Part shown: piece by piece, positions 1 through 64,000 of the stretch
How positions within the stretch are numbered: the stretch's first letter is position 1
Layout: the number at the start of each line of letters is the position of its first letter
Virus record (IMG/VR): IMGVR_UViG_3300032268_000986
Location: 1-64,000 of that record
Length of the DNA stretch: 64,000 nucleotides
Strand: one strand, 5' to 3'
Made by a program: the position numbers and the translations under genes
The notes under the pieces: generated by a model
Databases searched by the model: none
What the model saw: the letters and a program-made list of their open reading frames with translations, nothing else
Told to the model about the DNA's origin: nothing

Positions 1-126
1 GGGTGCTGCTCCGCCACTGGGTGCTGCTCCGCCACTGGGTGCTGCTCCGCCACTGGGTGCTGCTCCGCCACTGGGTGCTGCTCCGCCACTGGGTGCTGCT
101 CCGCCACTGGGTGCTGCTCCGCCTCC
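1..126 (-). repeat. 18-nt tandem repeat (6 exact copies plus 1 variant, truncated by the window edge) encoding SGGAAP
   Basis: GGGTGCTGCTCCGCCACT units start at 1, 19, 37, 55, 73, 91 and 109; in frame with the minus-strand CDS. Confidence 0.95.
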
Positions 127-2493
127 AGCAGGTCTTGGTGCGGACGGAGCTGGTCTTGGCTGATTTTTTTCAATTCTTTCTTTAAGAACTTTGGCTTCTT
201 TTTCAAGTTCTTCGGTGCGTTTGGTTATTGTTTCGTTGACTCTCTTTAGAGACTCAATAGTGGCCTTGTCCCTAGTCTTGTCAAGTTTGGACAACTGATC
301 AGTGTTGGCTTTGAGATTTTCTCGCTGTCTGTTCAGCTGCTCATTTACTTTGTCTAATGCAGCCGTGTCTTTTTCTCGTTCTCGACGCTGATTATTTGCC
401 TCAAGGGCTGCTTGAGCGTTTGGACGTTCTCCGCCCATGCCTGCCCGAGACTGCGCTATCAAACTTTGTCTAGTTGCTTTGTCTTCGGCTGTTTTTGCTT
501 CGGCATCTTTTTTCTTAGCTTCTGCTGCCGCCGCTTCTCGTTGTGCCACAGCTACCTTGGCCGCTTCGGCTACCCGACCTTGTTCGGCCACAATGTCTTG
601 CAGACGACGTTGTTCTGCCATGGCCTCTGACAGTCTCAGGCGTGCTCTTTCGGCATCTTCCTGGGCTTTTTTACGTTCTTGTTCAGTGCCGGCTGAGTCA
701 ACCTTGGATGTGGCTGCACGTTCCTGTCTTTGCAGGCGTTGCACAGTTTGGTCAACACCAGCTGACCCGCCAACGCCTTGCAATTGATTCTTGGCTGCGT
801 CAGCTTTGCTTTGAGACTCTTTTAGTGCTTTGCGTTCGGCCTCCAGTGCTGCTTCAGCAGCTCTTTTAGCTTCTGCTGCGGCTGCACGTTCTGCGGCTGC
901 ACGTTCAGCTTCTTTCTTGGCTGCTGCTTCAGCGTCTGCTAGTTTTTGTTCTTGTTCAGTTTTCTCACGTGGTCCTATTCCCATGAATGACAACACTCGA
1001 CCCCAGAATCCCTTGGATTCATCTTTCACGCGGATCAATCCGTCGGCTGCTAAGTTGGCTTCCCTGGCCAACCTGGCCAACACGCCAGACGCTGCTTCGG
1101 ACGCTTGAGCTGCTGCCCTCATGCCTTTACGCAGTAATTCTTGCTCTTCCAGCATGGCATCTTGCTGGTTGACTATGGTCTGACTCTGTGCCCTAAGTGT
1201 TTCATCAGTTCCAAGCATTTGCTTGGCAGTTTCTTCACGAGCCTTGGCCATGCCAGCTGCAAATTTTCCATCCTTGAGCTCTTGTGCCTTGCGTTGTTCA
1301 GCATACGATCCAAATGTTTTGTCGTAGGCACCGGCTGCTGCCAAGGGCTGCATGTTCTTGTTGAAGGCAGCAACGTTGTTGTAAATGCTCTGTTGCGCAC
1401 GATCTATTTCCCCAGGAGCTTTTATTAACCCTTGCTTGACCATGTCAAACTGCTTGAGTGCATCACCTTGAGTTGCCAACAGCACTTGTCTTGCTTCTTC
1501 AGTGTTGGCAAAGCCTGACGCCAAATCAGTCATACCTTTCTGGAACTGCGGTCCCAGCTGGCCCGATGCTTGCACCATCACACGCAGATTTTCAGCTTCT
1601 TTAGTGCGTCCTTCGGCCACCAGCTGATCCAAGGTGGCAGCAAAACGCTGATTGCGCATGGCTTCTTCCATGGCTTTTTCTTGTTCTTTGCGCGAAATGC
1701 CAGTGACCTTGGTCAGTGCATCCTGCTCCATGATATACTTGCGGGCAGCTTCGGCTGTGGCTGCAAAGCCTTGTTCTTGCACACGAATAGCATTGCCCAA
1801 GCGAGTTTGCAACTTAATGTAACCCATGACAGCTTCGTTTTGCTGTTCGGCGTTGAGTCCCAGTCGCTCAAATTCAGCCCGCATGGGCTTCATGGTCTGA
1901 CGTAGATTTGCAAAGTCTGCTGACCCTTCAAACACTGTTCGGCCAAACAGGGCTAGATCTTGTGAACTTTCATTTACTAGACCTAGATACTTGTCCAGGT
2001 CTTGGAATCCAATGCCCAGCTTGTAGATGTCCTCGCCCAGTTGAGTGGTACCACCAGCTGCAACTGCACCAGATTTGGCTAGATCTTGAAAGCCTTTGTA
2101 CAGGGCATCGCCCTGTATGTTGACTTGTTTGAGTGCTTCGGCAGCAAATCCAATGGCCTTGCCTAGAGCCATGAGTGCTACTTTTACTGCAACACCACCG
2201 GGTATAATGGCCATGAGCATGGTGGTGGCCGACTGTGCAGCCCCGGCCATGCTGTCAATGCTGCTGTTGAACGCTGAGGCACCCTTTTGACCGTCGTACA
2301 TGGCCTTGGCCATTTTGCCAGCTGCATCCACCACTTGTGTGGGCGCCTTGCGCATGGCAGCCGAGAATCCTTCCACTCCCACAGTGGCATCTCGCAGGGC
2401 ATCGGCTGTGCTGCCGCTGAGACGCCCAAATCTTTCTAGTTCGTAGTTTACTTGTTCTGTTATCTCTGCCAGGCGGGGATTTTGATCTGCCAT
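1..2493 (-). CDS. Tape-measure-like tail protein (5' part; runs off the left edge of the window)
   Basis: ATG at 2493 begins MADQNPRLAEITEQVNYELERFGRLSGSTADALRDATVGVEGFSAAMRK...; the SGGAAP repeat at 1-126 lies in the same frame. Ala/Lys/Glu/Gln-rich helical composition, perfect TATAAATA upstream, adjacent to hub chaperone genes. Missing from the ORF track, presumably because no stop lies in the window; not every codon was checked. Confidence 0.75.
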   Translation of the reverse strand, partial: MADQNPRLAEITEQVNYELERFGRLSGSTADALRDATVGVEGFSAAMRKAPTQVVDAAGKMAKAMYDGQKGASAFNSSIDSMAGAAQSATTMLMAIIPGGVAVKVALMALGKAIGFAAEALKQVNIQGDALYKGFQDLAKSGAVAAGGTTQLGEDIYKLGIGFQDLDKYLGLVNESSQDLALFGRTVFEGSADFANLRQTMKPMRAEFERLGLNAEQQNEAVMGYIKLQTRLGNAIRVQEQGFAATAEAARKYIMEQDALTKVTGISRKEQEKAMEEAMRNQRFAATLDQLVAEGRTKEAENLRVMVQASGQLGPQFQKGMTDLASGFANTEEARQVLLATQGDALKQFDMVKQGLIKAPGEIDRAQQSIYNNVAAFNKNMQPLAAAGAYDKTFGSYAEQRKAQELKDGKFAAGMAKAREETAKQMLGTDETLRAQSQTIVNQQDAMLEEQELLRKGMRAAAQASEAASGVLARLAREANLAADGLIRVKDESKGFWGRVLSFMGIGPREKTEQEQKLADAEAAAKKEAERAAAERAAAAEAKRAAEAALEAERKALKESQSKADAAKNQLQGVGGSAGVDQTVQRLQRQERAATSKVDSAGTEQERKKAQEDAERARLRLSEAMAEQRRLQDIVAEQGRVAEAAKVAVAQREAAAAEAKKKDAEAKTAEDKATRQSLIAQSRAGMGGERPNAQAALEANNQRREREKDTAALDKVNEQLNRQRENLKANTDQLSKLDKTRDKATIESLKRVNETITKRTEELEKEAKVLKERIEKNQPRPAPSAPRPAGGGAAPSGGAAPSGGAAPSGGAAPSGGAAPSGGAAPSGGAAP

Positions 2494-2501
2494 GTTTTTG
2501 T

Positions 2502-2528
2502 ACCTATAAGTAGAGTATATTTATAGGT
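2502..2528. promoter_or_regulatory. Divergent pair of T4-type late promoters
   Basis: TATAAATA on the minus strand (2518-2525) and TATAAGTA on the plus strand (2505-2512), within an ACCTATAA/TTATAGGT inverted repeat between divergent structural genes. Confidence 0.7.
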
Positions 2529-2533
2529 GATCT

Positions 2534-3376
2534 ATGACCCCAAATGCTAACCCTTTGAACCAGTATTTTCGACAACCTGCAATTCACTTGCGTCTGCCAT
2601 CTGCTGGCAAATTCTGGCCTGATGAAGCTATTAGACGCACTGCCACCAATGAACTGCCCATTTACCCCATGACTGCCATAGACGAAATTACCTATCGCAC
2701 ACCGGATGCACTGTTCAATGGTCAGGCCGTGGTTTCAGTTATTCAAAGCTGTTGTCCAGCAATTCAGGATGCCTGGCAAACTCCGTCAGTGGACATCAAC
2801 TCACTGCTGGTGGCCATTCGCTTGGCCAGCTATGGCCATGACATGGAGATCAACACCACTTGCCCAGCCTGCTCCAACGAAGACGAGTACACCCTGGATC
2901 TGCGCACTGTGTTGGACCAACAGGTTTGTCCCGACTATGATCAGAACTTGCAAATGGGTGACTTGGAAATTGTGTTCAAGCCCATGACCTACCAAGAGCA
3001 GAACAAGACCAATGCCCTGCAATTTGAAGAACAGCGCATACTGAACATGTTGCCCAACTCAGATATTGATCCTGAAGTCAAGCTCAACAAACTCAACGAA
3101 GTGCTGCGCAAGATCACTGAAGTCACCGTGGATGCACTCACCTACAACATTCAAACTGTGCGCACACCCACTGCCATTGTGTCTGAGCCTGAACACATTC
3201 GAGAATTCTTGCTGAACTGTGATCGACGAATGTTCAATGCTGTGCGAGATCGTGTGATCGAACTGCGTGAATTCTCGGAACTCAAGCCTGTGGCAATAAA
3301 ATGCAACAACTGTGAAAACCAGTATCAACAACCACTTACCTTGGACATGGCAAGTTTTTTCGAGCACGCCTCCTGA
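2534..3376 (+). CDS. gp26: Baseplate hub assembly protein, T4 gp26-like
   Basis: N-terminal NPLxxYFRQP..LPSxG, PMTAIDE, AIRLASYG motif, two CxxC pairs (CPAC, CNNC), C-terminal SFF. Confidence 0.75.
   Translation: MTPNANPLNQYFRQPAIHLRLPSAGKFWPDEAIRRTATNELPIYPMTAIDEITYRTPDALFNGQAVVSVIQSCCPAIQDAWQTPSVDINSLLVAIRLASYGHDMEINTTCPACSNEDEYTLDLRTVLDQQVCPDYDQNLQMGDLEIVFKPMTYQEQNKTNALQFEEQRILNMLPNSDIDPEVKLNKLNEVLRKITEVTVDALTYNIQTVRTPTAIVSEPEHIREFLLNCDRRMFNAVRDRVIELREFSELKPVAIKCNNCENQYQQPLTLDMASFFEHAS
3355..3361 (+). other. Candidate -1 ribosomal frameshift heptamer T TTT TTC
   Basis: In-frame X XXY YYZ just before the stop of the gp26-like gene; the -1 frame is open into the next ORF. Confidence 0.6.
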
Positions 3377-3414
3377 TTCTAAAACCGGAGGACATTTCCA
3401 GCTGGATTGAAGGC

Positions 3415-3591
3415 ATGGAAAAAGAGGCCGATAGCATACGTCGGGAGGCGCTGAAACAATCATGGTACATGCGTGGTGGTCTCAGTTATGAACAAGCACT
3501 AAATCTCAGCTACAACGAACGCCTCATGATCAATGAACTCATCAAGGAAAACCTTGATACTACTAAAAAATCAGGCCTGCCTTTCTTCTAA
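3415..3591 (+). CDS. Small baseplate hub assembly chaperone, gp51-like (58 aa; possibly the C-terminal part of a frameshift fusion)
   Basis: MEKEADSIRREALKQSWYMRGGLSYEQALNLSYNERLMINELIKENLDTTKKSGLPFF; below the ORF-track cutoff; position matches gp26-gp51 synteny. Confidence 0.7.
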   Translation: MEKEADSIRREALKQSWYMRGGLSYEQALNLSYNERLMINELIKENLDTTKKSGLPFF

Positions 3592-4094
3592 TGGACCTAG
3601 CTCAAGTCACCGCAGATATTGAACAGTGGATCACAGGATTCCTGGAAGTACCGCATCCAGCCCTGGGCGGATTCTCTCCTTGTCCCTATGCACGGGCCGC
3701 AAGAATAAAACGCAGTTTTGAAATATATCTTGGCAGTGATCCCTATTTTGATCTCAAGAATCGAGCACGTTGGGGCATGGGCAATTTAGAAGTTATCATT
3801 TATGTGTATGATCCCCAGGAGTGGAGTCATGACCTGTTTAGTTCCAGCATTGAATCAGCCAACCGTGAACACCTGGTGCGCCGTGACATGCTGGCTCTGG
3901 AAGACCATCCCACAGATGTGGAAATGGTCAACGGGGTATGCATGAATCAAGGCACCTATGCGCTGGCCCTGGTGCAGAGTCTCAGTGACCTTGACACCAA
4001 GGCTCGACTCATGGCCAGCCGGGGATTCTATCATGACTGGCCGGAAGAATATCTAACTGGCCTGTTTCGGCACAGACAGGATCCCAGAACATGA
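3591..4094 (+). CDS. Hypothetical protein, DUF1415-like (CPYA motif, EDHP)
   Basis: W..FL....L..FSPCPYAR motif; start overlaps the upstream stop. Confidence 0.55.
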   Translation: MDLAQVTADIEQWITGFLEVPHPALGGFSPCPYARAARIKRSFEIYLGSDPYFDLKNRARWGMGNLEVIIYVYDPQEWSHDLFSSSIESANREHLVRRDMLALEDHPTDVEMVNGVCMNQGTYALALVQSLSDLDTKARLMASRGFYHDWPEEYLTGLFRHRQDPRT

Positions 4095-4525
4095 CATACC
4101 AGTTTGCCAGAATTGATCTTGCCAAGACCAATTACGAAATAAAAGTCAAGTGGGAATACTTACGTGACCCAGACATTCCTCAGTTGAACAGCATCTACCG
4201 AGACTACTGCAAGTACAAGCATTTTGCCAGTGTCATGCCCATGTTTGACAGTCGTTACACTGACCCCATGACCGATGTCATAGGATATTACGATGCAGAT
4301 CGTCTGGTGGCATTTTCACTGATTCGACGCTACGATGACAAGCATGCTCTGTGCGACCAGTTTGCATGGAACTACAACAATCCACGACTGCGTTTGGGGA
4401 TTGAAACAATGAAAGCCGAGTGTGCTATCTACAAGGCACGGGGATTTGAATATCTGTATCTTGAACAAGCACACTTATACAAAGCCAGCATGGATGGCTT
4501 TGAAATACTAGGACCACTGGAGTAA
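4091..4525 (+). CDS. GNAT-fold protein resembling the C-terminal domain of arginyl/leucyl-tRNA-protein transferases (ATE_C/Bpt)
   Basis: GYYDADRLVAFS and RLGIETMKAECAIYKARGFEYLYL resemble the ATE C-terminal LG..S.L.EI..A...G..Y.YLG pattern. Confidence 0.55.
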   Translation: MTYQFARIDLAKTNYEIKVKWEYLRDPDIPQLNSIYRDYCKYKHFASVMPMFDSRYTDPMTDVIGYYDADRLVAFSLIRRYDDKHALCDQFAWNYNNPRLRLGIETMKAECAIYKARGFEYLYLEQAHLYKASMDGFEILGPLE

Positions 4526-4527
4526 TC

Positions 4528-4860
4528 ATGGATTTATACACAATTTGGGCAGACAAAGAAGGTGACATCTCAGACCTTGACTGGGTAAACGGAATGAAGA
4601 GTTTTTTTGATCACTTGGTATCCGAAGACCGCATGGTATCATACCGAATCACACGCTGCAAGATGGGATTTCGTAGCATAGCAGACATGCCGGAATGGAT
4701 GATACTCATGGAGTTTCGTGACATGGGACAAATGGATTCAGCATTTCGACGAGTAGCACCACTGGAAGGTGAACTGGAAGACAAACACCGATCATTCAAT
4801 CAGTTTGTGTCAGGCACAATTCAACATGCCTTGTTTAGAGATTGGCCAGATCAATTCTAA
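4528..4860 (+). CDS. DUF6614-like small alpha/beta-barrel protein
   Basis: MDLYTIW...YRITRCKMGF...EWMILMEFRDMGQMDSAF...ALFRDWPD; RBS GGAG upstream. Confidence 0.55.
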   Translation: MDLYTIWADKEGDISDLDWVNGMKSFFDHLVSEDRMVSYRITRCKMGFRSIADMPEWMILMEFRDMGQMDSAFRRVAPLEGELEDKHRSFNQFVSGTIQHALFRDWPDQF

Positions 4861-4869
4861 CACACTATC

Positions 4870-4934
4870 TAGATCTACTTCGTAGATCTATTGACTTCGC
4901 TTTGCTCGTCAATTACTTCTTCGAAGCAAAGCGA
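4870..4934. terminator. Hairpin cluster between convergent transcription units
   Basis: TAGATCTAC-TTC-GTAGATCTA (9-bp stem, 4870-4890) and CGCTTTGCT...AGCAAAGCG inverted repeat (4898-4933). Confidence 0.5.
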
Positions 4935-5320
4935 GAACTCAGTTATCATCTAGATTAAGCGGTCACACTTTGCCCGCACAGGGCAAAGATTGGCATCATC
5001 TGAGTAGCACAGCCACATAGCGTTACAACATTACAGAGGCGGTTGTCCGGTACCTCGAGTTGCGTCTTTATCACAACGGCAATTTGCACAACATACGCTA
5101 ACACATCGTACAAACCTGCTGCCCCACGGCAGCGTCTTTTTAGCTTTTAAGATTCTGTTCAAACAATCAAATCGCAGCATTTAGATAGCGATCGTCGTCC
5201 TGTCAAGGATAGTGATTGAGTACTTTTTGCAGCAAAAGATTTACCATCCCTGAGATCCGAGATCCAGGTTTAGGGCACACGAAGTTGACCTGTGCCAGTC
5301 GTAACTGCTTGATTAACTGC
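4935..5320 (-). ncRNA. Putative large structured non-coding RNA of unknown family, directly downstream of the GIY-YIG gene
   Basis: No long ORF; at least eight stems; G-U pairs form only on the minus strand; a loop is complementary to a downstream segment (possible pseudoknot). Confidence 0.6.
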
Positions 5321-5749
5321 CTAAATTTTGTTGATTATGTGACTGCCGTGTACACGAACTTGAATATGTCCGTTGTACCAGTCTCGTGATTCTAGCACTC
5401 TGCGTGAAAATTGTTCTCTTGCTTCGATATAGCTGCATTCTGATTTGGACTTGCAGTAATAAAGTATTTCTCGTTTGAAGTTGTCTTTGCCTTGTAGTTC
5501 CACATCCCGGGAGAGTTCTGGTGAGCTACCGTAGTAGTCGCGCCAATCACTATCCACCTTGGATCGAATCTTTTTCTTCTTCTTGCTGCCGTTTTTGAGT
5601 TTGACTGTGCGTTGAGATGTTTTAGAGAATTTTGCTAGTTTTTTGCCAATGTACATGCGACCTGTGGTGATGTTTGTGATTAGATACACAAAACCCACGC
5701 AGTCTTCGGGTAAAATATCAATTGCTTGATTGTTGTATAACCATGTCAT
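5321..5749 (-). CDS. Small GIY-YIG endonuclease (Seg-like catalytic domain, ~142 aa)
   Basis: GFVYLITN...MYIGKK, YYGSS, FKREIL, E-Q and terminal YN motifs; probable start MTWLY at 5749. Confidence 0.85.
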   Translation of the reverse strand: MTWLYNNQAIDILPEDCVGFVYLITNITTGRMYIGKKLAKFSKTSQRTVKLKNGSKKKKKIRSKVDSDWRDYYGSSPELSRDVELQGKDNFKREILYYCKSKSECSYIEAREQFSRRVLESRDWYNGHIQVRVHGSHIINKI

Positions 5750-5769
5750 AGAACATGTAGTTATCACTG

Positions 5770-6783
5770 CTACCACGAAGTTGCGTAATTTCTATCCACT
5801 ACCGAGCTTTTGCATTTTGTCTGACATTCCTGCCATTTAAATGTTTGAAACTCATTGGTCCAGTACGGATCTGCCAGTGCGTCTGTTAATGTTCTTGTGT
5901 TTAAATCAAAATTGTTTGAGATTTGCTGCCAGTCTGAATTGTGATTGTATCTGTTGGCCACCCAACAGCAGGGAAATAACCTGCCGCGAGCATCAATGTA
6001 CAATCCTTTGTTGCCTATTTTGCATAACGGAGTTACTCCGTTATGACTTGAAGTTTGATTGAATAGTTGTATGTTTGTGTTGGAAACAGGTTCTTCTGCT
6101 CCGTGTGCAGTAAATGCAGTTGTTTCACGTTCAAAACGATGTGTACTGCTGATATATTTCATGCTGGGTTGCAATGGATCGTCTACACCGTAAGATGGAT
6201 ACACACTGCCAAACTTGGTACTCTTGGTCAACTGAAAGCGATCAACACCCATTGACTGTGCAAACTCTTTCATGTGATCCAAGTGTTCTTCGTTGAACTT
6301 GAAAGCTATGGCAGCCCATACAATTTTGCAACGGCTTGATGCTCGTAGAGATGTCATGCCATTCACAATGCTATCATAGTCGCTGTTGACACGATACATG
6401 TTGTTGCTGGTGTTGTCATGCCCGTCTACACTAAAATGCACACTGTCATTGGAATCTAACACTGTTCCCAGTTCCGTCCACCAAGCGGTTTTCTTATGTG
6501 ACCCGTTGGTGACAACAACAATCTCTACAGGTCGGATGCTTTTGATGTGTTGGATAACCGGAATCAAGTCATGTGCATAGATGGGATCGCCATCGTCACC
6601 ACAGAATGTAATTTTTTCTACGTTGTCTTGTACAAATTCTGATGTGAAATTACGTTTGAAGAATTCCAAGTTCAGTTCTGTGTTGACCAGACTGTGGGGT
6701 ACTTCTTGTCGAGAACATCGGGGGCACCGCAAGGTACACTTGCTGGAAATCTCAATGTGAAAATGCCAAGTCGCTAGGGTCAT
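5770..6783 (-). CDS. Radical SAM protein with C-terminal SPASM/twitch domain
   Basis: CTLRCPRC, CGDDGDP, TNGS, and C-terminal C..GRLFPCC..CQTKC. Confidence 0.85.
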   Translation of the reverse strand: MTLATWHFHIEISSKCTLRCPRCSRQEVPHSLVNTELNLEFFKRNFTSEFVQDNVEKITFCGDDGDPIYAHDLIPVIQHIKSIRPVEIVVVTNGSHKKTAWWTELGTVLDSNDSVHFSVDGHDNTSNNMYRVNSDYDSIVNGMTSLRASSRCKIVWAAIAFKFNEEHLDHMKEFAQSMGVDRFQLTKSTKFGSVYPSYGVDDPLQPSMKYISSTHRFERETTAFTAHGAEEPVSNTNIQLFNQTSSHNGVTPLCKIGNKGLYIDARGRLFPCCWVANRYNHNSDWQQISNNFDLNTRTLTDALADPYWTNEFQTFKWQECQTKCKSSVVDRNYATSW

Positions 6784-8855
6784 GCAATTTCTACATCTGT
6801 GTTGTAACTGGTAAAGCCGTTTTCTTTGATGACTTTGAGAATGTTTTCCACACGCCCAGCTAACTCATCTCTGTGGCTCACTAGCCAAATACTCTTGTGG
6901 CGTTCTCGAGTCATCTTCTTGAGCAAGCCCAGGGCATTTTCTACACCTTGTGTGTCTAGGCCGTTGTCTATGAGTTCGTCAATGAACAACAAGTTGATGG
7001 GTGAGTATAAACTTTCCCACACGTCACGGAATGCCCAGCTCATGCTTAGGATCAATCGATTGCGTTCACCACGGCTCAAATTGTCAAAATCCAGCTCACG
7101 ACCCAGTTCCTCAATGCTAACACTCAAATCGTTCTGAAATTTCACAGTGTGCGGCAGGCCAATACGATCCAAGTAGTGGGTAAGACGTGCGTTTAGATAA
7201 CTCAAGTTCTGATCAATAATTTTCTTGCGCACAAACGAATCCTTGGAGGTCAACAGTTTGAGCAAGAATTCTTGATGTTCTTGTATACGGGTAAGTTCGT
7301 TAATGGTATCATAGCTGACCACTTGCAGTGCTTGTCGTTGCATGTCTGCAATTTGTTCAGTGTATGGATCAGTCTCCAAGGCCTTGCGCTCAATTTGATC
7401 TACCAGGCTGGCAACTCTACTGCGATGTTCAATGGCTTCTCGTTCGGTATCATAGTGTGTGCGCGGCTGTGTCCCCAACACAACTTCTGTATGCTCAGTT
7501 AACTGCTCGGCAAAAGGATTGATTTCTGCTTGCTTGTCTTCCCATACTTTTTTCAAGTTAGCAACATCGCCGCTGTGTCGGATTGCCTCAGCTTCAGTTT
7601 TGTACAGCGGCTTGGGTTTTACCGCGGCAACAAAAATTTCAACTTGCCTGAGTTCATTCCACTGATTTGTCAATGCAGTTGCATGTGCTTGAGCATCTTC
7701 AAGCATTTTTTCTTTGTCGGTCAGCACTCGAATATGTTGATCATCATGAAACTCTTGACCACATGCATAACACTTGTGATCCAGCAAGGATTCAATTTCT
7801 GCTGAAAGTTTTTTAACAAGTTTGTCTTCCTTGTCAATTTCTTTGGTCAGGCGTGCAAGTTCACGATCTCGATCTTCAAGCTCCTTGGACTTTTGTAGGT
7901 ACTCATTGAGTTGCCGCCATGTATCAAGTTCAGTTTCAATGTCGTACTGATTTTTGTCTAAATAAGCACGTCCGGCAGCATCAACATCGGCATCATGCTT
8001 TTGTTGCCAGGCTGTACTGCGAGCAACCAATGCAGTGTGTGTGTCCTTTTGCTGCTTCAGTGTGTTCCAAATTACCAAATCTTTGTGTGCAGAAAGTTCA
8101 GCCTCAATGTCCAGCGCACTGAGGTCATTGTATTCAGTCATGACTCGTTCAAGATCTTCACTGTGTTTTTTCTGCCACAGGGTTTGTCTGCGACGAAGCC
8201 CATCTATTTGTTCTTCTATTCTGGTGTTGGCTTCTTGCACTGCTCGGATACGAAACTCTTCCTGAGTAACAGCATCCTTGGTCTGGCGGTTTAATTCTTT
8301 GACACGATCAGCTTTTTCACTGAGCATGGTAATGCCCAACAGTTGTTCAATGATGGTGCGCTGGTCAAGGGCCTTGAGACTCAAAAACGGTTCGGTATAA
8401 GTGTTCAAGGCCAGCACATGTTTGAACATGTCATGACTCATGTTCATGATGCGTTCAATGGCATCTTGGGTTTCTCGACTGTCGCCCTGGGCTTCGTCAG
8501 TGGCAGACTTTTCTTCATTGTTGACATAGAATTTCAGCACATTGGGTTTGCGTCCGCGCTCAATTCGGTATTCAACACTGTTTACAGAAAAATCAAGACT
8601 GACCAGCATGCCTTTACCATTGGTCTTGTTCACAAGATTGTCCTTGCGAATGTTGCTCAAGGCATTGCCGTACAATGCGTAACTCAGAGCATTGATGATT
8701 GTGGTCTTACCAGTACCATTGCGACTGCCATCGCCTCCTAGGTCTAAATTTTCACCCAGCACCAGTGTGAGATCTTTGCGATCAAAATTAATACCTTGTG
8801 TGGCATTACCCACACTCATGAAGTTTCGAACAGTGAGATTTTTAATTTGAATCAT
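6780..8855 (-). CDS. gp46: Recombination endonuclease ATPase subunit (gp46/SbcC/Rad50-like)
   Basis: Walker A RNGTGKTT, CYAC zinc hook, LSRGE signature, Walker B LLFIDE, VSH H-loop. Confidence 0.95.
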   Translation of the reverse strand: MIQIKNLTVRNFMSVGNATQGINFDRKDLTLVLGENLDLGGDGSRNGTGKTTIINALSYALYGNALSNIRKDNLVNKTNGKGMLVSLDFSVNSVEYRIERGRKPNVLKFYVNNEEKSATDEAQGDSRETQDAIERIMNMSHDMFKHVLALNTYTEPFLSLKALDQRTIIEQLLGITMLSEKADRVKELNRQTKDAVTQEEFRIRAVQEANTRIEEQIDGLRRRQTLWQKKHSEDLERVMTEYNDLSALDIEAELSAHKDLVIWNTLKQQKDTHTALVARSTAWQQKHDADVDAAGRAYLDKNQYDIETELDTWRQLNEYLQKSKELEDRDRELARLTKEIDKEDKLVKKLSAEIESLLDHKCYACGQEFHDDQHIRVLTDKEKMLEDAQAHATALTNQWNELRQVEIFVAAVKPKPLYKTEAEAIRHSGDVANLKKVWEDKQAEINPFAEQLTEHTEVVLGTQPRTHYDTEREAIEHRSRVASLVDQIERKALETDPYTEQIADMQRQALQVVSYDTINELTRIQEHQEFLLKLLTSKDSFVRKKIIDQNLSYLNARLTHYLDRIGLPHTVKFQNDLSVSIEELGRELDFDNLSRGERNRLILSMSWAFRDVWESLYSPINLLFIDELIDNGLDTQGVENALGLLKKMTRERHKSIWLVSHRDELAGRVENILKVIKENGFTSYNTDVEIA

Positions 8856-8890
8856 GCAATATTGTTATCAGAGTATGAATACATTGTAGA

Positions 8891-8914
8891 TGATTGTGTT
8901 ATACAACACAATCA
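8891..8914. terminator. 10-bp inverted repeat between the inserted genes and gp46
   Basis: TGATTGTGTT-ATAC-AACACAATCA. Confidence 0.45.
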
Positions 8915-8927
8915 ATTAGGCCTGATA

Positions 8928-10328
8928 CTATCTGAGTTTGAATTTGATTCGAAAATGATTTCTCACATGAAACTCATTGAGAGTCATGTCGCATGCTCTA
9001 AAGTCACTGAGATTCATCTGATCTACATAATTTATTTGTACCAGTGGTGATAATTTGCTGAGTTCAGCATTGATCATATTGACTATGTCATCGGGCTGCT
9101 CAACGGTTTTATCGATCAACAAATAAACTCGATTCATTGTGGGGTCAGCCAAGAGATACACAAGAGACGGATCAGTTGTTTGTTTGACAATGTTGTCTAG
9201 ATCAGTGACCGAAAGAATAACGTCATTTATACGTAGGTATGAATTACGATGTCTGAACTCATACCCAGTATCGGTCAACTCAAACTCGTCGGGAAAAATC
9301 ACTGTGCCTTGATATTTGTTGCTGACTTGTAGTTTGTTGCCATTGACAAGTTTGACTTGATAAAAATCATCAATAGGAAATCCAAAATCCATGCAGTTGT
9401 GAGTGTCTGGAGAGTCTTTGGCAATTGTGTTGATAAACACCGGTGATGACATCTCCATGCAACCAAACAACGATGTAACTGAGTTGATATTTTTCTCTCT
9501 CATTAAATCAAGCCAATTCAGTTGATTGCCTTGCAGTGATAGTATGTCCACAGCCTTGGTAAACTTTTTGGCGTTCTGAATAAATCTCTCAGTGGTGATA
9601 CTATTGGGCATGGACATCTTGTTGATTCTTTCGCGCTCAACAAAGTCGGCAATTTGTGCTAGTTTATCAAAATTTAAAATAGCGCCATAGTGATGTTCAC
9701 ACACGTTCAATGATGGTAACAGCATGTTATTCAATCCTCCGCCATGGTGCGATCCATGCAGATGTAACATACGATCGTTGGGGTTAAACTTGTGTATGCC
9801 CACACATCGGTCCGACAATTCCCGACTGAACGCATGAGAATATTCCACAGACTTTGGCACTAGATCCGCTGATGCTGTCACTGCCTTGATCATGGCCAGG
9901 CGATCCGAGAAACCATGTGGCATGTGATCCATTGTGTTGTGTTTGGCAACATAATGGTGCCAAACATCCAGCTGTATCACGCAGCCGGTATGAGGTTGTT
10001 CTTCGTTGGCTTTCTCCTGGGAGTCTACCACTGTGGCAGTAAACGGTGCATGAAAAAGGCTGAAACTTGGATTTTGTAGAACATACGAAGCACCCAATTC
10101 CCAAATAGCAAACATTAAAGAAATCCATCTCAGGTCTCGGTGACCAATATTCAATGCAACTGTGGATCCTGGACCCACATTTGCTTGTTCGACCAAGATG
10201 TTTTTCCAGTGGTCAATGCTGGCTGAAATTTCAGCATAGTCAGAAACATGGTCAACATTGAAGTTGGAATCAACTTGATACCATTTGATGTTTTTGTTGA
10301 TATAGGTTCTGTCAATTAGTTTATTCAT
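8928..10328 (-). CDS. Degenerate adenylate-forming (ANL superfamily) protein
   Basis: Paralogous to the neighbouring gene; remnants TASADLVPKSVEYSH, HHGGG and FGCMEM; probable start MNKLIDR at 10328. Confidence 0.6.
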   Translation of the reverse strand: MNKLIDRTYINKNIKWYQVDSNFNVDHVSDYAEISASIDHWKNILVEQANVGPGSTVALNIGHRDLRWISLMFAIWELGASYVLQNPSFSLFHAPFTATVVDSQEKANEEQPHTGCVIQLDVWHHYVAKHNTMDHMPHGFSDRLAMIKAVTASADLVPKSVEYSHAFSRELSDRCVGIHKFNPNDRMLHLHGSHHGGGLNNMLLPSLNVCEHHYGAILNFDKLAQIADFVERERINKMSMPNSITTERFIQNAKKFTKAVDILSLQGNQLNWLDLMREKNINSVTSLFGCMEMSSPVFINTIAKDSPDTHNCMDFGFPIDDFYQVKLVNGNKLQVSNKYQGTVIFPDEFELTDTGYEFRHRNSYLRINDVILSVTDLDNIVKQTTDPSLVYLLADPTMNRVYLLIDKTVEQPDDIVNMINAELSKLSPLVQINYVDQMNLSDFRACDMTLNEFHVRNHFRIKFKLR

Positions 10329-11724
10329 CTGATTCCTTGGCAAGGTTAAATTTGTCAATAAAATATCTCTTTACCTGAGATAAGTTAAATTTATGTGAGT
10401 TGATAAATGTAGTGATATCAACCAAGCTCACATGATCAAGGCACAACCCGTCAGCAATCTTGGCCAAGTCAGCATTGATCTTGCTTGCTAGTTGGTTGAC
10501 TTGATCTTGGGAATACCGTTGGTCAACCAACAAGCAAACTCTGTCAGAGACTGCAATTATACACATCAAACTGGGATTTCCATGCACAAACACACACTGT
10601 TCTATTGCGTTCCATGGAACATCCTGTCCCTGTAGTCGGATATTTTTATCTCGATTACCATACAGTAGATTACCTGCATGATCCTGTACAAAATAATCCT
10701 GGATCACGTGCGATTTAACTTCCAGCAAGGGGTGCGACACTCGAAGATTGTTTTGGTCAGTTAACTCGATTGTGTAAAAATTATCCAGTGGCTGTCCAAA
10801 GTTCATTGGAGAATAACTGTCATCAGTTTGTTGAGTAATTTCGTTGGCCAGTACCGGGGTGAACACTTCCATTGCACCATAACTGGTGCGTATTGACTGA
10901 ACATTTTTTTCTTGAATCAACTTGATCCAGTTGGATTGATTTGCCAGTAACTGAAATATTTTAACAGTGTGGTTGAATCGTGGAGCATGAGTCAAGAACA
11001 ATTCTATAGACAACGGATGCGGCAGCATGATCACATTGATTTTGTGATTACTGACATATTGAGCAAGTTCGGCCATGCGGTCAGCCACAAACGGTAGACT
11101 GTGGACATGCTCAAATTGCGCAAGAACTGGCAATAAATGAGCCAGTACCACGTTGTGTGCGCCGCCATGTACCAACAATGCGCTTTCCAGCCCAGGTTGG
11201 TCCAATCCCAGTGCTGAGATATTGCGCTGACCCAATGCATACATGAACTCATGTGAGTGATTGCCCTTGGTTGGGATTCCGGTAGAACCCGACGAATTGA
11301 ATCCCAATACAGAATCAGTGGGCTGACATATTGCCGCAGTGTCGGCCGCAACATGGCTGTCATGATCAAGTTTGCCAGACAGATAATGCAATGCATGCGG
11401 TTTTAGTGTCTCTGCAGAGGCAGAGTCTGACACTATCACATGCCATGGCGCCCATAGGTCTGGGTAGCTTGGATGGAACGCAGTTTGTTTCCCCCCAAGT
11501 TCCCAGTTGGCCACAGTAACGGCCAGCCAATTGATATCTCTAATTTCAAAGTTTAATAAAATCTGGCGGCCACGTCCGTGACCATGTTGATGTTCAAGCA
11601 CATGTTTCCACTGATTTATACAACGATCAATGTCGTCGCGAGTGTGTACTTGAACATCATCAAGAGTTCCAGAATGCCACGACAGTTCTGGATTTAAAAA
11701 CTTTCTGTCTAGCACAGTTTTCAT
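10321..11724 (-). CDS. AMP-binding / acyl-CoA-synthetase-like adenylate-forming enzyme
   Basis: P-loop NSSGSTGIPTKGNHSH, YGAME motif, QD..GNLLYGNR hinge. Confidence 0.75.
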   Translation of the reverse strand: MKTVLDRKFLNPELSWHSGTLDDVQVHTRDDIDRCINQWKHVLEHQHGHGRGRQILLNFEIRDINWLAVTVANWELGGKQTAFHPSYPDLWAPWHVIVSDSASAETLKPHALHYLSGKLDHDSHVAADTAAICQPTDSVLGFNSSGSTGIPTKGNHSHEFMYALGQRNISALGLDQPGLESALLVHGGAHNVVLAHLLPVLAQFEHVHSLPFVADRMAELAQYVSNHKINVIMLPHPLSIELFLTHAPRFNHTVKIFQLLANQSNWIKLIQEKNVQSIRTSYGAMEVFTPVLANEITQQTDDSYSPMNFGQPLDNFYTIELTDQNNLRVSHPLLEVKSHVIQDYFVQDHAGNLLYGNRDKNIRLQGQDVPWNAIEQCVFVHGNPSLMCIIAVSDRVCLLVDQRYSQDQVNQLASKINADLAKIADGLCLDHVSLVDITTFINSHKFNLSQVKRYFIDKFNLAKESDE

Positions 11725-11725
11725 G

Positions 11726-12688
11726 TCAATTGATTTTGATCTGATGTTTCTGTATGGCCTGATCGGATATTTTTTTAATGTCAGTTAGCATCTTGGAAAA
11801 TTCTTTTGAGTCCAAGGCTCTGGGATTTCCGTGGCCGGCTTCGATGGCCTGCCGTACCTTGACTGACTCAGATGCCGAAATCAAGTCGCGTTCAATCTTG
11901 CTTGCTATATTTTTGTCAAGGTTGTTGGACACAAAATATCCCAATAGACTTGGCACAAATTTAGAATCTCGGCCGGTTAGTTCACGAATCGTGGGCACCT
12001 GAGGCAACTTGGGGTTTCGTTTCTCGCTGGTGACAGCAACCACACGCAACTTGCCGCTGTCGATCATGCTGACTGCAGATCCGTAACTGCTGCACGACAA
12101 TGGAAAGGCCTGATTGTGTAGGTCTGTGTACCAGACACCGTACTCTTTGTATGGTACATGCTCGGGTGTGTTTTGACTGATGACAGATGCCAGTTCAAGG
12201 CCGCAAAAATGCCCCACTGAAGCCACTGACCAAGAACCAAACATGGGTCTTTTGCGAAATTCTCCTAGTACTTCTTCGGTGGTGCTGTATTTGCTTGAAG
12301 CAACCACTACCATTTCGCCCACATAAGACAGTGCAATCGGCACAAGAGATTTTGTTGAATCTTCTCGATTGGCCAGAACAGGTGCAGTAATAACAGCAGC
12401 CGAGTCCACGGCTAAAATCACATGATTGCTGCGAGCAGACTCTTGATTGAATTCATTCAGAGATACCAATCCACCACCACCTGGGCGATTTTCAATGACC
12501 ACTGATTGCTTCCATTTGGCCGACAACTCCTCGGCTGTGAGCCTGAATACCACGTCAGGTCTTGATCCAACTGGTAAATTGGTAATGATTTTTACCGTTT
12601 GCACAGGCCAGTCTGCTGCAACCGCAGACGTTGCCAACGCAGAAATTACTGCTAGCTGACTGACTTGTTTAAAAATCTTAGTGAACAT
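11726..12688 (-). CDS. Bug/TctC tripartite tricarboxylate transporter substrate-binding protein
   Basis: Signal peptide ending AVAA-DWP, ENRPGGGG, HVPYK, GKLRVVAVTSEKR, LPQVPTIRE; RBS AAAGGAG before the ATG at 12688. Confidence 0.9.
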   Translation of the reverse strand: MFTKIFKQVSQLAVISALATSAVAADWPVQTVKIITNLPVGSRPDVVFRLTAEELSAKWKQSVVIENRPGGGGLVSLNEFNQESARSNHVILAVDSAAVITAPVLANREDSTKSLVPIALSYVGEMVVVASSKYSTTEEVLGEFRKRPMFGSWSVASVGHFCGLELASVISQNTPEHVPYKEYGVWYTDLHNQAFPLSCSSYGSAVSMIDSGKLRVVAVTSEKRNPKLPQVPTIRELTGRDSKFVPSLLGYFVSNNLDKNIASKIERDLISASESVKVRQAIEAGHGNPRALDSKEFSKMLTDIKKISDQAIQKHQIKIN

Positions 12689-12708
12689 ATATTCTCCTTT
12701 AAAGTTGT

Positions 12709-13725
12709 TCATAGTGTTTGATATATCTGTAGTAGCAGTGCCGAATCATAAAAGTCTGATTCAATATTGGTGAGTTGATCTGTGACAATCTGATCCACTG
12801 ATTCAAATTTTACATCACCAGGAGCCAAGTCTGCGCCAACATCAGAATTTGAATTGAGAATCAAACTCATTTCGCGCAGTTGGTACTTGGTGATGAAAGT
12901 TTCTTTGATGAAGTTGGCTTCTTCGTAAGAGATATCAATATCAATATTTACTCGCACATGCATGCGAGGCCGCAAAAGTTTGTCGGCATTGTCAATGAGG
13001 TTGGCAAGACCATACACACGATACGTGGGCTGATCGGGCCAGGCATGGAACTCGGGCTCTTGACCCCACTCTAGAATCATCATGCCACGTTCATCGTCGC
13101 CAGCATCGGCATAGTTGTGCGGAAAGCAGTTGCCGATGTAGGTGATGTTTTGTTTGGTCTGTCGCTTGTGAAAGTGACCAGTGAACACATGTTCAAAATT
13201 GTTGAAGTCTTCTCTGCGAACTGATCCATGGTCCGGCATTTCCACCATGGCGTTCATGAGGTAGCCGGGCAGTTCAAAGTGCCCAAACATGTATTTGCCT
13301 TTTAGTTTGGGAATACGTTTGTGATCATCTCCACAGAGCCAAGGAGCAATAACCACATCACCACTAGAGAACCAATCGTTGCATATTTCCACACGGGGCA
13401 AGTGACGAGCCCATTCCACACTTTGAATGTCGCGTTTGTCGCGATAATAAAGATCGTGATTACCAGGAATAAAGTAAACATGTTCAAAATTATCATTCAT
13501 GTGCTCCAGTGCCCGTAGGCTGTAGTTCAAAGTAACAATGTTTAGGCTGGCTCGATTGTTGTGCCAGTCACCCAGAAACATGCAGGTCTCGCAGCCTGCT
13601 TTGCGAGCTTGAGCAGTGGCCCATTTTACAAATGTCAAACAGTCCTCGTTGTGCAAGGTACTGTTTGATTTGAGTCCAAAATGAATGTCTGTAAAGACCG
13701 CGGCTTTTTTAAATAGATTACTCAT
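12709..13725 (-). CDS. gp47: Recombination endonuclease nuclease subunit (gp47/SbcD/Mre11-like)
   Basis: Metallophosphoesterase motifs DIHFG, LGDW, GNHD, GHFE, GHFH. Confidence 0.95.
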   Translation of the reverse strand: MSNLFKKAAVFTDIHFGLKSNSTLHNEDCLTFVKWATAQARKAGCETCMFLGDWHNNRASLNIVTLNYSLRALEHMNDNFEHVYFIPGNHDLYYRDKRDIQSVEWARHLPRVEICNDWFSSGDVVIAPWLCGDDHKRIPKLKGKYMFGHFELPGYLMNAMVEMPDHGSVRREDFNNFEHVFTGHFHKRQTKQNITYIGNCFPHNYADAGDDERGMMILEWGQEPEFHAWPDQPTYRVYGLANLIDNADKLLRPRMHVRVNIDIDISYEEANFIKETFITKYQLREMSLILNSNSDVGADLAPGDVKFESVDQIVTDQLTNIESDFYDSALLLQIYQTL

Positions 13726-13731
13726 CTACCT

Positions 13732-13760
13732 AGTATACTACTGATCCAAGCTGGAAACAA
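13732..13760 (-). promoter_or_regulatory. Sigma70-like promoter for gp47, probably leaderless
   Basis: TTGTTT-N17-TATACT-N6-ATG. Confidence 0.5.
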
Positions 13761-14637
13761 CCGGTCCGGACAAAGCAGCCATGCTGGCCTTGCCAGAGTT
13801 TTGGCGTGTCCATGATGGATTGAGTCCGTTGATTTCCAAGATGTCATCACGTATGTTCTGCATTTTCTTTTCAATGTTCAGGATGCGAGTAAAGCTATTA
13901 GTGATAGCGGCAGTATAATACGCAAAAGGGTTCTGCGATTTTGACTCGTCAAATTGCAGGCCAATTTGGCTGAGTTGTAGCAGGGCTTGTCCCCGCATTT
14001 CTTCGTTGTAGGTGTATCCACGCCAGTTGCTCCTTGTTGCATATCTCTCACACAGTTTCATGAACATCATGGCCAATTTGCGAGTCATGTTGCCATGTTC
14101 ACGTGAAAATTCTCCAGTTTCAATGTCGCCGCGCCAGTGGCTGCGCCCCACTCGAAATGGCACCTTGTCCTGATCCAGTCGATAGTGCTCAAACGGTGGG
14201 AAGTTCAGTCTCACATAGTTCATGTCCAGAACCGGAGTTTCCAACAGCTCCTCCAGCCCGTCTTCAACCGGTGTGTCTTCCAGTTCCAGTAGCTCTTCGA
14301 CTTTGCGTTTCTTGGCCTCGGCCTTGCTGATCTTCTTGGGCGCCCGGGGTATGTGATCCCAGCAAGTGATGCGGAACACCAAGTCTGTATTGGGAATTTT
14401 CTTGGGATCAATCACTTCCCCGGTTTCGCGTTTGATACGGTCAGCACGATTGCGTCTGGCCTCGGCCACAGTGCGAATATTGATCCGGTCAAGACTGGGC
14501 AGGATAATATCAAATTGATGATCTAGCACACGATCTTGATACCAGCAGTAGGTGTTTTTGCTAAGGTGTATTTCCTTGAGTATGTCCCGGTTGTTTAAAT
14601 AATTTACCCGGGCAGGTGGTTTGGGCAGTAAAGTCAT
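13738..14637 (-). CDS. gp55: Late-transcription sigma factor, T4 gp55-like
   Basis: NYLNNRDIL, NWRGYTYNEEM, FDESKSQNPFAYYT..F.RILNIEKK; synteny with gp47/gp46. Confidence 0.85.
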   Translation of the reverse strand: MTLLPKPPARVNYLNNRDILKEIHLSKNTYCWYQDRVLDHQFDIILPSLDRINIRTVAEARRNRADRIKRETGEVIDPKKIPNTDLVFRITCWDHIPRAPKKISKAEAKKRKVEELLELEDTPVEDGLEELLETPVLDMNYVRLNFPPFEHYRLDQDKVPFRVGRSHWRGDIETGEFSREHGNMTRKLAMMFMKLCERYATRSNWRGYTYNEEMRGQALLQLSQIGLQFDESKSQNPFAYYTAAITNSFTRILNIEKKMQNIRDDILEINGLNPSWTRQNSGKASMAALSGPVVSSLDQ

Positions 14638-14665
14638 GTTTGACTGGGTCTCCTAATGTGTACTT

Positions 14666-14693
14666 ATTGTAGCACAAATACAACATTTGTCAA
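14666..14693 (-). promoter_or_regulatory. Sigma70-type promoter of the gp55-like gene
   Basis: TTGACA-N16-TACAAT with extended -10 TG; AGGAG RBS downstream. Confidence 0.7.
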
Positions 14694-14728
14694 TACCTGA
14701 TCATTAAGTTTGCCGTTTTTTTTCACGG

Positions 14729-14734
14729 TAAATA
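14729..14734 (+). promoter_or_regulatory. Late promoter core TAAATA heading the baseplate operon
   Basis: The same core recurs at 23518, 23935, 41793, 42555 and 49176, each upstream of a gene start. Confidence 0.6.
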
Positions 14735-14752
14735 AGCTACAGGATCTACAAA

Positions 14753-17002
14753 ATGTCTAACGAAAATATCAACGCCAGTAATAGAGAACAGTTGGCAGCG
14801 CAGGAAGCGGCAAAAAACACCAACGACATAAATGCCAAACAGGCTGGGTTGTTTGTTGCTGCAACAAAGGCGCTTGCAGACGGTGCCAGAGAATTTGCTA
14901 CTATTCCGCAGGGACTGGCTGATGCAATTGACAACGCCAGATCAGATCCAAACGTGTGGAATTCATTTACCACAGAAGAAAAGGCTCAGCTGCTAGTTGA
15001 CCGTGAAGATTACCTAAAACAAGCCGCTACTTTCAAAGAACAATCAGCTGAACTTGATAAACAACTTGCTCAATCCACAGCTGAATTAAGTCAAATGACT
15101 TTTAACGGCGAGAAACTTGACACCAATATTGCACTCACTGAACAGTCCCTGAGAGAAAATTTTGGACTGCCGGCGGATTTTACAATTGCAAAAGCCAGCA
15201 CAATTGATGATCCTGCTGGCGATGCAAACGACTTAATACCTCCGCCCCTGGGTCCGGTCAGTGTGCAAGACCCCTACGGGGTGTTGGCAGCCGAAGACGA
15301 AGCCTTACGTCAGGAAGAAATAGCTCAAAGTGATGCCGATGCCTTTGCCTCTGCTGCCACCGTGCGTGATCCTACTGGAGTACTGGCCGCAGAAGATGCT
15401 GCCTTGACCGAGCAAGCAGCAGCTCAGGGCGATGCCGATGCCTTTGCTGGCCTAGCCACTGTGCGTGACCCCGCTGGAGTACTGGCAGCTGAAGATGCTG
15501 CCTTGGCCGAACAAGCAGCAGCACAAGGAGATGCTGATGCATTTGCCTCTGCTGCCACTGTGCGTGACCTCACTGGAGTACTGGCCGCAGAAGACGCTGC
15601 CTTGGCCGAACAGGCAGCGGCACAAGGAGATGCTGATGCATTTGCTGGATTAGCAACGGTGCAAGATCCCAATGGGGTGTTGGCAGCAGAAGACGCTGCC
15701 ATAGCCGAACAACAAGCAGCACAAGGAGATGCTGATGCCTTTGCCTCTGCTGCCACCATACGTGACCCCGCTGGTGTGTTGGCCGCAGAAGATGCTGCCT
15801 TGGCCGAACAAGCAGCAGCACAAGGAGATGCTGATGCATTTGGTGCCCTGGCCACTGTGCGTGACCCCACTGGGGTGTTGGCAGCAGAAGACGCTGCCCT
15901 GGCCGAACAGGCAGCGGCTCAGGGTGATGCTGATGCATTTGGTGCCCTGGCCACTGTGCGTGACCCCACTGGGGTGTTGGCAGCAGAAGACGCTGCCCTG
16001 GCCGAACAGGCAGCGGCTCAGGGTGATGCTGATGCTTTTGCTGGCCTAGCCACTGTGCGTGACCCCACTGGGGTGTTGGCAGCAGAAGATGCTGCCTTGG
16101 CCGAACAGGCAGCGGCTCAAGGTGATGCCGATGCTTTTGCCACTTCGGCCTTGGCCAATAATGAAAAAAGTGCCACGCTGACCAAGGCTCAAGAACAACG
16201 CACACTGCAACAACGCTACAAACAACCGGGCAACCAGGACTGGCGTGTGCGCTTGGTGTTGGCCGAAGGTGCCAACTATCTCTACAAAGACACTGCCAAT
16301 CAGTTGTTAAAACCCTTGATGAATGCCAATGGAGTTATCTTTCCATACACACCCAGCATTGCAGTAAACTACACAGCCAACTATGACAACACTGATCTCA
16401 CACACAGCAACTATCGTGGTTACTTTTACAAAAGCAGTGTCGTGGGCGAGGTCACCATCACGGCCACATTCACAGCACAAGATACTGCGGAAGCACAGTA
16501 TCTGCTGGCAGTGATACACTTTTTTAAGTCAGTGACTAAAATGTTCTACGGACAAGATGCACAACGCGGTGCGCCACCGCCATTGTTGTATCTAGTGGGA
16601 CTAGGAGAATTTCAGTTCAACGGCCATCCCTGTGTGGTCAAAAATTTTCAATACACTCTGCCCACCGACGTGGACTACATTCGAGCCAGCAGCCCCAACA
16701 ACTATGGCATTAACCTGTTGAATCGACGCACGGCCACAACCACACCCAGCAATCCAATTTCTTCTGTGCTGAACCGTTTGCAAAATGCTGGTCTTTTTCC
16801 CGGTGCCAACCCCAAAACTACAACACCTAATCCAGGCCCCACCACAGGCACAGTGAACAACACACAGCGGCCAACCTATGTGCCCACCAAAATGGACATG
16901 ACCATTCAGTTGTTGCCGTTGCAGACTCGTTCACAGGTGAGCCAGCAGTTCAGCGTCAAAGAGTTTGCCAATGGTAATCTGCTCAAAGGAGGATTCTGGT
17001 AA
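14753..17002 (+). CDS. Baseplate/tail-tube initiator-like protein with long N-terminal repeat extension
   Basis: C-terminal domain (DWRVRL, GVIFPYTP, FTAQD, FFKSVTKMFYG, GAPPP, PCVVKNFQYTLP) of tail-tube/baseplate type; precedes the gp53-like gene. Confidence 0.65.
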   Translation: MSNENINASNREQLAAQEAAKNTNDINAKQAGLFVAATKALADGAREFATIPQGLADAIDNARSDPNVWNSFTTEEKAQLLVDREDYLKQAATFKEQSAELDKQLAQSTAELSQMTFNGEKLDTNIALTEQSLRENFGLPADFTIAKASTIDDPAGDANDLIPPPLGPVSVQDPYGVLAAEDEALRQEEIAQSDADAFASAATVRDPTGVLAAEDAALTEQAAAQGDADAFAGLATVRDPAGVLAAEDAALAEQAAAQGDADAFASAATVRDLTGVLAAEDAALAEQAAAQGDADAFAGLATVQDPNGVLAAEDAAIAEQQAAQGDADAFASAATIRDPAGVLAAEDAALAEQAAAQGDADAFGALATVRDPTGVLAAEDAALAEQAAAQGDADAFGALATVRDPTGVLAAEDAALAEQAAAQGDADAFAGLATVRDPTGVLAAEDAALAEQAAAQGDADAFATSALANNEKSATLTKAQEQRTLQQRYKQPGNQDWRVRLVLAEGANYLYKDTANQLLKPLMNANGVIFPYTPSIAVNYTANYDNTDLTHSNYRGYFYKSSVVGEVTITATFTAQDTAEAQYLLAVIHFFKSVTKMFYGQDAQRGAPPPLLYLVGLGEFQFNGHPCVVKNFQYTLPTDVDYIRASSPNNYGINLLNRRTATTTPSNPISSVLNRLQNAGLFPGANPKTTTPNPGPTTGTVNNTQRPTYVPTKMDMTIQLLPLQTRSQVSQQFSVKEFANGNLLKGGFW
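15263..16150 (+). repeat. Nine tandem 99-nt (33-aa) coding repeats VRDPTGVLAAEDAALAEQAAAQGDADAFAGLAT
   Basis: Units start every 99 nt from 15263 to 16055. Confidence 0.95.
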
Positions 17003-17301
17003 TGGCAACCTATGCAGCAACAAGTCCCTACTATATCACGCCGGTCACACAATTTTATCTTGACCCCATGGTCAATCGTGCCATACCCAAGGAAAGCGAC
17101 GACATTGTATTTGTGATCAACAACACCTATCAGTATCGTCCAGACCTGTTGTCATATGATCTGTACAACACCGGTGCGCTGTGGTGGGTGTTCTATCAAC
17201 GCAACCCCAACACACTGACAGCACCGCCCTTGGATTTCAAACTTGGCACAAGAATCTACGTTCCCAAATTGGAAACACTAAAAGCAGTGCTGGGATTCTA
17301 A
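17002..17301 (+). CDS. gp53: Baseplate wedge protein, gp53/LysM-like
   Basis: YQYRPDLLSYDLY...LWWVF..RN...G.RIYVP. Confidence 0.8.
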   Translation: MATYAATSPYYITPVTQFYLDPMVNRAIPKESDDIVFVINNTYQYRPDLLSYDLYNTGALWWVFYQRNPNTLTAPPLDFKLGTRIYVPKLETLKAVLGF

Positions 17302-17304
17302 CAC

Positions 17305-20300
17305 ATGGCTACATTTGCTGAGAGCGAAGTATATCGCATCAAACTTGACATTGAAGTTGTTAACGATGACATTCGTGCATTTCAAGAACGTCTGCAACAG
17401 CCAAATCTTACGCCATTGCAGCGAGGAACCGCTGAACGCAATCTAGCAAGGGCTCAAACCAGGTTGGCCGCGTTGCAAACTGAGTTAGTCACTGCCGAAA
17501 CAAAAGCAGCACGTCAACCAACCACAGAACCACCAGCCAGTGCTGCACAAACAGTGCAAGACGATGCTGCCAACGGTCCCACTGCCAACCCACAGCTACA
17601 AGCAGGTGCCAACGGCAGAGTGTCAACAGCACCAGCCACCACAACGCCCAGCAACGCAGTGGCTACTCCTACCTTGGCCTCTGGCGGCGGAGACAATGGT
17701 ACCAACGGCGAAACTGTGACCTTGCAACAGTCTCAGGCCACATCCAACAGTCAACAGAACACAGCCGCGGCAGCAGGTGTGCCCACAACCAGTGGTGCAA
17801 CACCGTCTCCGCCAACTGGCACTGGATTCGGCGACGATCAATCTGAGTACACTACTGACAGCTTGGGCAATACCTTTAAAACATTACCGGACGGTACATC
17901 ATCTTTGTATCGTGCTGCTGAAGTGGATGAATCGCCACCTGTGGCGCCAGGGTCTACACTGCCTCCAGGCACAGGATTTGGCGATGATGTGGGAGAATTC
18001 ACCACTGACAGCCTGGGCAATACCTACAAAAACGGCAGCCTGTATCGTGCAGCTGAAGTGGATGACTCTCTTGCAGGATCAATTGGCAGCTCGGCTACTA
18101 CTTCTGCGGCTCCTGTGGACACTGGTGCTAGAAATATTATTCCCCGACCCAATGAATTAGATGCCTATGCCAGCTATACCTGGAGTGCATCGGTTTACTT
18201 GTTGTCACCTACTCAGTACACAACACTGCTCAACAGTAGAGTCAAGAATCTAAATGGGTATCAGCTGTTGTTTCAATCTGCTGGGGCTCCCCAGGGTACT
18301 AGAAGTCCCAGCTTTCCCAATGATTTTTACCTGGACAACATAGTCATGGACAACAGCTTGCCGGGCAAAGTCACTGGTGCTGCACACATGGTCACAGATC
18401 TCAAATTCACAGTTTATGAACCCAATGGAATAACCCTATTGGATCGACTGTACGAAGCAGTGCAAAAGTTTCAAGTTGGCAACTACACCGCATGCCAGTA
18501 TCTCATGGTGATGCGTTTTTATGGGTATGATATCAACGGCAATTTAGTAGGTGGTTCTAGTGTATCTGGCAATCAGGGCATCAATGGAGCTCCGGTGATT
18601 GAAAAGTTTATACCTTTTATCATCAGTAACATCAAGTGGTCAGTACAGTCAAAAATAGTTCAATATGATTTTGAATGTGCTCCAGTTGGCCAAATAGTTG
18701 GCGGCACCACGGCCCGTGGCACTGTGCCGTATGACACACAGTTGGTCAGCAGCACCGTAGAGGGCATGCTCAGTGGCGACGTCACAGCAACTACCGAGCC
18801 CAGCAATGCTCCGGCAGGTGCTGTGGCCTCTACCCCAGCGCCAGACAAGGCCAACGCAGCCAGCGCCAAACGACAAGGTCTCATGGCAGCCATGAATGAA
18901 TTTCAAGAACAATTGGTCAAAGAAGGCATTTACAAATACCCTGATCGATATTCTATTGAATTTGCCAAGGGTGCTGAAGCAATCAAAGGTGCGCTGATTC
19001 AGTTGCCAGGCAAAAAACAAGACAAAGACGGCACCGACGGTGATCCGCCAGCCACAACAAACCCACAGGGTTTACTGCCAGAAAAACAACGAGTTGATTT
19101 GACATCTCGCAAATTCTCAATCACGGCTGGACAGCAGATCATACAAGCCATTGACTTGGTCATTCGTAACAGTCACTATATCCTTGATCAAGCCTTGACC
19201 ACAGTTGATGCAACCACTGGACTCGAGGAGCTTAATGCCGCAGCCAACACCAAAGAAGTCAGTTGGTTCCAGATCAGCATGGAAGCGCAACCCAGACAGT
19301 ATGATCCCAATCGCAATGACTTTGCCTATGACATCAAGTTTGTGATCAGCAAGTATCTACTGCAAGATCTTGTGAGTACATATTTTCCCCTGAACAATTT
19401 TAGAGGAGTACACAAAAGCTATGAATACTGGTTCACAGGTCGAAACACCGCAGTGATAGATTATTCGGCAAATTTTGATTCACTGTACAATATCACAGTG
19501 ACTGGCGACAATCCAAAAAACTCAGGCGCTGCCAAAATCAAAGAAGCATTTACATCCAGCATGCGAGACATTCCCAAATTTGTGTATGCGGCTAGAAGCA
19601 CTGAGAGTGTGGCCGGCGCACCATCTGCGCCTAGCGGCAGTGGACTTGAAGCCCCGGCTAATTTAGCAGAATATCTTTATGACCCAAGCAGCCTTGGTGA
19701 AACCAAGTTAAAGATCATTGGAGATCCAGCCTGGATACAACAGGGCAGCTTGTATCGTGGTGTCAATGCCAAGGAGTTTGACTACAGTGCATTCTTGCCT
19801 GATGGCACTATTAATTTTGACAGCCAGCAAGTGATGTTTGAAATTGCCTGGCAACGACCTGAAGACTATGATCCCAGCACAGGCCTAGCCGATCCCTATA
19901 GCAGAACTCAGAATTTTGAAGGCAGCCGTCAACCAGTACAAAGCTACGTGTACAAGGCCAATAGATGTGTGAGTGAATTCAAAGGCGGCAAATTTGAACA
20001 GACAATTGAAGGCAGCTTGTACATGTTGCCCAAGAGAAAGAAACCCACAAACGCAGCCCAGCCATCAGCTACAGGATTTGGTGACGATGATACTTCGGTA
20101 TTCCCAAGCTCTCAACCCAAACGTGCTGACGGTCAAGGCGCTTTGATCACGCCCACATCAGCAGTGGGATTTGGTGACGACCCCGGAGAACAATTCACCA
20201 CTGACAGTCTAGGCAATACCTACAAAGATGGCACGCTGTATCGTGCAGCCGAAGTGACAGAACCCGACAGTGATGGCATTGCTGTGGGATTTGGCAATGA

Positions 20301-20484
20301 TCCTGGAATAGAATTCACCACTGACAGTCTAGGCAATACATACAAAACATTGCCGGACGGAACTGCATCGTTGTATCGTGCTGCCGAAGTGGATGAAAAT
20401 GATCCGCCACCAGCTCCGCCCAAGATAGGTCAGACCACAGGTCCCAGTACTCAGGAACCTGAAATCATAGCCTACGATTTCTAA
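17305..20484 (+). CDS. Baseplate hub protein (gp27/gpD-like) with low-complexity, repeat-bearing termini
   Basis: Position between gp53 and gp5; VYEPNG, KIIGDPAWI and FKGGKFEQTI motifs. Confidence 0.65.
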   Translation: MATFAESEVYRIKLDIEVVNDDIRAFQERLQQPNLTPLQRGTAERNLARAQTRLAALQTELVTAETKAARQPTTEPPASAAQTVQDDAANGPTANPQLQAGANGRVSTAPATTTPSNAVATPTLASGGGDNGTNGETVTLQQSQATSNSQQNTAAAAGVPTTSGATPSPPTGTGFGDDQSEYTTDSLGNTFKTLPDGTSSLYRAAEVDESPPVAPGSTLPPGTGFGDDVGEFTTDSLGNTYKNGSLYRAAEVDDSLAGSIGSSATTSAAPVDTGARNIIPRPNELDAYASYTWSASVYLLSPTQYTTLLNSRVKNLNGYQLLFQSAGAPQGTRSPSFPNDFYLDNIVMDNSLPGKVTGAAHMVTDLKFTVYEPNGITLLDRLYEAVQKFQVGNYTACQYLMVMRFYGYDINGNLVGGSSVSGNQGINGAPVIEKFIPFIISNIKWSVQSKIVQYDFECAPVGQIVGGTTARGTVPYDTQLVSSTVEGMLSGDVTATTEPSNAPAGAVASTPAPDKANAASAKRQGLMAAMNEFQEQLVKEGIYKYPDRYSIEFAKGAEAIKGALIQLPGKKQDKDGTDGDPPATTNPQGLLPEKQRVDLTSRKFSITAGQQIIQAIDLVIRNSHYILDQALTTVDATTGLEELNAAANTKEVSWFQISMEAQPRQYDPNRNDFAYDIKFVISKYLLQDLVSTYFPLNNFRGVHKSYEYWFTGRNTAVIDYSANFDSLYNITVTGDNPKNSGAAKIKEAFTSSMRDIPKFVYAARSTESVAGAPSAPSGSGLEAPANLAEYLYDPSSLGETKLKIIGDPAWIQQGSLYRGVNAKEFDYSAFLPDGTINFDSQQVMFEIAWQRPEDYDPSTGLADPYSRTQNFEGSRQPVQSYVYKANRCVSEFKGGKFEQTIEGSLYMLPKRKKPTNAAQPSATGFGDDDTSVFPSSQPKRADGQGALITPTSAVGFGDDPGEQFTTDSLGNTYKDGTLYRAAEVTEPDSDGIAVGFGNDPGIEFTTDSLGNTYKTLPDGTASLYRAAEVDENDPPPAPPKIGQTTGPSTQEPEIIAYDF

Positions 20485-20493
20485 GGAATTTAA

Positions 20494-22008
20494 ATGCCAA
20501 TCAATCAGCAGAAAAGTCGCGGACGACCCAGTAACTACAAACAGGATCGCGGCGGCGTACCAGCAGAATACGGTCCGTTTATTGGTGTGATCATGAACAA
20601 CAATGATCCCACACGCCGTGGCCGGGTACAGGTGTATATTGAAACATTTGGTGCCGGCAGCATGACTGACGATTCCAAATGGATTTGGGTAAATTATGCA
20701 CCATCATTTTATGGTTCAACTCCCTTGACTGAGAGTCAAGGTGATGACCCCGCGGTGGGCAATTACCCAGGTAATCCCAACACATATGGCTCCTGGTTTT
20801 GTCCCCCGGATCTTGGGATCAAGGTGCTGTGCGTGTTTGCCAATGGCGACCGTAGTCTAGGATTCTACATTGGTGTGGTCCCTGAAGAAGGCTTAGGACA
20901 CATGGTACCTGCCATTGGCTCTGCTCCCGAGGGGCAATATCAGGTCGGCAATGCAAATCAAAAGGCCTACTTTACCGGCGCTGCACGACTGCCGGTGACT
21001 GAGATCAACCCCAATAATTTAAAGACATTCAACGATCCCAAGTTTTATGATAAAACCAAACCAGTGCAAAGTTTTGTAGCTGGCTCTATGTTTCAGCAAG
21101 GTGTAATCAAAGATGTTGAACGTGGTCCAATAACTTCTAGCAGTCAGCGCGAAGCCCCTAGTGCTGTGTTTGGTATTTCAACTCCGGGCACTGCAATCTA
21201 TCAAGGTGGCATGAGTCCCAGCGACATACGACAAAAAATCAACTCAGGAGCAATCAAACCCAACCAAGCTCGTGTGATTGGCAGAGTTGGAGGCCATAGC
21301 CTGGTCATGGATGACGGTAATCTTCAAGGTGAAAACAGCCTGTTACGACTGAGAACCAGTAAAGGTCACCAAATTACCATGAATGACAGCGGAAACTTTT
21401 TCTACATCATTCATGCCAATGGGCAAACCTGGATTGAACTGGGCAGTGAAGGCACTGTAGACATATTTTCCACTAACTCTATTAACTTGCGAACCCAGGG
21501 CGATCTTAACTTGCATGCTGATCAAGATGTCAACATATTTGCCGGACGAGATTTCAAAGTCAAGAGTGGTGCCAAGACACACATTGAAAGTGTGACCACA
21601 ACCACAATTTATTCACAAGGTGAGTTGACAGTGTACGGCAAGGCAGCTATTGGCGTGCTGGCCGACGGCACATTAACACTTAACAGCAGTGGTGGCTCAT
21701 GGGGTGGTGGTGGCTCGTTGGTGTTCAAAGCTGGCGGAATTGACTTGAACGGCCCAGCAGCTGACACTGTCAAGGCACCAAACCCTTTGACCAAGACCAC
21801 CATGGATGACACTAGTTTTACCAGCTCAACTGGCTGGAAGATGGATGCTGATGCACTTGAAAGCATTGTGACTCGAGCTCCTGCCCACGAACCTTGGCCT
21901 TATCACAACATGGGTGTCAATGCCAAGGTCACGGTGGAAGAAGGACAACCCACACCACCGCCGGCTGCTGATCCAGTTCCGGCCGGGGTAAGTATTTCCG
22001 CAGTTTAA
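20494..22008 (+). CDS. gp5: Baseplate central spike, gp5/VgrG-like
   Basis: OB-fold DPTRRGRVQV..PPDLGIKVLCVF; GHSLVMDDG, LRTSKGHQITMND, beta-helix repeats, C-terminal PAHEPWPYH. Confidence 0.85.
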   Translation: MPINQQKSRGRPSNYKQDRGGVPAEYGPFIGVIMNNNDPTRRGRVQVYIETFGAGSMTDDSKWIWVNYAPSFYGSTPLTESQGDDPAVGNYPGNPNTYGSWFCPPDLGIKVLCVFANGDRSLGFYIGVVPEEGLGHMVPAIGSAPEGQYQVGNANQKAYFTGAARLPVTEINPNNLKTFNDPKFYDKTKPVQSFVAGSMFQQGVIKDVERGPITSSSQREAPSAVFGISTPGTAIYQGGMSPSDIRQKINSGAIKPNQARVIGRVGGHSLVMDDGNLQGENSLLRLRTSKGHQITMNDSGNFFYIIHANGQTWIELGSEGTVDIFSTNSINLRTQGDLNLHADQDVNIFAGRDFKVKSGAKTHIESVTTTTIYSQGELTVYGKAAIGVLADGTLTLNSSGGSWGGGGSLVFKAGGIDLNGPAADTVKAPNPLTKTTMDDTSFTSSTGWKMDADALESIVTRAPAHEPWPYHNMGVNAKVTVEEGQPTPPPAADPVPAGVSISAV

Positions 22009-22020
22009 CAACAATATATC

Positions 22021-23517
22021 ATGTCAAATTCGTTTGAGTTCACTACAGCAGCTGGCAAGCTATTTAAATTATCTGGACCACCAGGGTTTTCTCTGAGTCA
22101 AGCTCAGGCCATTTTTGACCAACAAGAAAGTGCAGGTAGTCTAGTAGGAATCAAGCCTGGCCAAATATTAAGTGCCGCTACACAGGCCGCAGGCGGGTTG
22201 TCATCGGCTGCTGCCCAGCTAGGACAATCTCTAAGTGGAGTCACTGGCGCTCTAGGCGCTGGCATACCTGGCGCAGCTGGCTTGATTGGTGGTGCAATTC
22301 CAGGCGGGCTAACATCCGCAGCCGCGGCCGTGAATCAACTCACAGGATCAGCAGGTTCAATTGCTGCTTCTGCGGTGGGCACAATTAGCAAAGCCATGGG
22401 GTCATTGCCTGTTACTAACGGCATTGATGTTGCAAATTTTGCCAAGGCTGAAACTGCCCTGGGATCAATTGGCAGCATGACTACATCACAAGTGACTGGC
22501 GTGTTGGCCCAGGCCAAAAATCTAGTGGGGCAAGCCACAGATGTCATGACCAACTCCAAGGGCCTGGGATCGTTTGGGCTTGATGCCAAGCAACTGGAAA
22601 CTGCTGGCATTCTCAAACCTGGAGTCAGCAACTTGATTGAATCGGGCGCCAGCACTCTTACATCGGCATTAAAGAGCCCCTTGGCTTTTACAGGAAAAGA
22701 TGGAATCAGCAGCGTGGGGGATTTGCTGGGCAGTTCATCTGCGCAAAGCAAGATTCAACAAGACCTTATGAGTTCTGGGGTAGCAGCATTGGGCGCGGCA
22801 GGAATTCCTACTGATGCATTAAACGCCCAGGGACTAGCAGGCATGGCGCTAAACGCCGCAAAAAGCATTCCTGGTGCCGAAGCCCTGGCCAAAGGATTAT
22901 CACTTCCCGGTGACGCAACTGGCGCACTCAAAGCAGCCATGGAAACCAACATTCGAGATGGTGCATTTGCTGTGAATTTAGCAGACTCCTTGCCCGGCGC
23001 ATTTAAAGAAACCGTCAAGGCGTTGCCCAGTTTGGGTACGGTGGACCGAGCCACACTGAATGCAGCTACAGATCGAATCTTGGGCAGTGCAAAAATTCCC
23101 AAACCCAGTTTTGGACCACCTGAGTCAGTGGTCAATGCATTTGCTGCAATCAATCCAGCTGGTCTCAAAGATGCCGCCGGCAATTTACCAGCCGCTGGAG
23201 ATTTGTTAAAAAAGGTAACCGGTGCTGTTGGTGGATTAACTGGTGCATTGTCAGGCGCTGTTGGTGGATTAACTGGTGCATTGTCAGGTGCTGTTGGTGG
23301 ATTAACCGGTGCATTGTCGGGCGCGGTTGGTGGATTAACCGGTGCATTGTCGGGCGCGGTTGGTGCAGTGTCGGGTCTAGCAGGCAAAGCCGCTGGAGTA
23401 CTAGGTGGCGCCAATCCACTCAAAGCCCTAGATGGAGCATTGGCGTCTGCCGGGTCTGCAGCAACGGCTGCATCATCAGTGCTCAGCAAGCTCACAAGTT
23501 CACTGCCTAAAGTTTAA
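22021..23517 (+). CDS. Gly/Ala-rich virion protein downstream of the spike gene
   Basis: 498-aa ORF within the baseplate operon; GLGSFGLDAKQLETAGILKPG segment; 11-aa repeats. Confidence 0.6.
   Translation: MSNSFEFTTAAGKLFKLSGPPGFSLSQAQAIFDQQESAGSLVGIKPGQILSAATQAAGGLSSAAAQLGQSLSGVTGALGAGIPGAAGLIGGAIPGGLTSAAAAVNQLTGSAGSIAASAVGTISKAMGSLPVTNGIDVANFAKAETALGSIGSMTTSQVTGVLAQAKNLVGQATDVMTNSKGLGSFGLDAKQLETAGILKPGVSNLIESGASTLTSALKSPLAFTGKDGISSVGDLLGSSSAQSKIQQDLMSSGVAALGAAGIPTDALNAQGLAGMALNAAKSIPGAEALAKGLSLPGDATGALKAAMETNIRDGAFAVNLADSLPGAFKETVKALPSLGTVDRATLNAATDRILGSAKIPKPSFGPPESVVNAFAAINPAGLKDAAGNLPAAGDLLKKVTGAVGGLTGALSGAVGGLTGALSGAVGGLTGALSGAVGGLTGALSGAVGAVSGLAGKAAGVLGGANPLKALDGALASAGSAATAASSVLSKLTSSLPKV
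23221..23364 (+). repeat. 33-nt tandem repeat (4 copies plus a partial) encoding GAVGGLTGALS
   Basis: Units at 23221, 23254, 23287, 23320 and 23353. Confidence 0.9.
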
Positions 23518-23528
23518 TAAATATCAGC

Positions 23529-23912
23529 ATGGCACAGACACAGACTTTTATTGGGTTTAACACTCAACAGCAGTATAAAAAATTTACCTTGACTGGCTTT
23601 GAACTGATCAAGCGCGATCTCCTGAACGCATTCAACATTCGTCAAGGACAATTGCCAGGTCGACCTGGCTATGGCACTGTGTTGTGGGATTACTTGTTTG
23701 AGAATCAAGTTGAAGCACTACAGACCAGCATCACTCAAGAAGTACAGCGTGTGGCCGGTGGTGACCCCAGGATCTACATTGCAGACGTGCAAGTGTCGCC
23801 CGAGCTAAATGGATTCATGATTGAACTAGAACTACAAATTGTAGGGTCTACCACAGCTCAACGCCTGTCTATATTTTTTGACCTAGAACAACGCAACGCC
23901 ACTTACGTATAA
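23529..23912 (+). CDS. gp25: Baseplate wedge subunit gp25-like
   Basis: LIKRDLLNAFNIRQGQLPGRPGYGTVLWDYLFE...DPRI. Confidence 0.85.
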   Translation: MAQTQTFIGFNTQQQYKKFTLTGFELIKRDLLNAFNIRQGQLPGRPGYGTVLWDYLFENQVEALQTSITQEVQRVAGGDPRIYIADVQVSPELNGFMIELELQIVGSTTAQRLSIFFDLEQRNATYV

Positions 23913-23967
23913 CTACGCCGTTTTTGTGCAACCATAAATAAAGCACAAGGCTTAGAGAAATACAACC

Positions 23968-26900
23968 ATGGCAATTACCACTAGACAAACAGCTATTTTT
24001 GGAGTTGAAGACTGGAAACAGATCTATCAAACATATCGAGAAGCTGATTTTCAAAGTTACGATTTTGAAACTCTACGCAAGAGTTTTGTAGATTACTTGC
24101 GTCTGTACTATCCCGAGACCTTCAACGACTACATTGAGTCCAGTGAATTTATTGCTCTCTTGGATGTTATTGCATTCATGGGGCAAAGTCTTGCGTTCCG
24201 CACAGATCTAAACACTCGCGAAAATTACATGGACACCGCTGAACGTCGAGATTCAGTTGTGCGCCTGGCCAACTTGGTTAGCTATACTCCCAAAAGAAAT
24301 ACCGCTGCCCAGGGCATGCTCAAGGTTTTTTCAGTTAGCACAACTGAAAACGTGGTAGACTACAACGGTGTAAATCTCAGCAACGTCACAGTGGACTGGG
24401 CTGATCCTACAAATCCAGACTGGCAAGAGCAGTTTGCTGCCATCATCAATGCCAGCCTTGTAGATACTCAACGTGTGGGCCGTCCAGGGAACCGACAAAC
24501 CATTTTGGGTGTGCGCAGCGACGAATATTCTATCAATTTGGTTCCAGGATATCTACCAGTGATTCCCTACACTGCCACAGTAGACGGACTTAACATGCCG
24601 TTTGAAGCAGTCACTTGTACATCAGTTGGCGAAGATTATCTTTACGAGCCACCGCCACAGTCCAATGTGCCCTTTAACATGATATTTCGTAATGATCAAT
24701 TGGGTTTTCAAAGTGCCAACACTGGTTATTTTTTCATGTTCAAACAAGGCACCTTGATCAACCAAGACTTTAATCTCGCAGAACGTATTTCTAATCGCAC
24801 TGTCAACATCAACGTTGACGGTGTCAACAACGAAGACCGTTGGCTGTTTCAATTGGACACAGTGGGCACAGTCAGCCGAGAATGGGCCTATGTTGAAAAC
24901 ATCTACTCAGCTGCGGCCGAACAAGTCGCCACAAGTCTGCGCCCAATTTACACAGTGACCAGCCGGGCCAACGATCAAATCACACTGGTGTTTGGCGATG
25001 GTGTATTTTCAGAAATTCCTGTGGGCACATTCCGTGCCTATGTTCGTGCATCAAACGGGTTGCAATACATCATCAATCCTGAAGAGATGCAAAGTGTTAC
25101 ACTGCCAATCACCTATAGATCTCGTACTGGCAACACTGAAACCATCACATTCACCTGTGGCATCACTCAACCAGTGAGCAACAGCCAAGCACGTGAGCCC
25201 ATTGAAGAAATCAAACAACGTGCGCCAGCTCGTTACTATACTCAGAACCGCATGGTCAATGGTGAAGACTACAATCTGTTTCCTTACACACAATACAACA
25301 GCATTGTTAAGAGCAAGGCCTTGAATCGTGCCAGCATTGGTACCAGTCGTTATCTAGACCTTGTGGACAACACTGGCAAGTATTCAAGCACCAACAGTTT
25401 TGGCAGCGATGGTGCTATTTGGCAACAGTTGATCTTGCCCACAATATTGTTTTCTTGGATCAATCGCAATGACATTGCAGACGTAATTACCAACCAGTTA
25501 CAGCCAGCCATTCTTGGCCCAACCATGCTGCAATTCTACTATGATCAATTTCCACGACAAGATATCAACACCGGCAGCACACTGGGAACTACTTGGCAAC
25601 AAAGCACCACACTGGCCAATGAAACCACTGGCTATTTTAAAAACGCCAGTGGTACACCAATTCCAGTTGGATCTAGCCTGTTCCCCACTGACCCATTGTA
25701 TTTTGTCAACGTTGGAGCCTTGATCAAATTCACTGCCCCAACTGGATATTATTTTGACAGCAACAATCGATTGGTACAAGGCACACCCACACGAGCCGAC
25801 GAGCGCCTGGAGGTCTGGGCCAGTCCCATAAGCATCACTGGTGAGGGAGACAACGGCGGCGTTGGCAATCTTACCAATGGTTCTGGACCTGTGGCCTTGA
25901 ACAATTTTGTGCCCACTGGTGCTGTTGTAGACAGTATTATTCCATTGTTCATAACTGATCTTCCGCTGTCACTAGAACAGGCCATGACCGAACAAATTGT
26001 GTTGTATCGTAATTTTGGACTGGGCTATGACAACGATGGCACAATCACAGGCACACCTTATACCTGGTACTTGATTACCAGTACCAATCTTGATGCCGAC
26101 GCAGACTTCAGTCTTGACAACGCAGGCAGCACTGCTGGTACCAATCAAGATGCATCATGGTTGATTCAGTTTGTGGTGCAAAATCAAAACTACACCATCA
26201 CTTTTCGTGGCCTGGCCTATTACTTTGGTTCAGTACTACAGACGCGATTTTTCTACTACGACGGACAAAAAGTCTATGACAGCCGTACTGGCACCGTGAT
26301 CAAAGACTTTATCAACGTGTTGGCCGTGAACACCTTGCCCAACTCAACTGATCATTTGCCTGGTGATGTGTATGCCACCATTATTGGTCAACCAGTTGAA
26401 AGTGATGGCTACGTGGATGATTTCCAGGTCCTGGTCAGTTATCGGGACAGTGACGATGACGGAGTTCCTGACAACCCTGACTTTTTCAGTGAAATTGTGG
26501 GAGCCATACCTGAAACACCAACTGCAAGTTCGCCCTGGGTATTCTTGCAACAAACAGTGGACTTTGATAACCTACAACGTTATCTACTGGTTGAGCCAGG
26601 GCGAGTCAATGCTGACTACGCCACGTATGACGACATTGAATTGGTCAAGAACGAGTGGAGTCCAGGACAGATTTTTTATGCCTACAGTGCCGGCACATTC
26701 TGGTTGTTGAGTCTTAGCACCGCAGGCGTTCGCGATCTAGTTCAACAATCTGGATGGATTGCTAGAAATGGCCGTTCGGCCTTGTACTATCAATATCGAC
26801 ACAATGCACCCTTGGTAAATCGCATTGATCCAGGCACCACCAACATCATTGACCTTTATGTTGTGACATTGGCCTATTACACTGCATATCAAAACTGGAT

Positions 26901-27414
26901 CAAAGATACCACCGACACTGTTCCCGAACCATCGCAGCCCACAATTGATGAACTAAGCACAGCCTATCAAGGCCTGCAGGATTACAAAATGCTGAGTGAC
27001 AATATTGTGTTGAATTCTGTAACTTTCAAACCACTGTTTGGTGTCAAGGCAGCACCAGAACTTCGCGCTACTATAAAAGTCATACGTGCTCAAAACAGCA
27101 CAGCCAGCACCAGTGAGATCAAGAGCTCGGTTGTAGCGGCCATGAATGATTATTTTTCTATTGACAAATGGAATTTTGGAGACACATTCTATTTTTCAGA
27201 ACTAGCAGCATTCTTGCATAGAACACTGGGAACCATCATATCATCTGTGGTCTTGGTACCGTTAAATACACAAAAGAGTTTTGGTGATTTGTATGAAATA
27301 CGCAGCCAGCCCAATGAAATTTTTGCAAACGCTGCAACCATTGCCAACATTGACGTGATAGAAGCATTGACTAGTACCAACCTACGTACTGCCCCTGGTA
27401 GCGGAGTAATTTAA
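23968..27414 (+). CDS. gp6: Baseplate wedge subunit gp6-like
   Basis: DFETLRKS, FNDYIESSE, TAERRDSV..LA..VSY.PKR, LVFGDGVF, QNRMVNGEDY. Confidence 0.85.
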   Translation: MAITTRQTAIFGVEDWKQIYQTYREADFQSYDFETLRKSFVDYLRLYYPETFNDYIESSEFIALLDVIAFMGQSLAFRTDLNTRENYMDTAERRDSVVRLANLVSYTPKRNTAAQGMLKVFSVSTTENVVDYNGVNLSNVTVDWADPTNPDWQEQFAAIINASLVDTQRVGRPGNRQTILGVRSDEYSINLVPGYLPVIPYTATVDGLNMPFEAVTCTSVGEDYLYEPPPQSNVPFNMIFRNDQLGFQSANTGYFFMFKQGTLINQDFNLAERISNRTVNINVDGVNNEDRWLFQLDTVGTVSREWAYVENIYSAAAEQVATSLRPIYTVTSRANDQITLVFGDGVFSEIPVGTFRAYVRASNGLQYIINPEEMQSVTLPITYRSRTGNTETITFTCGITQPVSNSQAREPIEEIKQRAPARYYTQNRMVNGEDYNLFPYTQYNSIVKSKALNRASIGTSRYLDLVDNTGKYSSTNSFGSDGAIWQQLILPTILFSWINRNDIADVITNQLQPAILGPTMLQFYYDQFPRQDINTGSTLGTTWQQSTTLANETTGYFKNASGTPIPVGSSLFPTDPLYFVNVGALIKFTAPTGYYFDSNNRLVQGTPTRADERLEVWASPISITGEGDNGGVGNLTNGSGPVALNNFVPTGAVVDSIIPLFITDLPLSLEQAMTEQIVLYRNFGLGYDNDGTITGTPYTWYLITSTNLDADADFSLDNAGSTAGTNQDASWLIQFVVQNQNYTITFRGLAYYFGSVLQTRFFYYDGQKVYDSRTGTVIKDFINVLAVNTLPNSTDHLPGDVYATIIGQPVESDGYVDDFQVLVSYRDSDDDGVPDNPDFFSEIVGAIPETPTASSPWVFLQQTVDFDNLQRYLLVEPGRVNADYATYDDIELVKNEWSPGQIFYAYSAGTFWLLSLSTAGVRDLVQQSGWIARNGRSALYYQYRHNAPLVNRIDPGTTNIIDLYVVTLAYYTAYQNWIKDTTDTVPEPSQPTIDELSTAYQGLQDYKMLSDNIVLNSVTFKPLFGVKAAPELRATIKVIRAQNSTASTSEIKSSVVAAMNDYFSIDKWNFGDTFYFSELAAFLHRTLGTIISSVVLVPLNTQKSFGDLYEIRSQPNEIFANAATIANIDVIEALTSTNLRTAPGSGVI

Positions 27415-30400
27415 TGGCCAGCACTGTTCGTTCTGTAGATTTTCTACCAGAGATTTTTCAAACTGATGCCAACAAGCAATTCTTGGCAGCCACACTGGAT
27501 CAGTTGATTCAAGAGCCCAAGTTCAAAAAGACTCAGGGCTTCATTGGCCGCACCGTGGGCCCAGGTGTAAACCCCAATGACAAATATGTAGTTGAACTTG
27601 ACAAAACACGAGCTGACTACCAACTTGAAGTTGGTGTTGTGAGTCTCAAGCCTGACACCGACGATATTCAGACAGTGATCACGTATCCAGGCATCAATGA
27701 CGCTGTGGCACAGCAAGGTGGTATTACCACACGGCCAGATCGTTTGTATTCAAGTGAATTTTATTCTTGGGATCCGTTTGTTGACTTTGATACATTTATC
27801 AACTTTTCACAGTACTACTGGCTGCCCACTGGCCCTGACGCAGTAGATGTAGCTGCCACCGGTGTGCCAGCCAGTGATAATTTTGTTGTGACTCGTGAAA
27901 ACGGTGCGTACACATTTTCAGGCCTTGCCGGTGAGAACCCCACTATTGAATTGTTACGCAACGGCAATTACACATTTCAAGTTGCACAAAACAACAAAGA
28001 AACTGTCAACTATCGTGTACGAAATTCAGGCAACAGCAGCTATACCATTAATTATGAAGCCAATCCTGCACTGACCTTGGCTCGTGGTAACACCTATGTT
28101 TTCAATCTAAACCTTACTGGTGATTATCCCTTTTGGATCAAAACTGAACCATCAACCGGCCTGGGTGACATCTACAGCTCTGGAGTCAGTCGCAATGGCG
28201 CAGTAACAGGATTGATCACATTTGTGGTGCCACAGGATGCGCCAGATACCTTGTACTATTCGGCACAGACACAGAGCAACATGAATGGTGTACTCAACAT
28301 CGTTGATGGTGTGCCTGGCACAGGACCTGGTTTTTGGATTCAGTCAGCACCTGGTGTAAGCGGACAATTACCTGCTACTCCCAACATAAGCAGTCGTGAA
28401 GTTTTGGGAGTGATCAACAACGGTGAAGATCTTGGTACTGTGACATTCAATGTGCCTAGTAAAACTGCCCAGGAATTTTATTACAATCTGACCAACATTG
28501 GTGTGGTCAACCTGATCACTGATCTTCAATTTGATCAAATCAACAACCAGCCAATTGCATCGTTTATTGCTCAATACGGCGGCATTGACGGAGTAACCAA
28601 CCTCAATGGTCGTACTCTGATATTCGACAACTACAATCCAAACATCACTGATGCTGAAACCACTGGGTGGCAACGCACCACATTGTATGATCCCTTGATT
28701 GAATCATCGGCCAACAATGGGTTACCTGGCAGCTTTGACAGTATTCCTTATGATCAGGTGACAGATATCCCGCCAGAAGATCGTTATCAAATCTGGCAAA
28801 TTACCTACAGCAACATTGGTGGCGAGCTATACCTTGAACTCAATAAGATTACTGACATTGCGCCCTTGGAAAAGTTTAACATCAACTATGGTAATGTCTA
28901 CAGCAGTACTCAGTGGTACAAGGACAATGACGGACTGATCAAACAGATTCCTGCATTGACTGCCATTCAAGATACAGTGTATTATCAAGACGGCACAGAC
29001 CCGTCTATTTTTGGTCGCATCAAACTGCTGGATCAAACACAGCAGTCCACCTTGTTTGTTGACGAAATCATTGGCAAGAAAAATTACACCGCAGCCAATG
29101 GTGTGGTGTTTACCAACGGTCTTAAAATTATATTTCGTGGTGATGTGGAACCAGCCACGTATCTCAATACTGAATACTATGTGTCTGGAGTTGGCACAGC
29201 AATTGAATTATTGCCAGTTTCTAATTTTATCACTCCTGAAACCTATGTGCCTGAAACCAACGACTCAGGCCTGCCCATTCCCGAAGATCTAGATTACTTG
29301 ACCATTGATCGAAGTGCGCAGAATCTCAATGCCTGGAGCCGCAGCAATCGTTGGTTCCACGTTGATGTGATCAGCGCCACCTCTAGATACAATAACACCA
29401 CAACAGTGCTGGACAACAACTATCGTGCCAAGCGCCCAATTATTCAGTTCCGTCCAGACATTCGTTTGTGGAACATGGGCACACAGGGCAAGCAACCAAT
29501 TGATGCAATTGACTTTGAAGAAACTGATGCACTGTCAAATGTAAACGGACAACCCAGTTACACAGTCAACGGATATAGTTTGGTTCAGGGTTCTCGAGTG
29601 ATTTTTGCAGCTGACGAAGACGCTGATGTCCGTAACAAAATCTATGTGGTGAATTTTATTTCGCCAGATTCAGCGTTGCCGCTGCCCGCTCCACTGACCG
29701 CACAACCCTACATCAATTTGGTACCAGCCAGTGACGGCGAAGTCTTGCTTGATCAATCAGTGGTGTGTTTGTACGGTACAAACACCACTGGAATAACCTT
29801 TTGGTTTGACGGTACTGAATGGACTCAAGCACAACAAAAAACTGGAGTACAACAAGCACCATTGTTTGATGTGTACGATCCTGATGGCATCAGTTTTGGT
29901 AACACTACCAAATATCAATCCACTACCTTTGCCGGCAGCAAGTTGTTCAGTTACGCTGTGGGAGATACCAATATACTGGACCCAGTGCTGCAATTCCCAT
30001 TGCAGTACCTCAACATCAACAACGTTGGTGACATTGTATTCCAAAACAATTTATACAAAGACACATTCTTGTATGTGCAAGACAATGTCAGCGTTACATC
30101 AGACATCAGCTCAGGATCAGTTCGTGAATATATTGATAGATTGACATATCAGTTGTTGATTGGCTGGCAAACTGCGGTATCACCTACCACAATGCGTCAG
30201 CAGTTTAAATTCACCTATACCACTGCAACTCTCAAGCTAGATGTCAAAGTAGTAGATGACAACACAGTGCCGCCAATACAGCTTTATGTTGGCAGCAAAT
30301 TTCAAGAGCCCAGTGTCTATACCTACACCACCACGGACAACAGCACCACAATTACTCTGTTGAATACCTATGTGATTGGTGATGTGATTGAAGTTGCGGT

Positions 30401-33400
30401 GCTTAGTGATCAAGTCAGTCAAGTGGCATTTTATCAACCGCCATTTAACCTGGAAAAAAATCCACTCAATGGCAACAGCGATGCCTTCACACTGGGCACA
30501 ATTCGAACTCATTATGAAAGTATTTGTGAAAACTTGCTGACCTTGAATGGTGCAATCAATGGTCCAAACAATTCGCGAGATCTAGGCAACTTGGTGCCAT
30601 ATGGACAGATTATTCTGCAACAGAGTGCGCCGGTTACCATGGCTGGATACTTTCTGAGATCAGACAAGTACAATATATTTGGCGCCTTGCAATACAACAG
30701 CCGTGAGTACACCAAATTCAAAGCCTTGATGCTGGATGCAGTGACTCGTCAGACCATTAATTTCCAAACACCCAGTGAGATTCTCAACACAGCAATACAA
30801 GACATCACTGTTGGACGAGTTGAAACACAACCATTTTACTGGAGCGACATGCTGCCCCAGGGTGCTGTGTACACCAGCACCACATACACTGTGACCGTGA
30901 TCAGCACCAGCACATTTGACACTGTGCAAGTGTATGACTACACTTCAGCCAATTATCTTGGATTGTTGGTTTACTTGAATAATCGATTGCTGGTGCGTGG
31001 GGTAGACTATGTGGTAGCAACTGATGGCCCACGGTTTACAATTCTAGTACCCTTGGCCGTGGGCGACGTGGTGTTGGTTGATGAGTACGCATCCACAGCC
31101 GGCAACTTTGTTCCCAATACTCCCACTAAACTGGGATTGTACCCTGCCTGGCAACCAGCCGTGATTCAGCAACGTTCAAGCAAAGGATACATCACAGGTA
31201 TTCTAGGCCACGACGGCAGCTTTACACCGGCGTTTGAAGACATTCGTGATCAAGTGTTGCTGGAGTTTGAAACCCGTATCTATAACAATTTAAAGCTGGA
31301 TGGTAATCCAGTTCCAATGACAATTTACGATGTGTTGCCTGGACAGTTTCGCGACACCGGATATACCTATGCTGAAATAAACAATATTTTTGCCGGCGAT
31401 TTCATGAGCTATGTGGCCTGGAACAAACTGGATTACAAAACGCAAGCATATAATTCCACCAATTCGTTTACCTACAACTACAGTGGCAGTCAAAACAAAC
31501 TTGACAACGAAAATTTGCTGGGCGCCTGGCGCGGCATCTATCGTTATTTCTATGATACTGAACAACCTCAGCTAACTCCCTGGGAAATGTTGGGCTTATC
31601 TATCAAGCCCACCTGGTGGGAGTCCACATATGGTGCGGCACCGTACACTCAAGACAACTTGGTGTTATGGGATGACCTAGAAGCCGGCTATGTTCGAGAT
31701 CCAATAACTCCTTACTACAAACCAGAATTTGCTAGACCAGGATTGACCAGAGTCATTCCCACTGGCACTGAAGGTGACTTGTTGAGTCCGTTTGAGTCTG
31801 TGGTTGGCAATTACAATGCCATCACATTCCAAAAATCCTGGGCCCTAGGCGATGGTTCTCCTGTGGAAGCTTCATGGTGGAACAGTTCCAGCTATCCATT
31901 CTCGGTCATGCATGTGCTGGCAGTCACACGCCCAGCCAAGTTCTTCTCACTGTTTGCTGATCGAGATCTGTACCGTTACAACACTGACTATCAGCAATAT
32001 CTTTACAACAATCGATATCGCTTGGATGCCAATGGCATTGAGGTATATGGCAACGGCGTCAGCAAGGCCAGTTTCGTTGACTGGATTGTGGATTACAATC
32101 GTCAAACTGGAGTGGATTCCACAGATGATCTCACTGCGGATCTCAAATTTTTGGATGTGAGATTGTGCTATCGCATGGCCAGTTTTTCAGACAAACAGTA
32201 CATCAAACTGTACACAGAAAAGTCCAGCCCCAACAGCACCAACACTGCATTGCAAATACCCGATGAAAGTTATGATCTGTTGTTGTACAAAAATCAACCA
32301 TTTGATCGAATCAATTACAGCGCAGTTGTGGTACAACAAACACCTGGTGGTTATGCAGTGTTTGGTTACAGTACTGTTAGCCCGTACTTTGAAATTGTGC
32401 AGAGCAAGGCCACTGGCCAGTTGCAGACCATCTCAGCTGGCGGAGTCAGCGTTCAAGTTCCAACTCTTTACACCGACACCGTGGTGCAAGTGCCGTATGG
32501 ATTTGTATTCCCCAATCAGTCCGGTGTAGTTGATTTCTTGTTGTGCTATGGTCGATTGATGCAAAGTCAGGGCCTGACATTTACTAACTATGCCAATGGA
32601 TATCTCTTGGACTGGCAACAAATGTCTCGTGAATTCCTGTACTGGAGCACACAAGGCTGGGAAGACAATGCCTTGATCAATCTCAACCCCTTGGCCAACA
32701 AATTGTCAGTCACTAGCCCAGGCTTAATTGTGGACAGCATACGAGTTCAAACCACTGATGATATTTTACTGGATCAGAATCGTCGTCAACTGGACACACG
32801 CAGTCTAAACATTGTTCGACTGGATAACACATTCACTGCCGAACCACTGACTGGGCAAACTCTCAGTTATATTGACCTGAGTTTTACCACTTACGAGCAC
32901 ATGATTGTGCTTAGAAATCAAAGTGTTTTTGGCGACTTGATGTATGACCCAGTGACCGGGGCTAGACAGAATCGTCTCAACCTTGTGGCAGTTACCACCA
33001 CGGATTGGAACGGAACTGTCAACGCTCAAGGCTTTATTCTCAACCAAGACAACGTAGAAGAGTGGACTGGCCTGCGCACCTACAGCAAAGGTGAAATTGT
33101 CAAGTACAAGAATGTGTACTGGTCAGCCTTGACCATTGTTCAGCCCAGTACTGCATTTGACTTCAACGACTGGGTGCAAAGTGATTACACTCAAATTGAA
33201 CTGGGATTGTTGCCCAACTTGAGTAACAAAGCCAATCAATTGGCCAACAGTTACAACACCAATGCGGCCAACATTGAGTCTGACAATGATTTGCTGAGCT
33301 ACGGTCTAATTGGATTCCGACCACGTCAGTACATGGCAGCACTCAATCTTGATGATGTGAGTCAAATCAATATCTATCAACAGTTCCTGGGCAGCAAAGG

Positions 33401-36400
33401 AACTCAGCTCAGTGCTGAGTTGTTTGCTCGAGCCAACCTGGGCAAAGAAACTGGTGATTATGACATTTATGAAAACTGGGCAGTGCAACGTGCAGTGTAC
33501 GGCGCCAACGCCAACCGCAGCTTTTTTGAATTGCGATTGAATCGAGCCTTGTTGGATTCAAACCCAAGCCTGGTTCAAGTCACATACCCACAAGAACCCA
33601 GTCAAGCTGATCAACAGATATTCTTAAATGATGTTTGGCGTCAGAGTTATCGCTTGACATCGCCTGATATCTTGCCAACTACAACAGTTTTGCCAACTGA
33701 CATTGGGCTTCCCACTGCTGGATATGTCAATATTGATGATGCAGACATCACAGTGTTTAGCATCAACGATCCAGCCGATCTCAGTGCCAACCTTGACAGT
33801 ATACAAGTGGGCACCAGTATTTGGGTAGCCAAGATCAACGAATACGACTGGAATATCTATCGTGCTGACAATGTGCCCGGGCAAATTCAGCATGTTTGCG
33901 ATAATTTAAACGGCACAAGCCGAGTGATATTTTCCACAGCACATGGTTTAGTTGACGGCGACTATTTGATCATCAAGTATTTTGACACCGAAGTTGACGG
34001 CGTGTATCGAGTGCTTGGTGTGCCCAACATCAACACTGTGAACATTGCGTTTACTTTTACTGCTCCACGAGTGCAAGCAGATGCAATTGGTATTGGATAT
34101 ACCCTGCAGACCATGCGAGTAAGCCAGGCCAGCGATGTTGATAATTTGCCTTATGCTTTGAGAATCTTGCCTGGGGCAAGAGTCTGGGTGGACAATGATG
34201 GTGCTGGCCGTTGGGAAGTCTTAGAAAAACAAGATGTATTTTCAACTGTGGTAGGCCTCAGCCCAGTGCTGTTTGATGCCACGGAAAGATATGGTTACAG
34301 TGTAACACAAGCAGTGAATCGATTGGCTGCCCTGGTGGGTAGTCCACGATATGGATTCAACTTGTCTGCCAATCCCAAAGGTGGCGTGTACGTTTATGTC
34401 AAGAACTACAGTGATCAGTACACACCAGTAAGTCCCTTGGTTGCCGGCGACGCAATTCTTACTCTAGGCGCCACTGGTGTGCGTGGCTACGGCAATGCTG
34501 TGGACTTTGGCAATCAGACCTGGGCCGTGGCCGGAGCCAGCGCCAGTCTTGGCCCCAGTAGTCAAACCAACAACGGATATGCCTGTGTGATTTATCGCAA
34601 TCCTGTGTTGGGTCAGCCAGGAGTTATTCCTTATGCACAATGGCAATTGCTGACTCAGCCAGGTACTACCACAAGCACCACTCCGGGTGCTGGCGAGTTT
34701 GGTTACAGTGTGACCATGAGTCTTGATGAACGCTGGATGTACATTGGCGCACCAGGTCTAAATCTAGTGCATGCCTATGGTCGTGTGGATTGGCAAAACC
34801 AGGTTTTGCAATCAATCAGTGACGGCAGCACTGTCAGTTATGATATTTCTGATGTGATACAAATTGATCAAGCCACACAGCTACGTGTGTTGGTTGATGG
34901 TCGAGTGTTGACTCTGGGAGTTGACTACACAGTGAGTGGTGATTTTTCCACAGTGTTGCTGACCACATCGGCAGACCCTGCCGATGTAGTTGAAATACAA
35001 AGAAATTATATAGCAGTACTGCCAACCAATGGATCAACAGTGACATTTGATCTTGGCGACTATTTCTTTACGGCCAATAACATTTATTCATTCAGCGTCA
35101 CAGTCAATGATGCACTGTTGCGCCCCAATATTGACTATACTTTTAACATAGCCACACAAGTAGTGACTTTTCAAGCCACGTATCTGTCAACTGACATTGT
35201 GATTGTTACAGCAGAAAGCTATTTCAATTACGTCAACAGTGTGACAGTGGCTGGGCTTGCAGCTGATGCAAGATTTGGTCACAGCGTGTCTACCAGCACC
35301 GACGGCCGACAAGTCATAGTTGGTACTCCGTATGTCACTGTTGATGGCGAAACTCAAGCCGGCGCAGTGTATGTGTTTGATCGCAACGTCCAACGTTTCA
35401 CTGTGACCAATGCCAACGACAACACCTACACAGTGCTGGGTGCAACTACTCAGCCAGTGGCAGTGATACTCAATAATCAATTTTTGCTGAATGAGGATGA
35501 TGCAATTGCAGGCGCAGATGGCACATTTGCCATTGCAGGCTCCACAGTGACCATTAACGCAACGCTGTCAGTTGGCGATATCATTGAAATTGAAACCAAT
35601 CAATTTGTGCGGCAACAGAGCATTGTGCAAAATACTGTGGCTGATTTTTCCAACTATGGCACATCAGTTGACCTTTGCTTGTTCAATTGCAGCTTGTACA
35701 GCGGTGCACCACAGAGCAGTGCGCAAATTTTCAAAGGTGGCATTGTTGAACGCAATGTAAATCAAGCCCGTGTGTACGGCACCATCACGGCCACAGTGGC
35801 CAATCCTGTGCTCACAGTGGGCAACACCTTGCGAATCAACAATCAAGATGTGCTGATTCCAGCTGCATCAGGATCCACGACCAGTCTACAAGGTCTAGCC
35901 AACAACATCAACAGCCAGGTAATCAATGTCACAGCCGCTGTGAGTTCAACCGGTTTCTTGACCATAAGTGTCAAAAACAGCGGTGCCGCTGCACCTGGAA
36001 ATCGTTTGCAAGTTGCTCCAGGATCTGTGGGCACTGCCTACAGTGACCTTGGGTTTGAATGCTTTGTGTGGACACAAAATATACAAAGTCCCTACCCAAC
36101 TGAAATGGCACAGTTTGGACAGAGCATTAGTATCAATGACACTGCGGACGCCCTGGTAGTTGGAGCTCCAGCGGCATCCTTGTACCTTGAAATGTTGTTT
36201 GACGATGGCACCACAATATTTGATGGTAATTCCACTATATTCTTTACCTTGATTGCTCAGTGTGGTGCGGTGTACACATACGATTATCTGCCCAGCAGCA
36301 CAGATTCTGTGGCCAATCCTGGCATGTTTGTGTTTGGATCTCAAATTGGCAACAGCGATTTAACATCTCTTGCACAATACGGCTTTGCAGTCAACTACAC

Positions 36401-39400
36401 TTCGGGTGTATTGATGACTGGTGCCCCTGGGTGGGATGCCGAAGACAGCAGTGACTCTGATTACGGCTCAGTGTGGGTGTATGAAAACCCAGACCGTAGT
36501 CCAGCCTGGGTGCCAATCCATGTTCAACAACCAGTGGTTGATATCCGTTTGCTCAACTCGGTGTTCTTGTATGACCGTGTCACATCGTCTACAACCGAAT
36601 TCTTGGATTTCTTTGATCCCATACAAGGCAAGATTCTTGGCGCCGCCCAACAAAACATTGATTATACCGGCGCAGTTGACCCAGCCAGTTACAACATTGG
36701 ACCTGTGAATGTTCGAGGCACAACTTGGGGTATTGAACACGTCAATGACATTTGGTGGGATATTGGTCAATGTCGGTTTATTGATCCCAACCAGGATAAC
36801 ATTGTGTATGCGAGTCGGCGGTGGGGGCAGTTGTTCCCTGACAGTTCAGTTGACATCTATCAATGGATCAAGAGCGAAGTTTCGCCTGCTGACTATGCTG
36901 GTCCAGGAACTCCGCGAGACATTGACAGCTACAGTATCAATACTCGATTAAATCGTGATGGAGTATTCAAAACTGAATATTACTTCTGGGTCAAGGGAAT
37001 TACCACAGTGGCCAACTTGAGCAACAAAACGCTCAGTGTTTCCACTATTGCTCAGTACATTGAGAATCCCAGAGCCAGTGGTATTGCCTACATGGCTCCA
37101 ATCAATGCCAGCACCATTGCACTGTACAACTGTGGTGATTTGATTGCAGCCGAAGACACTGTGATTCATGTTGAGTTTGATCGAGAACTCAACAATGACA
37201 ATGTTCACGTTGAGTACGAATTGATTGCTCAGGATCGTGCTGATGCATTCCTCAGCACCAGCTTGTATCGAAAACTGCAAGACAGTTTTTGTGGTGTTGA
37301 CACGTTTGGTAATCTAGTACCAGATCCAAATCTAAGCATTGCTGAACGGTACGGAGTTCAATTCCGTCCGCGCCAGAGCATGTTTGTGGATCGTTTTGAG
37401 GCACTAAAAAACTATCTTACCAGAGCCAATTCAGTCATGGTTCGATACCCCCTCAGCGAAAATGCCACATTCAATCTACTAAACAGCAGTGAGCCAATTC
37501 CACCATCAATTGAAGTGATCAATGGGGTCACAATTACCAATTGGAATGCGCAGGTACCAAATCTTGAAGTGCTGGGGTTCCAAAATATCTACACGGTTGC
37601 TCTAGGTTACAAGTATCTGGTGATCAGTGATAGCGATAATCGTGGATTGTGGACCATTTACACTGTGCAAAACAGCCAAACAGAGGCTGGGGTACGGGTG
37701 CTAACACTCACACGAGTACAAGGATACAATACCCCAGACTACTGGTCCTACGTCAACTGGTATTTGCCAGGCTACAATCCCAGTACCAAGGCCGTGGCCG
37801 AGGTAGCCACTTACTCTGCTTTGTTCACCATCAGTGTGTCAGTTGGCAGCAGTGTTAGAGTCACTGCCAACGCACAAGGCAAGTGGGAAATTTATATCAA
37901 AACAGTGACTGGCTGGGATCGCGTGGGTCTACAAGACGGCACCATTGAGTTTTCGGCTGAATTGTACGACTATGCCCTGGGACGATTTGGATTCGACGTT
38001 GAAGTATTTGATGCACAGTATTTTGATCAGGAACCTGTAGTTGAAACTCGCAAGATTATTCAAGCCATCAATGAAGAGTTATTTGTTGGCGATTTAGCAA
38101 TTGAACGAAACCGTGCGCTGATACTGATGTTCAACTTTGTGTTGAGCGAATTCTCTGCACCAGAATGGCTGGTCAAAACTTCATTGATCGATGTTGACCA
38201 TAGAATCCGTGCCTTGATTCCATATCAAAACTATGTTCGAGACAACCAAGAATTTGTGCTTGACTACATTCAAGAAGTCAAACCATACCATGTGCAGATA
38301 CGAGAATTCAACTTGAACTACAATGGCCAAGATGTGTTTGGTGGCGATTTAACTGACTTTGATGTACCAGCATACTACAACACTGATTTAACTGTGCCGC
38401 AATTTACCAGCCCAGTGCTGTTGCCATATAATCACGGCACAGCCCAGGTCAGCAACTATCTCAGTGATGTTCCTGCTTCCAGCACTGTGTGGACCAACTG
38501 GCCCTGGAGTCAATGGTACAACAATTATCTGTTGTCTCTAGAAGGCATAACCGTGGTCGAGGCCGGCACCGGCTATTTTGAATTGCCACAGATCATCATT
38601 CAAGGCGATGCCATTGAGCAGGCCGAAGCAGTTGCAGTAACTGACAGTCTGGGTCGCATTGTTGCTATCAATGTCATAAATCCTGGATCAGGTTATCAAG
38701 AAACCCCCACAGTTGTGTTTGATGGTGGCAACGGGACTGGAGCCCGTGCCTATGCTGTGATGAGCAATGACATGGTGCGCAGTTTCCGCACAGTGATCAG
38801 GTATGACCGTTATCAATATGTTCCCACAGTGACTCTTTGGAGCACCGATGGCACATATGAAAATGGTATGTTGGTCCGATATGACAATCGTGTGTGGCGA
38901 GCAGAAAACGCCGACGGCAGCAGTGCAGTGGTTGGGCCCACGTTTGATCTTGAAAACTGGCAACTGGTTCCGGCCAGTGAGTTGTCTGGTGTTGACCGTA
39001 CCATGGGCTTTTACGTGCCAGGCATCAATGAGCCAGGCCTAGACTTGCCACTGTTGATTGATGGAATTAACTATCCTGGAGTACAAGTCTGGGGCGATTA
39101 TTTCCTAGGAACAACCACAGTTGATGCCACATATGAGAGCGAATTTACCAACACACTGCTTGGCGATCGCTTTAGTGACATCAATGTTGTTGGCGGCCAA
39201 TTCGTTGGTGTCTATGAAGGACATGCCCCTGAAGAGTTAGTCAACGGTGCTGAATTTGACACCTTGGATATTCGGGTGTTTACTCGTCCAGGGTCAGATT
39301 GGTCGTTGCTTGACAGTGTAGTTGGCGCTGACGGCCATGGATTCCAAGTTGGAACACGTCGATATGTGTATGATCTTGCCATTACTGACACCTATAGCTG

Positions 39401-41786
39401 GGCTGGAATTGTAGAACATCCGATTGAGGTTCTTGTGGCAAATCAGACCACTGGACAAGATCTAAACAAAACAATTAACTACGTTGTGGATTGGGTTGCC
39501 CAAACCATAACAATTGTAAGTGGAGTCAGCAACGGGCAAACCATCAACATCACAGTGTATGAACTTGGTGGCGGCAGCCAATTATACCGTGCCAATTATA
39601 CCGGTGCAGACATTGGTAGAACATTGATTGTTCCAGTGGACACTGCACAAATTGCAGAAATTGCACTGTTTGTAGATGGTGTACCAGTGACTGACAACGT
39701 CTCATGGCTTCCTTGGATTGAATCAGTGACCTGGAACGACTTGACGGATTATGCCAAACAGACCATTGTAAAATCCAACAGTGTTTATTATCGTGCATTG
39801 CAATATGTGCCAGTTGGTGTGACTATTAGCAATACGGCCTATTGGTTGTCATTTGTGCCTACCCTGGCAAGCATTGTTGATCTTGGGTTTACACCAGTTG
39901 CCACTCAAGGCATTGCCTTGGTAGTCATGGGTGGCACCCTAGTTGATCCTGATCCCAATGCCACTGAGCCATATGATTCAACTAACTTTTCAAACGGCAT
40001 TGTAAACTTTGCCCCTGGCAGTTTTGATTACAGTGAATCAGAGTTTGTGTACTATAGTTGGAGTACACCACTCACACAGGTTGCAGTGGCGGATGCCACA
40101 ATTGTTGCCAATCGTATCATTACCTTGACAAATAGTCTGCAAGGGACCAATCCAGCCAACTTGATAGTAACTCGCAATGGAACAAGACTACGCCCGGCCG
40201 AGGGTATTGAGTGGATTGGGGACGACACTTCGGTCAGTTTTGGACTGCCCCAACGTGGAGCCTATAGCCAAAGCCTTATCAATGCGCCAACTGATATCCA
40301 AGTCTGGCTTGACAACATACTACAGGTTCAAAGTGTGGGCTCAGTCACTGGTGATTACAGTGTAACACCATGGACTGGCAGCAATACTCCAGGCCGCCAA
40401 GTGGTGTTTGTTCAACCACCACCATCAGGTTCACGCATTTTGATATCAGTCAACACCTTGGCAGATTACGACCTGGCTGGCAATCTCTTAGAGATTATTC
40501 CGCAGCCAAATCTAGGCGATGTGTACGCAATCACCACCTGGAACGACACTGCACAACAAAATATTTTGACCTTGGTGTTCCAAGGGCCAATAACCACTGG
40601 TGGTATACTTGACGAACCCTTTGATTCAACCCCGTATGACCTGGCAGATGCAGATCTTTCATCGCTTGATTTACCTGGTTCGTATGATTACTCAATTGGT
40701 ACAGTGATTCCCAGCAATGATTTTTGGTTGCAACGTGCTGACGTCACAGCCAGTCGCTTGTGGGTAACACTTGACGGTGTGCGCTTGTTTGAAGGTGAGG
40801 ATTTCACAGTTGATGGTGAATATCTAATACTTGCATCCGGACCCATTGGTTCTGCACAGGTGCTTGCTGTAACTGAGTTTACCAACAGTGTGGTTCCTGA
40901 TGCCATTGGATTCCGTGTGTTCCAAGACATGCGTGGAGTACAAGCAGTATTTAGAATTACCAACGCTACTACAACTGTGTTGACTCAGAATCTTGCAGCC
41001 AATGCAGATGTTATCTATGTGGACAATGCCGCAGCCTTGGGTGAGCCTAATTTGCCCAATGGGGTGTTTGGGGTGATTACCATTGATGGCGAGCGTATCA
41101 TGTATCGACATCGAGAGCTTGATAACAATACTCTGAGTGGGCTGTTGCGCGGCACAGCTGGCACAGCCGCAGCAGATCACATGTCTGGTACATCAGTATA
41201 TGATATGAGTCGTAGTAATTTGTTGTCTGAACAGTACCAGGATTATGTCGTGAGCAACAGTGCCAATGACCTTGGTACCGAGGCCCCTGGCATCGTCGAA
41301 GGTTACACCTACACCATTACCACTCTGGGCACTACTGATTTTACCACTATTGGAGCACTGGTCAACACTGTGGGCACAACATTTGTGGCCACCAGTGCAG
41401 GGTCTGGCACAGGGCGAGCAATCATTGCCGGACAAACTGCTACCAAATTCATTGCTCCAAGTATAAATCCTGCATCGTTCAACGACAGTGCAATTGAAAC
41501 CAACAGTATTGAAGTATATGTTGGCGGAGTAAGACAGTACGCTGTTGGCAACACAGCAGCAAAATCTCAATATCGATATTTTGTCACTGATTGGGATCCA
41601 GCTGCAATTGAATTTGTAGTAGATGATTCAGTTTATCCACCACTGGTTGCGCCAGCCGACGGCAGCGAAGTGTTGATTTTGGTGCGCCAGGGATCTTGGT
41701 GGTACAACGTTGCAACCGAAGCTGAACGCAACCAAGCTCTGCAAGAATCACAGTCTCCGCAGGCAAGGTTTTTTAGAGGTCAATAA
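27414..41786 (+). CDS. Giant (4790 aa) baseplate wedge/fibre structural protein
   Basis: Follows gp6; starts FLPEIFQT; contains VKPYHV wedge-type motif, FG-GAP-like repeats, W..YxxGxxVxY modules and Ig-like DYT repeats. Confidence 0.75.
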   Translation: MASTVRSVDFLPEIFQTDANKQFLAATLDQLIQEPKFKKTQGFIGRTVGPGVNPNDKYVVELDKTRADYQLEVGVVSLKPDTDDIQTVITYPGINDAVAQQGGITTRPDRLYSSEFYSWDPFVDFDTFINFSQYYWLPTGPDAVDVAATGVPASDNFVVTRENGAYTFSGLAGENPTIELLRNGNYTFQVAQNNKETVNYRVRNSGNSSYTINYEANPALTLARGNTYVFNLNLTGDYPFWIKTEPSTGLGDIYSSGVSRNGAVTGLITFVVPQDAPDTLYYSAQTQSNMNGVLNIVDGVPGTGPGFWIQSAPGVSGQLPATPNISSREVLGVINNGEDLGTVTFNVPSKTAQEFYYNLTNIGVVNLITDLQFDQINNQPIASFIAQYGGIDGVTNLNGRTLIFDNYNPNITDAETTGWQRTTLYDPLIESSANNGLPGSFDSIPYDQVTDIPPEDRYQIWQITYSNIGGELYLELNKITDIAPLEKFNINYGNVYSSTQWYKDNDGLIKQIPALTAIQDTVYYQDGTDPSIFGRIKLLDQTQQSTLFVDEIIGKKNYTAANGVVFTNGLKIIFRGDVEPATYLNTEYYVSGVGTAIELLPVSNFITPETYVPETNDSGLPIPEDLDYLTIDRSAQNLNAWSRSNRWFHVDVISATSRYNNTTTVLDNNYRAKRPIIQFRPDIRLWNMGTQGKQPIDAIDFEETDALSNVNGQPSYTVNGYSLVQGSRVIFAADEDADVRNKIYVVNFISPDSALPLPAPLTAQPYINLVPASDGEVLLDQSVVCLYGTNTTGITFWFDGTEWTQAQQKTGVQQAPLFDVYDPDGISFGNTTKYQSTTFAGSKLFSYAVGDTNILDPVLQFPLQYLNINNVGDIVFQNNLYKDTFLYVQDNVSVTSDISSGSVREYIDRLTYQLLIGWQTAVSPTTMRQQFKFTYTTATLKLDVKVVDDNTVPPIQLYVGSKFQEPSVYTYTTTDNSTTITLLNTYVIGDVIEVAVLSDQVSQVAFYQPPFNLEKNPLNGNSDAFTLGTIRTHYESICENLLTLNGAINGPNNSRDLGNLVPYGQIILQQSAPVTMAGYFLRSDKYNIFGALQYNSREYTKFKALMLDAVTRQTINFQTPSEILNTAIQDITVGRVETQPFYWSDMLPQGAVYTSTTYTVTVISTSTFDTVQVYDYTSANYLGLLVYLNNRLLVRGVDYVVATDGPRFTILVPLAVGDVVLVDEYASTAGNFVPNTPTKLGLYPAWQPAVIQQRSSKGYITGILGHDGSFTPAFEDIRDQVLLEFETRIYNNLKLDGNPVPMTIYDVLPGQFRDTGYTYAEINNIFAGDFMSYVAWNKLDYKTQAYNSTNSFTYNYSGSQNKLDNENLLGAWRGIYRYFYDTEQPQLTPWEMLGLSIKPTWWESTYGAAPYTQDNLVLWDDLEAGYVRDPITPYYKPEFARPGLTRVIPTGTEGDLLSPFESVVGNYNAITFQKSWALGDGSPVEASWWNSSSYPFSVMHVLAVTRPAKFFSLFADRDLYRYNTDYQQYLYNNRYRLDANGIEVYGNGVSKASFVDWIVDYNRQTGVDSTDDLTADLKFLDVRLCYRMASFSDKQYIKLYTEKSSPNSTNTALQIPDESYDLLLYKNQPFDRINYSAVVVQQTPGGYAVFGYSTVSPYFEIVQSKATGQLQTISAGGVSVQVPTLYTDTVVQVPYGFVFPNQSGVVDFLLCYGRLMQSQGLTFTNYANGYLLDWQQMSREFLYWSTQGWEDNALINLNPLANKLSVTSPGLIVDSIRVQTTDDILLDQNRRQLDTRSLNIVRLDNTFTAEPLTGQTLSYIDLSFTTYEHMIVLRNQSVFGDLMYDPVTGARQNRLNLVAVTTTDWNGTVNAQGFILNQDNVEEWTGLRTYSKGEIVKYKNVYWSALTIVQPSTAFDFNDWVQSDYTQIELGLLPNLSNKANQLANSYNTNAANIESDNDLLSYGLIGFRPRQYMAALNLDDVSQINIYQQFLGSKGTQLSAELFARANLGKETGDYDIYENWAVQRAVYGANANRSFFELRLNRALLDSNPSLVQVTYPQEPSQADQQIFLNDVWRQSYRLTSPDILPTTTVLPTDIGLPTAGYVNIDDADITVFSINDPADLSANLDSIQVGTSIWVAKINEYDWNIYRADNVPGQIQHVCDNLNGTSRVIFSTAHGLVDGDYLIIKYFDTEVDGVYRVLGVPNINTVNIAFTFTAPRVQADAIGIGYTLQTMRVSQASDVDNLPYALRILPGARVWVDNDGAGRWEVLEKQDVFSTVVGLSPVLFDATERYGYSVTQAVNRLAALVGSPRYGFNLSANPKGGVYVYVKNYSDQYTPVSPLVAGDAILTLGATGVRGYGNAVDFGNQTWAVAGASASLGPSSQTNNGYACVIYRNPVLGQPGVIPYAQWQLLTQPGTTTSTTPGAGEFGYSVTMSLDERWMYIGAPGLNLVHAYGRVDWQNQVLQSISDGSTVSYDISDVIQIDQATQLRVLVDGRVLTLGVDYTVSGDFSTVLLTTSADPADVVEIQRNYIAVLPTNGSTVTFDLGDYFFTANNIYSFSVTVNDALLRPNIDYTFNIATQVVTFQATYLSTDIVIVTAESYFNYVNSVTVAGLAADARFGHSVSTSTDGRQVIVGTPYVTVDGETQAGAVYVFDRNVQRFTVTNANDNTYTVLGATTQPVAVILNNQFLLNEDDAIAGADGTFAIAGSTVTINATLSVGDIIEIETNQFVRQQSIVQNTVADFSNYGTSVDLCLFNCSLYSGAPQSSAQIFKGGIVERNVNQARVYGTITATVANPVLTVGNTLRINNQDVLIPAASGSTTSLQGLANNINSQVINVTAAVSSTGFLTISVKNSGAAAPGNRLQVAPGSVGTAYSDLGFECFVWTQNIQSPYPTEMAQFGQSISINDTADALVVGAPAASLYLEMLFDDGTTIFDGNSTIFFTLIAQCGAVYTYDYLPSSTDSVANPGMFVFGSQIGNSDLTSLAQYGFAVNYTSGVLMTGAPGWDAEDSSDSDYGSVWVYENPDRSPAWVPIHVQQPVVDIRLLNSVFLYDRVTSSTTEFLDFFDPIQGKILGAAQQNIDYTGAVDPASYNIGPVNVRGTTWGIEHVNDIWWDIGQCRFIDPNQDNIVYASRRWGQLFPDSSVDIYQWIKSEVSPADYAGPGTPRDIDSYSINTRLNRDGVFKTEYYFWVKGITTVANLSNKTLSVSTIAQYIENPRASGIAYMAPINASTIALYNCGDLIAAEDTVIHVEFDRELNNDNVHVEYELIAQDRADAFLSTSLYRKLQDSFCGVDTFGNLVPDPNLSIAERYGVQFRPRQSMFVDRFEALKNYLTRANSVMVRYPLSENATFNLLNSSEPIPPSIEVINGVTITNWNAQVPNLEVLGFQNIYTVALGYKYLVISDSDNRGLWTIYTVQNSQTEAGVRVLTLTRVQGYNTPDYWSYVNWYLPGYNPSTKAVAEVATYSALFTISVSVGSSVRVTANAQGKWEIYIKTVTGWDRVGLQDGTIEFSAELYDYALGRFGFDVEVFDAQYFDQEPVVETRKIIQAINEELFVGDLAIERNRALILMFNFVLSEFSAPEWLVKTSLIDVDHRIRALIPYQNYVRDNQEFVLDYIQEVKPYHVQIREFNLNYNGQDVFGGDLTDFDVPAYYNTDLTVPQFTSPVLLPYNHGTAQVSNYLSDVPASSTVWTNWPWSQWYNNYLLSLEGITVVEAGTGYFELPQIIIQGDAIEQAEAVAVTDSLGRIVAINVINPGSGYQETPTVVFDGGNGTGARAYAVMSNDMVRSFRTVIRYDRYQYVPTVTLWSTDGTYENGMLVRYDNRVWRAENADGSSAVVGPTFDLENWQLVPASELSGVDRTMGFYVPGINEPGLDLPLLIDGINYPGVQVWGDYFLGTTTVDATYESEFTNTLLGDRFSDINVVGGQFVGVYEGHAPEELVNGAEFDTLDIRVFTRPGSDWSLLDSVVGADGHGFQVGTRRYVYDLAITDTYSWAGIVEHPIEVLVANQTTGQDLNKTINYVVDWVAQTITIVSGVSNGQTINITVYELGGGSQLYRANYTGADIGRTLIVPVDTAQIAEIALFVDGVPVTDNVSWLPWIESVTWNDLTDYAKQTIVKSNSVYYRALQYVPVGVTISNTAYWLSFVPTLASIVDLGFTPVATQGIALVVMGGTLVDPDPNATEPYDSTNFSNGIVNFAPGSFDYSESEFVYYSWSTPLTQVAVADATIVANRIITLTNSLQGTNPANLIVTRNGTRLRPAEGIEWIGDDTSVSFGLPQRGAYSQSLINAPTDIQVWLDNILQVQSVGSVTGDYSVTPWTGSNTPGRQVVFVQPPPSGSRILISVNTLADYDLAGNLLEIIPQPNLGDVYAITTWNDTAQQNILTLVFQGPITTGGILDEPFDSTPYDLADADLSSLDLPGSYDYSIGTVIPSNDFWLQRADVTASRLWVTLDGVRLFEGEDFTVDGEYLILASGPIGSAQVLAVTEFTNSVVPDAIGFRVFQDMRGVQAVFRITNATTTVLTQNLAANADVIYVDNAAALGEPNLPNGVFGVITIDGERIMYRHRELDNNTLSGLLRGTAGTAAADHMSGTSVYDMSRSNLLSEQYQDYVVSNSANDLGTEAPGIVEGYTYTITTLGTTDFTTIGALVNTVGTTFVATSAGSGTGRAIIAGQTATKFIAPSINPASFNDSAIETNSIEVYVGGVRQYAVGNTAAKSQYRYFVTDWDPAAIEFVVDDSVYPPLVAPADGSEVLILVRQGSWWYNVATEAERNQALQESQSPQARFFRGQ

Positions 41787-41805
41787 ACAAGGTAAATAAA
41801 GCACC

Positions 41806-41955
41806 ATGTCAAACAGCAATTCTAAAACTCAACCACCTGCACAGCCAACCCAGCAGCCACGCAAGCCCAATGAAACCGGCACAATTTCGGTGCAGGCGCA
41901 CATGCGCATTTATGATCCAAAAACACAGAAAACATTTGTGGAGGGACGAGCATGA
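41806..41955 (+). CDS. Small 49-aa protein (not in ORF track)
   Basis: MSNSNSKTQPPAQPTQQPRKPNETGTISVQAHMRIYDPKTQKTFVEGRA; TAAATA 7 nt upstream; ATGA overlap with the next gene. Confidence 0.7.
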   Translation: MSNSNSKTQPPAQPTQQPRKPNETGTISVQAHMRIYDPKTQKTFVEGRA

Positions 41956-42557
41956 TTACTCCAGGACTGTGTAAAATTCAAGGATTTGTCAAGATTCACG
42001 ACCCCGTGAGCGGTGACATCTTCTATGATGATCACAATGCTATTCACTACGAAAACATTTCAATTGCCATGGCGCAGACCTTGAGTAACCGGGACTTGGG
42101 ATACATATATCAAATGGCATTTGGCAACGGTGGAAGTTCAGTGGACCCCACTGGAGTAATCACTTATTTGCCCCCTAATACCACAGGGCAAAATGCTGAT
42201 TTATACAATCAAACCTATGCCAAGGTTGTTGATGACAATTCAGCAGCTGACACTGATCCAATCAACAACAAAATGACTGTGCTGCACACCGCAGGCAACT
42301 TTTATACAGATATTCTTGTTACTTGTTTGTTGGATTATGGCGAACCTCCGGAACAACAGGCGTTTGACAATTCAACCCAGTACAATGGTGAATATGTGTT
42401 TGATGAACTGGGCCTCAAGGTCTGGAACGGCGCAGCCGACAATTTGAGACTGATCACTCATGTGATTTTTCACCCTGTGCAAAAGAGCTTGAATCGACAG
42501 ATTCAAATTGATTACACACTACGTATACAAACGTTGAGCAATATCAACGCTGTATAA
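41952..42557 (+). CDS. Virion structural protein (baseplate/tail-fibre adaptor-like)
   Basis: NAIHYEN, MAFGNGG, FDELGL, THVIFHPVQKSLNR.IQIDYT; structural operon context. Confidence 0.65.
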   Translation: MITPGLCKIQGFVKIHDPVSGDIFYDDHNAIHYENISIAMAQTLSNRDLGYIYQMAFGNGGSSVDPTGVITYLPPNTTGQNADLYNQTYAKVVDDNSAADTDPINNKMTVLHTAGNFYTDILVTCLLDYGEPPEQQAFDNSTQYNGEYVFDELGLKVWNGAADNLRLITHVIFHPVQKSLNRQIQIDYTLRIQTLSNINAV

Positions 42558-42560
42558 ATA
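42553..42560 (+). promoter_or_regulatory. T4-type late promoter TATAAATA
   Basis: Exact match upstream of the tail fibre gene. Confidence 0.7.
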
Positions 42561-42587
42561 CGAGTTATATAGGAATAGGCAACTAAC

Positions 42588-44375
42588 ATGGCATATACAA
42601 TTAACCTTACTGACGGTACCATTTTTGCTACCGTTGCTGACGGTACCGTTAATACATCAAGCAGCATGACGCTGGTGGGCAAAAACTACGCTGGCTACGG
42701 TGAATTTTTAGACGAAAACTTTATTCACTTGCTGGAGAACGGGTCAAACACCACAGCACCTCCCAGTCCACTGACTGGACAGTTGTGGTGGGACAAAACC
42801 AACACCTTGCTCAAGGTCTACAATGGTACCACATTTAAAACCATCAGTGCTGCCACTGCCAGTGCTACACAGCCGGCATCAAATGTAACCGGTGACTTGT
42901 GGTACGACACTGTGAATCAACAGGTCAAGGTCTACACCGGTACTGGATTTATTGTAGTTGGTCCTGCATTCAGCAGCTCACAAGGAACATCTGGCGCTAT
43001 TCCTGAAACCATCAATGATTCAGGTGCTACACCACACTTTGTGACCACACTGTATGTCAACAACAGTCGAGTGGCCATTGTCAGCAAGGATGCTAACTTT
43101 ACTCCAGCAGCGCCAATAAACACCACATTCCCCACAATTTACAATGGTATCACATTGTGGAATTCAGGATCGCCTGTGTTTGGCGGCGATGCCACCAACG
43201 CACAAACTTTAGGCGGTTTGGCCAGCAGTGATTTCATGAGAGCCACTGCCAATACATCTACAACTGGCACAGTCAGAGTGCTCAACAACACCGGATTGTT
43301 TGTGGGTGCATCCAATGTGTTCAACGTCAACACCACCTCAACAGATGCCAACATCAAGAGTGATATTTTAAATGGCAACTTAAACATTCAAGCCAATGTT
43401 GGCGGCACAACTTTCTTGGTTGCGCAAGCCTTGGGCAGCAATGGTACCTTTTCCATTGCCAACAGCGCCACCGTTGGCAACTTATTGACAGTTACCAGCA
43501 CAATTTCTGGTGGTAACCTCAACACTGGCGGCGCTGTCAGCGCCACAGGCAACGTCACTGGTGGCAACATCAAGACCGCCAATGTGTTGGTTGGTGCAAG
43601 CACTGTCAGCGCCGTTGGTAACATCACTGGTGGCAACGTGCTCACCGGTGGCATTGTCAGCGCAACTGGCAACATTTCCAGTGCTGCCAACGTTTCGGGC
43701 ACCTATTTTATTGGCAATGGTAGTCAGCTCAGTGGACTCAGTGCAGCAGTTAGCGTGACCAAGATTGTCAACGGTACCAGCGAAGCCAACATTGGTGCTT
43801 CGGGTGGTAACTTGAGTATCACAATTGGCGCAACTGCCAACGTGGTTGTGGTTGATACCACCACAGTATACGCCAACGTGGTCAGTGTTAGAAGCATTGC
43901 CAAGACCGGTACCAACGCAGTGGGCAACATTGGTAGTTCAAGCAACTACTTTGAACGTGTGTTTGCCACAGCCACCACAGCCTTGTACGCTGACGTTGCA
44001 GAACGTTTTGCAGCAGACGAAGTCATGGAGCCAGGCACAGTGGTTGAACTGGGCGGCACAGCCGAAATTACTCGCTCACAGCGTGACCTAAGTGACACAG
44101 TGTTTGGTGTTATTTCTACCAAGCCTGCGTTTACCATGAACGGTGGCGCTGGCGAAGACGATACTCACCCAGCAGTGGCCATGACTGGACGTGTGCCAGT
44201 CAAAGTTATTGGCACTGTGCGCAAGGGTGATCGCTTGGTCAGTGCTGGTAACGGTATTGCTCGAGCCGCCAACCCCGGCGAAATCACAGCATTCAACGTG
44301 ATTGGTCGAAGCTTGGTTGACAAAACCACTGCCGAAGAAGGTGCAATTGAAGCAATTGTAACAATCAAGAACTAA
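42588..44375 (+). CDS. Tail fibre protein with C-terminal intramolecular chaperone-like domain
   Basis: N-terminal LVGKNYAGYGE..ENF, GQLWWD, GNITGGN repeats, YADVAERF...GRVPVKV..GDRLV. Confidence 0.85.
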   Translation: MAYTINLTDGTIFATVADGTVNTSSSMTLVGKNYAGYGEFLDENFIHLLENGSNTTAPPSPLTGQLWWDKTNTLLKVYNGTTFKTISAATASATQPASNVTGDLWYDTVNQQVKVYTGTGFIVVGPAFSSSQGTSGAIPETINDSGATPHFVTTLYVNNSRVAIVSKDANFTPAAPINTTFPTIYNGITLWNSGSPVFGGDATNAQTLGGLASSDFMRATANTSTTGTVRVLNNTGLFVGASNVFNVNTTSTDANIKSDILNGNLNIQANVGGTTFLVAQALGSNGTFSIANSATVGNLLTVTSTISGGNLNTGGAVSATGNVTGGNIKTANVLVGASTVSAVGNITGGNVLTGGIVSATGNISSAANVSGTYFIGNGSQLSGLSAAVSVTKIVNGTSEANIGASGGNLSITIGATANVVVVDTTTVYANVVSVRSIAKTGTNAVGNIGSSSNYFERVFATATTALYADVAERFAADEVMEPGTVVELGGTAEITRSQRDLSDTVFGVISTKPAFTMNGGAGEDDTHPAVAMTGRVPVKVIGTVRKGDRLVSAGNGIARAANPGEITAFNVIGRSLVDKTTAEEGAIEAIVTIKN

Positions 44376-44388
44376 TAGGAACTAGGCA

Positions 44389-45354
44389 ATGACTTACTCA
44401 AGCGGTGGATTAATCCAGGCCACAGACTACAACGGTTTTGTTAGTACAACCGCCAACGCCAACGTCAATGATGTTTGGAGCACAGGATCTAGTGACAAAG
44501 GTTGGGGACAAACAGCATTAAGCACAGTGTCAGCGGCAGGCACAGTAACAGCAACACAGTGGGCCAGCTTGGTCAACACCTTGGCCAGCATGGGCGCACA
44601 AACCAACACCACACTTACTGCTCGAACTGCTCCTACTGCCGGTACTACCATTAGCATTTTGGCTGCACTCAATACAGACCTAACCAACGTTACTACCAAT
44701 AGAAACAATGCTGTGGCTCAAGGCAGCCAATTCACTGGCTGGTCAGGTACTAACAGCAAAACTGCGGCTACCTCAGGTAGCCCTTGGACCATTACTTTTA
44801 CCAACACCGTGACCTTTGCATCAGCGGCCGCGGCTAGATATTTTTTCAATGCAGGTGGCTCGATCAAGTTGGACGTGGCCAAATCAGCCACAGGCAACGT
44901 AGGTGACCCTGAATGGAACGACTTGGCCACTACCTTGTGCGGCGACATCTATTTTACCACAGGCACCAGCACACAAGTCATTGCTGGCACCAGCTACACA
45001 GGTACAACCAAGATTGGTGGTACTGGTACCCCGACAATTCTGACAACCACAACTGGATTCTATGACTTAACTGCCGGTGCAGCAGCTACTATCATTTACA
45101 AACAATTTGCTGACACTGCACCTTATACATCAAACTTTATTCAGCACAGTGTGGCGTTGAACGCAGCATCAACGGTATTGACATTTACCACTTTATGGTC
45201 AGCGGTAGACGGCGACACAATTTCAGGTGGTACTGCAAGTTCAGGTGCTACCCCAGGCACAGCACCCACAACCATTTGCACATACTATCCGCCCAGCACC
45301 ACGTATCTCTCCAATTCGTGGGGCACACCCACTGTGGCAGCTACTACAACTTAA
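44389..45354 (+). CDS. Thr/Ser-rich virion fibre/collar protein
   Basis: I.ATDYN, GWGQ, VTATQW, ARYFFNAGG.I motifs; very high Thr content. Confidence 0.7.
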   Translation: MTYSSGGLIQATDYNGFVSTTANANVNDVWSTGSSDKGWGQTALSTVSAAGTVTATQWASLVNTLASMGAQTNTTLTARTAPTAGTTISILAALNTDLTNVTTNRNNAVAQGSQFTGWSGTNSKTAATSGSPWTITFTNTVTFASAAAARYFFNAGGSIKLDVAKSATGNVGDPEWNDLATTLCGDIYFTTGTSTQVIAGTSYTGTTKIGGTGTPTILTTTTGFYDLTAGAAATIIYKQFADTAPYTSNFIQHSVALNAASTVLTFTTLWSAVDGDTISGGTASSGATPGTAPTTICTYYPPSTTYLSNSWGTPTVAATTT

Positions 45355-45357
45355 CCA

Positions 45358-45383
45358 AAAGGGGCTGCTGCCCCTTTACTTTT
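45358..45383 (+). terminator. Intrinsic terminator closing the structural operon
   Basis: AAAGGGGC-TGCT-GCCCCTTT followed by ACTTTT. Confidence 0.75.
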
Positions 45384-45403
45384 CCCCGCAAACTCTGTAT
45401 AAT
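45375..45403 (+). promoter_or_regulatory. Sigma70-like promoter opening the enzyme cluster, probably leaderless
   Basis: TTTACT-N17-TATAAT-N6-ATG(45410). Confidence 0.6.
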
Positions 45404-45409
45404 AAATGC

Positions 45410-45715
45410 ATGGATACTGAAGCCTTGATTGCTCATTCACGAGCACGGTTTGATCACGCTACCGCTAAACGTGTGATGCGAGAAAAATATCAAGCCCGAA
45501 TGATATTTGCCCACAACGGCGGCATGTTTTGTGCAGGTCCTGCACTACAAGCCATGTTGTTGACCTGCCCCGATGCCACAGCCGTGATTGAAGACCTGTA
45601 TCAAAATCCTGTGCAAGTTGACACCAAGCAGTTGTTTGCACTGAGTCAACAACGATGGCAAGAACAAATGACTGCCTGGTTGGTAGAATACGAACAGGCT
45701 CAAAGCAAACGATGA
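45410..45715 (+). CDS. Conserved-looking phage hypothetical protein (101 aa)
   Basis: Probable start MDTEALI after the terminator and promoter; HNGGMF, IEDLYQNPV. Confidence 0.7.
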   Translation: MDTEALIAHSRARFDHATAKRVMREKYQARMIFAHNGGMFCAGPALQAMLLTCPDATAVIEDLYQNPVQVDTKQLFALSQQRWQEQMTAWLVEYEQAQSKR

Positions 45716-46518
45716 CCACTGGCGCACTGATATTTGCATTTGACAATGAACAAACTGATTATGTCTCCATGGCCGCCTGGTGCGCTGACAATGTGCATCG
45801 TCATCTTGGCATACCAGTTGCTGTGGTCACAGACTGTGATCCTGCCGATGTTCGACTCAAAAGTGTTGACAAAGTCATAACGGCTGCACCGGGTTCTGGG
45901 GGAACACGATACTTCGAAGACTATGACAAAACAGTCACATGGAACAACGCAGGTAGAGTTGATGCATACCGGTTGACGCCCTGGACTCGTACCTTGGTGC
46001 TGGATGCTGACTATGTGGTAGCAAGCTCAGAGCTTGGCCAGATCTTGGAATACAACACTGATTTTATGTGTCATAAAACTGCAATGAATATGAGTACCGG
46101 ATATCCGCTCAAGGGACTCAATGTGTTTGGTCGCTACGACATGCCCATGTGGTGGGCCACTGTGATGGTGTTTGGACAAAACAACACAGCACAATACATA
46201 TTTGATTGCATGCAAATGATCCGTGCCAACTGGGAACACTATCGAGCACTGTACGGCATTGACAAAAGCACCTATCGCAATGACTTTGCCCTGAGCATTG
46301 CAATAGGTATAGTGAGTGGACATGTTGGCAAAGTGGATGAAATACCTTGGCCTTTGATGAGTGTCATGCCTGATGCAACTCTGAGCAAAATTGACACAGA
46401 TGCCTACTGTATTACCTATCAAGATCTAGATACCAAACTAAAGCAAGTGACCTGGCACGGTACAGATTTTCATGCCATGGGCAAACGACATCTGGAGATG
46501 ATAATTGCGTCCCGTTGA
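45712..46518 (+). CDS. Glycosyltransferase-like protein (GT-A fold)
   Basis: GALIFAF, TPWTRTLVLDADY (DxD motif), RNDFALSIA; probable start MTTGA at 45712. Confidence 0.65.
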   Translation: MTTGALIFAFDNEQTDYVSMAAWCADNVHRHLGIPVAVVTDCDPADVRLKSVDKVITAAPGSGGTRYFEDYDKTVTWNNAGRVDAYRLTPWTRTLVLDADYVVASSELGQILEYNTDFMCHKTAMNMSTGYPLKGLNVFGRYDMPMWWATVMVFGQNNTAQYIFDCMQMIRANWEHYRALYGIDKSTYRNDFALSIAIGIVSGHVGKVDEIPWPLMSVMPDATLSKIDTDAYCITYQDLDTKLKQVTWHGTDFHAMGKRHLEMIIASR

Positions 46519-47284
46519 AGAACAAGGTTACGTCATACCAGCATTCAACACAGGCACTGTGGACTATGTGGATTGTGCTAGAACCTTGGCCAAAACACTG
46601 TTGTTGCACAATCCCAGTGCTAGAATCTGTTTGCTCACAAACGAACCCTATGCCGCAGACACACATCTGTTTGCCTATACTCACACCGTGGCAATCACCA
46701 CTGACAACATGTTTGCCAACGACTCATTGGTGTTTCACAACACACCATTCCGTGAAACAATCAAGCTAGAAGCAGACATGCTGATTGCTACACCCATTGA
46801 TCACTGGTGGACCATGTTTAGACATCAAGATGTTGTGATCAGCACAGGTTGCAGAAACTGGCACGGAGACATCTCCACAGCACGACACTACCGATCAGTG
46901 TTTGACCACAATCATTTACCAGATGTGTACAACGCCATAACATACTGGCGCCGGAGTACAACAGCCAAAGAGTTCTTTGATCTTGTGCGTGACATATTTG
47001 CCAACTGGGATCAATTCAAAACACTGTTGAAATATGCTCCAGACGTTCCCGACACAGACCTGGTGTATGCCATGGCAGCACAGATCATGGGCCCAGAACG
47101 TGTGACTCAGCCCTGGGCCGAGTACCCACAAATTGTGCATATGAAACGGCATCATGCAGGAACTCAAACTCAAGACTGGACACAGGAGCTGGTGTGGGAA
47201 ATGTATCCGTTACGAGTGCAAACTCAGGCACAGTGGGGTGCGTTTCACTACCATGTAAAAAGGTGGACCAATGAACTGGAATGA
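46505..47284 (+). CDS. Glycosyltransferase-like protein, paralog of the upstream gene
   Basis: DYVDCA, TPFRETIKLEADM, DTDLVYAMA, IVHMK, FHYHVK. Confidence 0.6.
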   Translation: MRPVEEQGYVIPAFNTGTVDYVDCARTLAKTLLLHNPSARICLLTNEPYAADTHLFAYTHTVAITTDNMFANDSLVFHNTPFRETIKLEADMLIATPIDHWWTMFRHQDVVISTGCRNWHGDISTARHYRSVFDHNHLPDVYNAITYWRRSTTAKEFFDLVRDIFANWDQFKTLLKYAPDVPDTDLVYAMAAQIMGPERVTQPWAEYPQIVHMKRHHAGTQTQDWTQELVWEMYPLRVQTQAQWGAFHYHVKRWTNELE

Positions 47285-47603
47285 TCTAATAGACATACAT
47301 GCAGCCATGCCAGGGCCTCAACCGGTATTTTATCGATTGTACTACGATGATCAAGGACACCCGCTATTCTACAGCATGGAGCATCGGCCTGGTAACTACA
47401 TTGAAATCACACAGGAACAGTATGCCAAAAACGCCAGCAACGTGCGTGTGCGTGATGGCAAACTGGTGCCAGTGACCTGGACCACTTCAGAAAAGATTGT
47501 ACCTGGAGACTCCGGAGTTGCCTGTGATCCACGGGATGTGGCTGTGGTAGTTGCACAGGAACCTTCAACCAAATGGAGCAAACGAACTTATGAAACAAAT
47601 TGA
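47271..47603 (+). CDS. Hypothetical protein
   Basis: 110-aa ORF overlapping both neighbours; FYRLYYD, YIEIT, VRVRDGKL. Confidence 0.65.
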   Translation: MNWNDLIDIHAAMPGPQPVFYRLYYDDQGHPLFYSMEHRPGNYIEITQEQYAKNASNVRVRDGKLVPVTWTTSEKIVPGDSGVACDPRDVAVVVAQEPSTKWSKRTYETN

Positions 47604-48513
47604 CGTTGCAGATCTAGACTGCATTTATCTCAGCTATGATGAACCCCAAAAAGAAGAATTCTGGGTCAAGATCAAAAACACAGTGCCCTGGGCCCGCAGA
47701 GTAGATGGCATCAAGGGATCAGACGCAGCACACAAGGCCGCGGCCGCTGCCAGTGAAACTGAACGATTCATTCTCATTGACGGCGACAACTTGCCAGACC
47801 CGGCATTTTTCAATCAGACACTGACATTTCCCACAGTGGACTATGAACAAGCTGTGTTTAGATGGCGTGCTCGCAACACCATCAATGGCCTGATGTACGG
47901 CAATGGTGGGCTCAGCTCATGGACACGGGAGTTTGTGATGAACATGAAAACACATGAAAACACCGACGGTCGCACAGAAACTGAAGTGGAGTTTTGTTTT
48001 GATCCCTTGTACTGGGCCATGCATGACTGCTATTCAAACACCTATCCCAATGGTTCAGCATTTCAGGCCTGGCGTGCTGGATTCCGTGAAGGTGTCAAGA
48101 TGTGTTTGCAACGAGGCCGCAAGCCCACTGTGGAAGAATTTAAAAATCAAGTGCTACGCAATCTTGATAACCTTACCATCTGGCACAACGTGGGCACAGA
48201 TGCGGAATACGGTGAGTGGGCCATTGCAGGCAGTCGCCAAGGCACATACATGACCATGCTCACAAGCTGGGACCATACTCAAGTGCAAGACTTTGACGCT
48301 TTGGCTGAATTGTGGTCAACTGTTGAAAATTCACAGCCCAGGATACTCAGCAATCAACTGGGCCCTGAATTGGGCGCACAACTGGACTTGCCCATGGCCA
48401 TTCTAGAAGCTGAACAGAGTGCATTTTTCAAGCATCACTATCGTGGCAACTGGCAGAATCGTGGCGTCATGACACGAGAAATTGATGTGATTAGACAGCA
48501 AGAAGGCTGGTAA
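47590..48513 (+). CDS. Glycosyltransferase family 2-like protein
   Basis: YLSYDEP, AHKAAA, FILIDGDN (DxD motif), AWRAGFREGVKM; probable start MKQID at 47590. Confidence 0.7.
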   Translation: MKQIDVADLDCIYLSYDEPQKEEFWVKIKNTVPWARRVDGIKGSDAAHKAAAAASETERFILIDGDNLPDPAFFNQTLTFPTVDYEQAVFRWRARNTINGLMYGNGGLSSWTREFVMNMKTHENTDGRTETEVEFCFDPLYWAMHDCYSNTYPNGSAFQAWRAGFREGVKMCLQRGRKPTVEEFKNQVLRNLDNLTIWHNVGTDAEYGEWAIAGSRQGTYMTMLTSWDHTQVQDFDALAELWSTVENSQPRILSNQLGPELGAQLDLPMAILEAEQSAFFKHHYRGNWQNRGVMTREIDVIRQQEGW

Positions 48514-49165
48514 ACTGTTGTGCTAGATACTGATGGGTTTTAATACCATAATGAAATCCATCACGTGCCCGATCCTGGATTGTGCAAGGTAACAGTAGAT
48601 TCTGCATAACTGGATATTCAACCTTACCTGGGTGCCAGTTGGGTATAAAGCTGTGTACTATTTTGCACGACTGTTTAGAGATTGATTCAAAATTCTGCTG
48701 CCAACTGGCATAGTTTTCTTGATCACTGTGTGTGGCTTCGCATAGTGTGCGTTCGTCATCGTGCCATGATGTATCTGCATGTTCTCGACGATGACTAAAC
48801 GTATAATGTATTACTATAGCCCATGGGGTAACCAGTTCAAGCACATCTGCTACTCGTCTGGCAATCCAATTGTTACTAGCACCGTTTAGACTGATGTTAA
48901 ATACCTTGCGGTTTAACTGTTGTTGCATTATATCACTAAACCGTTCTGACGCATTTACTCCCAGGCCTAGAGTAAAACTATCTCCAAATACAACAACAGA
49001 CTCTGAATCCAGTTCTCCTAACTCGTGTGTTCTAAATCCCAATGAGTTAAACTTATACTGAACCGTGCCGTATTGATCAAATCGTTTGCCAGCATACCGG
49101 GCACTGTCGAGTCCCAGTTCAGAGCACACTAGATTTGAATACCGAGGAATTATAATATTGTGCAT
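48491..49165 (-). CDS. SGNH/GDSL-fold protein (esterase or O-acyltransferase-like)
   Basis: NSLGFR, FGDSFTLG, NISLNGASN, RDGFHYG; probable start MHNII at 49165. Confidence 0.75.
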   Translation of the reverse strand: MHNIIIPRYSNLVCSELGLDSARYAGKRFDQYGTVQYKFNSLGFRTHELGELDSESVVVFGDSFTLGLGVNASERFSDIMQQQLNRKVFNISLNGASNNWIARRVADVLELVTPWAIVIHYTFSHRREHADTSWHDDERTLCEATHSDQENYASWQQNFESISKQSCKIVHSFIPNWHPGKVEYPVMQNLLLPCTIQDRARDGFHYGIKTHQYLAQQFTSLLAV

Positions 49166-49188
49166 AGAGTATCTATAAATATTTGCCA

Positions 49189-50274
49189 ATGAACGTCCTT
49201 ATACTTACTCCTGACCGTGTGGGTAGTACATTATTGCAGCGACTCATCACTGTATACGCTAATATAAACGAAAACCAAAGTCCTTTAACGGTTAACCTAC
49301 ACGAACTAACCAACGGGTTAGTAGAGTACCCCAACAAATGCTACAACCAGACCATGCTGGGCAAAAAGCCTGATGCCTGGGGATATCATCAAAGTTTAAG
49401 TACAGTTACGCAGATGTTGTCATCTGCCAAGCACGATGTAGTAAGCAGACTTGCACACTATCACATAAAGAATAGAAAAGATAGTTTAAGTGATCAGTTG
49501 AGCTTTTATCAGTGGCTCAACGAAAACTTTTATATCATTGCTGCTCGTCGAGAAAACTTGTTTGAACATGCCATGAGTTGGTGTATAGCAGCAGAAAGCA
49601 AAAAGCTCAATGTATACAGCTTTGAAGAAAAGTATAGCACCTTTGCAGAATTACAACAACACGGTCTTGACATACAACCTGATGTAATACACAAGTATCT
49701 CAATACCTATCAAGATTACATAACATGGGTAGAGTCGCATTTTACTGTAAATGCTTATTTTGAATACGAAAGAGACTTGCCCAATATTGAAAACTTTATC
49801 ACAGGACTCAGTTGCTTTAAAAAGTTCAAGAACCCACTCAAGTGGCAGGATCGTTTTGATATCAGCTGGACAGATTGGAACCGCATGCACTACCTGTTGA
49901 GTCTTGTGAGCTTCGACTACCAGTTCAGTGCCGAGGAAGACCAGTTCATGACAACCAACATTGATTTATACAGTGCTGCTAGAATACACATACAGGATCT
50001 CCAGGATCAGGGCATATTGGTTTCAGGTATCCCTATCAAATTGCACACACTCAAAGAAAAGGCCAGCCTAATTCACAACATTGATCAGTGTTTGTTGCAT
50101 TACAACAAATGGGTGAATACTATTCAACCACATTGTGGCTTGACGTATACTCCGCAACACCTGGAGCAAGTTGCATTATTAGAACACCATGCCTGGCGTG
50201 GTAATTCTGAAACTTTGCTCACATCAACTATTCCCGAAACTAAATTACTATCTTCAGACTTGAAGTTTTGTTAA
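49189..50274 (+). CDS. Sulfotransferase-like P-loop protein
   Basis: ILTPDRVGSTLL (5'-PSB-like), LHEL, RRENLFEHAMSW (3'-PB-like), FEYE; TATAAATA 7 nt before the ATG at 49189. Confidence 0.65.
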   Translation: MNVLILTPDRVGSTLLQRLITVYANINENQSPLTVNLHELTNGLVEYPNKCYNQTMLGKKPDAWGYHQSLSTVTQMLSSAKHDVVSRLAHYHIKNRKDSLSDQLSFYQWLNENFYIIAARRENLFEHAMSWCIAAESKKLNVYSFEEKYSTFAELQQHGLDIQPDVIHKYLNTYQDYITWVESHFTVNAYFEYERDLPNIENFITGLSCFKKFKNPLKWQDRFDISWTDWNRMHYLLSLVSFDYQFSAEEDQFMTTNIDLYSAARIHIQDLQDQGILVSGIPIKLHTLKEKASLIHNIDQCLLHYNKWVNTIQPHCGLTYTPQHLEQVALLEHHAWRGNSETLLTSTIPETKLLSSDLKFC

Positions 50275-50288
50275 TTCTATGTTATAAT
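50260..50288 (+). promoter_or_regulatory. Sigma70-like promoter, probably leaderless
   Basis: TTGAAG-N17-TATAAT with extended TG, 5 nt before ATG(50294). Confidence 0.6.
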
Positions 50289-50293
50289 ACTAT

Positions 50294-52222
50294 ATGATTA
50301 TTGCCTTTTATCCGGGCAGCGGCGGTAACCGCTACTACCAAATGCTCACAGGTACAACTGAATTTGATTCCGGTGTTACCTATGACCATTTATTAAAAAC
50401 ATCACAGCGTTTTCCTTATCGTTATCCCGACAAGAACAGTGTTCTGCCTGATCAACAGTTGATACTAACACACTGCATGAATGTACCGCTGCTCAAGCAG
50501 TTATGGCCAGGTCACGAAGTTCATGTTATTCTAGCAAACCGCACAGCAAGTATACGCAGAGAATGGGTGTTAGAAGGAAAACACAGAGAACACAACATGC
50601 CCGACCTTTTGGAAAACGCACTGGCTACCATAGGGCATCACGACAGATACTACCAAGAATACCCTGTAGATACCAACGGTGCAGACATTGTCGTGGATAT
50701 AGACACAGATCCCGGGACATTTGCCACAATGATGCAGGCTGAACTTGCCGCTTGCACAAGTGAAATATTTGATCAAGCAGCAGGTGAATACCGCCCCGGG
50801 GACCTACGCGATATACCTGGCGATCAAATGGTAGAAGGATTCAAAAGTAAGTTTTTAGACGACGCTGAAAAGATGCGTATGCGTTTGGATCAAGTTAGTC
50901 CCAGCATGTGTTTGGCCAAATGGAAACAAGTTAGCTTACACTTGCAAACAGGCATGAATAATAGCTGCTATCATCCTCCCTTACATGCAATTCCTATAGA
51001 TGCTATACAACGCAACCCTGGGTCACTGCATAACACACCCTACAAAAAAGAACAGCGCAAGATGATGCTCAACGGCGAAAAGCCCGCAGAATGCTCTTAC
51101 TGCTGGAACATGGAAGCTGAAGGCAAACTCAGTGATCGCCACTATAGATCAGCAGAGTCCTGGGCAGCACAAGATTTTGGTAAAATTATTAGTTCAGAGT
51201 ACTCTAATGACATTATTCCATCCTATGTAGAAGTTAACTTTAACAATGCTTGCAACCTCAAGTGCAGTTATTGCAGTCCTCAGTTCTCCAGCAGCTGGGC
51301 TGATGAAATCAGCCGCCATGGTGGGTATCCTACTTCAACTGTTCATAATTCCCCTGAGCATTTTTCCGGATCACGAAGGGTCATACCTGCCCGTGAACAC
51401 AATCCCTATGTTGAAGCGTTTTGGTCTTGGTGGCCAACACTATACCCCGAGCTCAAGCACTTTAGAATGACAGGTGGTGAGCCTTTGCTGGACAAAAACA
51501 CATACCGAGTTTTTGATTACGTACTAGAGCATCCCAAGCCAGACTTGCACTTGAATGTCACATCAAACTTTTCAGTAGACGAAAAGTCATGGCAGAAATA
51601 TCTAGGCTATGTGAAACGACTGTGTCAAGAAGGCAACCTAGAACACTTCATGCAGTATGTGAGCCTAGACGGCTGGGGCACTCAAGCAGAATACATGCGT
51701 CATGGCATGGACTTTGATCTAGTATGGGACAGAGTAAATCAATTTCTCACTGAAGTTCCCAGCTACAACAGCTTGACATTCATTGTCACAATGAACAACC
51801 TCAGTGTAACGTCACTGGAAAACTTATTTGCAGGCATCCTAGGACTTCGAAAAATACACAGTACCACATACCAACGTGTATGGTTTGATACTCCTGTGCT
51901 GCGTGAACCTGCTTGGCAAAGTCTGCAAATCTTGCCTGAACCCTATGCTGACCGCCTGGAACACTTGTGGGCCTGGATGATACGCCAGATAGAAACTCCT
52001 GAAGATCCATTTCATGGCTTCAAGGACTATGAACTGGCACGATTAGATCGTGACATTGCTTGGATGCGAGCTGGACAAAAACAAGACCATGCACAGGCCC
52101 GAGCCGACTTCTATCGTTTCTTCAGCGAACATGATCGTCGCCGCGGTACAGATTTTTTAAAAACATTTCCCGAAATGAGTGCTTGGTGGAACGAGTGTGC
52201 GTATCATGCTAGGAACACATAA
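50294..52222 (+). CDS. Radical SAM protein (N-terminal twitch-like domain) fused to a P-loop/sulfotransferase-like domain
   Basis: FYPGSGGN at the N-terminus; CLAKW..SCYHP..CSYCW; CNLKCSYC; TGGEP. Confidence 0.85.
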   Translation: MIIAFYPGSGGNRYYQMLTGTTEFDSGVTYDHLLKTSQRFPYRYPDKNSVLPDQQLILTHCMNVPLLKQLWPGHEVHVILANRTASIRREWVLEGKHREHNMPDLLENALATIGHHDRYYQEYPVDTNGADIVVDIDTDPGTFATMMQAELAACTSEIFDQAAGEYRPGDLRDIPGDQMVEGFKSKFLDDAEKMRMRLDQVSPSMCLAKWKQVSLHLQTGMNNSCYHPPLHAIPIDAIQRNPGSLHNTPYKKEQRKMMLNGEKPAECSYCWNMEAEGKLSDRHYRSAESWAAQDFGKIISSEYSNDIIPSYVEVNFNNACNLKCSYCSPQFSSSWADEISRHGGYPTSTVHNSPEHFSGSRRVIPAREHNPYVEAFWSWWPTLYPELKHFRMTGGEPLLDKNTYRVFDYVLEHPKPDLHLNVTSNFSVDEKSWQKYLGYVKRLCQEGNLEHFMQYVSLDGWGTQAEYMRHGMDFDLVWDRVNQFLTEVPSYNSLTFIVTMNNLSVTSLENLFAGILGLRKIHSTTYQRVWFDTPVLREPAWQSLQILPEPYADRLEHLWAWMIRQIETPEDPFHGFKDYELARLDRDIAWMRAGQKQDHAQARADFYRFFSEHDRRRGTDFLKTFPEMSAWWNECAYHARNT

Positions 52223-53312
52223 GCTCATAGTTGATGAATGGGCCGAAGTCTGGGACCTGCTGAAATCCTATGCCGATGATTCATTTTGGCAGTGGCCTGA
52301 CACATTTGATCCTGACGCCACGTACATTGTGGGTCGTGTGGTGCTGAAAGAAAACTGGCAGAAGATCACAGACCTGGCCACTCGGTATCCAGGAAGAATA
52401 ATCTTTAGTAATCCTGCCGAGGGGTCTGAAACTGTGCTACTACAGTTGAAAAGACTGCGCATTGCTGATCATGTGCAGGACCGGCGTATGGGCCTGTTGA
52501 CTTCTGGTGATCTAGAGCCTGGAATTGACTACTGCCGAACAGACTGTTACTTCTCTAACATAGTGGAATACACAGAAAACAAACAGGCACAGTTACAAGC
52601 CGCCCTGGATCACAAACAACACCGTCCTTATGAATTTTTGTTCTTGAATGGCCGACTGCGCCCGCATCGCAAATATCTAATAGATCGATTGCGTGAAACC
52701 GGCATGTTGGACTGCGCACTGTGGACCAACTTGGGCGCACATGTTGAACTGGGTTTTACCAGCTGTCTTGACGTGGCACAAACTGAATACATACGCTTGT
52801 TGCCCCCGGAATACGAAATAGATCGTGCTGTGCCCAACATGGCTTCGGCTGCCGAACATGCATTTTGCAAGCATCATTTGTTTGGCAACACCTGGGGCGA
52901 TGCCATTGTGAATCCGCGGTGTTATACTGACTCTTGGTACAGTTTGGTAACAGAAACCATTTTTGATTATGCTCACACCTTTCGCACAGAAAAGATCTGG
53001 AAACCCATATTAATGGCACACCCATTTGTTGTGGCTGCCAATTCTGGCTACTTGCGAGATTTAAGGGCTGCAGGATTTCGCACGTTTGGTCATTTAATAG
53101 ATGAAGGTTACGACAAAATTGACAATCCGCACTACAGAATTGAACGTGTAATAGACACCGTGCGCGACATTGGTCAGCAGGGTGCTGCTGAATTCTGGCA
53201 GGCCAGCCGCGATGTCTGTAAATACAATCAGCAACATCTTGTGGAGTACAACCGTGAACAACGGTCTCAACTTCCTATTGACCTAGAAAAATATCTAAAT
53301 GAACGATCTTGA
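52206..53312 (+). CDS. Glycosyltransferase-like protein (GT-B-type C-terminus)
   Basis: FLFLNGRLRPHR, SLVTET, TEKIWKPI..HPF, GFRTF..IDEGYD; probable start at 52206. Confidence 0.55.
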   Translation: MLGTHKLIVDEWAEVWDLLKSYADDSFWQWPDTFDPDATYIVGRVVLKENWQKITDLATRYPGRIIFSNPAEGSETVLLQLKRLRIADHVQDRRMGLLTSGDLEPGIDYCRTDCYFSNIVEYTENKQAQLQAALDHKQHRPYEFLFLNGRLRPHRKYLIDRLRETGMLDCALWTNLGAHVELGFTSCLDVAQTEYIRLLPPEYEIDRAVPNMASAAEHAFCKHHLFGNTWGDAIVNPRCYTDSWYSLVTETIFDYAHTFRTEKIWKPILMAHPFVVAANSGYLRDLRAAGFRTFGHLIDEGYDKIDNPHYRIERVIDTVRDIGQQGAAEFWQASRDVCKYNQQHLVEYNREQRSQLPIDLEKYLNERS

Positions 53313-54624
53313 ATTTCGACGAGAAGTATTAGACAATATATCCGACAGTTTTTGTGCAGCCAAGTGGTACAACGCCACCATTTGGCTGGGTTCCGGCATG
53401 ACCACATCATGTCATCACCCACCGGCCCATTTGGTGGACAAAGATAAAGTCCAGGCCAACCCTAGGCTGTTGCACAATACTGATCAGAAAAAAGCAGATC
53501 GTGCCCTGATGTTAAAGGGCGAACGTCCCAGTGGTTGTGAATACTGCTGGAAAATTGAAGACATTGGTCGCGACAACATTTCGGACCGTGTGTACAAATC
53601 ACGAATTTATCCCATAAAGGCCCTACATGAAGCAGCAAACACTCCCACAGATCAAGACGTCAATCTTCGCACACTTGAAATTGCATTCGACCGCACTTGC
53701 CAATTTGCTTGTAGCTATTGTAACCCTGCTTTTTCTAGCACATGGGTTAACGACATCAAGCGCAACGGGCCTTACCAGTCCCTGGTGTCTGATGGGCGCA
53801 ACCACTTTACTCATGCTCACGACAGTGCTCAACTATACCGGTTTGGCGAAACTAATCCGTATGTTGAAGCCTTCTTTGAGTGGTGGGAGACAGACCTCTA
53901 CCAAACCCTGCAAGAACTGAGAATCACCGGAGGTGAGCCCCTGATGTCAGCGCACACCTGGCGACTGATTGACTGGTTCCGTGACAATCAAGGCCGCAGT
54001 GCAACACGCCTGGCCATTAACTCAAATCTGGGTGCGGATGTGGATGTTGATCGACTGTTGAACAGCACTCAAGGCCTGCCAGTGGAGATCTACACCAGCA
54101 TGGAAGCCACGGGTGTAGCAGCCGAATACATTCGTGATGGCCTGGACTATGCAGCCTGGATCGCCAATGTTGAAAAGCTCTTGGCCGCAGGCGTCACAGT
54201 ACATTGCATGTGTACCATTAATGCCCTGTGCTTGACCACACTGCCTGCACACCTGGATCAACTGGTCACATGGAAAAAACAACACGGACATGATCGTGTG
54301 AACTTTACACTAAACATCCTGCGCTTCCCCAGCTTTCAATCACCCCTGGTGTTGCCCAACACACTGCGCCAGCAGTTCCAGCAGGCGTTGACTCAGTGGC
54401 TAGAGGATCATCAAGGTCACAGCCATTTGCAAGAGCACGAAATCAATCACACACAGCGTCTAATAGACTATCTTGATGTAGTAAAGACTCCGCACAGTGA
54501 TGCGTTTGACCTGCCCCGATTGCTGAATGATTTCCAGAAATTTCATGCACAATATGACCAGCGCAGAAATAAAGATTTTGGAACAGCATTTCCCATGTTA
54601 AAGGAATGGTATGACAGCTTATAA
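53299..54624 (+). CDS. Radical SAM protein with N-terminal twitch-like domain
   Basis: CAAKW..SCHHP..CEYCW; CQFACSYC; TGGEP. Confidence 0.9.
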   Translation: MNDLEFRREVLDNISDSFCAAKWYNATIWLGSGMTTSCHHPPAHLVDKDKVQANPRLLHNTDQKKADRALMLKGERPSGCEYCWKIEDIGRDNISDRVYKSRIYPIKALHEAANTPTDQDVNLRTLEIAFDRTCQFACSYCNPAFSSTWVNDIKRNGPYQSLVSDGRNHFTHAHDSAQLYRFGETNPYVEAFFEWWETDLYQTLQELRITGGEPLMSAHTWRLIDWFRDNQGRSATRLAINSNLGADVDVDRLLNSTQGLPVEIYTSMEATGVAAEYIRDGLDYAAWIANVEKLLAAGVTVHCMCTINALCLTTLPAHLDQLVTWKKQHGHDRVNFTLNILRFPSFQSPLVLPNTLRQQFQQALTQWLEDHQGHSHLQEHEINHTQRLIDYLDVVKTPHSDAFDLPRLLNDFQKFHAQYDQRRNKDFGTAFPMLKEWYDSL

Positions 54625-55873
54625 TTACAACTCCGCAGACCTAGTACGACCTGTGGATCTCACTGCTCGTGAGGAATTCTTGTTGAAAGATTCTAAAACC
54701 TTTTGCATCTATCCTTGGATTCATTTACATGCTTACCCCACTGGCGAAGCATACCCCTGTTGTCATGCCGAAATGAAACCGGGTGTAGTGGGCAACTGTC
54801 GTGAGAATACTCTGGCGGAAATATGGCGTGGTGAGCCCATGCAGAAACTGCGCAATGACATGTTGACTGAAACTCCGCATGCTGCCTGCACACGTTGTTA
54901 TGAACAAGAAGAGTCAGGTTTCTTTTCGGGCCGCCGTAGTGCCAACAAGCATCATGGACACCACATAAAGAAGCTGGAAGAAAACCCATTTGAAATGACA
55001 TACTGGGACATTCGTTTCTCAAACCTTTGCAACTTAAAATGTCGCAGTTGCGGACATATCTTTAGCTCACAGTGGTATCAAGATCAAGCCAAGCTGGCTG
55101 GTGGAGACTGGAAAGAGCGCAACACAGTTCTTAACTATGCCGGCCGCACCGAAACTGACATGTGGTCGCAGTTGGAACCGCACCTGGACTATGTGGAGCA
55201 AATCTATTTTGCCGGTGGCGAACCCCTGCTCATGGAAGAACACTATCGCATCCTGGACGAGCTGGTGAAAAGAAAACGTTTTGATGTTAGATTGATCTAC
55301 AACACCAACTTCACACACACTGATCTCAAGGGCCGTTCAGTGTTTGAATACTGGCGACAATTCAACAGTGTGGCCGTGGGGGCAAGTCTGGACGCCTCGG
55401 GTGCCCGGGGTGAGTACATTCGCAAAGGCACTGACTGGGCTGTGGTAGAGAAAAATCGTCAAGACATGATCAATATCTGCCCTCAAGTGGACTTTTACAT
55501 CTCACCTACTCTGAGCATCATGAATGCACATCACCTGCCTGAGTTCCATCGTGACTGGGTGGAAAAAGGACTGATTCGAGCACAAGATCTAAACGTAAAC
55601 ATCTTGCAAGATCCCCCACACTACCGCATAGACATAGCCCCGGCTGAATACAAATCAGAACTCACCGAGCTGTATCAAGAGCATATCAAGTGGCTGACAG
55701 CACAAGATCCCCTGGGCCGTGCCACACAGGGATTTGAGTCAGCTGTGACCTACATGAATGCCACAGACAACACACATCTAATAGACACATTCTGGCGCAA
55801 GACCCATGAACTAGACAGTATCAGAAATGAAAATTGTCTCACAGTTATTCCTGAATTAAAGGCATTGCTATGA
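54611..55873 (+). CDS. Radical SAM protein with N-terminal twitch-like domain
   Basis: CIYPW..PCC..CTRC; CNLKCRSC; AGGEP; YNTN. Confidence 0.9.
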   Translation: MTAYNYNSADLVRPVDLTAREEFLLKDSKTFCIYPWIHLHAYPTGEAYPCCHAEMKPGVVGNCRENTLAEIWRGEPMQKLRNDMLTETPHAACTRCYEQEESGFFSGRRSANKHHGHHIKKLEENPFEMTYWDIRFSNLCNLKCRSCGHIFSSQWYQDQAKLAGGDWKERNTVLNYAGRTETDMWSQLEPHLDYVEQIYFAGGEPLLMEEHYRILDELVKRKRFDVRLIYNTNFTHTDLKGRSVFEYWRQFNSVAVGASLDASGARGEYIRKGTDWAVVEKNRQDMINICPQVDFYISPTLSIMNAHHLPEFHRDWVEKGLIRAQDLNVNILQDPPHYRIDIAPAEYKSELTELYQEHIKWLTAQDPLGRATQGFESAVTYMNATDNTHLIDTFWRKTHELDSIRNENCLTVIPELKALL

Positions 55874-56454
55874 CAGCCGTTGCGCTAGGATGCAGTCACA
55901 CTGCCGGAGTTGGTGTTGACTCACAGCACTGCTATGTATCAGTGCTGGGCCAGCTGCTGAATACACATATTAAAAATCTAGGAGTACCTGGCGGAAATTG
56001 TTCACATGTACAACATACCCTGGTCGCTGAATTAAAATTATCTCAGCGGCCAGACTTTGTGATTGCACAATGGCCCAATCCTGTTAGACTCACTGTATGG
56101 CATGGCGACCAGGCCAGAAATGAAAATTTAAACCATGCCAGCCCGGCCTTTAAACAACTACTGCGCACCGGCGAACAAAATTTTTATCAACCCTGGATTG
56201 CAGCCATTGTTGTGTGTAATTTGCTGTGCCAACAGGCAGGAGTACCAATAATAAACATCATGATTGAAGATGTTGACTCTCAATATTACACTGTGCTAGC
56301 CCGTGAAAACATTGTGCTGCATGTGGACCGCAAACTGCCTGATCAAACTTGGTTAATGGACTCAGCAGCCAGTGACAATTTGCATCATTCAGCCCGTTGT
56401 CACCAACAATGGGCCAATCGATTACATGGATTATTAAATGAATATACCACATAA
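55870..56454 (+). CDS. SGNH-fold protein
   Basis: GCSHTAG, NLGVPGG, SDNLHH. Confidence 0.7.
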   Translation: MTAVALGCSHTAGVGVDSQHCYVSVLGQLLNTHIKNLGVPGGNCSHVQHTLVAELKLSQRPDFVIAQWPNPVRLTVWHGDQARNENLNHASPAFKQLLRTGEQNFYQPWIAAIVVCNLLCQQAGVPIINIMIEDVDSQYYTVLARENIVLHVDRKLPDQTWLMDSAASDNLHHSARCHQQWANRLHGLLNEYTT

Positions 56455-57655
56455 TAAATTCTGCGTGTTGCCCTGGGTAAGCCTGGAAGCGTCACCCATT
56501 GGCACAGTACGTCCGTGCTGCCTGGCCGATGATGAGCTGGTGGACAACAGCGGCACCAAGTTCTCGTTGTTGACTGCGGATTTTGCGGACATACAAAACA
56601 GTGATTCCATGCGCAGTCTGCGTGAGCAGTTCCTGGCAGGTGAACAACCTCAAACCTGTCGCAAGTGCTGGAACGAAGAACGTGCCGGCCGCACATCAAA
56701 ACGCATGCACACCCTAAATCGTCTCAAGCATGTGATTGGTGATGATCCCTGGACTGCAGATGCCCGACCCCTGATGTTCCTGGATCTCAAACTGGGCAAC
56801 ATCTGCAACTTGAAATGTCGTATCTGCGGCTCATGGTCATCAAGCCAATTTGCCACAGAAGAACTCAATGACATGCATCCCGATGATGACAAGAAAAAAA
56901 CATATCCATATCAGATGCTGCGAGCCGGTGCATGGCCCCGAGAGAATCAGCAGTTTTGGCAACAGATTGATTCAGTACTGAATGACATTCGATATATTGA
57001 ATTCACTGGCGGTGAGCCATTCATGATTCGCGAACACTTTGCCATGCTGCAAGGCATTGTGGACCGTGGCATTGCTCATCAAGTCGAAATTCATTACAAC
57101 ACCAATGGCACTCAGTATCCTGCAGAAGCCATTGAAATCTGGCGCCATTTTAAAACAGTGGAAATTGCATTCAGCATTGATGACCTGGGTGCCAGATTTG
57201 AATACCAACGCACCAATGCTGTGTGGTCAGAAGTGGAACAAAATATTCAACGTTTTCGACTGTTGCGTCGACAGTTGCCCATGATTCAACTACAGTGTTG
57301 CAGCACAGTGAACATTTTCAACATACACTACATAGATCAACTGGCCGCCTGGATTGTGCGCCAAGAATTTGATTTTGTGTACTGGAACATCATGCACGAC
57401 GCCTGGTATTTTTCCATTGGCTGTTTGCCAGCCCCGGCCAAACAAGCCCTGGAGCATCATTTGCGCACAGCCGCTGTGCCTGCGGTGTACCGCGAAGAAT
57501 TTGATCGCATAATTGATTTCATGCAACGTGGAGCCACAACCGATGGATTCATGACTCGAATGAAAATACGTGATCTAGACCGCAAGCGCAATCAAAACAT
57601 GCTGGACACGCAGCCAGAAATGGCAGCACTGCTGGGCTACAACTTCAACCAATGA
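56438..57655 (+). CDS. Radical SAM protein with N-terminal twitch-like domain
   Basis: CVLPW..PCC..CRKCW; CNLKCRIC; TGGEP; YNTNG. Confidence 0.9.
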   Translation: MNIPHNKFCVLPWVSLEASPIGTVRPCCLADDELVDNSGTKFSLLTADFADIQNSDSMRSLREQFLAGEQPQTCRKCWNEERAGRTSKRMHTLNRLKHVIGDDPWTADARPLMFLDLKLGNICNLKCRICGSWSSSQFATEELNDMHPDDDKKKTYPYQMLRAGAWPRENQQFWQQIDSVLNDIRYIEFTGGEPFMIREHFAMLQGIVDRGIAHQVEIHYNTNGTQYPAEAIEIWRHFKTVEIAFSIDDLGARFEYQRTNAVWSEVEQNIQRFRLLRRQLPMIQLQCCSTVNIFNIHYIDQLAAWIVRQEFDFVYWNIMHDAWYFSIGCLPAPAKQALEHHLRTAAVPAVYREEFDRIIDFMQRGATTDGFMTRMKIRDLDRKRNQNMLDTQPEMAALLGYNFNQ

Positions 57656-58641
57656 AAACACTGTTGTACGATAATCATACCAGTTTAGCATTGGACTGCT
57701 GTGCAGACCTGACTCAGCAGTATTTCAAAGTAGAACAGTATGATGCTGGCCGTGTGTATGATCCTGCTGATACCTTGGTAGTGATACCATTCTTTGGCGC
57801 AGGTGACTGGGCGTTTGACCTGCATGCTCAGGGATTTCGTGTGGCAGTAGATAATCTATGGGAACCCACCAGTCGCTATCTTGCCAGTCCAGGGTATGGC
57901 AAACTGGATCCTGATCGCACATTTGAAATTCACAGCGACTTGTGGTTTTGGTATTATGAATCCTGGAGCCTTTCTTATGCTCGAGCTCGCAATCAACATC
58001 TAGAGTACACACCACGCCGAACCTATAAAAAACTGGCGCTCATGCCCATGCGTCTTGAAAGAATGCATCGTGACTGGCTGTTTGACGCCATGACACCCTG
58101 GCTTGATGACTTCTACTACAGCTACCAAGCCAGGGGTATCAGTCTGCCCTGGGACCTGCCCTACGAAGATCCCACTGCACAACGCTACTATGATCCGCGT
58201 TGGTATGACGACACTTGGTTCAGCATAGTGGCCGAAAGCTATGTGGATGAAATGAATATCACAACATGGGGAACCAACCGCACGCCTTATCTAGGACCTT
58301 GGCCATTTATCACAGAAAAAACCTTTAAACCCATTGCGTTTCAACATCCATTTCAGGTTCTGGGTCATTCAGGCACCTTGGCTCGACTGCGTGAACTGGG
58401 GTTTGAAACATTTCCAGAAATGTTTGATGAATCATATGACCAGGCACCTACCGAACAAAAGAAATTGTCTATTTTGAAAAATAATGTCGCCAATTTTGAT
58501 CGCGGTGCCGGTGGTTACAGTCAACTAACACTGGATAAATTAACACACAACCACCAATTGTTTTTTGACTCTAAGAGAGTTGAGCAGGGTTTTTATCAAG
58601 ACATTATTGAACCACTATTGGCCTATGCAGAATCGACCTGA
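57652..58641 (+). CDS. Glycosyltransferase-like protein, paralog of 52206..53312
   Basis: SIVAES, ITEKTFKPI..HPF, GFETF..FDESYD. Confidence 0.55.
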   Translation: MKTLLYDNHTSLALDCCADLTQQYFKVEQYDAGRVYDPADTLVVIPFFGAGDWAFDLHAQGFRVAVDNLWEPTSRYLASPGYGKLDPDRTFEIHSDLWFWYYESWSLSYARARNQHLEYTPRRTYKKLALMPMRLERMHRDWLFDAMTPWLDDFYYSYQARGISLPWDLPYEDPTAQRYYDPRWYDDTWFSIVAESYVDEMNITTWGTNRTPYLGPWPFITEKTFKPIAFQHPFQVLGHSGTLARLRELGFETFPEMFDESYDQAPTEQKKLSILKNNVANFDRGAGGYSQLTLDKLTHNHQLFFDSKRVEQGFYQDIIEPLLAYAEST

Positions 58642-59920
58642 CACCATGTGCATGGCACCCTGGGTGCATACCTATCTTTCACCACAGACCGAACGGCGTT
58701 TGTGTTGTGCCAGCCGTGAGCCTGCACAGAATTTTCGTCAGTACATAGACACTGCTGCTGGCACCGGCCGGTATATTCCCATTACCTTGGATCAACACTG
58801 GAATTCCGACCACATGCAGAGTGTGCGTCGACGCATGATGGCCGGAGAAACTCTGCCTGAATGCGATGTATGCAACAGCAAATTGCTGAATACTTCAGTG
58901 TATCGAGACTATTTTTGGCATCTGTTCCAGCACAAATTACCCGAAGTGTATGACAGCACTGATGCCCAGGGCCGTACCACCATGCAACCAGTGTCATGGG
59001 ATTATCGCTTTAGTAATCTCTGCAATTTCAAATGTAGGACCTGTGGTGACATGCTAAGTAGTTCATGGGAAAGCGAGCAAAAGATCAACAACATGGTCAA
59101 TTGGAGCGACCCAAAAAACAACTGGATGCTGCCCCAGGTTCGACAACAAATCTCACAGTTCCAAGACAGTCAAATTGAACAAGAATTCAGTGACGCAGTG
59201 GAACAACACCGAGTGGAAGAGATTTACTGGGTAGGCGGTGAACCACTCATGTACGAACAGCACTGGCGGTACATGAAAAGAATCATTGAACTAGGAGACG
59301 GAAAAAATGTTTACGCTAGATATAACACAAACCTCAGTCGTGTTCATTATCGCAACACTGATCTTTATAGGGATCTGTTGGTTAACCTACGTGACTGGCA
59401 AATCTGCGCCAGCCTCGACGGAACAGGAGAAATCGGAGAATACATCCGCACAGGTCTGGAATATTCCACCTTTTTAAACAACTTTGAACAGGGTTTGACT
59501 ATACAAACAAATCCGCGTCAGATGCGCCTGGACTTTACACTCACATTGCCGGGCATGTTTGAAGTTGACCGCATGCAACAGCTGGCTCAGCAGTATGGGG
59601 TGGAACTCTTGGCCAAGGTGATATTCTCGTTTACCCCGGACATTGTGATGAGTCCCTTGGCCCTGCCACGTGAATTACTGGATGCCTGGGTAGACGAGCT
59701 GGTGCCCAACTGCACCAGCAATGCCATGCGTGATGTGCTGACACAGTTGAAAACCCGTCCCACGTTTGAACAACAGTGGCCAGACACGTATCGTGTGGCT
59801 CTTGCTCGTGGCCGCGATCGTGTGTTAAAATTAGAATCTATTCGTCCCGGCACTACAACCATGGAATCCATACTTGATGCCAGGCCAGAAATACGGAAAT
59901 GGTGGAATGAAATTGCTTGA
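58625..59920 (+). CDS. Radical SAM protein with N-terminal twitch-like domain
   Basis: CMAPW..LCC..CDVC; CNFKCRTC; VGGEP; probable start MQNRP at 58625. Confidence 0.9.
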   Translation: MQNRPDTMCMAPWVHTYLSPQTERRLCCASREPAQNFRQYIDTAAGTGRYIPITLDQHWNSDHMQSVRRRMMAGETLPECDVCNSKLLNTSVYRDYFWHLFQHKLPEVYDSTDAQGRTTMQPVSWDYRFSNLCNFKCRTCGDMLSSSWESEQKINNMVNWSDPKNNWMLPQVRQQISQFQDSQIEQEFSDAVEQHRVEEIYWVGGEPLMYEQHWRYMKRIIELGDGKNVYARYNTNLSRVHYRNTDLYRDLLVNLRDWQICASLDGTGEIGEYIRTGLEYSTFLNNFEQGLTIQTNPRQMRLDFTLTLPGMFEVDRMQQLAQQYGVELLAKVIFSFTPDIVMSPLALPRELLDAWVDELVPNCTSNAMRDVLTQLKTRPTFEQQWPDTYRVALARGRDRVLKLESIRPGTTTMESILDARPEIRKWWNEIA

Positions 59921-60956
59921 TGAATTCACAATTGAACTACGCAGTCGGCAAGACAACAGTCAGTTAACCCTCTATGTCAATGTAGATGACAACAGCTTGA
60001 GCCGTAAATGGCTCACGGCCTTGAATCACCTGGTGAGCAACAACTACCATTTGGAAAAGAACTATTGTTTTTTTGGATTCCCCGACAGTGATCGCAACAA
60101 AGAATACCTGTGTGAACAGATCAATGCATCAATTGCAGCCATCAATGCCTCGGCACTCACATACAAAATAAATGATCATTTCACTGTGGACAACACAGTG
60201 CAGCCGGACACAGGCAAATTGATTCATGACCGATTGAATCAATTGCACTGTTATTTTGAAGATCTGCAGGGAGTGTCGGGCCGCATGAGTCCCCACTATC
60301 AGTCAGCTGATGATGTCACACGCTGGCACATTCGACAATTAAATTTGCTGTGTCACGAATATGAAAGTCTGATCTTGAGCCAACGCAAGAGTTGGCAAGC
60401 GCCAGAATGGATCAGACCCAGCCAGCTGATGTGCTGGCTCAATGCGCCGAGATTTGAACTGGACTCTGCAGACTACGAACTGTTTGGAGTGGACACCATA
60501 TCTCGGGGCACTGGACAGGTGTTTGTGGGTGTGAACAAAGCAGTGGGCAAGCATCACTGGGAAGTGTTCAATGATGAAGGCAGAGACAGCCGCATAGATG
60601 AACTCACCACGTCCACACTGAAAACTCAAACCGAAGCCGCTGGCGATTTTGACATTGAGTGGGGTCAAGACCCTGCTCCCTATGAATTTCAGCAGACAAA
60701 ACTGGCAGACTTTAGAACATGGCTGCGAGCCAATGGATTTGACCCTGAGGATCCCACACTCACAATTGGCCATCCCAGAGTGGCACAAGTGGATCTCCAG
60801 CGCAGTTTTGGTACCTTGGAATATCGCAAGATCTGGGATCAGTTGGAGCATCACATGGATGTGTATAAAATACGTACCAGTGACGCTCGAGCTACATATG
60901 AGTATCGCTGGAGCGATGCTGATTATGCTGCAAGGCAAATAAAGGAATTGAAATGA
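59907..60956 (+). CDS. Hypothetical protein (His/Glu motifs LNQLHCYFE and LNLLCHEYE; possibly metal-binding)
   Basis: Long ORF overlapping both neighbours; probable start MKLLD at 59907. Confidence 0.65.
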   Translation: MKLLDEFTIELRSRQDNSQLTLYVNVDDNSLSRKWLTALNHLVSNNYHLEKNYCFFGFPDSDRNKEYLCEQINASIAAINASALTYKINDHFTVDNTVQPDTGKLIHDRLNQLHCYFEDLQGVSGRMSPHYQSADDVTRWHIRQLNLLCHEYESLILSQRKSWQAPEWIRPSQLMCWLNAPRFELDSADYELFGVDTISRGTGQVFVGVNKAVGKHHWEVFNDEGRDSRIDELTTSTLKTQTEAAGDFDIEWGQDPAPYEFQQTKLADFRTWLRANGFDPEDPTLTIGHPRVAQVDLQRSFGTLEYRKIWDQLEHHMDVYKIRTSDARATYEYRWSDADYAARQIKELK

Positions 60957-61054
60957 ATTGGATCAAACGAATCTACAACAGAATTGTCATGGAAATACGC
61001 TATCGTAAAAAGCTAAAAGAGCTGCGCAAACGAGATCCCTTTATCTACAAATGA
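60953..61054 (+). CDS. 33-aa basic peptide ending RDPFIYK (not in ORF track)
   Basis: MNWIKRIYNRIVMEIRYRKKLKELRKRDPFIYK; AAGGA RBS; ATGA overlaps at both ends. Confidence 0.75.
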   Translation: MNWIKRIYNRIVMEIRYRKKLKELRKRDPFIYK

Positions 61055-62526
61055 ATATACTGGGAATTAGTGCAGGCTTTCATGATGCAGCCGCTACTGT
61101 GATTTCACCCGACGGTGAGATTTTGTTTGCCGGCCATTCAGAGCGTTACAGCAAAAAGAAAAACGACTCAGATATTTCCGTGGCGTTGCTGAACGAAATA
61201 GACATGAGTCAAATTGACACCATTGCATACTATGAACGTCCCTGGGTCAAACAACTGCGTCAATTGTACGCAGGTCAGGGCATTGAGTGGCACAAACTCA
61301 CCACACGGCAAATACTACAAGCACAGCTGGGCCGCCGCAGAGTTTCTGGACGCACATTAAAGAACTACAATCACCATCAGTGTCATGCTGCTGCGGGATT
61401 TCAGACCAGCCCCCATCAACGGGCCACAGTGGTGGTGATTGATGCCATTGGCGAATTAGATACCATAAGCATCTGGGGCGCACAATATGTCAACGGCCGT
61501 GCTGTGTATAAACAACTGTGGCGACAGCGATATCCACACTCAATTGGCTTGTTTTATTCGGCAGCCACGGCCAGTGTTGGCCTGCGACCCTTGGACGAAG
61601 AATACATCTTGATGGGCATGGCCGCATACGGTGACGCCGCACAAGCCATCGGCATGCATGCTCTGGTAAAAGACACTGACAAAATTGAATTTAGTGAAAA
61701 CCTACATGCTGGAATAGACCCCAAGTACCTGCAGGATCTAGAGGAATTTGACATTGCTGCCGGAGCACAGTCCATGGCAGAGTGTCTGATCTATTCAGTT
61801 GTGCGCAGAGCAAAGGACTTTGGTTGGAGCGACAACTTGGTGTACATGGGCGGTGTTGCTCTCAACTGCTCGGCCAATCGCAATTTGGGGAAATACTTTG
61901 ATAACATTTGGATTATGCCTTGTCCCGGCGATGCTGGTAGTAGCCTGGGTGCGGCAGCACTTGCACATGGCCAACAGATACATTGGACCAATGCCTATCT
62001 GGGCACAGATATCCCTGGTGCTTATCCTGTCAACGACATTGTGGACGGTCTGCTACATGATCAAATTGTGGGTGTGGCCTCGGGTCGTGCCGAGTTTGGA
62101 CCCAGGGCTCTGGGCAACAGAAGTTTGCTCGCAGACCCCAGAGGCAGCGAGATCAAGGGGAAAGTAAATGCAATCAAACGCAGACAACAATTTAGACCAT
62201 TTGCGCCGGTTATTCTGGAAGAGCTGGCTGATCAGTACTTTGATATGCCTAGGGGTTTCGGTCACAGTAGGTATATGCAGTCAGTCGCTCGTTGCCGGCA
62301 TCCTGACCTATTTCCTGCTGTCATTCATCATGACGGTACTAGTCGTGTACAAACTGTACCCCAGGATGGATCGGGAATTAGACAACTTTTGGAAAAGTGG
62401 TATGCCTTGACCGGTTGTCCCATGTTGCTCAACACCAGTTTGAACATACGTGGCGAGCCCATGGTCAATGACCGATCAGACGCTGACAGATTTGAAATGC
62501 TGTACGGTGTGCGAGTTTGCAGTTGA
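61051..62526 (+). CDS. Carbamoyltransferase (NodU/CmcH/TobZ family)
   Basis: ILGISAGFHDAAA, HHQCHAA, IDAIGE, GGVALNC, EFGPRALGNRS, FRPFAP, LLNTSLN. Confidence 0.95.
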   Translation: MNILGISAGFHDAAATVISPDGEILFAGHSERYSKKKNDSDISVALLNEIDMSQIDTIAYYERPWVKQLRQLYAGQGIEWHKLTTRQILQAQLGRRRVSGRTLKNYNHHQCHAAAGFQTSPHQRATVVVIDAIGELDTISIWGAQYVNGRAVYKQLWRQRYPHSIGLFYSAATASVGLRPLDEEYILMGMAAYGDAAQAIGMHALVKDTDKIEFSENLHAGIDPKYLQDLEEFDIAAGAQSMAECLIYSVVRRAKDFGWSDNLVYMGGVALNCSANRNLGKYFDNIWIMPCPGDAGSSLGAAALAHGQQIHWTNAYLGTDIPGAYPVNDIVDGLLHDQIVGVASGRAEFGPRALGNRSLLADPRGSEIKGKVNAIKRRQQFRPFAPVILEELADQYFDMPRGFGHSRYMQSVARCRHPDLFPAVIHHDGTSRVQTVPQDGSGIRQLLEKWYALTGCPMLLNTSLNIRGEPMVNDRSDADRFEMLYGVRVCS

Positions 62527-62527
62527 A

Positions 62528-63142
62528 ATGTCAAGAATATACATCACTGGCGACAGTTTTTGTGCCTATCGTACAGATCCAGATCAACATTGGCCGGCTA
62601 GACTAGCAAAAAATCTTGGACTAACATTAGAGGGTCGCGGCTATCCTGGTCAAGGTTGGTGGCCTTCCTGTCAGGATTTCAATTGGTACATAGGGTCAAG
62701 GAAATTTTCAGAAACATCAGTGTTTGTATTTTGCCATACAGACTTAAATCGCCCAATAACCAATAATGAGTATTGCAAATTGGGTCTGACAAAAGAACAG
62801 CAAGAGTTTTATTTTAGATATCTCCATGACCCTGCTGTTAACCAATGGTCCGCTAACAAATGGTATCGAGAGATTGCTACATCATTGATCAACAAAACTG
62901 TGTTGCATTTGCATTTTGGTAGCAGTAATCAGAGATTGAGATCTCAACTGCCTGGCAAGCATCTAACACCAGAACTTGTGACCATGACATCATGGTTCAG
63001 CAACGGCAACACAGGACTGTTGCAGATGCATGAAGGGTACCCAAACCATTTTACTCCCAAAGTCAATGCCAAATTGGCTGACCTTATAGCTGCCAAATGG
63101 CAGCACAATGTCATTGACATTGCCAAGAGTGAGTTAGAATAA
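62528..63142 (+). CDS. SGNH-fold protein
   Basis: ITGDSFC, W...LA..LG, PNHFT; probable start MSRIY at 62528. Confidence 0.65.
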   Translation: MSRIYITGDSFCAYRTDPDQHWPARLAKNLGLTLEGRGYPGQGWWPSCQDFNWYIGSRKFSETSVFVFCHTDLNRPITNNEYCKLGLTKEQQEFYFRYLHDPAVNQWSANKWYREIATSLINKTVLHLHFGSSNQRLRSQLPGKHLTPELVTMTSWFSNGNTGLLQMHEGYPNHFTPKVNAKLADLIAAKWQHNVIDIAKSELE

Positions 63143-63175
63143 TAAATATCTTTATTGCAAGGAATAAAGGTATGT

Positions 63176-64000
63176 TCAGAGGTAACTTTCTAGCCCACCG
63201 CGTCGACGAATGTCTTGTGTGCAGCATGAGATGCCACCGTCCCAGAAATAGCTGTGACGCAGTTCTGAGATGATGGGTTCAATGCCGTGTCTGCGACAGT
63301 AGTCAAACACCTGTTTGTTGTAGGCTGAGAAAATCACATGTGATTCGTCCAGCACAAGACAATTGACATCAAACACAGTTTCAGCCACAAAGCCAGTCCA
63401 GTTCTTGAGATAGGTGTTCACAAAGTCAGTGAACTCAGGTGTGGGTGTTTGTCCTTGCACGTACCATGCCCCAGGATTGTTTTCATACTTGAACTTGCCC
63501 ACTTCCATAGCAGCCCAGATTGAACTGTCCCATACCTTGCACACATCCCAGCCCGGGAAGTCGGCAGCAAGGTCCAGATTTACATCATGCTTGCTGCTCA
63601 ACAACACACCGGGTTTTAGGATAGCAAACACAGCATCGCCGTGTCCGTCTGTGATGGCTTCGTGTATGCGATATTCAGCACCCAGCACATTGTCCACGAT
63701 CCAACGTGTTTGATCCGGGCGCAAAAAATCTGAGTTGTCAAAGAACACATCACGACCCACTCGCACAATGCATGATGCCGACGCACCATTTAGGATGCAG
63801 TTCTCATCCCAGCCTGTGGCACCGTGTGGATTGATCACACTGCCCGGCTGTGCTGCTGCATACTCGGCACAGAGTGAATCAAGTTCCTGCATGGGCAACA
63901 CACGCAACAATTTATCGCCCAGTGTGATCTGCCAGTCTCTTGGTGTGAGTGGCGGCAGTGGAGCACCACTGCCGTTTATTTGTCCTTGAATGAATTGATC
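63176..64000 (-). CDS. Amidinotransferase (glycine/inosamine-phosphate amidinotransferase family), 5'-truncated by the window edge
   Basis: PRD, GHGDAVF, FDVNCL, WDGGISCCTQDIRR; the frame stays open from 63910 to the window end. Confidence 0.85.
   Translation of the reverse strand, partial: DQFIQGQINGSGAPLPPLTPRDWQITLGDKLLRVLPMQELDSLCAEYAAAQPGSVINPHGATGWDENCILNGASASCIVRVGRDVFFDNSDFLRPDQTRWIVDNVLGAEYRIHEAITDGHGDAVFAILKPGVLLSSKHDVNLDLAADFPGWDVCKVWDSSIWAAMEVGKFKYENNPGAWYVQGQTPTPEFTDFVNTYLKNWTGFVAETVFDVNCLVLDESHVIFSAYNKQVFDYCRRHGIEPIISELRHSYFWDGGISCCTQDIRRRGGLESYL

What the first reader, a model, noticed from the sequence alone, without database searches (positions are those of the whole stretch)
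45410..64000. ~18.5-kb phage-encoded glycan synthesis and tailoring cluster beside the tail-fibre genes
Seen: about five glycosyltransferase-like genes, three SGNH proteins, one or two sulfotransferase-like domains, five radical SAM enzymes, a NodU/CmcH carbamoyltransferase and an amidinotransferase. Most have overlapping start/stop codons, and the cluster begins right after the Ser/Thr/Asn-rich fibre genes. Established: twitch radical SAMs (BtrN, NeoN) oxidise or epimerise sugars; TobZ/NodU carbamoylate sugars; StrB1-type enzymes amidinate aminocyclitols; SGNH proteins add or remove O-acyl groups. Inference: the phage builds a heavily decorated glycan, most simply on virion proteins. Alternatives are the host envelope (superinfection exclusion) or DNA. 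No base-hydroxymethylase gene was seen in this window.
Basis: partly seen in the sequence, partly recalled or inferred. Interest (0 to 1): 0.75.

Follow-up and report, generated by a model that had tools for sequence, protein, structure and literature searches.

The report
Jumbo-phage glycan-building gene cluster beside fibres
A 343-kb uncultured jumbo phage carries, right after its baseplate and fibre genes, a conserved block of sugar-transferring and sugar-tailoring enzymes, including five copies of an uncharacterised radical SAM family. The block most likely builds a decorated glycan, but what that glycan is attached to is still unproven.

Summary
Window 45.6-64 kb encodes five glycosyltransferase-like proteins, five radical SAM enzymes, an O-carbamoyltransferase, an amidinotransferase and at least two SGNH-like proteins. 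Most of the genes overlap, and they follow the baseplate/fibre module. The sulfotransferase call and the third SGNH call could not be confirmed.

The block runs on to about 73.4 kb: two more GT-B genes, a 1456-aa protein with a GT-A-like end, an SDR, a DegT aminotransferase and a PIG-L deacetylase.

All five radical SAMs belong to NCBIfam NF033640, whose twitch domain is N-terminal, so they are not BtrN/NeoN relatives. The genome holds ten copies.

In Bacteroidota genomes the same family sits in tandem inside glycoconjugate-type clusters. This ties it to glycan chemistry by association.

The core is present in all 51 related loci with full flanks. A sub-module (GT-A1, GT-A2, small protein, GT-A3, radical SAM) lies in the same place after the baseplate genes in the cultured Ralstonia phage RsoM2USA.

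No cluster protein has a membrane segment. The genome lacks ThyA-type hydroxymethylase, TGT/DpdA, C5-methylase and a deoxy-inosose synthase. DNA and aminocyclitol targets are therefore disfavoured.

Virion-protein glycosylation is the best reading, at about 0.45. Host-envelope remodelling is the main rival.

The parts
27414..41786 (+). 4790-aa baseplate/fibre-associated virion protein. Context and candidate acceptor.
   Evidence: PHROGs phrog_10938 virion structural protein 6e-298 and phrog_677 baseplate wedge tail fibre connector 2e-17.
41952..42557 (+). Conserved baseplate protein of Rak2/Atu_ph07-type jumbo phages.
   Evidence: phrog_11259 2e-65. tblastn gives 43-52% identity to 93 jumbo phage records, one of them annotated as a baseplate protein.
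42588..44375 (+). 595-aa fibre protein with Gly/Thr/Asn-rich repeats shared with at least 7 other fibre-like genes of the genome.
   Evidence: phrog_14394 virion structural protein at the N-terminus. Paralog hits. Composition.
44389..45354 (+). 321-aa Thr-rich (22%) fibre-like protein directly upstream of the first GT. Candidate acceptor.
   Evidence: Composition. Found upstream of the cluster wherever the flank reaches, 29 of 51 loci. Alignment A9.
45655..46518 (+). GT-A1: GT-A (GT8-like) nucleotide-sugar transferase-like protein. The likely start is at 45712.
   Evidence: Atlas look-alikes are named nucleotide-diphospho-sugar transferase. Weak glycogenin hits to profile A7. Paralog of 46505 at hhalign probability 98.5%. 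Ortholog in RsoM2USA gene 353.
46505..47284 (+). GT-A2: paralog of GT-A1.
   Evidence: phrog_1903 2e-10. hhalign. RsoM2USA gene 352.
47271..47603 (+). Conserved 110-aa protein of unknown function.
   Evidence: Present in 45 of 51 loci at 54% median identity. No family match.
47551..48513 (+). GT-A3: putative GT2-like transferase with a DGD motif. The same domain ends the 1456-aa protein at genome 66449-70819.
   Evidence: Atlas automatic name. HMM hit to the 1456-aa protein at 1.5e-40. RsoM2USA genes 350 and 348. No Pfam or PDB match.
48491..49189 (-). Accessory SGNH-like esterase/acyltransferase.
   Evidence: Pfam Lipase_GDSL 1e-4, below cut-off. hhalign probability 95% to 55870. Its HMM hits SGNH-bearing bacterial proteins. 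Present in only 6 of 51 loci.
49183..50274 (+). Accessory 363-aa protein. The sulfotransferase call is unconfirmed.
   Evidence: No Pfam or PDB match for it or for 29 relatives. 229 relatives among 1.84 billion representatives. Present in 5 of 51 loci.
50294..52222 (+). Radical SAM 1: an unknown 200-aa N-terminal domain followed by an N_Twi_rSAM.
   Evidence: NF033640 4e-98 over residues 202-631. Closest to the RsoM2USA gene 349 product, 37% identity.
52179..53312 (+). GT-B fold glycosyltransferase-like protein (TEK-motif family, 9 paralogs in the genome).
   Evidence: AF2 pLDDT 81. VIA Z 12-13 to FucT 2nzw, T4 BGT, SenB and TarM. Family HMM hits.
53299..54624 (+). Radical SAM 2 (N_Twi_rSAM).
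   Evidence: NF033640 6e-87.
54611..55873 (+). Radical SAM 3 (N_Twi_rSAM), the best conserved.
   Evidence: NF033640 5e-117. Pfam SPASM at residues 32-97 lies before Radical_SAM at 135-266. 77-89% identity in 80 loci.
55870..56454 (+). Accessory SGNH-like protein with Ser9, Asp169 and His172 invariant.
   Evidence: Pfam Lipase_GDSL_2 0.014 over the full length. A4 invariants. Its HMM hits proteins next to radical SAMs in Bacteroidota clusters at 3e-13.
56438..57655 (+). Radical SAM 4 (N_Twi_rSAM).
   Evidence: NF033640 4e-100.
57652..58641 (+). GT-B fold paralog in a highly variable slot.
   Evidence: Member of family A1. Only 33% median identity, detected in 20 of 51 loci.
58565..59920 (+). 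Radical SAM 5 (N_Twi_rSAM).
   Evidence: NF033640 6e-83.
59907..60956 (+). Conserved 349-aa protein of unknown function, with a beta-barrel and a helical insert.
   Evidence: Present in 51 of 51 loci. AF2 pLDDT 86. No Foldseek PDB match. AFDB matches only uncharacterised proteins, TM 0.78. Weak cyclophilin-like Z of about 8.
61051..62526 (+). O-carbamoyltransferase of the NodU/CmcH/TobZ superfamily.
   Evidence: Pfam Carbam_trans_N 4e-35 and Carbam_trans_C 2e-47. PDB NovN 2e-51, GdmN 1e-45, TobZ 1e-36. Present in 51 of 51 loci.
62450..63142 (+). Accessory 230-aa protein. The SGNH call is unconfirmed.
   Evidence: A GDS motif is seen by eye. hhalign probability is only 18%. Present in 5 of 51 loci.
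63176..64000 (-). Amidinotransferase. The gene ends at genome position 64219, beyond the window.
   Evidence: PDB AGAT 2e-14, HsvA 5e-13, StrB1 1e-11, SxtG 2e-10. The active-site Cys and the His-x-Asp motif align. Three paralogs lie elsewhere in the genome.

Best explanation
The block is a phage-encoded, entirely soluble glycosylation and glycan-tailoring line.

Proposed route:
1. The phage draws on host nucleotide-sugars and reshapes some of them with an SDR epimerase/dehydratase, a DegT aminotransferase and a PIG-L deacetylase encoded just beyond the window.
2. Three GT-A-like and several GT-B-fold transferases assemble an oligosaccharide on a cytoplasmic acceptor. The acceptor is most likely the Thr-rich fibre or baseplate proteins encoded immediately upstream, before or during virion assembly.
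3. The glycan is then tailored by O-carbamoylation and amidination of an amino group.
4. In some strains it is also O-acylated or de-acylated by SGNH proteins.
5. Five N-terminal-twitch radical SAM enzymes add radical-mediated changes. Their reaction type is unknown; oxidation, epimerisation or C-C chemistry on a sugar is the inference.
6. Strain-to-strain replacement of the GT-B genes and of the accessory cassettes varies the glycan.

Shown: the enzyme families, their conservation and synteny, the absence of membrane segments, and the genomic association of the radical SAM family with glycan genes in bacteria.

Inferred: the acceptor, the order of the steps and every substrate.
For: - Enzyme identities.
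- Extension with SDR, DegT and PIG-L.
- No NTP_transferase in the genome, so the phage depends on host sugar nucleotides.
- No hydrophobic segment of transmembrane type in all but two cluster proteins. The two exceptions are single internal stretches within soluble-type domains.
- Same strand as the baseplate/fibre genes and directly downstream of them.
- Order kept in 51 of 51 related loci.
- The sub-module GT-A1, GT-A2, small protein, GT-A3, radical SAM sits in the same place after hub, wedge, giant protein and a mass-spectrometry-confirmed structural protein in Ralstonia phage RsoM2USA, at only 32-37% identity: and PMC8504454.
- GT-B slots are 33-44% identical while radical SAMs are 71-84% identical in the same loci. 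This pattern is typical of exposed glycans.
- N_Twi_rSAM genes in Bacteroidota lie among GT2, GT4, SDR, DegT, UDP-sugar dehydrogenase, SGNH and carbamoyltransferase genes.
- Phage SGNH profiles hit the partners in those clusters.
- Published precedent for virion glycosylation by phage GTs: Freeman et al. 2023, as cited in PMC12619734.
Against: - No glycan or acceptor has been observed.
- The predicted-complex test of GT-A1 with the 321-aa fibre protein gave no answer.
- About 25 further genes of these families are scattered through the genome next to non-structural genes.
- In Vibrio phage K566 four N_Twi_rSAM genes are not beside structural genes. Adjacency to fibres is therefore not a general property of the family.
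- Bacterial relatives sit with UbiA, ABC-2 transporter and GT-C genes, which points to lipid-linked, exported products.
- GT-A3 and the GT-A1/2 pair lack any significant match to a characterised transferase.
Confidence: 0.45

Rival explanations
1. Host-envelope remodelling. The soluble phage enzymes feed into the host's own lipid-carrier and export machinery. During the long infection they change the cell-surface polysaccharide. This would block superinfection or stop progeny from sticking to debris.
For: - Bacterial homologues of the radical SAM, SGNH and carbamoyltransferase set lie in clusters with UbiA, ABC-2 transporter, PMT_2 (GT-C) and GT4 genes.
- The phage has no nucleotidyltransferase and so depends on host sugar metabolism.
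- This is the published reading of polysaccharide clusters in jumbo cyanophages (PMC7824862).
- Variable GTs also fit surface-antigen variation.
Against: - No initiating phosphoglycosyl transferase, flippase, polymerase or any polytopic membrane protein lies in or next to the cluster.
- The cluster is core, syntenic with late structural genes, and conserved in a distant phage of a different host phylum.
- The one MAG that carries these phage contigs has no cellular N_Twi_rSAM cluster for the phage enzymes to plug into.
Confidence: 0.25
2. Sugar-derived small molecule. The enzymes make a soluble, aminoglycoside-like or other decorated oligosaccharide metabolite, not a glycoconjugate.
For: - The enzyme set recalls aminoglycoside and other sugar-antibiotic pathways: amidinotransferase (StrB1, SxtG relatives), O-carbamoyltransferase (TobZ, NovN, GdmN relatives), DegT, a PIG-L deacetylase and radical SAMs.
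- A secondary-metabolite reading has been proposed for carbamoyltransferase clusters of jumbo cyanophages (PMC7824862).
Against: - No DHQ-synthase-like deoxy-inosose synthase in the genome.
- No exporter or self-resistance gene in the cluster.
- At least 13 GT-like genes in the genome point to an oligo- or polysaccharide.
- Position inside the structural gene block.
Confidence: 0.12
3. DNA hypermodification. The transferases and tailoring enzymes decorate bases of the phage genome to evade restriction.
For: - The GT-B model aligns with T4 beta- and alpha-glucosyltransferases and the phage HY126 GT at Z 11.5-12.7, no better than with many other GT-B enzymes.
- ThyX lies about 2 kb past the end of the extended cluster.
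Against: - No ThyA-family dNMP hydroxymethylase, no TGT/DpdA and no C5 DNA methylase in a 99%-complete genome, each with valid positive controls.
- No Tet/JBP hit either, but that control did not ring, so the result is uninformative.
- The cluster sits in the late structural block, not with replication genes.
Confidence: 0.07
4. Radical SAM enzymes act on protein. The N-terminal-twitch enzymes modify residues of a fibre protein or a small peptide (epimerisation, cross-links or oxidation), as SPASM/twitch maturases do. The GTs then glycosylate the same protein.
For: - Weak secondary NCBIfam hits to peptide maturases such as StsB, PapB and YhhB, all far below cut-off.
- Closeness to the fibre genes.
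- A conserved 110-aa protein of unknown role lies in the module.
Against: - No RiPP recognition element or precursor-like peptide was detected.
- The fibre proteins have almost no Cys, 0-0.6%.
- Bacterial contexts are sugar-type, not RiPP-type.
Confidence: 0.08

Closest known systems
Virion glycosylation of mycobacteriophages (Freeman et al. 2023, as cited in PMC12619734)
   Same: Phage-encoded soluble glycosyltransferases lie next to the structural genes whose Ser/Thr-rich products they would decorate. The proposed role is a surface glycan on the particle.
   Different: There, one to a few GTs act on the capsid and tail tube. Here there are at least 7 GT-like genes in the block and at least 13 in the genome, plus amidino-, carbamoyl-, SGNH- and radical-SAM tailoring, beside baseplate/fibre genes. 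Glycosylation is not demonstrated here.
Glycosylation machinery of giant viruses (Mimivirus fibrils, chlorovirus capsid; own knowledge)
   Same: A virus-encoded, host-independent, cytoplasmic set of SDR dehydratases, aminotransferases and many GTs builds unusual glycans on virion surface fibres.
   Different: Those are eukaryotic viruses. No N-terminal-twitch radical SAMs, amidinotransferases or carbamoyltransferases are described there. No sequence relationship was tested here.
Polysaccharide and carbamoyltransferase gene clusters of jumbo cyanophages (Iyer et al. 2021, PMC7824862)
   Same: Variable sets of GTs and sugar-modifying enzymes, including carbamoyltransferases, occur in large phage genomes. 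That paper already raised both the superinfection-exclusion and the secondary-metabolite readings.
   Different: Those clusters carry nucleotidyltransferases, sugar kinases, halogenase and 2OG dioxygenases and are sporadic. This one is core to its clade, fixed beside the fibre genes, and built around five radical SAM paralogs.
Uncharacterised Bacteroidota clusters with tandem N_Twi_rSAM genes (L101, L105, L106, L107)
   Same: They share the radical SAM family at up to 41% identity, in 2-3 tandem copies, together with SGNH-like partners, carbamoyltransferase, SDR, DegT and GTs.
   Different: The bacterial clusters add PhyH/WelO5 oxygenases, UbiA, an ABC transporter and GT-C, which are membrane and export parts the phage lacks. 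They have no GT-A1/2/3, no TEK-type GT-B and no amidinotransferase detectable by profile search.
BtrN / NeoN-type twitch radical SAM enzymes of aminoglycoside pathways
   Same: They belong to the radical SAM superfamily, carry an auxiliary Fe-S (twitch) domain, and have a proposed sugar substrate.
   Different: The twitch domain is N-terminal here instead of C-terminal. No detectable sequence match to any solved radical SAM. No aminocyclitol synthase in the genome.

Membership tests
NCBIfam NF033640 (N_Twi_rSAM, N-terminal twitch radical SAM) | Full-length match above the curated cut-off of 170 bits | tested here: met
   279-391 bits for all five genes. Ten genes in the genome are over the cut-off.
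NCBIfam NF033640 (N_Twi_rSAM, N-terminal twitch radical SAM) | CxxxCxxC SAM-cluster motif, with the Cys-rich auxiliary domain placed before the core | tested here: met
   C140, C144 and C147 are invariant, as are C32, C93 and C96, in 8 paralogs (A2). Pfam SPASM at residues 32-97 precedes Radical_SAM at 135-266.
BtrN/NeoN-type sugar radical SAM dehydrogenase or epimerase | Sequence relationship to BtrN and a C-terminal twitch domain | tested here: not met
   No PDB chain matches at E<=1. The auxiliary domain is N-terminal.
BtrN/NeoN-type sugar radical SAM dehydrogenase or epimerase | Oxidises or epimerises an amino-sugar or aminocyclitol | not testable with these tools
   Needs an enzyme assay. 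The only evidence is the association with sugar genes.
NodU/CmcH/TobZ O-carbamoyltransferases | Both Carbam_trans_N and Carbam_trans_C domains above cut-off, and homology to solved members | tested here: met
   122.5 and 161.7 bits. NovN 2e-51 and TobZ 1e-36.
NodU/CmcH/TobZ O-carbamoyltransferases | Orthology to NodU itself (NCBIfam NF041651, cut-off 1000 bits) | tested here: not met
   126.8 bits. It is a superfamily member, not NodU.
Amidinotransferases (AGAT/StrB1 type) | Homology over the fold, with the C-terminal active-site Cys and the His-x-Asp segment | tested here: met
   AGAT 2e-14 and StrB1 1e-11. The alignment puts Cys on the AGAT catalytic Cys and keeps His and Asp in the 'H-x-D-A' segment.
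Amidinotransferases (AGAT/StrB1 type) | Acceptor is an aminocyclitol phosphate, as for StrB1 | tested here: not met
   No DHQ-synthase-like cyclitol synthase in the genome. The acceptor is unknown.
GT-B fold glycosyltransferases | Two Rossmann-like domains with a conserved acidic/basic motif in the C-terminal domain | tested here: met
   AF2 pLDDT 81 and pTM 0.84. Z 12-13 over 270-285 residues to many GT-B enzymes. E259, E271, K272 and K275 are invariant.
GT-B fold glycosyltransferases | Assignment to a sequence family (Pfam/CAZy-type) | tested here: not met
   No Pfam hit at E<=10. No PDB hit with profile A1. The resemblance of the TEK motif to GT10 fucosyltransferases is my reading only.
GT-A fold glycosyltransferases (45655, 46505, 47551) | Significant match to a GT-A family, and a DxD motif | tested here: inconclusive
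   Atlas names only. Glycogenin E 0.2-0.5. A118 and D119 are invariant in A7. No Pfam match. No structure model was made.
SGNH hydrolases | Block I Ser and block V DxxH, and a match to GDSL models | tested here: inconclusive
   55870: S9, D169 and H172 invariant, Pfam 0.014, below cut-off. 48491: Pfam 1e-4, below cut-off. Both hit SGNH-annotated bacterial proteins. 62450 is not supported.
Sulfotransferases (49183-50274) | Homology to a sulfotransferase family or fold | tested here: not met
   No Pfam hit in 29 relatives. No PDB hit with profiles A5 or A8. Only a P-loop-like 'PDxVGST' motif and an 'RRxN..S' motif, seen by eye.
Phage virion glycosylation systems | GT genes adjacent to the structural gene that is modified | tested here: met
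   The same arrangement is found in RsoM2USA.
Phage virion glycosylation systems | Glycan covalently bound to a virion protein | not testable with these tools
   Needs glycoproteomics. The complex prediction gave no answer.
Phage DNA glycosylation (T4-type or TET-type) | A route to a hydroxymethylated base (ThyA-family hydroxymethylase, or C5-methylase plus TET) | tested here: not met
   PF00303 and PF00145 are absent with working controls. PF12851 is absent but its control was silent.
Envelope polysaccharide (O-antigen/CPS) gene clusters | Membrane-bound initiating transferase and a flippase, ABC exporter or polymerase | tested here: not met
   No multi-span protein in 41.9-75 kb. The only polytopic proteins elsewhere are TctA and a Bax-inhibitor homologue.
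2-deoxystreptamine or streptidine aminoglycoside clusters | Cyclitol-forming enzyme (DHQ-synthase-like) | tested here: not met
   PF01761 is absent from the genome, and the control rang in 11 of 14 genomes.

The most novel reading that the evidence does not exclude
An abundant clade of freshwater jumbo phages, and the cultured Ralstonia phage RsoM2USA, mature their baseplate fibres with a virus-encoded glycan factory. Its hallmark is a phage-expanded, uncharacterised family of N-terminal-twitch radical SAM enzymes that carry out new radical chemistry on sugars. The glycan would also be amidinated and carbamoylated. Swapping of the GT-B genes would vary the glycan and so tune adsorption or shield the fibres.
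Probability: 0.3. Interest if true: 0.85.

Novelty: new variant of a known kind. Interest (0 to 1): 0.68.

Why it matters
- **Scale.** If the glycan is on the virion, this would be by far the most elaborate glycosylation system known in a bacteriophage. About 40 genes, roughly 13% of the genome, belong to these families. That approaches what giant eukaryotic viruses do.
- **Adsorption and decay.** It would add a non-protein layer to how phage fibres recognise hosts or resist decay.
- **A function for an orphan family.** It gives a concrete setting for NF033640. That radical SAM family has no known function and was found in only 3-4 of 301 sampled Bacteroidota genomes. It has 10 copies in this phage and several in other large phages.
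- **Testable now.** A cultured phage, RsoM2USA, carries the minimal module (three GT-A-like genes and one radical SAM) in the same position.
- **Abundance.** The clade is very common in metagenomes: more than 7,700 close homologues of one radical SAM were found.

Tried and rejected
- **Pfam, PHROGs and NCBIfam on every ORF of the block.** The GT-like, SGNH-like and 'sulfotransferase' proteins got no significant Pfam family. Profiles and folds had to be used instead.
- **Profile-to-PDB searches.** The searches for the GT-B family (A1), SGNH (A4), 49183 (A5, A8) and GT-A3 (A6) found nothing meaningful.
- **49183 as a sulfotransferase.** A full representative search found 229 relatives. A Pfam scan of 29 of them gave nothing. 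The call was rejected as unproven.
- **50294 N-terminal domain against 49183.** No similarity.
- **59874-60956.** The model is confident, but there is no Foldseek PDB match and only a weak cyclophilin-like Z of about 8. Function is left unknown.
- **Apparent in-frame stops in orthologues.** All lie within the first 50 or the last few codons of my extended ORFs, and only two sit mid-gene. They come from my start-finding script and are not evidence of recoding.
- **Promoter/terminator scan of 44-64 kb.** Counts equal those in shuffles, so co-transcription with the fibre genes could not be tested.
- **'Relatives' search.** Not possible for a virus record.
- **Moraphage paper (PMC12619734).** It describes a different lineage (up to 307 kb, no radical SAM mentioned) and is not this clade.
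- **Complex prediction, GT-A1 with the 321-aa fibre protein.** No answer.
- **Aminoglycoside-like pathway.** Considered because of the enzyme set, and rejected as the lead reading for lack of a cyclitol synthase.

Full report
**Setting.** The window is bases 1-64000 of a 342,865-bp IMG/VR phage record estimated to be 99% complete. A conserved baseplate protein (41952-42557) is 43-52% identical to proteins of Atu_ph07, 121Q, PBECO4 and about 90 other jumbo myoviruses.
- PHROGs identify 20494-22008 as baseplate hub, 23529-23912 and 23968-27414 as wedge subunits, and the 4790-aa ORF 27414-41786 as a virion/baseplate-fibre protein.
- Next come a 595-aa fibre protein and a 321-aa protein with 22% Thr and 10% Ser.
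- Everything from 14753 to 63142 is on the plus strand, except one accessory gene.

**Checking the observation.** From 45655 onward, 11 of 17 gene junctions overlap.
- All five radical SAM genes are solid. Each matches NCBIfam NF033640, 'twitch domain-containing radical SAM protein' (N_Twi_rSAM), at 279-391 bits against a cut-off of 170.
- Pfam shows the unusual order: the SPASM/twitch domain lies before the radical SAM core.
- The CxxxCxxC motif and three auxiliary cysteines are invariant in eight paralogs.
- The carbamoyltransferase has both Pfam domains and matches solved NovN, GdmN and TobZ.
- The minus-strand gene 63176-64219 is an amidinotransferase: AGAT 2e-14, HsvA, StrB1 and SxtG, with the active-site Cys and His-x-Asp aligned.

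**Glycosyltransferase-like genes.**
- A family of four paralogs is linked by BLAST: 52179, 57652 and, beyond the window, 64203(-) and 65359(-).
- It has no Pfam or PDB sequence match.
- An AlphaFold model built from 20 sequences (pLDDT 81) aligns over both domains with GT-B glycosyltransferases at Z 12-13. Matches include alpha-1,3-fucosyltransferase, T4 BGT, SenB and TarM.
- 45655 and 46505 are paralogs (hhalign 98.5%). Their Atlas look-alikes are named nucleotide-diphospho-sugar transferases, and they give only sub-threshold glycogenin hits.
- 47551 rests on an automatic 'GT2-like' name and a DGD motif. The same domain ends a 1456-aa protein at 66449-70819.

**SGNH and sulfotransferase calls.**
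- Two SGNH-like proteins, 48491(-) and 55870, are supported by conserved Ser and DxxH residues, by below-cut-off Pfam hits, by homology to each other and by hits to SGNH-annotated bacterial proteins.
- The third SGNH call (62450) is unconfirmed.
- The sulfotransferase call (49183) is also unconfirmed. A family of 229 relatives has no Pfam or PDB match.
- 59874-60956 is conserved everywhere, folds confidently and matches nothing characterised.

**True extent.**
- The block continues beyond the window: two GT-B genes, the 1456-aa protein, an SDR epimerase/dehydratase, a DegT aminotransferase and a PIG-L deacetylase, up to about 73.4 kb. One more SGNH-like gene follows, and then ThyX.
- Genome-wide there are 10 N_Twi_rSAM genes, 9 GT-B paralogs, 4 amidinotransferases and 7 SGNH-like genes.
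- There is also a B12-radical SAM, an asparagine-synthase-like amidotransferase, a GDP-mannose-dehydratase-like SDR and a GT4.

**Conservation.**
- 223 viral contigs encode a 77-89% identical copy of radical SAM 3, and the large protein database holds more than 7,700 homologues.
- In the 51 loci with full 10-kb flanks, the five radical SAMs, 59874 and the carbamoyltransferase are present in all, in the same order.
- The GT-A genes are in 39-49 of these loci. The Thr-rich protein is upstream wherever the flank reaches.
- The SGNH genes and 49183 are accessory, present in 5-6 loci.
- Radical SAMs are 71-84% identical, but the two GT-B slots are only 44% and 33% identical. So the tailoring core is conserved and the transferases vary.

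**A cultured relative.**
- Among 50,697 GenBank phage records, only Ralstonia phage RsoM2USA has GT-A1 and GT-A3 homologues.
- Its genes 353-348 are GT-A1, GT-A2, a small ORF, GT-A3, an N_Twi_rSAM and a second GT-A3-like protein.
- They follow hub (364), wedge (363, 362), a 2541-aa structural protein (361), sheath (359) and structural protein 356, which was confirmed by mass spectrometry (PMC8504454). They also follow gene 355, whose N-terminus resembles that of the 595-aa fibre protein.
- The linkage to the baseplate/fibre block therefore survives at 32-37% protein identity.
- It is not universal. Vibrio phage K566 has four N_Twi_rSAM genes among non-structural genes.

**What the radical SAM family is associated with.**
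- A Saprospiraceae genome has three tandem copies (41% identity) beside GT2, DegT, SDR, two PhyH dioxygenases and UbiA.
- In other Bacteroidota contigs the tandem copies sit with several kinds of gene:
  - oxygenases: PhyH/WelO5;
  - a UbiA-GT4-SGNH fusion;
  - a carbamoyltransferase;
  - sugar enzymes: SDR, UDP-sugar dehydrogenase, DegT and GT32-like genes;
  - membrane and export parts: PMT_2 and ABC-2 transporter genes.
- One Chromatiales copy is isolated.
- The phage SGNH profiles hit the proteins next to those radical SAMs.
- The family is rare in cells, 3-4 of 301 sampled Bacteroidota genomes.
- This is guilt by association for glycan chemistry, not proof of the reaction.

**Which target?**
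- No protein from 41.9 to 75 kb has a transmembrane-type profile. The genome lacks a nucleotidyltransferase. The enzymes therefore act in the cytoplasm on host-made sugar nucleotides.
- DNA is disfavoured: no ThyA-family hydroxymethylase, TGT/DpdA or C5 methylase. The Tet/JBP search was uninformative.
- An aminocyclitol product is disfavoured: no DHQ-synthase-like enzyme.
- Two readings remain: glycosylation of virion proteins, or feeding host envelope pathways.
- Conserved placement behind the fibre genes, the lack of any export part and the variable GTs favour the virion, at about 0.45.
- The bacterial contexts and the published reading of cyanophage clusters (PMC7824862) keep envelope remodelling at about 0.25.
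- A predicted-complex test of GT-A1 with the Thr-rich protein gave no answer.

**Host hint.** Two contigs carrying this cluster are binned in a Haliscomenobacter MAG. This may reflect the host or a binning artefact.

**Verdict.** 'Decorated glycan' is well supported, the acceptor is open, and the BtrN/NeoN and StrB1 analogies do not hold at the level of family membership. I found no paper describing this module.

Noticed in passing
window 1-123: The record begins with a perfect 18-nt tandem repeat (6.8 copies, 100% match). Bases 1-2000 also have an unusual AT skew of -0.35.
   Followed up: partly
window 27414-41786: A single 4790-aa ORF matches a virion structural family, a baseplate-wedge/fibre connector and a hub/lysozyme-like segment. 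Its RsoM2USA counterpart is a 2541-aa virion protein confirmed by mass spectrometry.
   Followed up: partly
genome G000:C1 226263-305861 (outside the window): Five further N_Twi_rSAM genes (226263, 266929, 282554, 298008, 304719) lie away from the cluster, among mostly unannotated genes. Their neighbours were not examined in detail.
   Followed up: partly
genome G000:C1 112036-133563 (outside the window): A second loose group of sugar genes: three GT-B paralogs, an asparagine-synthase-like amidotransferase, a B12-binding radical SAM, an amidinotransferase, a GDP-mannose-dehydratase-like SDR and another radical SAM. They are interspersed with a Bax-inhibitor homologue and a 5'-3' exonuclease.
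   Followed up: partly
L099 and L100 (NZ_JBBAKG010000001.1 and ...003.1): Two contigs, 183 kb and 148 kb, of a 'Haliscomenobacter sp.' MAG each carry the five-radical-SAM cluster at 83-84% identity. They are evidently two jumbo-phage contigs binned with the bacterium. This is a possible host clue or a binning artefact.
   Followed up: partly
L105 1-21386 (Fluviicola-type contig) and L106, L108: A recurrent, apparently undescribed Bacteroidota cluster. It has 2-3 tandem N_Twi_rSAM genes, 3-5 PhyH dioxygenases, a WelO5-like enzyme, a UbiA-GT4-SGNH fusion, a carbamoyltransferase with DUF5989, a methyltransferase and an ABC transporter.
   Followed up: no
window 48491-50274: The minus-strand SGNH-like gene and the adjacent 363-aa gene occur together in largely the same few relatives (L005, L019, L020, L033, L046, L078). 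They look like a two-gene accessory cassette inserted between GT-A3 and the first radical SAM.
   Followed up: partly
window 50294-50900: The first radical SAM carries an extra N-terminal domain of about 200 aa, starting with a 'PGSGGN' P-loop-like motif. It has no detectable relatives or similarity to 49183.
   Followed up: partly
L102 13965-20701 (Vibrio phage K566): Four N_Twi_rSAM genes are interleaved with 310-420-aa hypothetical proteins in a 255-kb Vibrio phage. The layout echoes this cluster, but the interleaved proteins show no BLAST similarity to those here.
   Followed up: partly
genome G000:C1 102054-103355, 227530-228123, 234845-235945 (outside the window): The phage also encodes a TctA-family transporter subunit, a ClpP protease and a UvdE UV endonuclease.
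   Followed up: no

What the first reader, a model, noticed from the sequence alone, without database searches (positions are those of the whole stretch)
50890..59920. Five paralogous radical SAM enzymes with the auxiliary Fe-S domain placed before the SAM core
Each of the five has C-x2-(P/K)W...(P/L)CC or SC(Y/H)H...CxxC upstream of the CxxxCxxC motif. This is the reverse of the usual C-terminal SPASM/twitch order, which the radical SAM at 5770-6783 does show. Two subtypes are visible: SC(Y/H)HP (50294, 53299) and (P/L)CC (54611, 56438, 58625). They alternate with GT-like and SGNH genes, suggesting step-specific enzyme pairs. O2-sensitive Fe-S chemistry at this copy number is a large investment for a phage.
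Basis: partly seen in the sequence, partly recalled or inferred. Interest (0 to 1): 0.6.

Follow-up and report, generated by a model that had tools for sequence, protein, structure and literature searches.

The report
Phage radical SAM enzymes, twitch-first
A 343-kb freshwater jumbo phage carries five (ten genome-wide) radical SAM enzymes of a catalogued but uncharacterised family whose extra iron-sulfur domain precedes the catalytic core, in a conserved block next to sugar-handling genes and a Ser/Thr-rich fibre-like protein.

Summary
Five + strand genes (50294-59920) each have a C-x12/13-G-x4-C ... CxxC cysteine domain ahead of the CxxxCxxC radical SAM core.

The architecture is not new. All five score 279-391 bits (cut-off 170) on NCBIfam NF033640, "N_Twi_rSAM, twitch domain-containing radical SAM protein". 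No member has a known function.

The window is the first 64 kb of a 342,865-bp T4-related jumbo myovirus. It holds ten members of this family and 14 radical SAM genes in all.

The five are not recent duplicates. They are old subfamilies, kept in the order R1-R5 in most related viral contigs. Their nearest cellular relatives form similar arrays in Bdellovibrionia.

The alternation with GT-like and SGNH genes is mostly accessory. One SGNH gene is a presence/absence variant between strains.

The conserved block runs: tail-fibre-like gene, a 32% Ser/Thr protein, two GT8-like genes, a further conserved gene, R1-R5, an unknown gene, a 33-aa micro-ORF and a carbamoyltransferase. An amidinotransferase, an NDP-sugar epimerase/dehydratase and a DegT aminotransferase lie nearby.

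My best reading is inferred, not shown: these are two-cluster enzymes that tailor sugars of a glycan or glycoconjugate, probably on a virion fibre protein.

The parts
42588..44375 (+). Tail-fibre-like protein (TF), member of an 11-copy paralogue family. It forms the upstream edge of the conserved block.
   Evidence: All-vs-all BLAST family of 11. PHROG virion structural protein hit. Conserved position in IMG/VR loci.
44389..45354 (+). u44: Ser/Thr-rich fibre-like protein, the candidate glycan acceptor (inferred).
   Evidence: It has the highest S+T fraction of the proteome, 32.1% against a mean of 13.4%. Its 56 orthologues have a median of 29.8%. Conserved position.
45655..46518 (+). u45: GT8-like (GT-A fold) glycosyltransferase candidate.
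   Evidence: A profile of u45/u46 orthologues hits glycogenin-1 at E 1.2e-4. The top 19 rows are all glycogenin, and the alignment runs through the DxD motif. No Pfam hit.
46505..47284 (+). u46: second GT8-like glycosyltransferase candidate, a paralogue of u45.
   Evidence: PHROG phrog_1903, function unknown.
47551..48513 (+). A47: conserved partner gene directly upstream of R1. It has an invariant D-G-D motif, and a GT-A-like fold is inferred from that motif only. A homologous domain ends the 1456-aa protein at 66449-70819.
   Evidence: Conserved in phage relatives, in RsoM2USA next to the R1 orthologue, and beside rSAM arrays in two cellular loci. No Pfam or PDB hit.
48491..49189 (-). GDSL/SGNH-like hydrolase, accessory.
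   Evidence: Pfam Lipase_GDSL E 1e-4, below the cut-off. Present in few related loci.
49183..50274 (+). Unknown 363-aa protein, accessory.
   Evidence: No family hit. Present in few related loci.
50294..52222 (+). R1: N_Twi radical SAM (residues 202-631, SC(Y)H subtype) fused to a 200-aa N-terminal domain that resembles viral sulfotransferase-like proteins (a lead only).
   Evidence: NF033640 329 bits. Atlas feature scores 0.92-0.93 to sulfotransferase-named clusters. dN/dS 0.09.
52179..53312 (+). GT-B, fucosyltransferase-like (GT10-like) candidate; one of nine paralogues in the genome.
   Evidence: Paralogue family. Conserved E...TEK...DESYD motifs. Atlas lead to PF00852 at 0.79. A model of the paralogue has FUT11 and FUT9 as best matches. 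Pfam GT10 does not hit. It lies between R1 and R2 in 37 of 56 loci.
53299..54624 (+). R2: N_Twi radical SAM, SC(H)H subtype.
   Evidence: NF033640 292 bits. 50.6% identical orthologue in Ralstonia phage RsoM2USA. dN/dS 0.17.
54611..55873 (+). R3: N_Twi radical SAM, PCC subtype, the member closest to the family consensus.
   Evidence: NF033640 391 bits and Pfam SPASM at residues 32-97. AF2 model pLDDT 83.8. More than 7,700 metagenomic homologues. dN/dS 0.055.
55870..56454 (+). SGNH-like hydrolase, a strain-variable insertion.
   Evidence: Lipase_GDSL_2 E 0.014 over the whole profile. Contigs from three other lake samples join 55864/55867 directly to 56436. Absent from L001. Present in 3 of 56 loci.
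56438..57655 (+). R4: N_Twi radical SAM, PCC subtype.
   Evidence: NF033640 336 bits, Pfam SPASM at residues 9-78 and Radical_SAM 36 bits. dN/dS 0.10.
57652..58641 (+). Second GT10-like candidate, accessory at this position.
   Evidence: AF2 pLDDT 51.8. VIA-align best matches FUT11 Z 8.7 and FUT9 Z 8.4. Lies between R4 and R5 in 11 of 56 loci.
58625..59920 (+). R5: N_Twi radical SAM, LCC subtype.
   Evidence: NF033640 279.5 bits. It forms its own clade with a Pseudobdellovibrio member.
59907..60956 (+). U59: conserved protein of unknown function that follows R5. The likely start is the ATG at 59907; the ORF is open from 59874.
   Evidence: Orthologues at 36-67% identity. Conserved position. 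No Pfam or PDB hit.
60953..61054 (+). 33-aa micro-ORF ending K-R-DPFIYK, with overlapping stop/start codons (ATGA) at both ends.
   Evidence: All 120 IMG/VR loci returned encode such a peptide, and 100 of them have a carbamoyltransferase in the flank.
61051..62526 (+). Carbamoyltransferase of the NodU/CmcH/TobZ type.
   Evidence: Pfam Carbam_trans_N 3.6e-35 and Carbam_trans_C 1.6e-47.
62528..63142 (+). Possible SGNH-type hydrolase, judged from its motif only (begins MSRIYITGDSF). The ORF is open from 62450.
   Evidence: Sequence motif. No family hit.
63176..64000 (-). Amidinotransferase. The gene runs on to 64219, beyond the window. It is one of four paralogues.
   Evidence: A profile of the paralogues hits StrB1 inosamine-phosphate amidinotransferase at 8e-53 and AGAT at 4e-44, with the catalytic GG-x-HC-x-T-x-D kept.

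Best explanation
The five genes encode two-cluster radical SAM enzymes of the N_Twi_rSAM family (NF033640). An N-terminal twitch domain (half a SPASM domain) uses four conserved cysteines (C32, C50/51, C93, C96 in R3 numbering) to bind one auxiliary [4Fe-4S] cluster. The following partial TIM barrel binds the SAM-cleaving cluster through CxxxCxxC and binds SAM through GGE. Electrons and SAM come from the host.

The five are distinct, ancient subfamilies (R1-R5) that travel as an ordered block. Each most likely performs a different radical step (epimerisation, dehydrogenation, dehydration or C-C chemistry, as in twitch enzymes that act on sugars) on carbohydrate units of one glycan or glycoconjugate.

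Glycosyltransferase-like genes (GT8-like, GT10-like), a carbamoyltransferase, amidinotransferases and NDP-amino-sugar enzymes nearby would build and decorate the same product. The most likely target is the Ser/Thr-rich fibre-like protein encoded at the head of the block, that is, virion glycosylation.

Shown: family membership, cysteine conservation, purifying selection, synteny and neighbour identities. Inferred: cluster binding, a carbohydrate substrate, the reactions and the virion target.
For: Family and domain order:
- Full-length NF033640 hits at 279-391 bits.
- The N-terminal region aligns to C-terminal SPASM/twitch regions of StsB, NirJ2 and MftC and to the BtrN twitch domain at E 1.5e-4.
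- Pfam SPASM hits the N-termini of two of the five.

Cluster site:
- The four N-terminal cysteine positions are kept in 176-199 of 202 members. The SAM-cluster cysteines are kept in 201.
- The AF2 model has pLDDT 83.8 and pTM 0.81. It shows a beta-hairpin between Cys1 and Cys2, and the CxxC at the start of a helix, as in twitch domains.
- The core matches BlsE (Z 12.8), anSME (12.4) and DesII (11.9).

Function retained: dN/dS is 0.055-0.17 for R1-R4. For R5 the synonymous sites are saturated, so no ratio could be computed.

Distinct roles:
- The paralogues are not monophyletic.
- All five subfamilies occur in 52 of 56 related loci, and in the order R1-R5 in 46.

Carbohydrate context:
- u45/u46 resemble glycogenin GT8.
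- The GT10-like family has fold and motif leads.
- Carbamoyltransferase and amidinotransferase.
- NDP-sugar epimerase/dehydratase at 70805-71767 and DegT aminotransferase at 71764-72837.
- An AsnB-like gene beside another GT10-like gene.
- Cellular single-copy members sit next to GT2 or GT90 genes in Paenibacillus, Cellvibrionaceae and Nereida.

Virion link:
- The block always follows a tail-fibre-like gene and u44, the most Ser/Thr-rich protein of the proteome.
- Aeromonas phage 332-Vera also has eight rSAM genes inside its structural cluster (PMC12390700).
Against: - No member of NF033640 has a known reaction, and no substrate was tested.
- I could not read model coordinates, so the inter-cluster geometry is unverified.
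- GT10 membership failed the Pfam test, and the GT-like model is of low confidence (pLDDT 51.8).
- The GT8-like call rests on E 1e-4 over 115 residues.
- The other five genomic paralogues lie beside ClpP, a RecA/UvsX-like gene and the terminase, not beside sugar genes.
- In Bdellovibrionia arrays most neighbours are unannotated.
- One Paenibacillus member sits among ACP/KS/SDR genes, which points to a lipid or polyketide-like moiety.
- SPASM/twitch enzymes are at least as often peptide maturases.
- No RNA data were found, so late co-expression with structural genes is assumed from position and strand only.
Confidence: 0.5

Rival explanations
1. The rSAMs are protein or peptide maturases. They would install cross-links, epimerise residues or oxidise side chains on a phage structural protein (for example u44 or the fibres) or on a small precursor peptide, as most SPASM/twitch enzymes do. 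The sugar genes would act separately or afterwards, as in mycofactocin.
For: - Weak NCBIfam similarities to sactipeptide, ranthipeptide and cyclophane maturases.
- The best PDB sequence and fold matches include anSME, SkfB, SuiB and CteB.
- The block is tied to structural genes.
- A conserved aromatic and basic 33-aa micro-ORF lies in the cluster.
Against: - No RRE/PqqD-like recognition domain was detected in any of the five.
- The micro-ORF tracks the carbamoyltransferase (100 of 120 loci), not the rSAMs (28 of 120). No copy was found in Bdellovibrionia arrays.
- The similarities to maturases lie in the generic core and the SPASM motif.
Confidence: 0.2
2. The same chemistry, aimed at the host. 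The block would remodel a host surface polysaccharide (O-antigen, capsule or S-layer glycan) during infection, for superinfection exclusion or to prevent progeny from sticking to debris.
For: - Cellular members lie near GT2/GT90 genes and PEP-mutase-type envelope glycan genes.
- Bdellovibrionia, whose arrays are the nearest cellular relatives, carry them on chromosomal contigs.
Against: - The GT2 Pfam family, the only envelope-type family I searched for in the genome, gave one sub-threshold match.
- The block's fixed position is after fibre genes rather than with early genes.
- Flippase, polymerase and initiating-transferase families were not searched for, so this rival is only weakly tested.
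Confidence: 0.15
3. The cluster makes a diffusible aminoglycoside- or aminocyclitol-like small molecule. This would combine amidino, carbamoyl and sulfate decorations, GT steps and BtrN-type radical chemistry. The phage or infected cell would use it against competitors.
For: - The amidinotransferase is closest to StrB1 of streptomycin biosynthesis.
- The carbamoyltransferase is of the TobZ/NodU type.
- Twitch enzymes such as BtrN and BlsE act in aminoglycoside and nucleoside antibiotic pathways.
- A cyanophage paper already labelled an amidinotransferase plus rSAM pair as 'antibiotic synthesis genes' (PMC12801897).
Against: - I saw no inositol or 2-deoxy-scyllo-inosose synthase and no exporter, though I did not search for them specifically.
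- The amidinotransferase is variably present in the block.
- The tight linkage to fibre genes is not explained.
Confidence: 0.1
4. The enzymes hypermodify phage DNA, with glycosylated or otherwise decorated bases, to evade restriction.
For: T4-type phages glycosylate hmC. Radical SAM enzymes take part in thymidine and 7-deazaguanine hypermodification in other phages. This rests on established knowledge and on PMC10516641 listed, whose text I did not read.
Against: - The genome has no ThyA-type hydroxymethylase.
- The block sits in the structural module.
- The cellular arrays in Bdellovibrionia lie on large chromosomal contigs beside further rSAM, amidinotransferase and carbamoyltransferase genes, a setting that does not suggest DNA modification.
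Confidence: 0.05

Closest known systems
NCBIfam NF033640, N_Twi_rSAM (twitch domain-containing radical SAM protein)
   Same: Full-length matches for all five window genes and five more in the genome, all above the curated cut-off. They share the N-terminal twitch cysteine pattern, the CxxxCxxC and the GGE.
   Different: Nothing in architecture differs. What is added here: ten copies in one phage, a conserved five-subfamily block, and one copy (R1) fused to a sulfotransferase-like domain. The family itself has no assigned reaction.
C-terminal twitch enzymes acting on sugars: BtrN (2-deoxy-scyllo-inosamine dehydrogenase) and BlsE (cytosylglucuronate decarboxylase)
   Same: One auxiliary cluster in a half-SPASM domain with C-x(n)-G-x4-C ... 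CxxC. The N-terminal domain aligns to the BtrN twitch domain (E 1.5e-4). BlsE is the best structural match to the core (Z 12.8). The genetic context is carbohydrate-related.
   Different: The domain order is reversed. Sequence identity is only 11-20%. No shared substrate-binding residues were established.
Multi-rSAM modules of Campylobacter phages CP220/CPt10 (Timms et al. 2010, PMC2853527) and Aeromonas phage 332-Vera (PMC12390700)
   Same: These are T4-related or jumbo phages with 8-12 radical SAM genes. CP220/CPt10 have a swappable module of five rSAM genes plus an amidinotransferase. In 332-Vera the rSAM genes lie inside the structural cluster.
   Different: The CP220 rSAMs are not N_Twi: they score 31 bits or less on NF033640 and match the core only. 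No function is known for those modules either. 332-Vera was not tested here.
Phage and giant-virus virion glycosylation systems (mycobacteriophage capsid and tail glycosylation; Mimivirus fibril glycans). From general knowledge, not tested here.
   Same: Virus-encoded glycosyltransferases and NDP-amino-sugar enzymes sit next to structural genes, with Ser/Thr-rich acceptor proteins.
   Different: To my knowledge no radical SAM tailoring has been described in those systems. Glycosylation of this phage's virion is inferred, not shown.

Membership tests
NF033640 N_Twi_rSAM | Whole-protein HMM score at or above the curated cut-off of 170 bits, over the full model length | tested here: met
   Scores of 329.1, 292.4, 391.4, 335.9 and 279.5 bits, covering model positions 1-2 to 384-398 of 398. 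The genome-wide search found ten places over the cut-off.
NF033640 N_Twi_rSAM | Twitch (half-SPASM) cysteine motif located N-terminal to the radical SAM core | tested here: met
   C-x12/13-G-x4-C then CxxC lie before CxxxCxxC in all ten paralogues. Pfam SPASM hits at residues 32-97 and 9-78. Alignment to the BtrN twitch domain.
Radical SAM superfamily (PF04055) | CxxxCxxC cluster motif and GGE SAM-binding motif in a partial TIM barrel | tested here: met
   C140/C144/C147 and G202-G203-E204 are invariant. They are kept in 200-202 of 202 members. Core fold matches at Z 10-12.8. Pfam scores are partly below the gathering threshold.
Radical SAM / twitch enzymes | Actual binding of two [4Fe-4S] clusters and reductive SAM cleavage | not testable with these tools
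   Needs anaerobic reconstitution, iron and sulfide analysis, EPR or Moessbauer spectroscopy and 5'-deoxyadenosine assays.
Canonical SPASM domain (PF13186 / TIGR04085, two auxiliary clusters, C-terminal) | Seven-cysteine motif including CX2CX5CX3C and a final Cys, placed after the core | tested here: not met
   Only the first-half cysteines are conserved. There are no conserved cysteines C-terminal to the core in ten paralogues. The domain is N-terminal. So this is twitch-type, not full SPASM.
RiPP maturases with RRE | PqqD-like RiPP recognition element, plus a precursor peptide gene linked to the enzyme | tested here: not met
   No RRE family was detected. The only conserved micro-ORF co-varies with the carbamoyltransferase (100 of 120 loci), not the rSAMs (28 of 120).
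GT10 fucosyltransferases (PF00852), for the interleaved GT-like genes | Match to the family HMM | tested here: not met
   No Pfam hit in protein scans or in the genome scan. The control genomes also gave no match, so that scan is weak.
GT10 fucosyltransferases / GT-B fold, for the interleaved GT-like genes | GT-B C-terminal nucleotide-sugar domain with an E...TEK-type motif | tested here: inconclusive
   Invariant E195 and E222-K223 in nine paralogues. A low-confidence model (pLDDT 51.8) has FUT11 (Z 8.7) and FUT9 (Z 8.4) as best matches, followed by other GT-B enzymes. Atlas lead at 0.79.
Amidinotransferases (StrB1/AGAT), for 63176-64219 and its paralogues | Profile similarity over the full length and the catalytic Cys-His-Asp residues | tested here: met
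   StrB1 8e-53, AGAT 4e-44, HsvA and SxtG. H181, D183 and C317 are invariant within GG-x-HC-x-T-x-D.
GT8 (glycogenin/LgtC type), for u45 and u46 | GT-A N-terminal domain with a DxD motif | tested here: inconclusive
   The profile hits glycogenin at E 1.2e-4 over 115 residues including DxD, and the top 19 rows are all glycogenin. No Pfam hit.

The most novel reading that the evidence does not exclude
An abundant, globally distributed lineage of large T4-related aquatic phages carries a fixed five-enzyme radical SAM 'assembly line' (R1-R5, all N-terminal-twitch type). It performs successive radical tailoring steps on a virion-attached glycan built on a Ser/Thr-rich fibre protein. That would be the first radical SAM glycan-editing pathway in any virus and the first function for the N_Twi_rSAM family. 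The same toolkit (N_Twi arrays, SPASM rSAM, amidinotransferase, carbamoyltransferase) would be shared with the predatory Bdellovibrionia.
Probability: 0.3. Interest if true: 0.8.

Novelty: new member of a known kind. Interest (0 to 1): 0.55.

Why it matters
The N-terminal-twitch radical SAM family is large. It still has no known reaction.

This phage lineage offers an unusually clean handle on it. Five subfamilies sit in a fixed order, under strong purifying selection, next to a candidate acceptor protein and sugar enzymes. A cultured relative, Ralstonia phage RsoM2USA, keeps orthologues of R1, R2, the upstream partner gene and the carbamoyltransferase.

Working out the chemistry would assign function to a whole family. 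It could also explain why several unrelated large phages (CP220/CPt10, 332-Vera, this lineage) invest in 8-14 oxygen-sensitive enzymes.

If the product is a virion glycan, it bears on phage adsorption, on stability, and on how phages are recognised by grazers or immune systems.

Tried and rejected
- Megablast of 50-60 kb against cultured phages found no match.
- tblastn of two paralogues found only 4-9 distant phage records.
- The ten-paralogue alignment was too divergent for the search for related loci. A narrower alignment worked.
- PDB profile searches found nothing for the GT10-like family, A47 or U59.
- Pfam, NCBIfam and PHROGs gave no hits for the interleaved genes.
- The AF2 model of the GT-like protein was poor (pLDDT 51.8), so its fold matches are only a lead.
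- Model coordinates are not exposed. I could not measure Cys-Cys or cluster-cluster distances, or test whether the N-terminal twitch occupies the same position as a C-terminal one.
- The micro-ORF as RiPP precursor for the rSAMs: rejected, because it follows the carbamoyltransferase and not the rSAMs. It is also too short for the word search.
- DNA hypermodification: no ThyA-type enzyme in the genome.
- Phage-encoded support for rSAM chemistry: no flavodoxin and no SAM synthetase.
- Expression: no RNA run holds the region.
- Promoter and terminator scans were at or below shuffle expectation. No tRNAs in the window.
- CP220 rSAMs as the same family: rejected.
- The big representative search and complex prediction were not used. 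No claim here rests on an absence of relatives or on protein binding.

Full report
**What is there**

Between 50294 and 59920 the + strand carries five long ORFs of 642, 441, 420, 405 and 431 aa. Each contains CxxxCxxC and a GGE motif. Upstream of those, each has a cysteine pattern of C-x2-(P/K)W, then SC(Y/H)H or (P/L)CC, then CxxC. The spacing is C-x12/13-G-x4-C followed by CxxC, which is the first half of the SPASM motif.

All five match NCBIfam NF033640 (N_Twi_rSAM, "twitch domain-containing radical SAM protein") over the whole model. Scores are 279-391 bits against a curated cut-off of 170. Pfam places a SPASM domain at residues 32-97 of the third gene and 9-78 of the fourth, ahead of the Radical_SAM domain.

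The weaker NCBIfam rows tell the same story. The N-terminal 40-100 residues of the third protein align to the C-terminal SPASM portions of StsB, NirJ2, MftC and others. A profile of the paralogues aligns its first 85 positions to the C-terminal twitch domain of BtrN at E 1.5e-4.

The auxiliary-cluster domain really does come first. It is also a recognised, curated architecture.

**The cluster site**

Across the ten paralogues of this genome, C32, C50/51, C93, the CxxxCxxC and the GGE are invariant or nearly so.

Across 202 family members from phages and bacteria, conservation is as follows:
- C32: 197 of 202
- C50 and C51: 176 and 184 of 202
- C93: 199 of 202
- C96: 199 of 202
- each SAM-cluster cysteine: 201 of 202

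Four conserved N-terminal positions, and no conserved cysteines after the core, mean one auxiliary cluster. This is twitch, not full SPASM.

An AlphaFold2 model of the third protein is confident (pLDDT 83.8, pTM 0.81). It shows a beta-hairpin between the first two cysteines and the CxxC at the start of a helix. The core resembles BlsE (Z 12.8), anSME (12.4), DesII (11.9), MoaA and viperins. Coordinates are not exposed, so I could not measure the geometry. Cluster binding remains an inference.

**The genome**

The window is the first 64 kb of a 342,865-bp virus record estimated to be 99% complete.
- Its baseplate wedge protein is 34% identical to those of Atu_ph07, GAP32, CBB and other Rak2-like or T4-related jumbo myoviruses.
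- NF033640 matches ten places above the cut-off.
- Pfam Radical_SAM finds 14 radical SAM genes in all.
- There are nine paralogues of the interleaved GT-like gene and four of an amidinotransferase.
- The phage has no flavodoxin and no SAM synthetase, so it must draw on the host for electrons and SAM.

The region occurs in lake and freshwater metagenomes from at least 11 studies. No RNA run holds it.

**Not local duplicates**

A tree of 202 members (FastTree only, so branch support should be read with care) places each window paralogue with its own orthologues in phage-like contigs. Each then has its own Bdellovibrionia sister group.

R1 and R2 (the SC(Y/H)H subtype) are sister clades. R3 falls with single-copy members from Paenibacillus, Nereida, Cellvibrionaceae and others.

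Synonymous sites between this phage and its closest relative are saturated. dN/dS is 0.055-0.17 for R1-R4 and could not be computed for R5.

**Conserved gene order**

For the best 80 (47-87% identity), I labelled genes by their best BLAST hit to this phage's proteome. The recurring order is:

tail-fibre-like gene, u44, u45, u46, A47, R1, R2, R3, R4, R5, U59, carbamoyltransferase.

After that come either an amidinotransferase plus GT-like genes, or a very large protein plus DegT and epimerase genes.

Of the 56 loci that span A47 to U59:
- all five subfamilies are present in 52;
- they stand in the order R1 to R5 in 46;
- R2 and R3 are adjacent in all 56;
- a GT-like gene lies between R1 and R2 in 37;
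- a GT-like or epimerase gene lies between R4 and R5 in 11;
- the SGNH gene occurs in 3;
- 15 have nothing between the rSAMs.

Contigs from three other lake samples join 55864/55867 directly to 56436. This removes exactly the SGNH gene at 55870-56454, so that gene is a strain-level presence/absence variant.

The "alternating enzyme pairs" reading is therefore not supported, apart from a fairly common R1-GT-R2 arrangement.

**What the neighbours are**

| Gene | Identification |
|---|---|
| 61051-62526 | NodU/CmcH/TobZ-type carbamoyltransferase |
| 63176-64219 and three paralogues | Amidinotransferases; profile vs StrB1 8e-53, catalytic residues kept |
| 70805-71767 (just beyond the window) | NDP-sugar epimerase/dehydratase |
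| 71764-72837 (just beyond the window) | DegT-type sugar aminotransferase |
| 130.7-133.6 kb | A second amidinotransferase, epimerase and rSAM trio |
| 113109-114614 | AsnB-like amidotransferase beside another GT-like gene |
| u45, u46 | Profile matches glycogenin (GT8) at E 1.2e-4 through the DxD motif |
| GT-like family | Conserved E...TEK...DESYD motifs; FUT11/FUT9 top a low-confidence fold search; fails Pfam GT10 |
| R1, first 200 residues | Resemble viral sulfotransferase-like proteins in feature space only |
| u44 | Most Ser/Thr-rich protein of the proteome (32.1% vs 13.4%); also true of 56 orthologues |

**Cellular relatives**

The scan of bacterial and archaeal genomes found 213 relatives. 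Many Bdellovibrionia contigs, including megabase-scale ones, carry arrays of up to nine copies within 17 kb. Those arrays often sit with SPASM-type rSAMs, amidinotransferases and carbamoyltransferases homologous to the phage's own.

Single-copy members sit next to GT2 or GT90 genes in three of the cellular contexts examined. One sits among ACP/KS/SDR genes.

Several "MAG" contigs are evidently mis-binned phage relatives, because they also carry the phage's fibre-side genes. These include contigs labelled Haliscomenobacter, Legionellales and Rickettsiales.

**Precedents**

Campylobacter phages CP220 and CPt10 were reported in 2010 to have 11-12 radical SAM genes. That report also described a swappable module of five rSAM genes plus an amidinotransferase (PMC2853527). 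Those rSAMs are not N_Twi: they score 31 bits or less.

Aeromonas phage 332-Vera has eight rSAM genes inside its structural cluster (PMC12390700).

Among cultured phages, Ralstonia phage RsoM2USA has two N_Twi members above the cut-off. Vibrio phage K566 has two above it and three just below.

RsoM2USA keeps an R2 orthologue (50.6% identity) with the micro-ORF and the carbamoyltransferase nearby. It also keeps an R1 orthologue next to an A47 homologue. It is the natural experimental system.

I found no paper that names this family or its N-terminal twitch.

**Mechanism**

Shown:
- family membership;
- conserved cysteines;
- purifying selection;
- ancient subfamilies in a fixed order;
- a sugar-enzyme neighbourhood;
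- linkage to fibre genes.

Inferred:
- each enzyme binds a SAM cluster and one fully ligated auxiliary cluster;
- each performs a distinct radical step on a carbohydrate unit of a common product, by analogy with the twitch enzymes BtrN and BlsE and with the sugar-acting rSAM DesII;
- that product is a glycan on the Ser/Thr-rich fibre-like protein.

Rivals are protein or peptide maturation, host envelope remodelling, an aminoglycoside-like small molecule, and DNA hypermodification. The last is disfavoured by the absence of a ThyA-type hydroxymethylase.

**Verdict**

The headline feature, an auxiliary domain before the core, is a known family trait, so it is not novel in itself.

The interest lies elsewhere. 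An uncharacterised family is deployed as a conserved five-step block, ten copies per genome, in an abundant aquatic jumbo-phage lineage. It has a plausible and testable glycan-tailoring role, and a cultured relative is available to test it in.

Noticed in passing
window 60953-61054 (+): A 33-aa micro-ORF whose start and stop codons overlap the flanking genes (ATGA at both ends). Its C-terminus K-R-DPFIYK is invariant. It is conserved in related phages and is present but unannotated in Ralstonia phage RsoM2USA. All 120 encode such a 30-45 aa peptide, and 100 have a carbamoyltransferase in the flank. It looks like a widespread partner of the phage carbamoyltransferase, of unknown function.
   Followed up: partly
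window 55864-56436: The SGNH-like gene 55870-56454 is a presence/absence polymorphism. Contigs from three other lake samples join the third and fourth rSAM genes directly.
   Followed up: yes
window 27414-41786 (+): A single ORF of 4,790 aa follows the baseplate wedge gene. BLAST links it to a second large protein at 193256-196672.
   Followed up: no
window 8928-12712 (-): A TctC/Bug-family solute-binding protein homologue (Pfam 1.2e-24) lies next to two paralogous AMP-binding (adenylating) enzymes in a phage genome. The Bug family is expanded in Burkholderiales (from memory), which may hint at the host.
   Followed up: no
L055 (Pseudobdellovibrionaceae MAG contig), L042, L084 and other Bdellovibrionia loci: Arrays of up to nine N_Twi radical SAM genes lie within 17 kb on cellular contigs. 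They often sit with amidinotransferase, carbamoyltransferase and SPASM-rSAM homologues of the phage genes.
   Followed up: partly
L012, L013 (contigs of a 'Haliscomenobacter' MAG); L014, L016-L018 (contigs of Legionellales, Betaproteobacteria TMED41, Verrucomicrobia TMED56 and Rickettsiales MAGs): These MAG contigs carry the phage's fibre-side genes and the R1-R5 block at up to 84% identity. They are probably phage contigs binned with bacterial genomes. At best they give a weak lead to the host.
   Followed up: partly
genome 125044-127011 (-), outside the window: A fourteenth radical SAM gene (open frame 669 aa) gives the best Pfam Radical_SAM score in the genome. It does not belong to the N_Twi family or the SPASM paralogue family.
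   Followed up: no
L006 (genome 222000-241999): Two ClpP protease paralogues flank an unknown gene, next to one of the scattered N_Twi rSAMs. A UvdE UV-endonuclease homologue lies between two amidinotransferase paralogues.
   Followed up: no
genome 66449-70819 (+), L002: A 1,456-aa protein whose last ~215 residues are homologous to A47 (47551-48513). In more distant relatives it follows the rSAM block directly, together with DegT and epimerase genes. It has no informative Pfam hit.
   Followed up: partly
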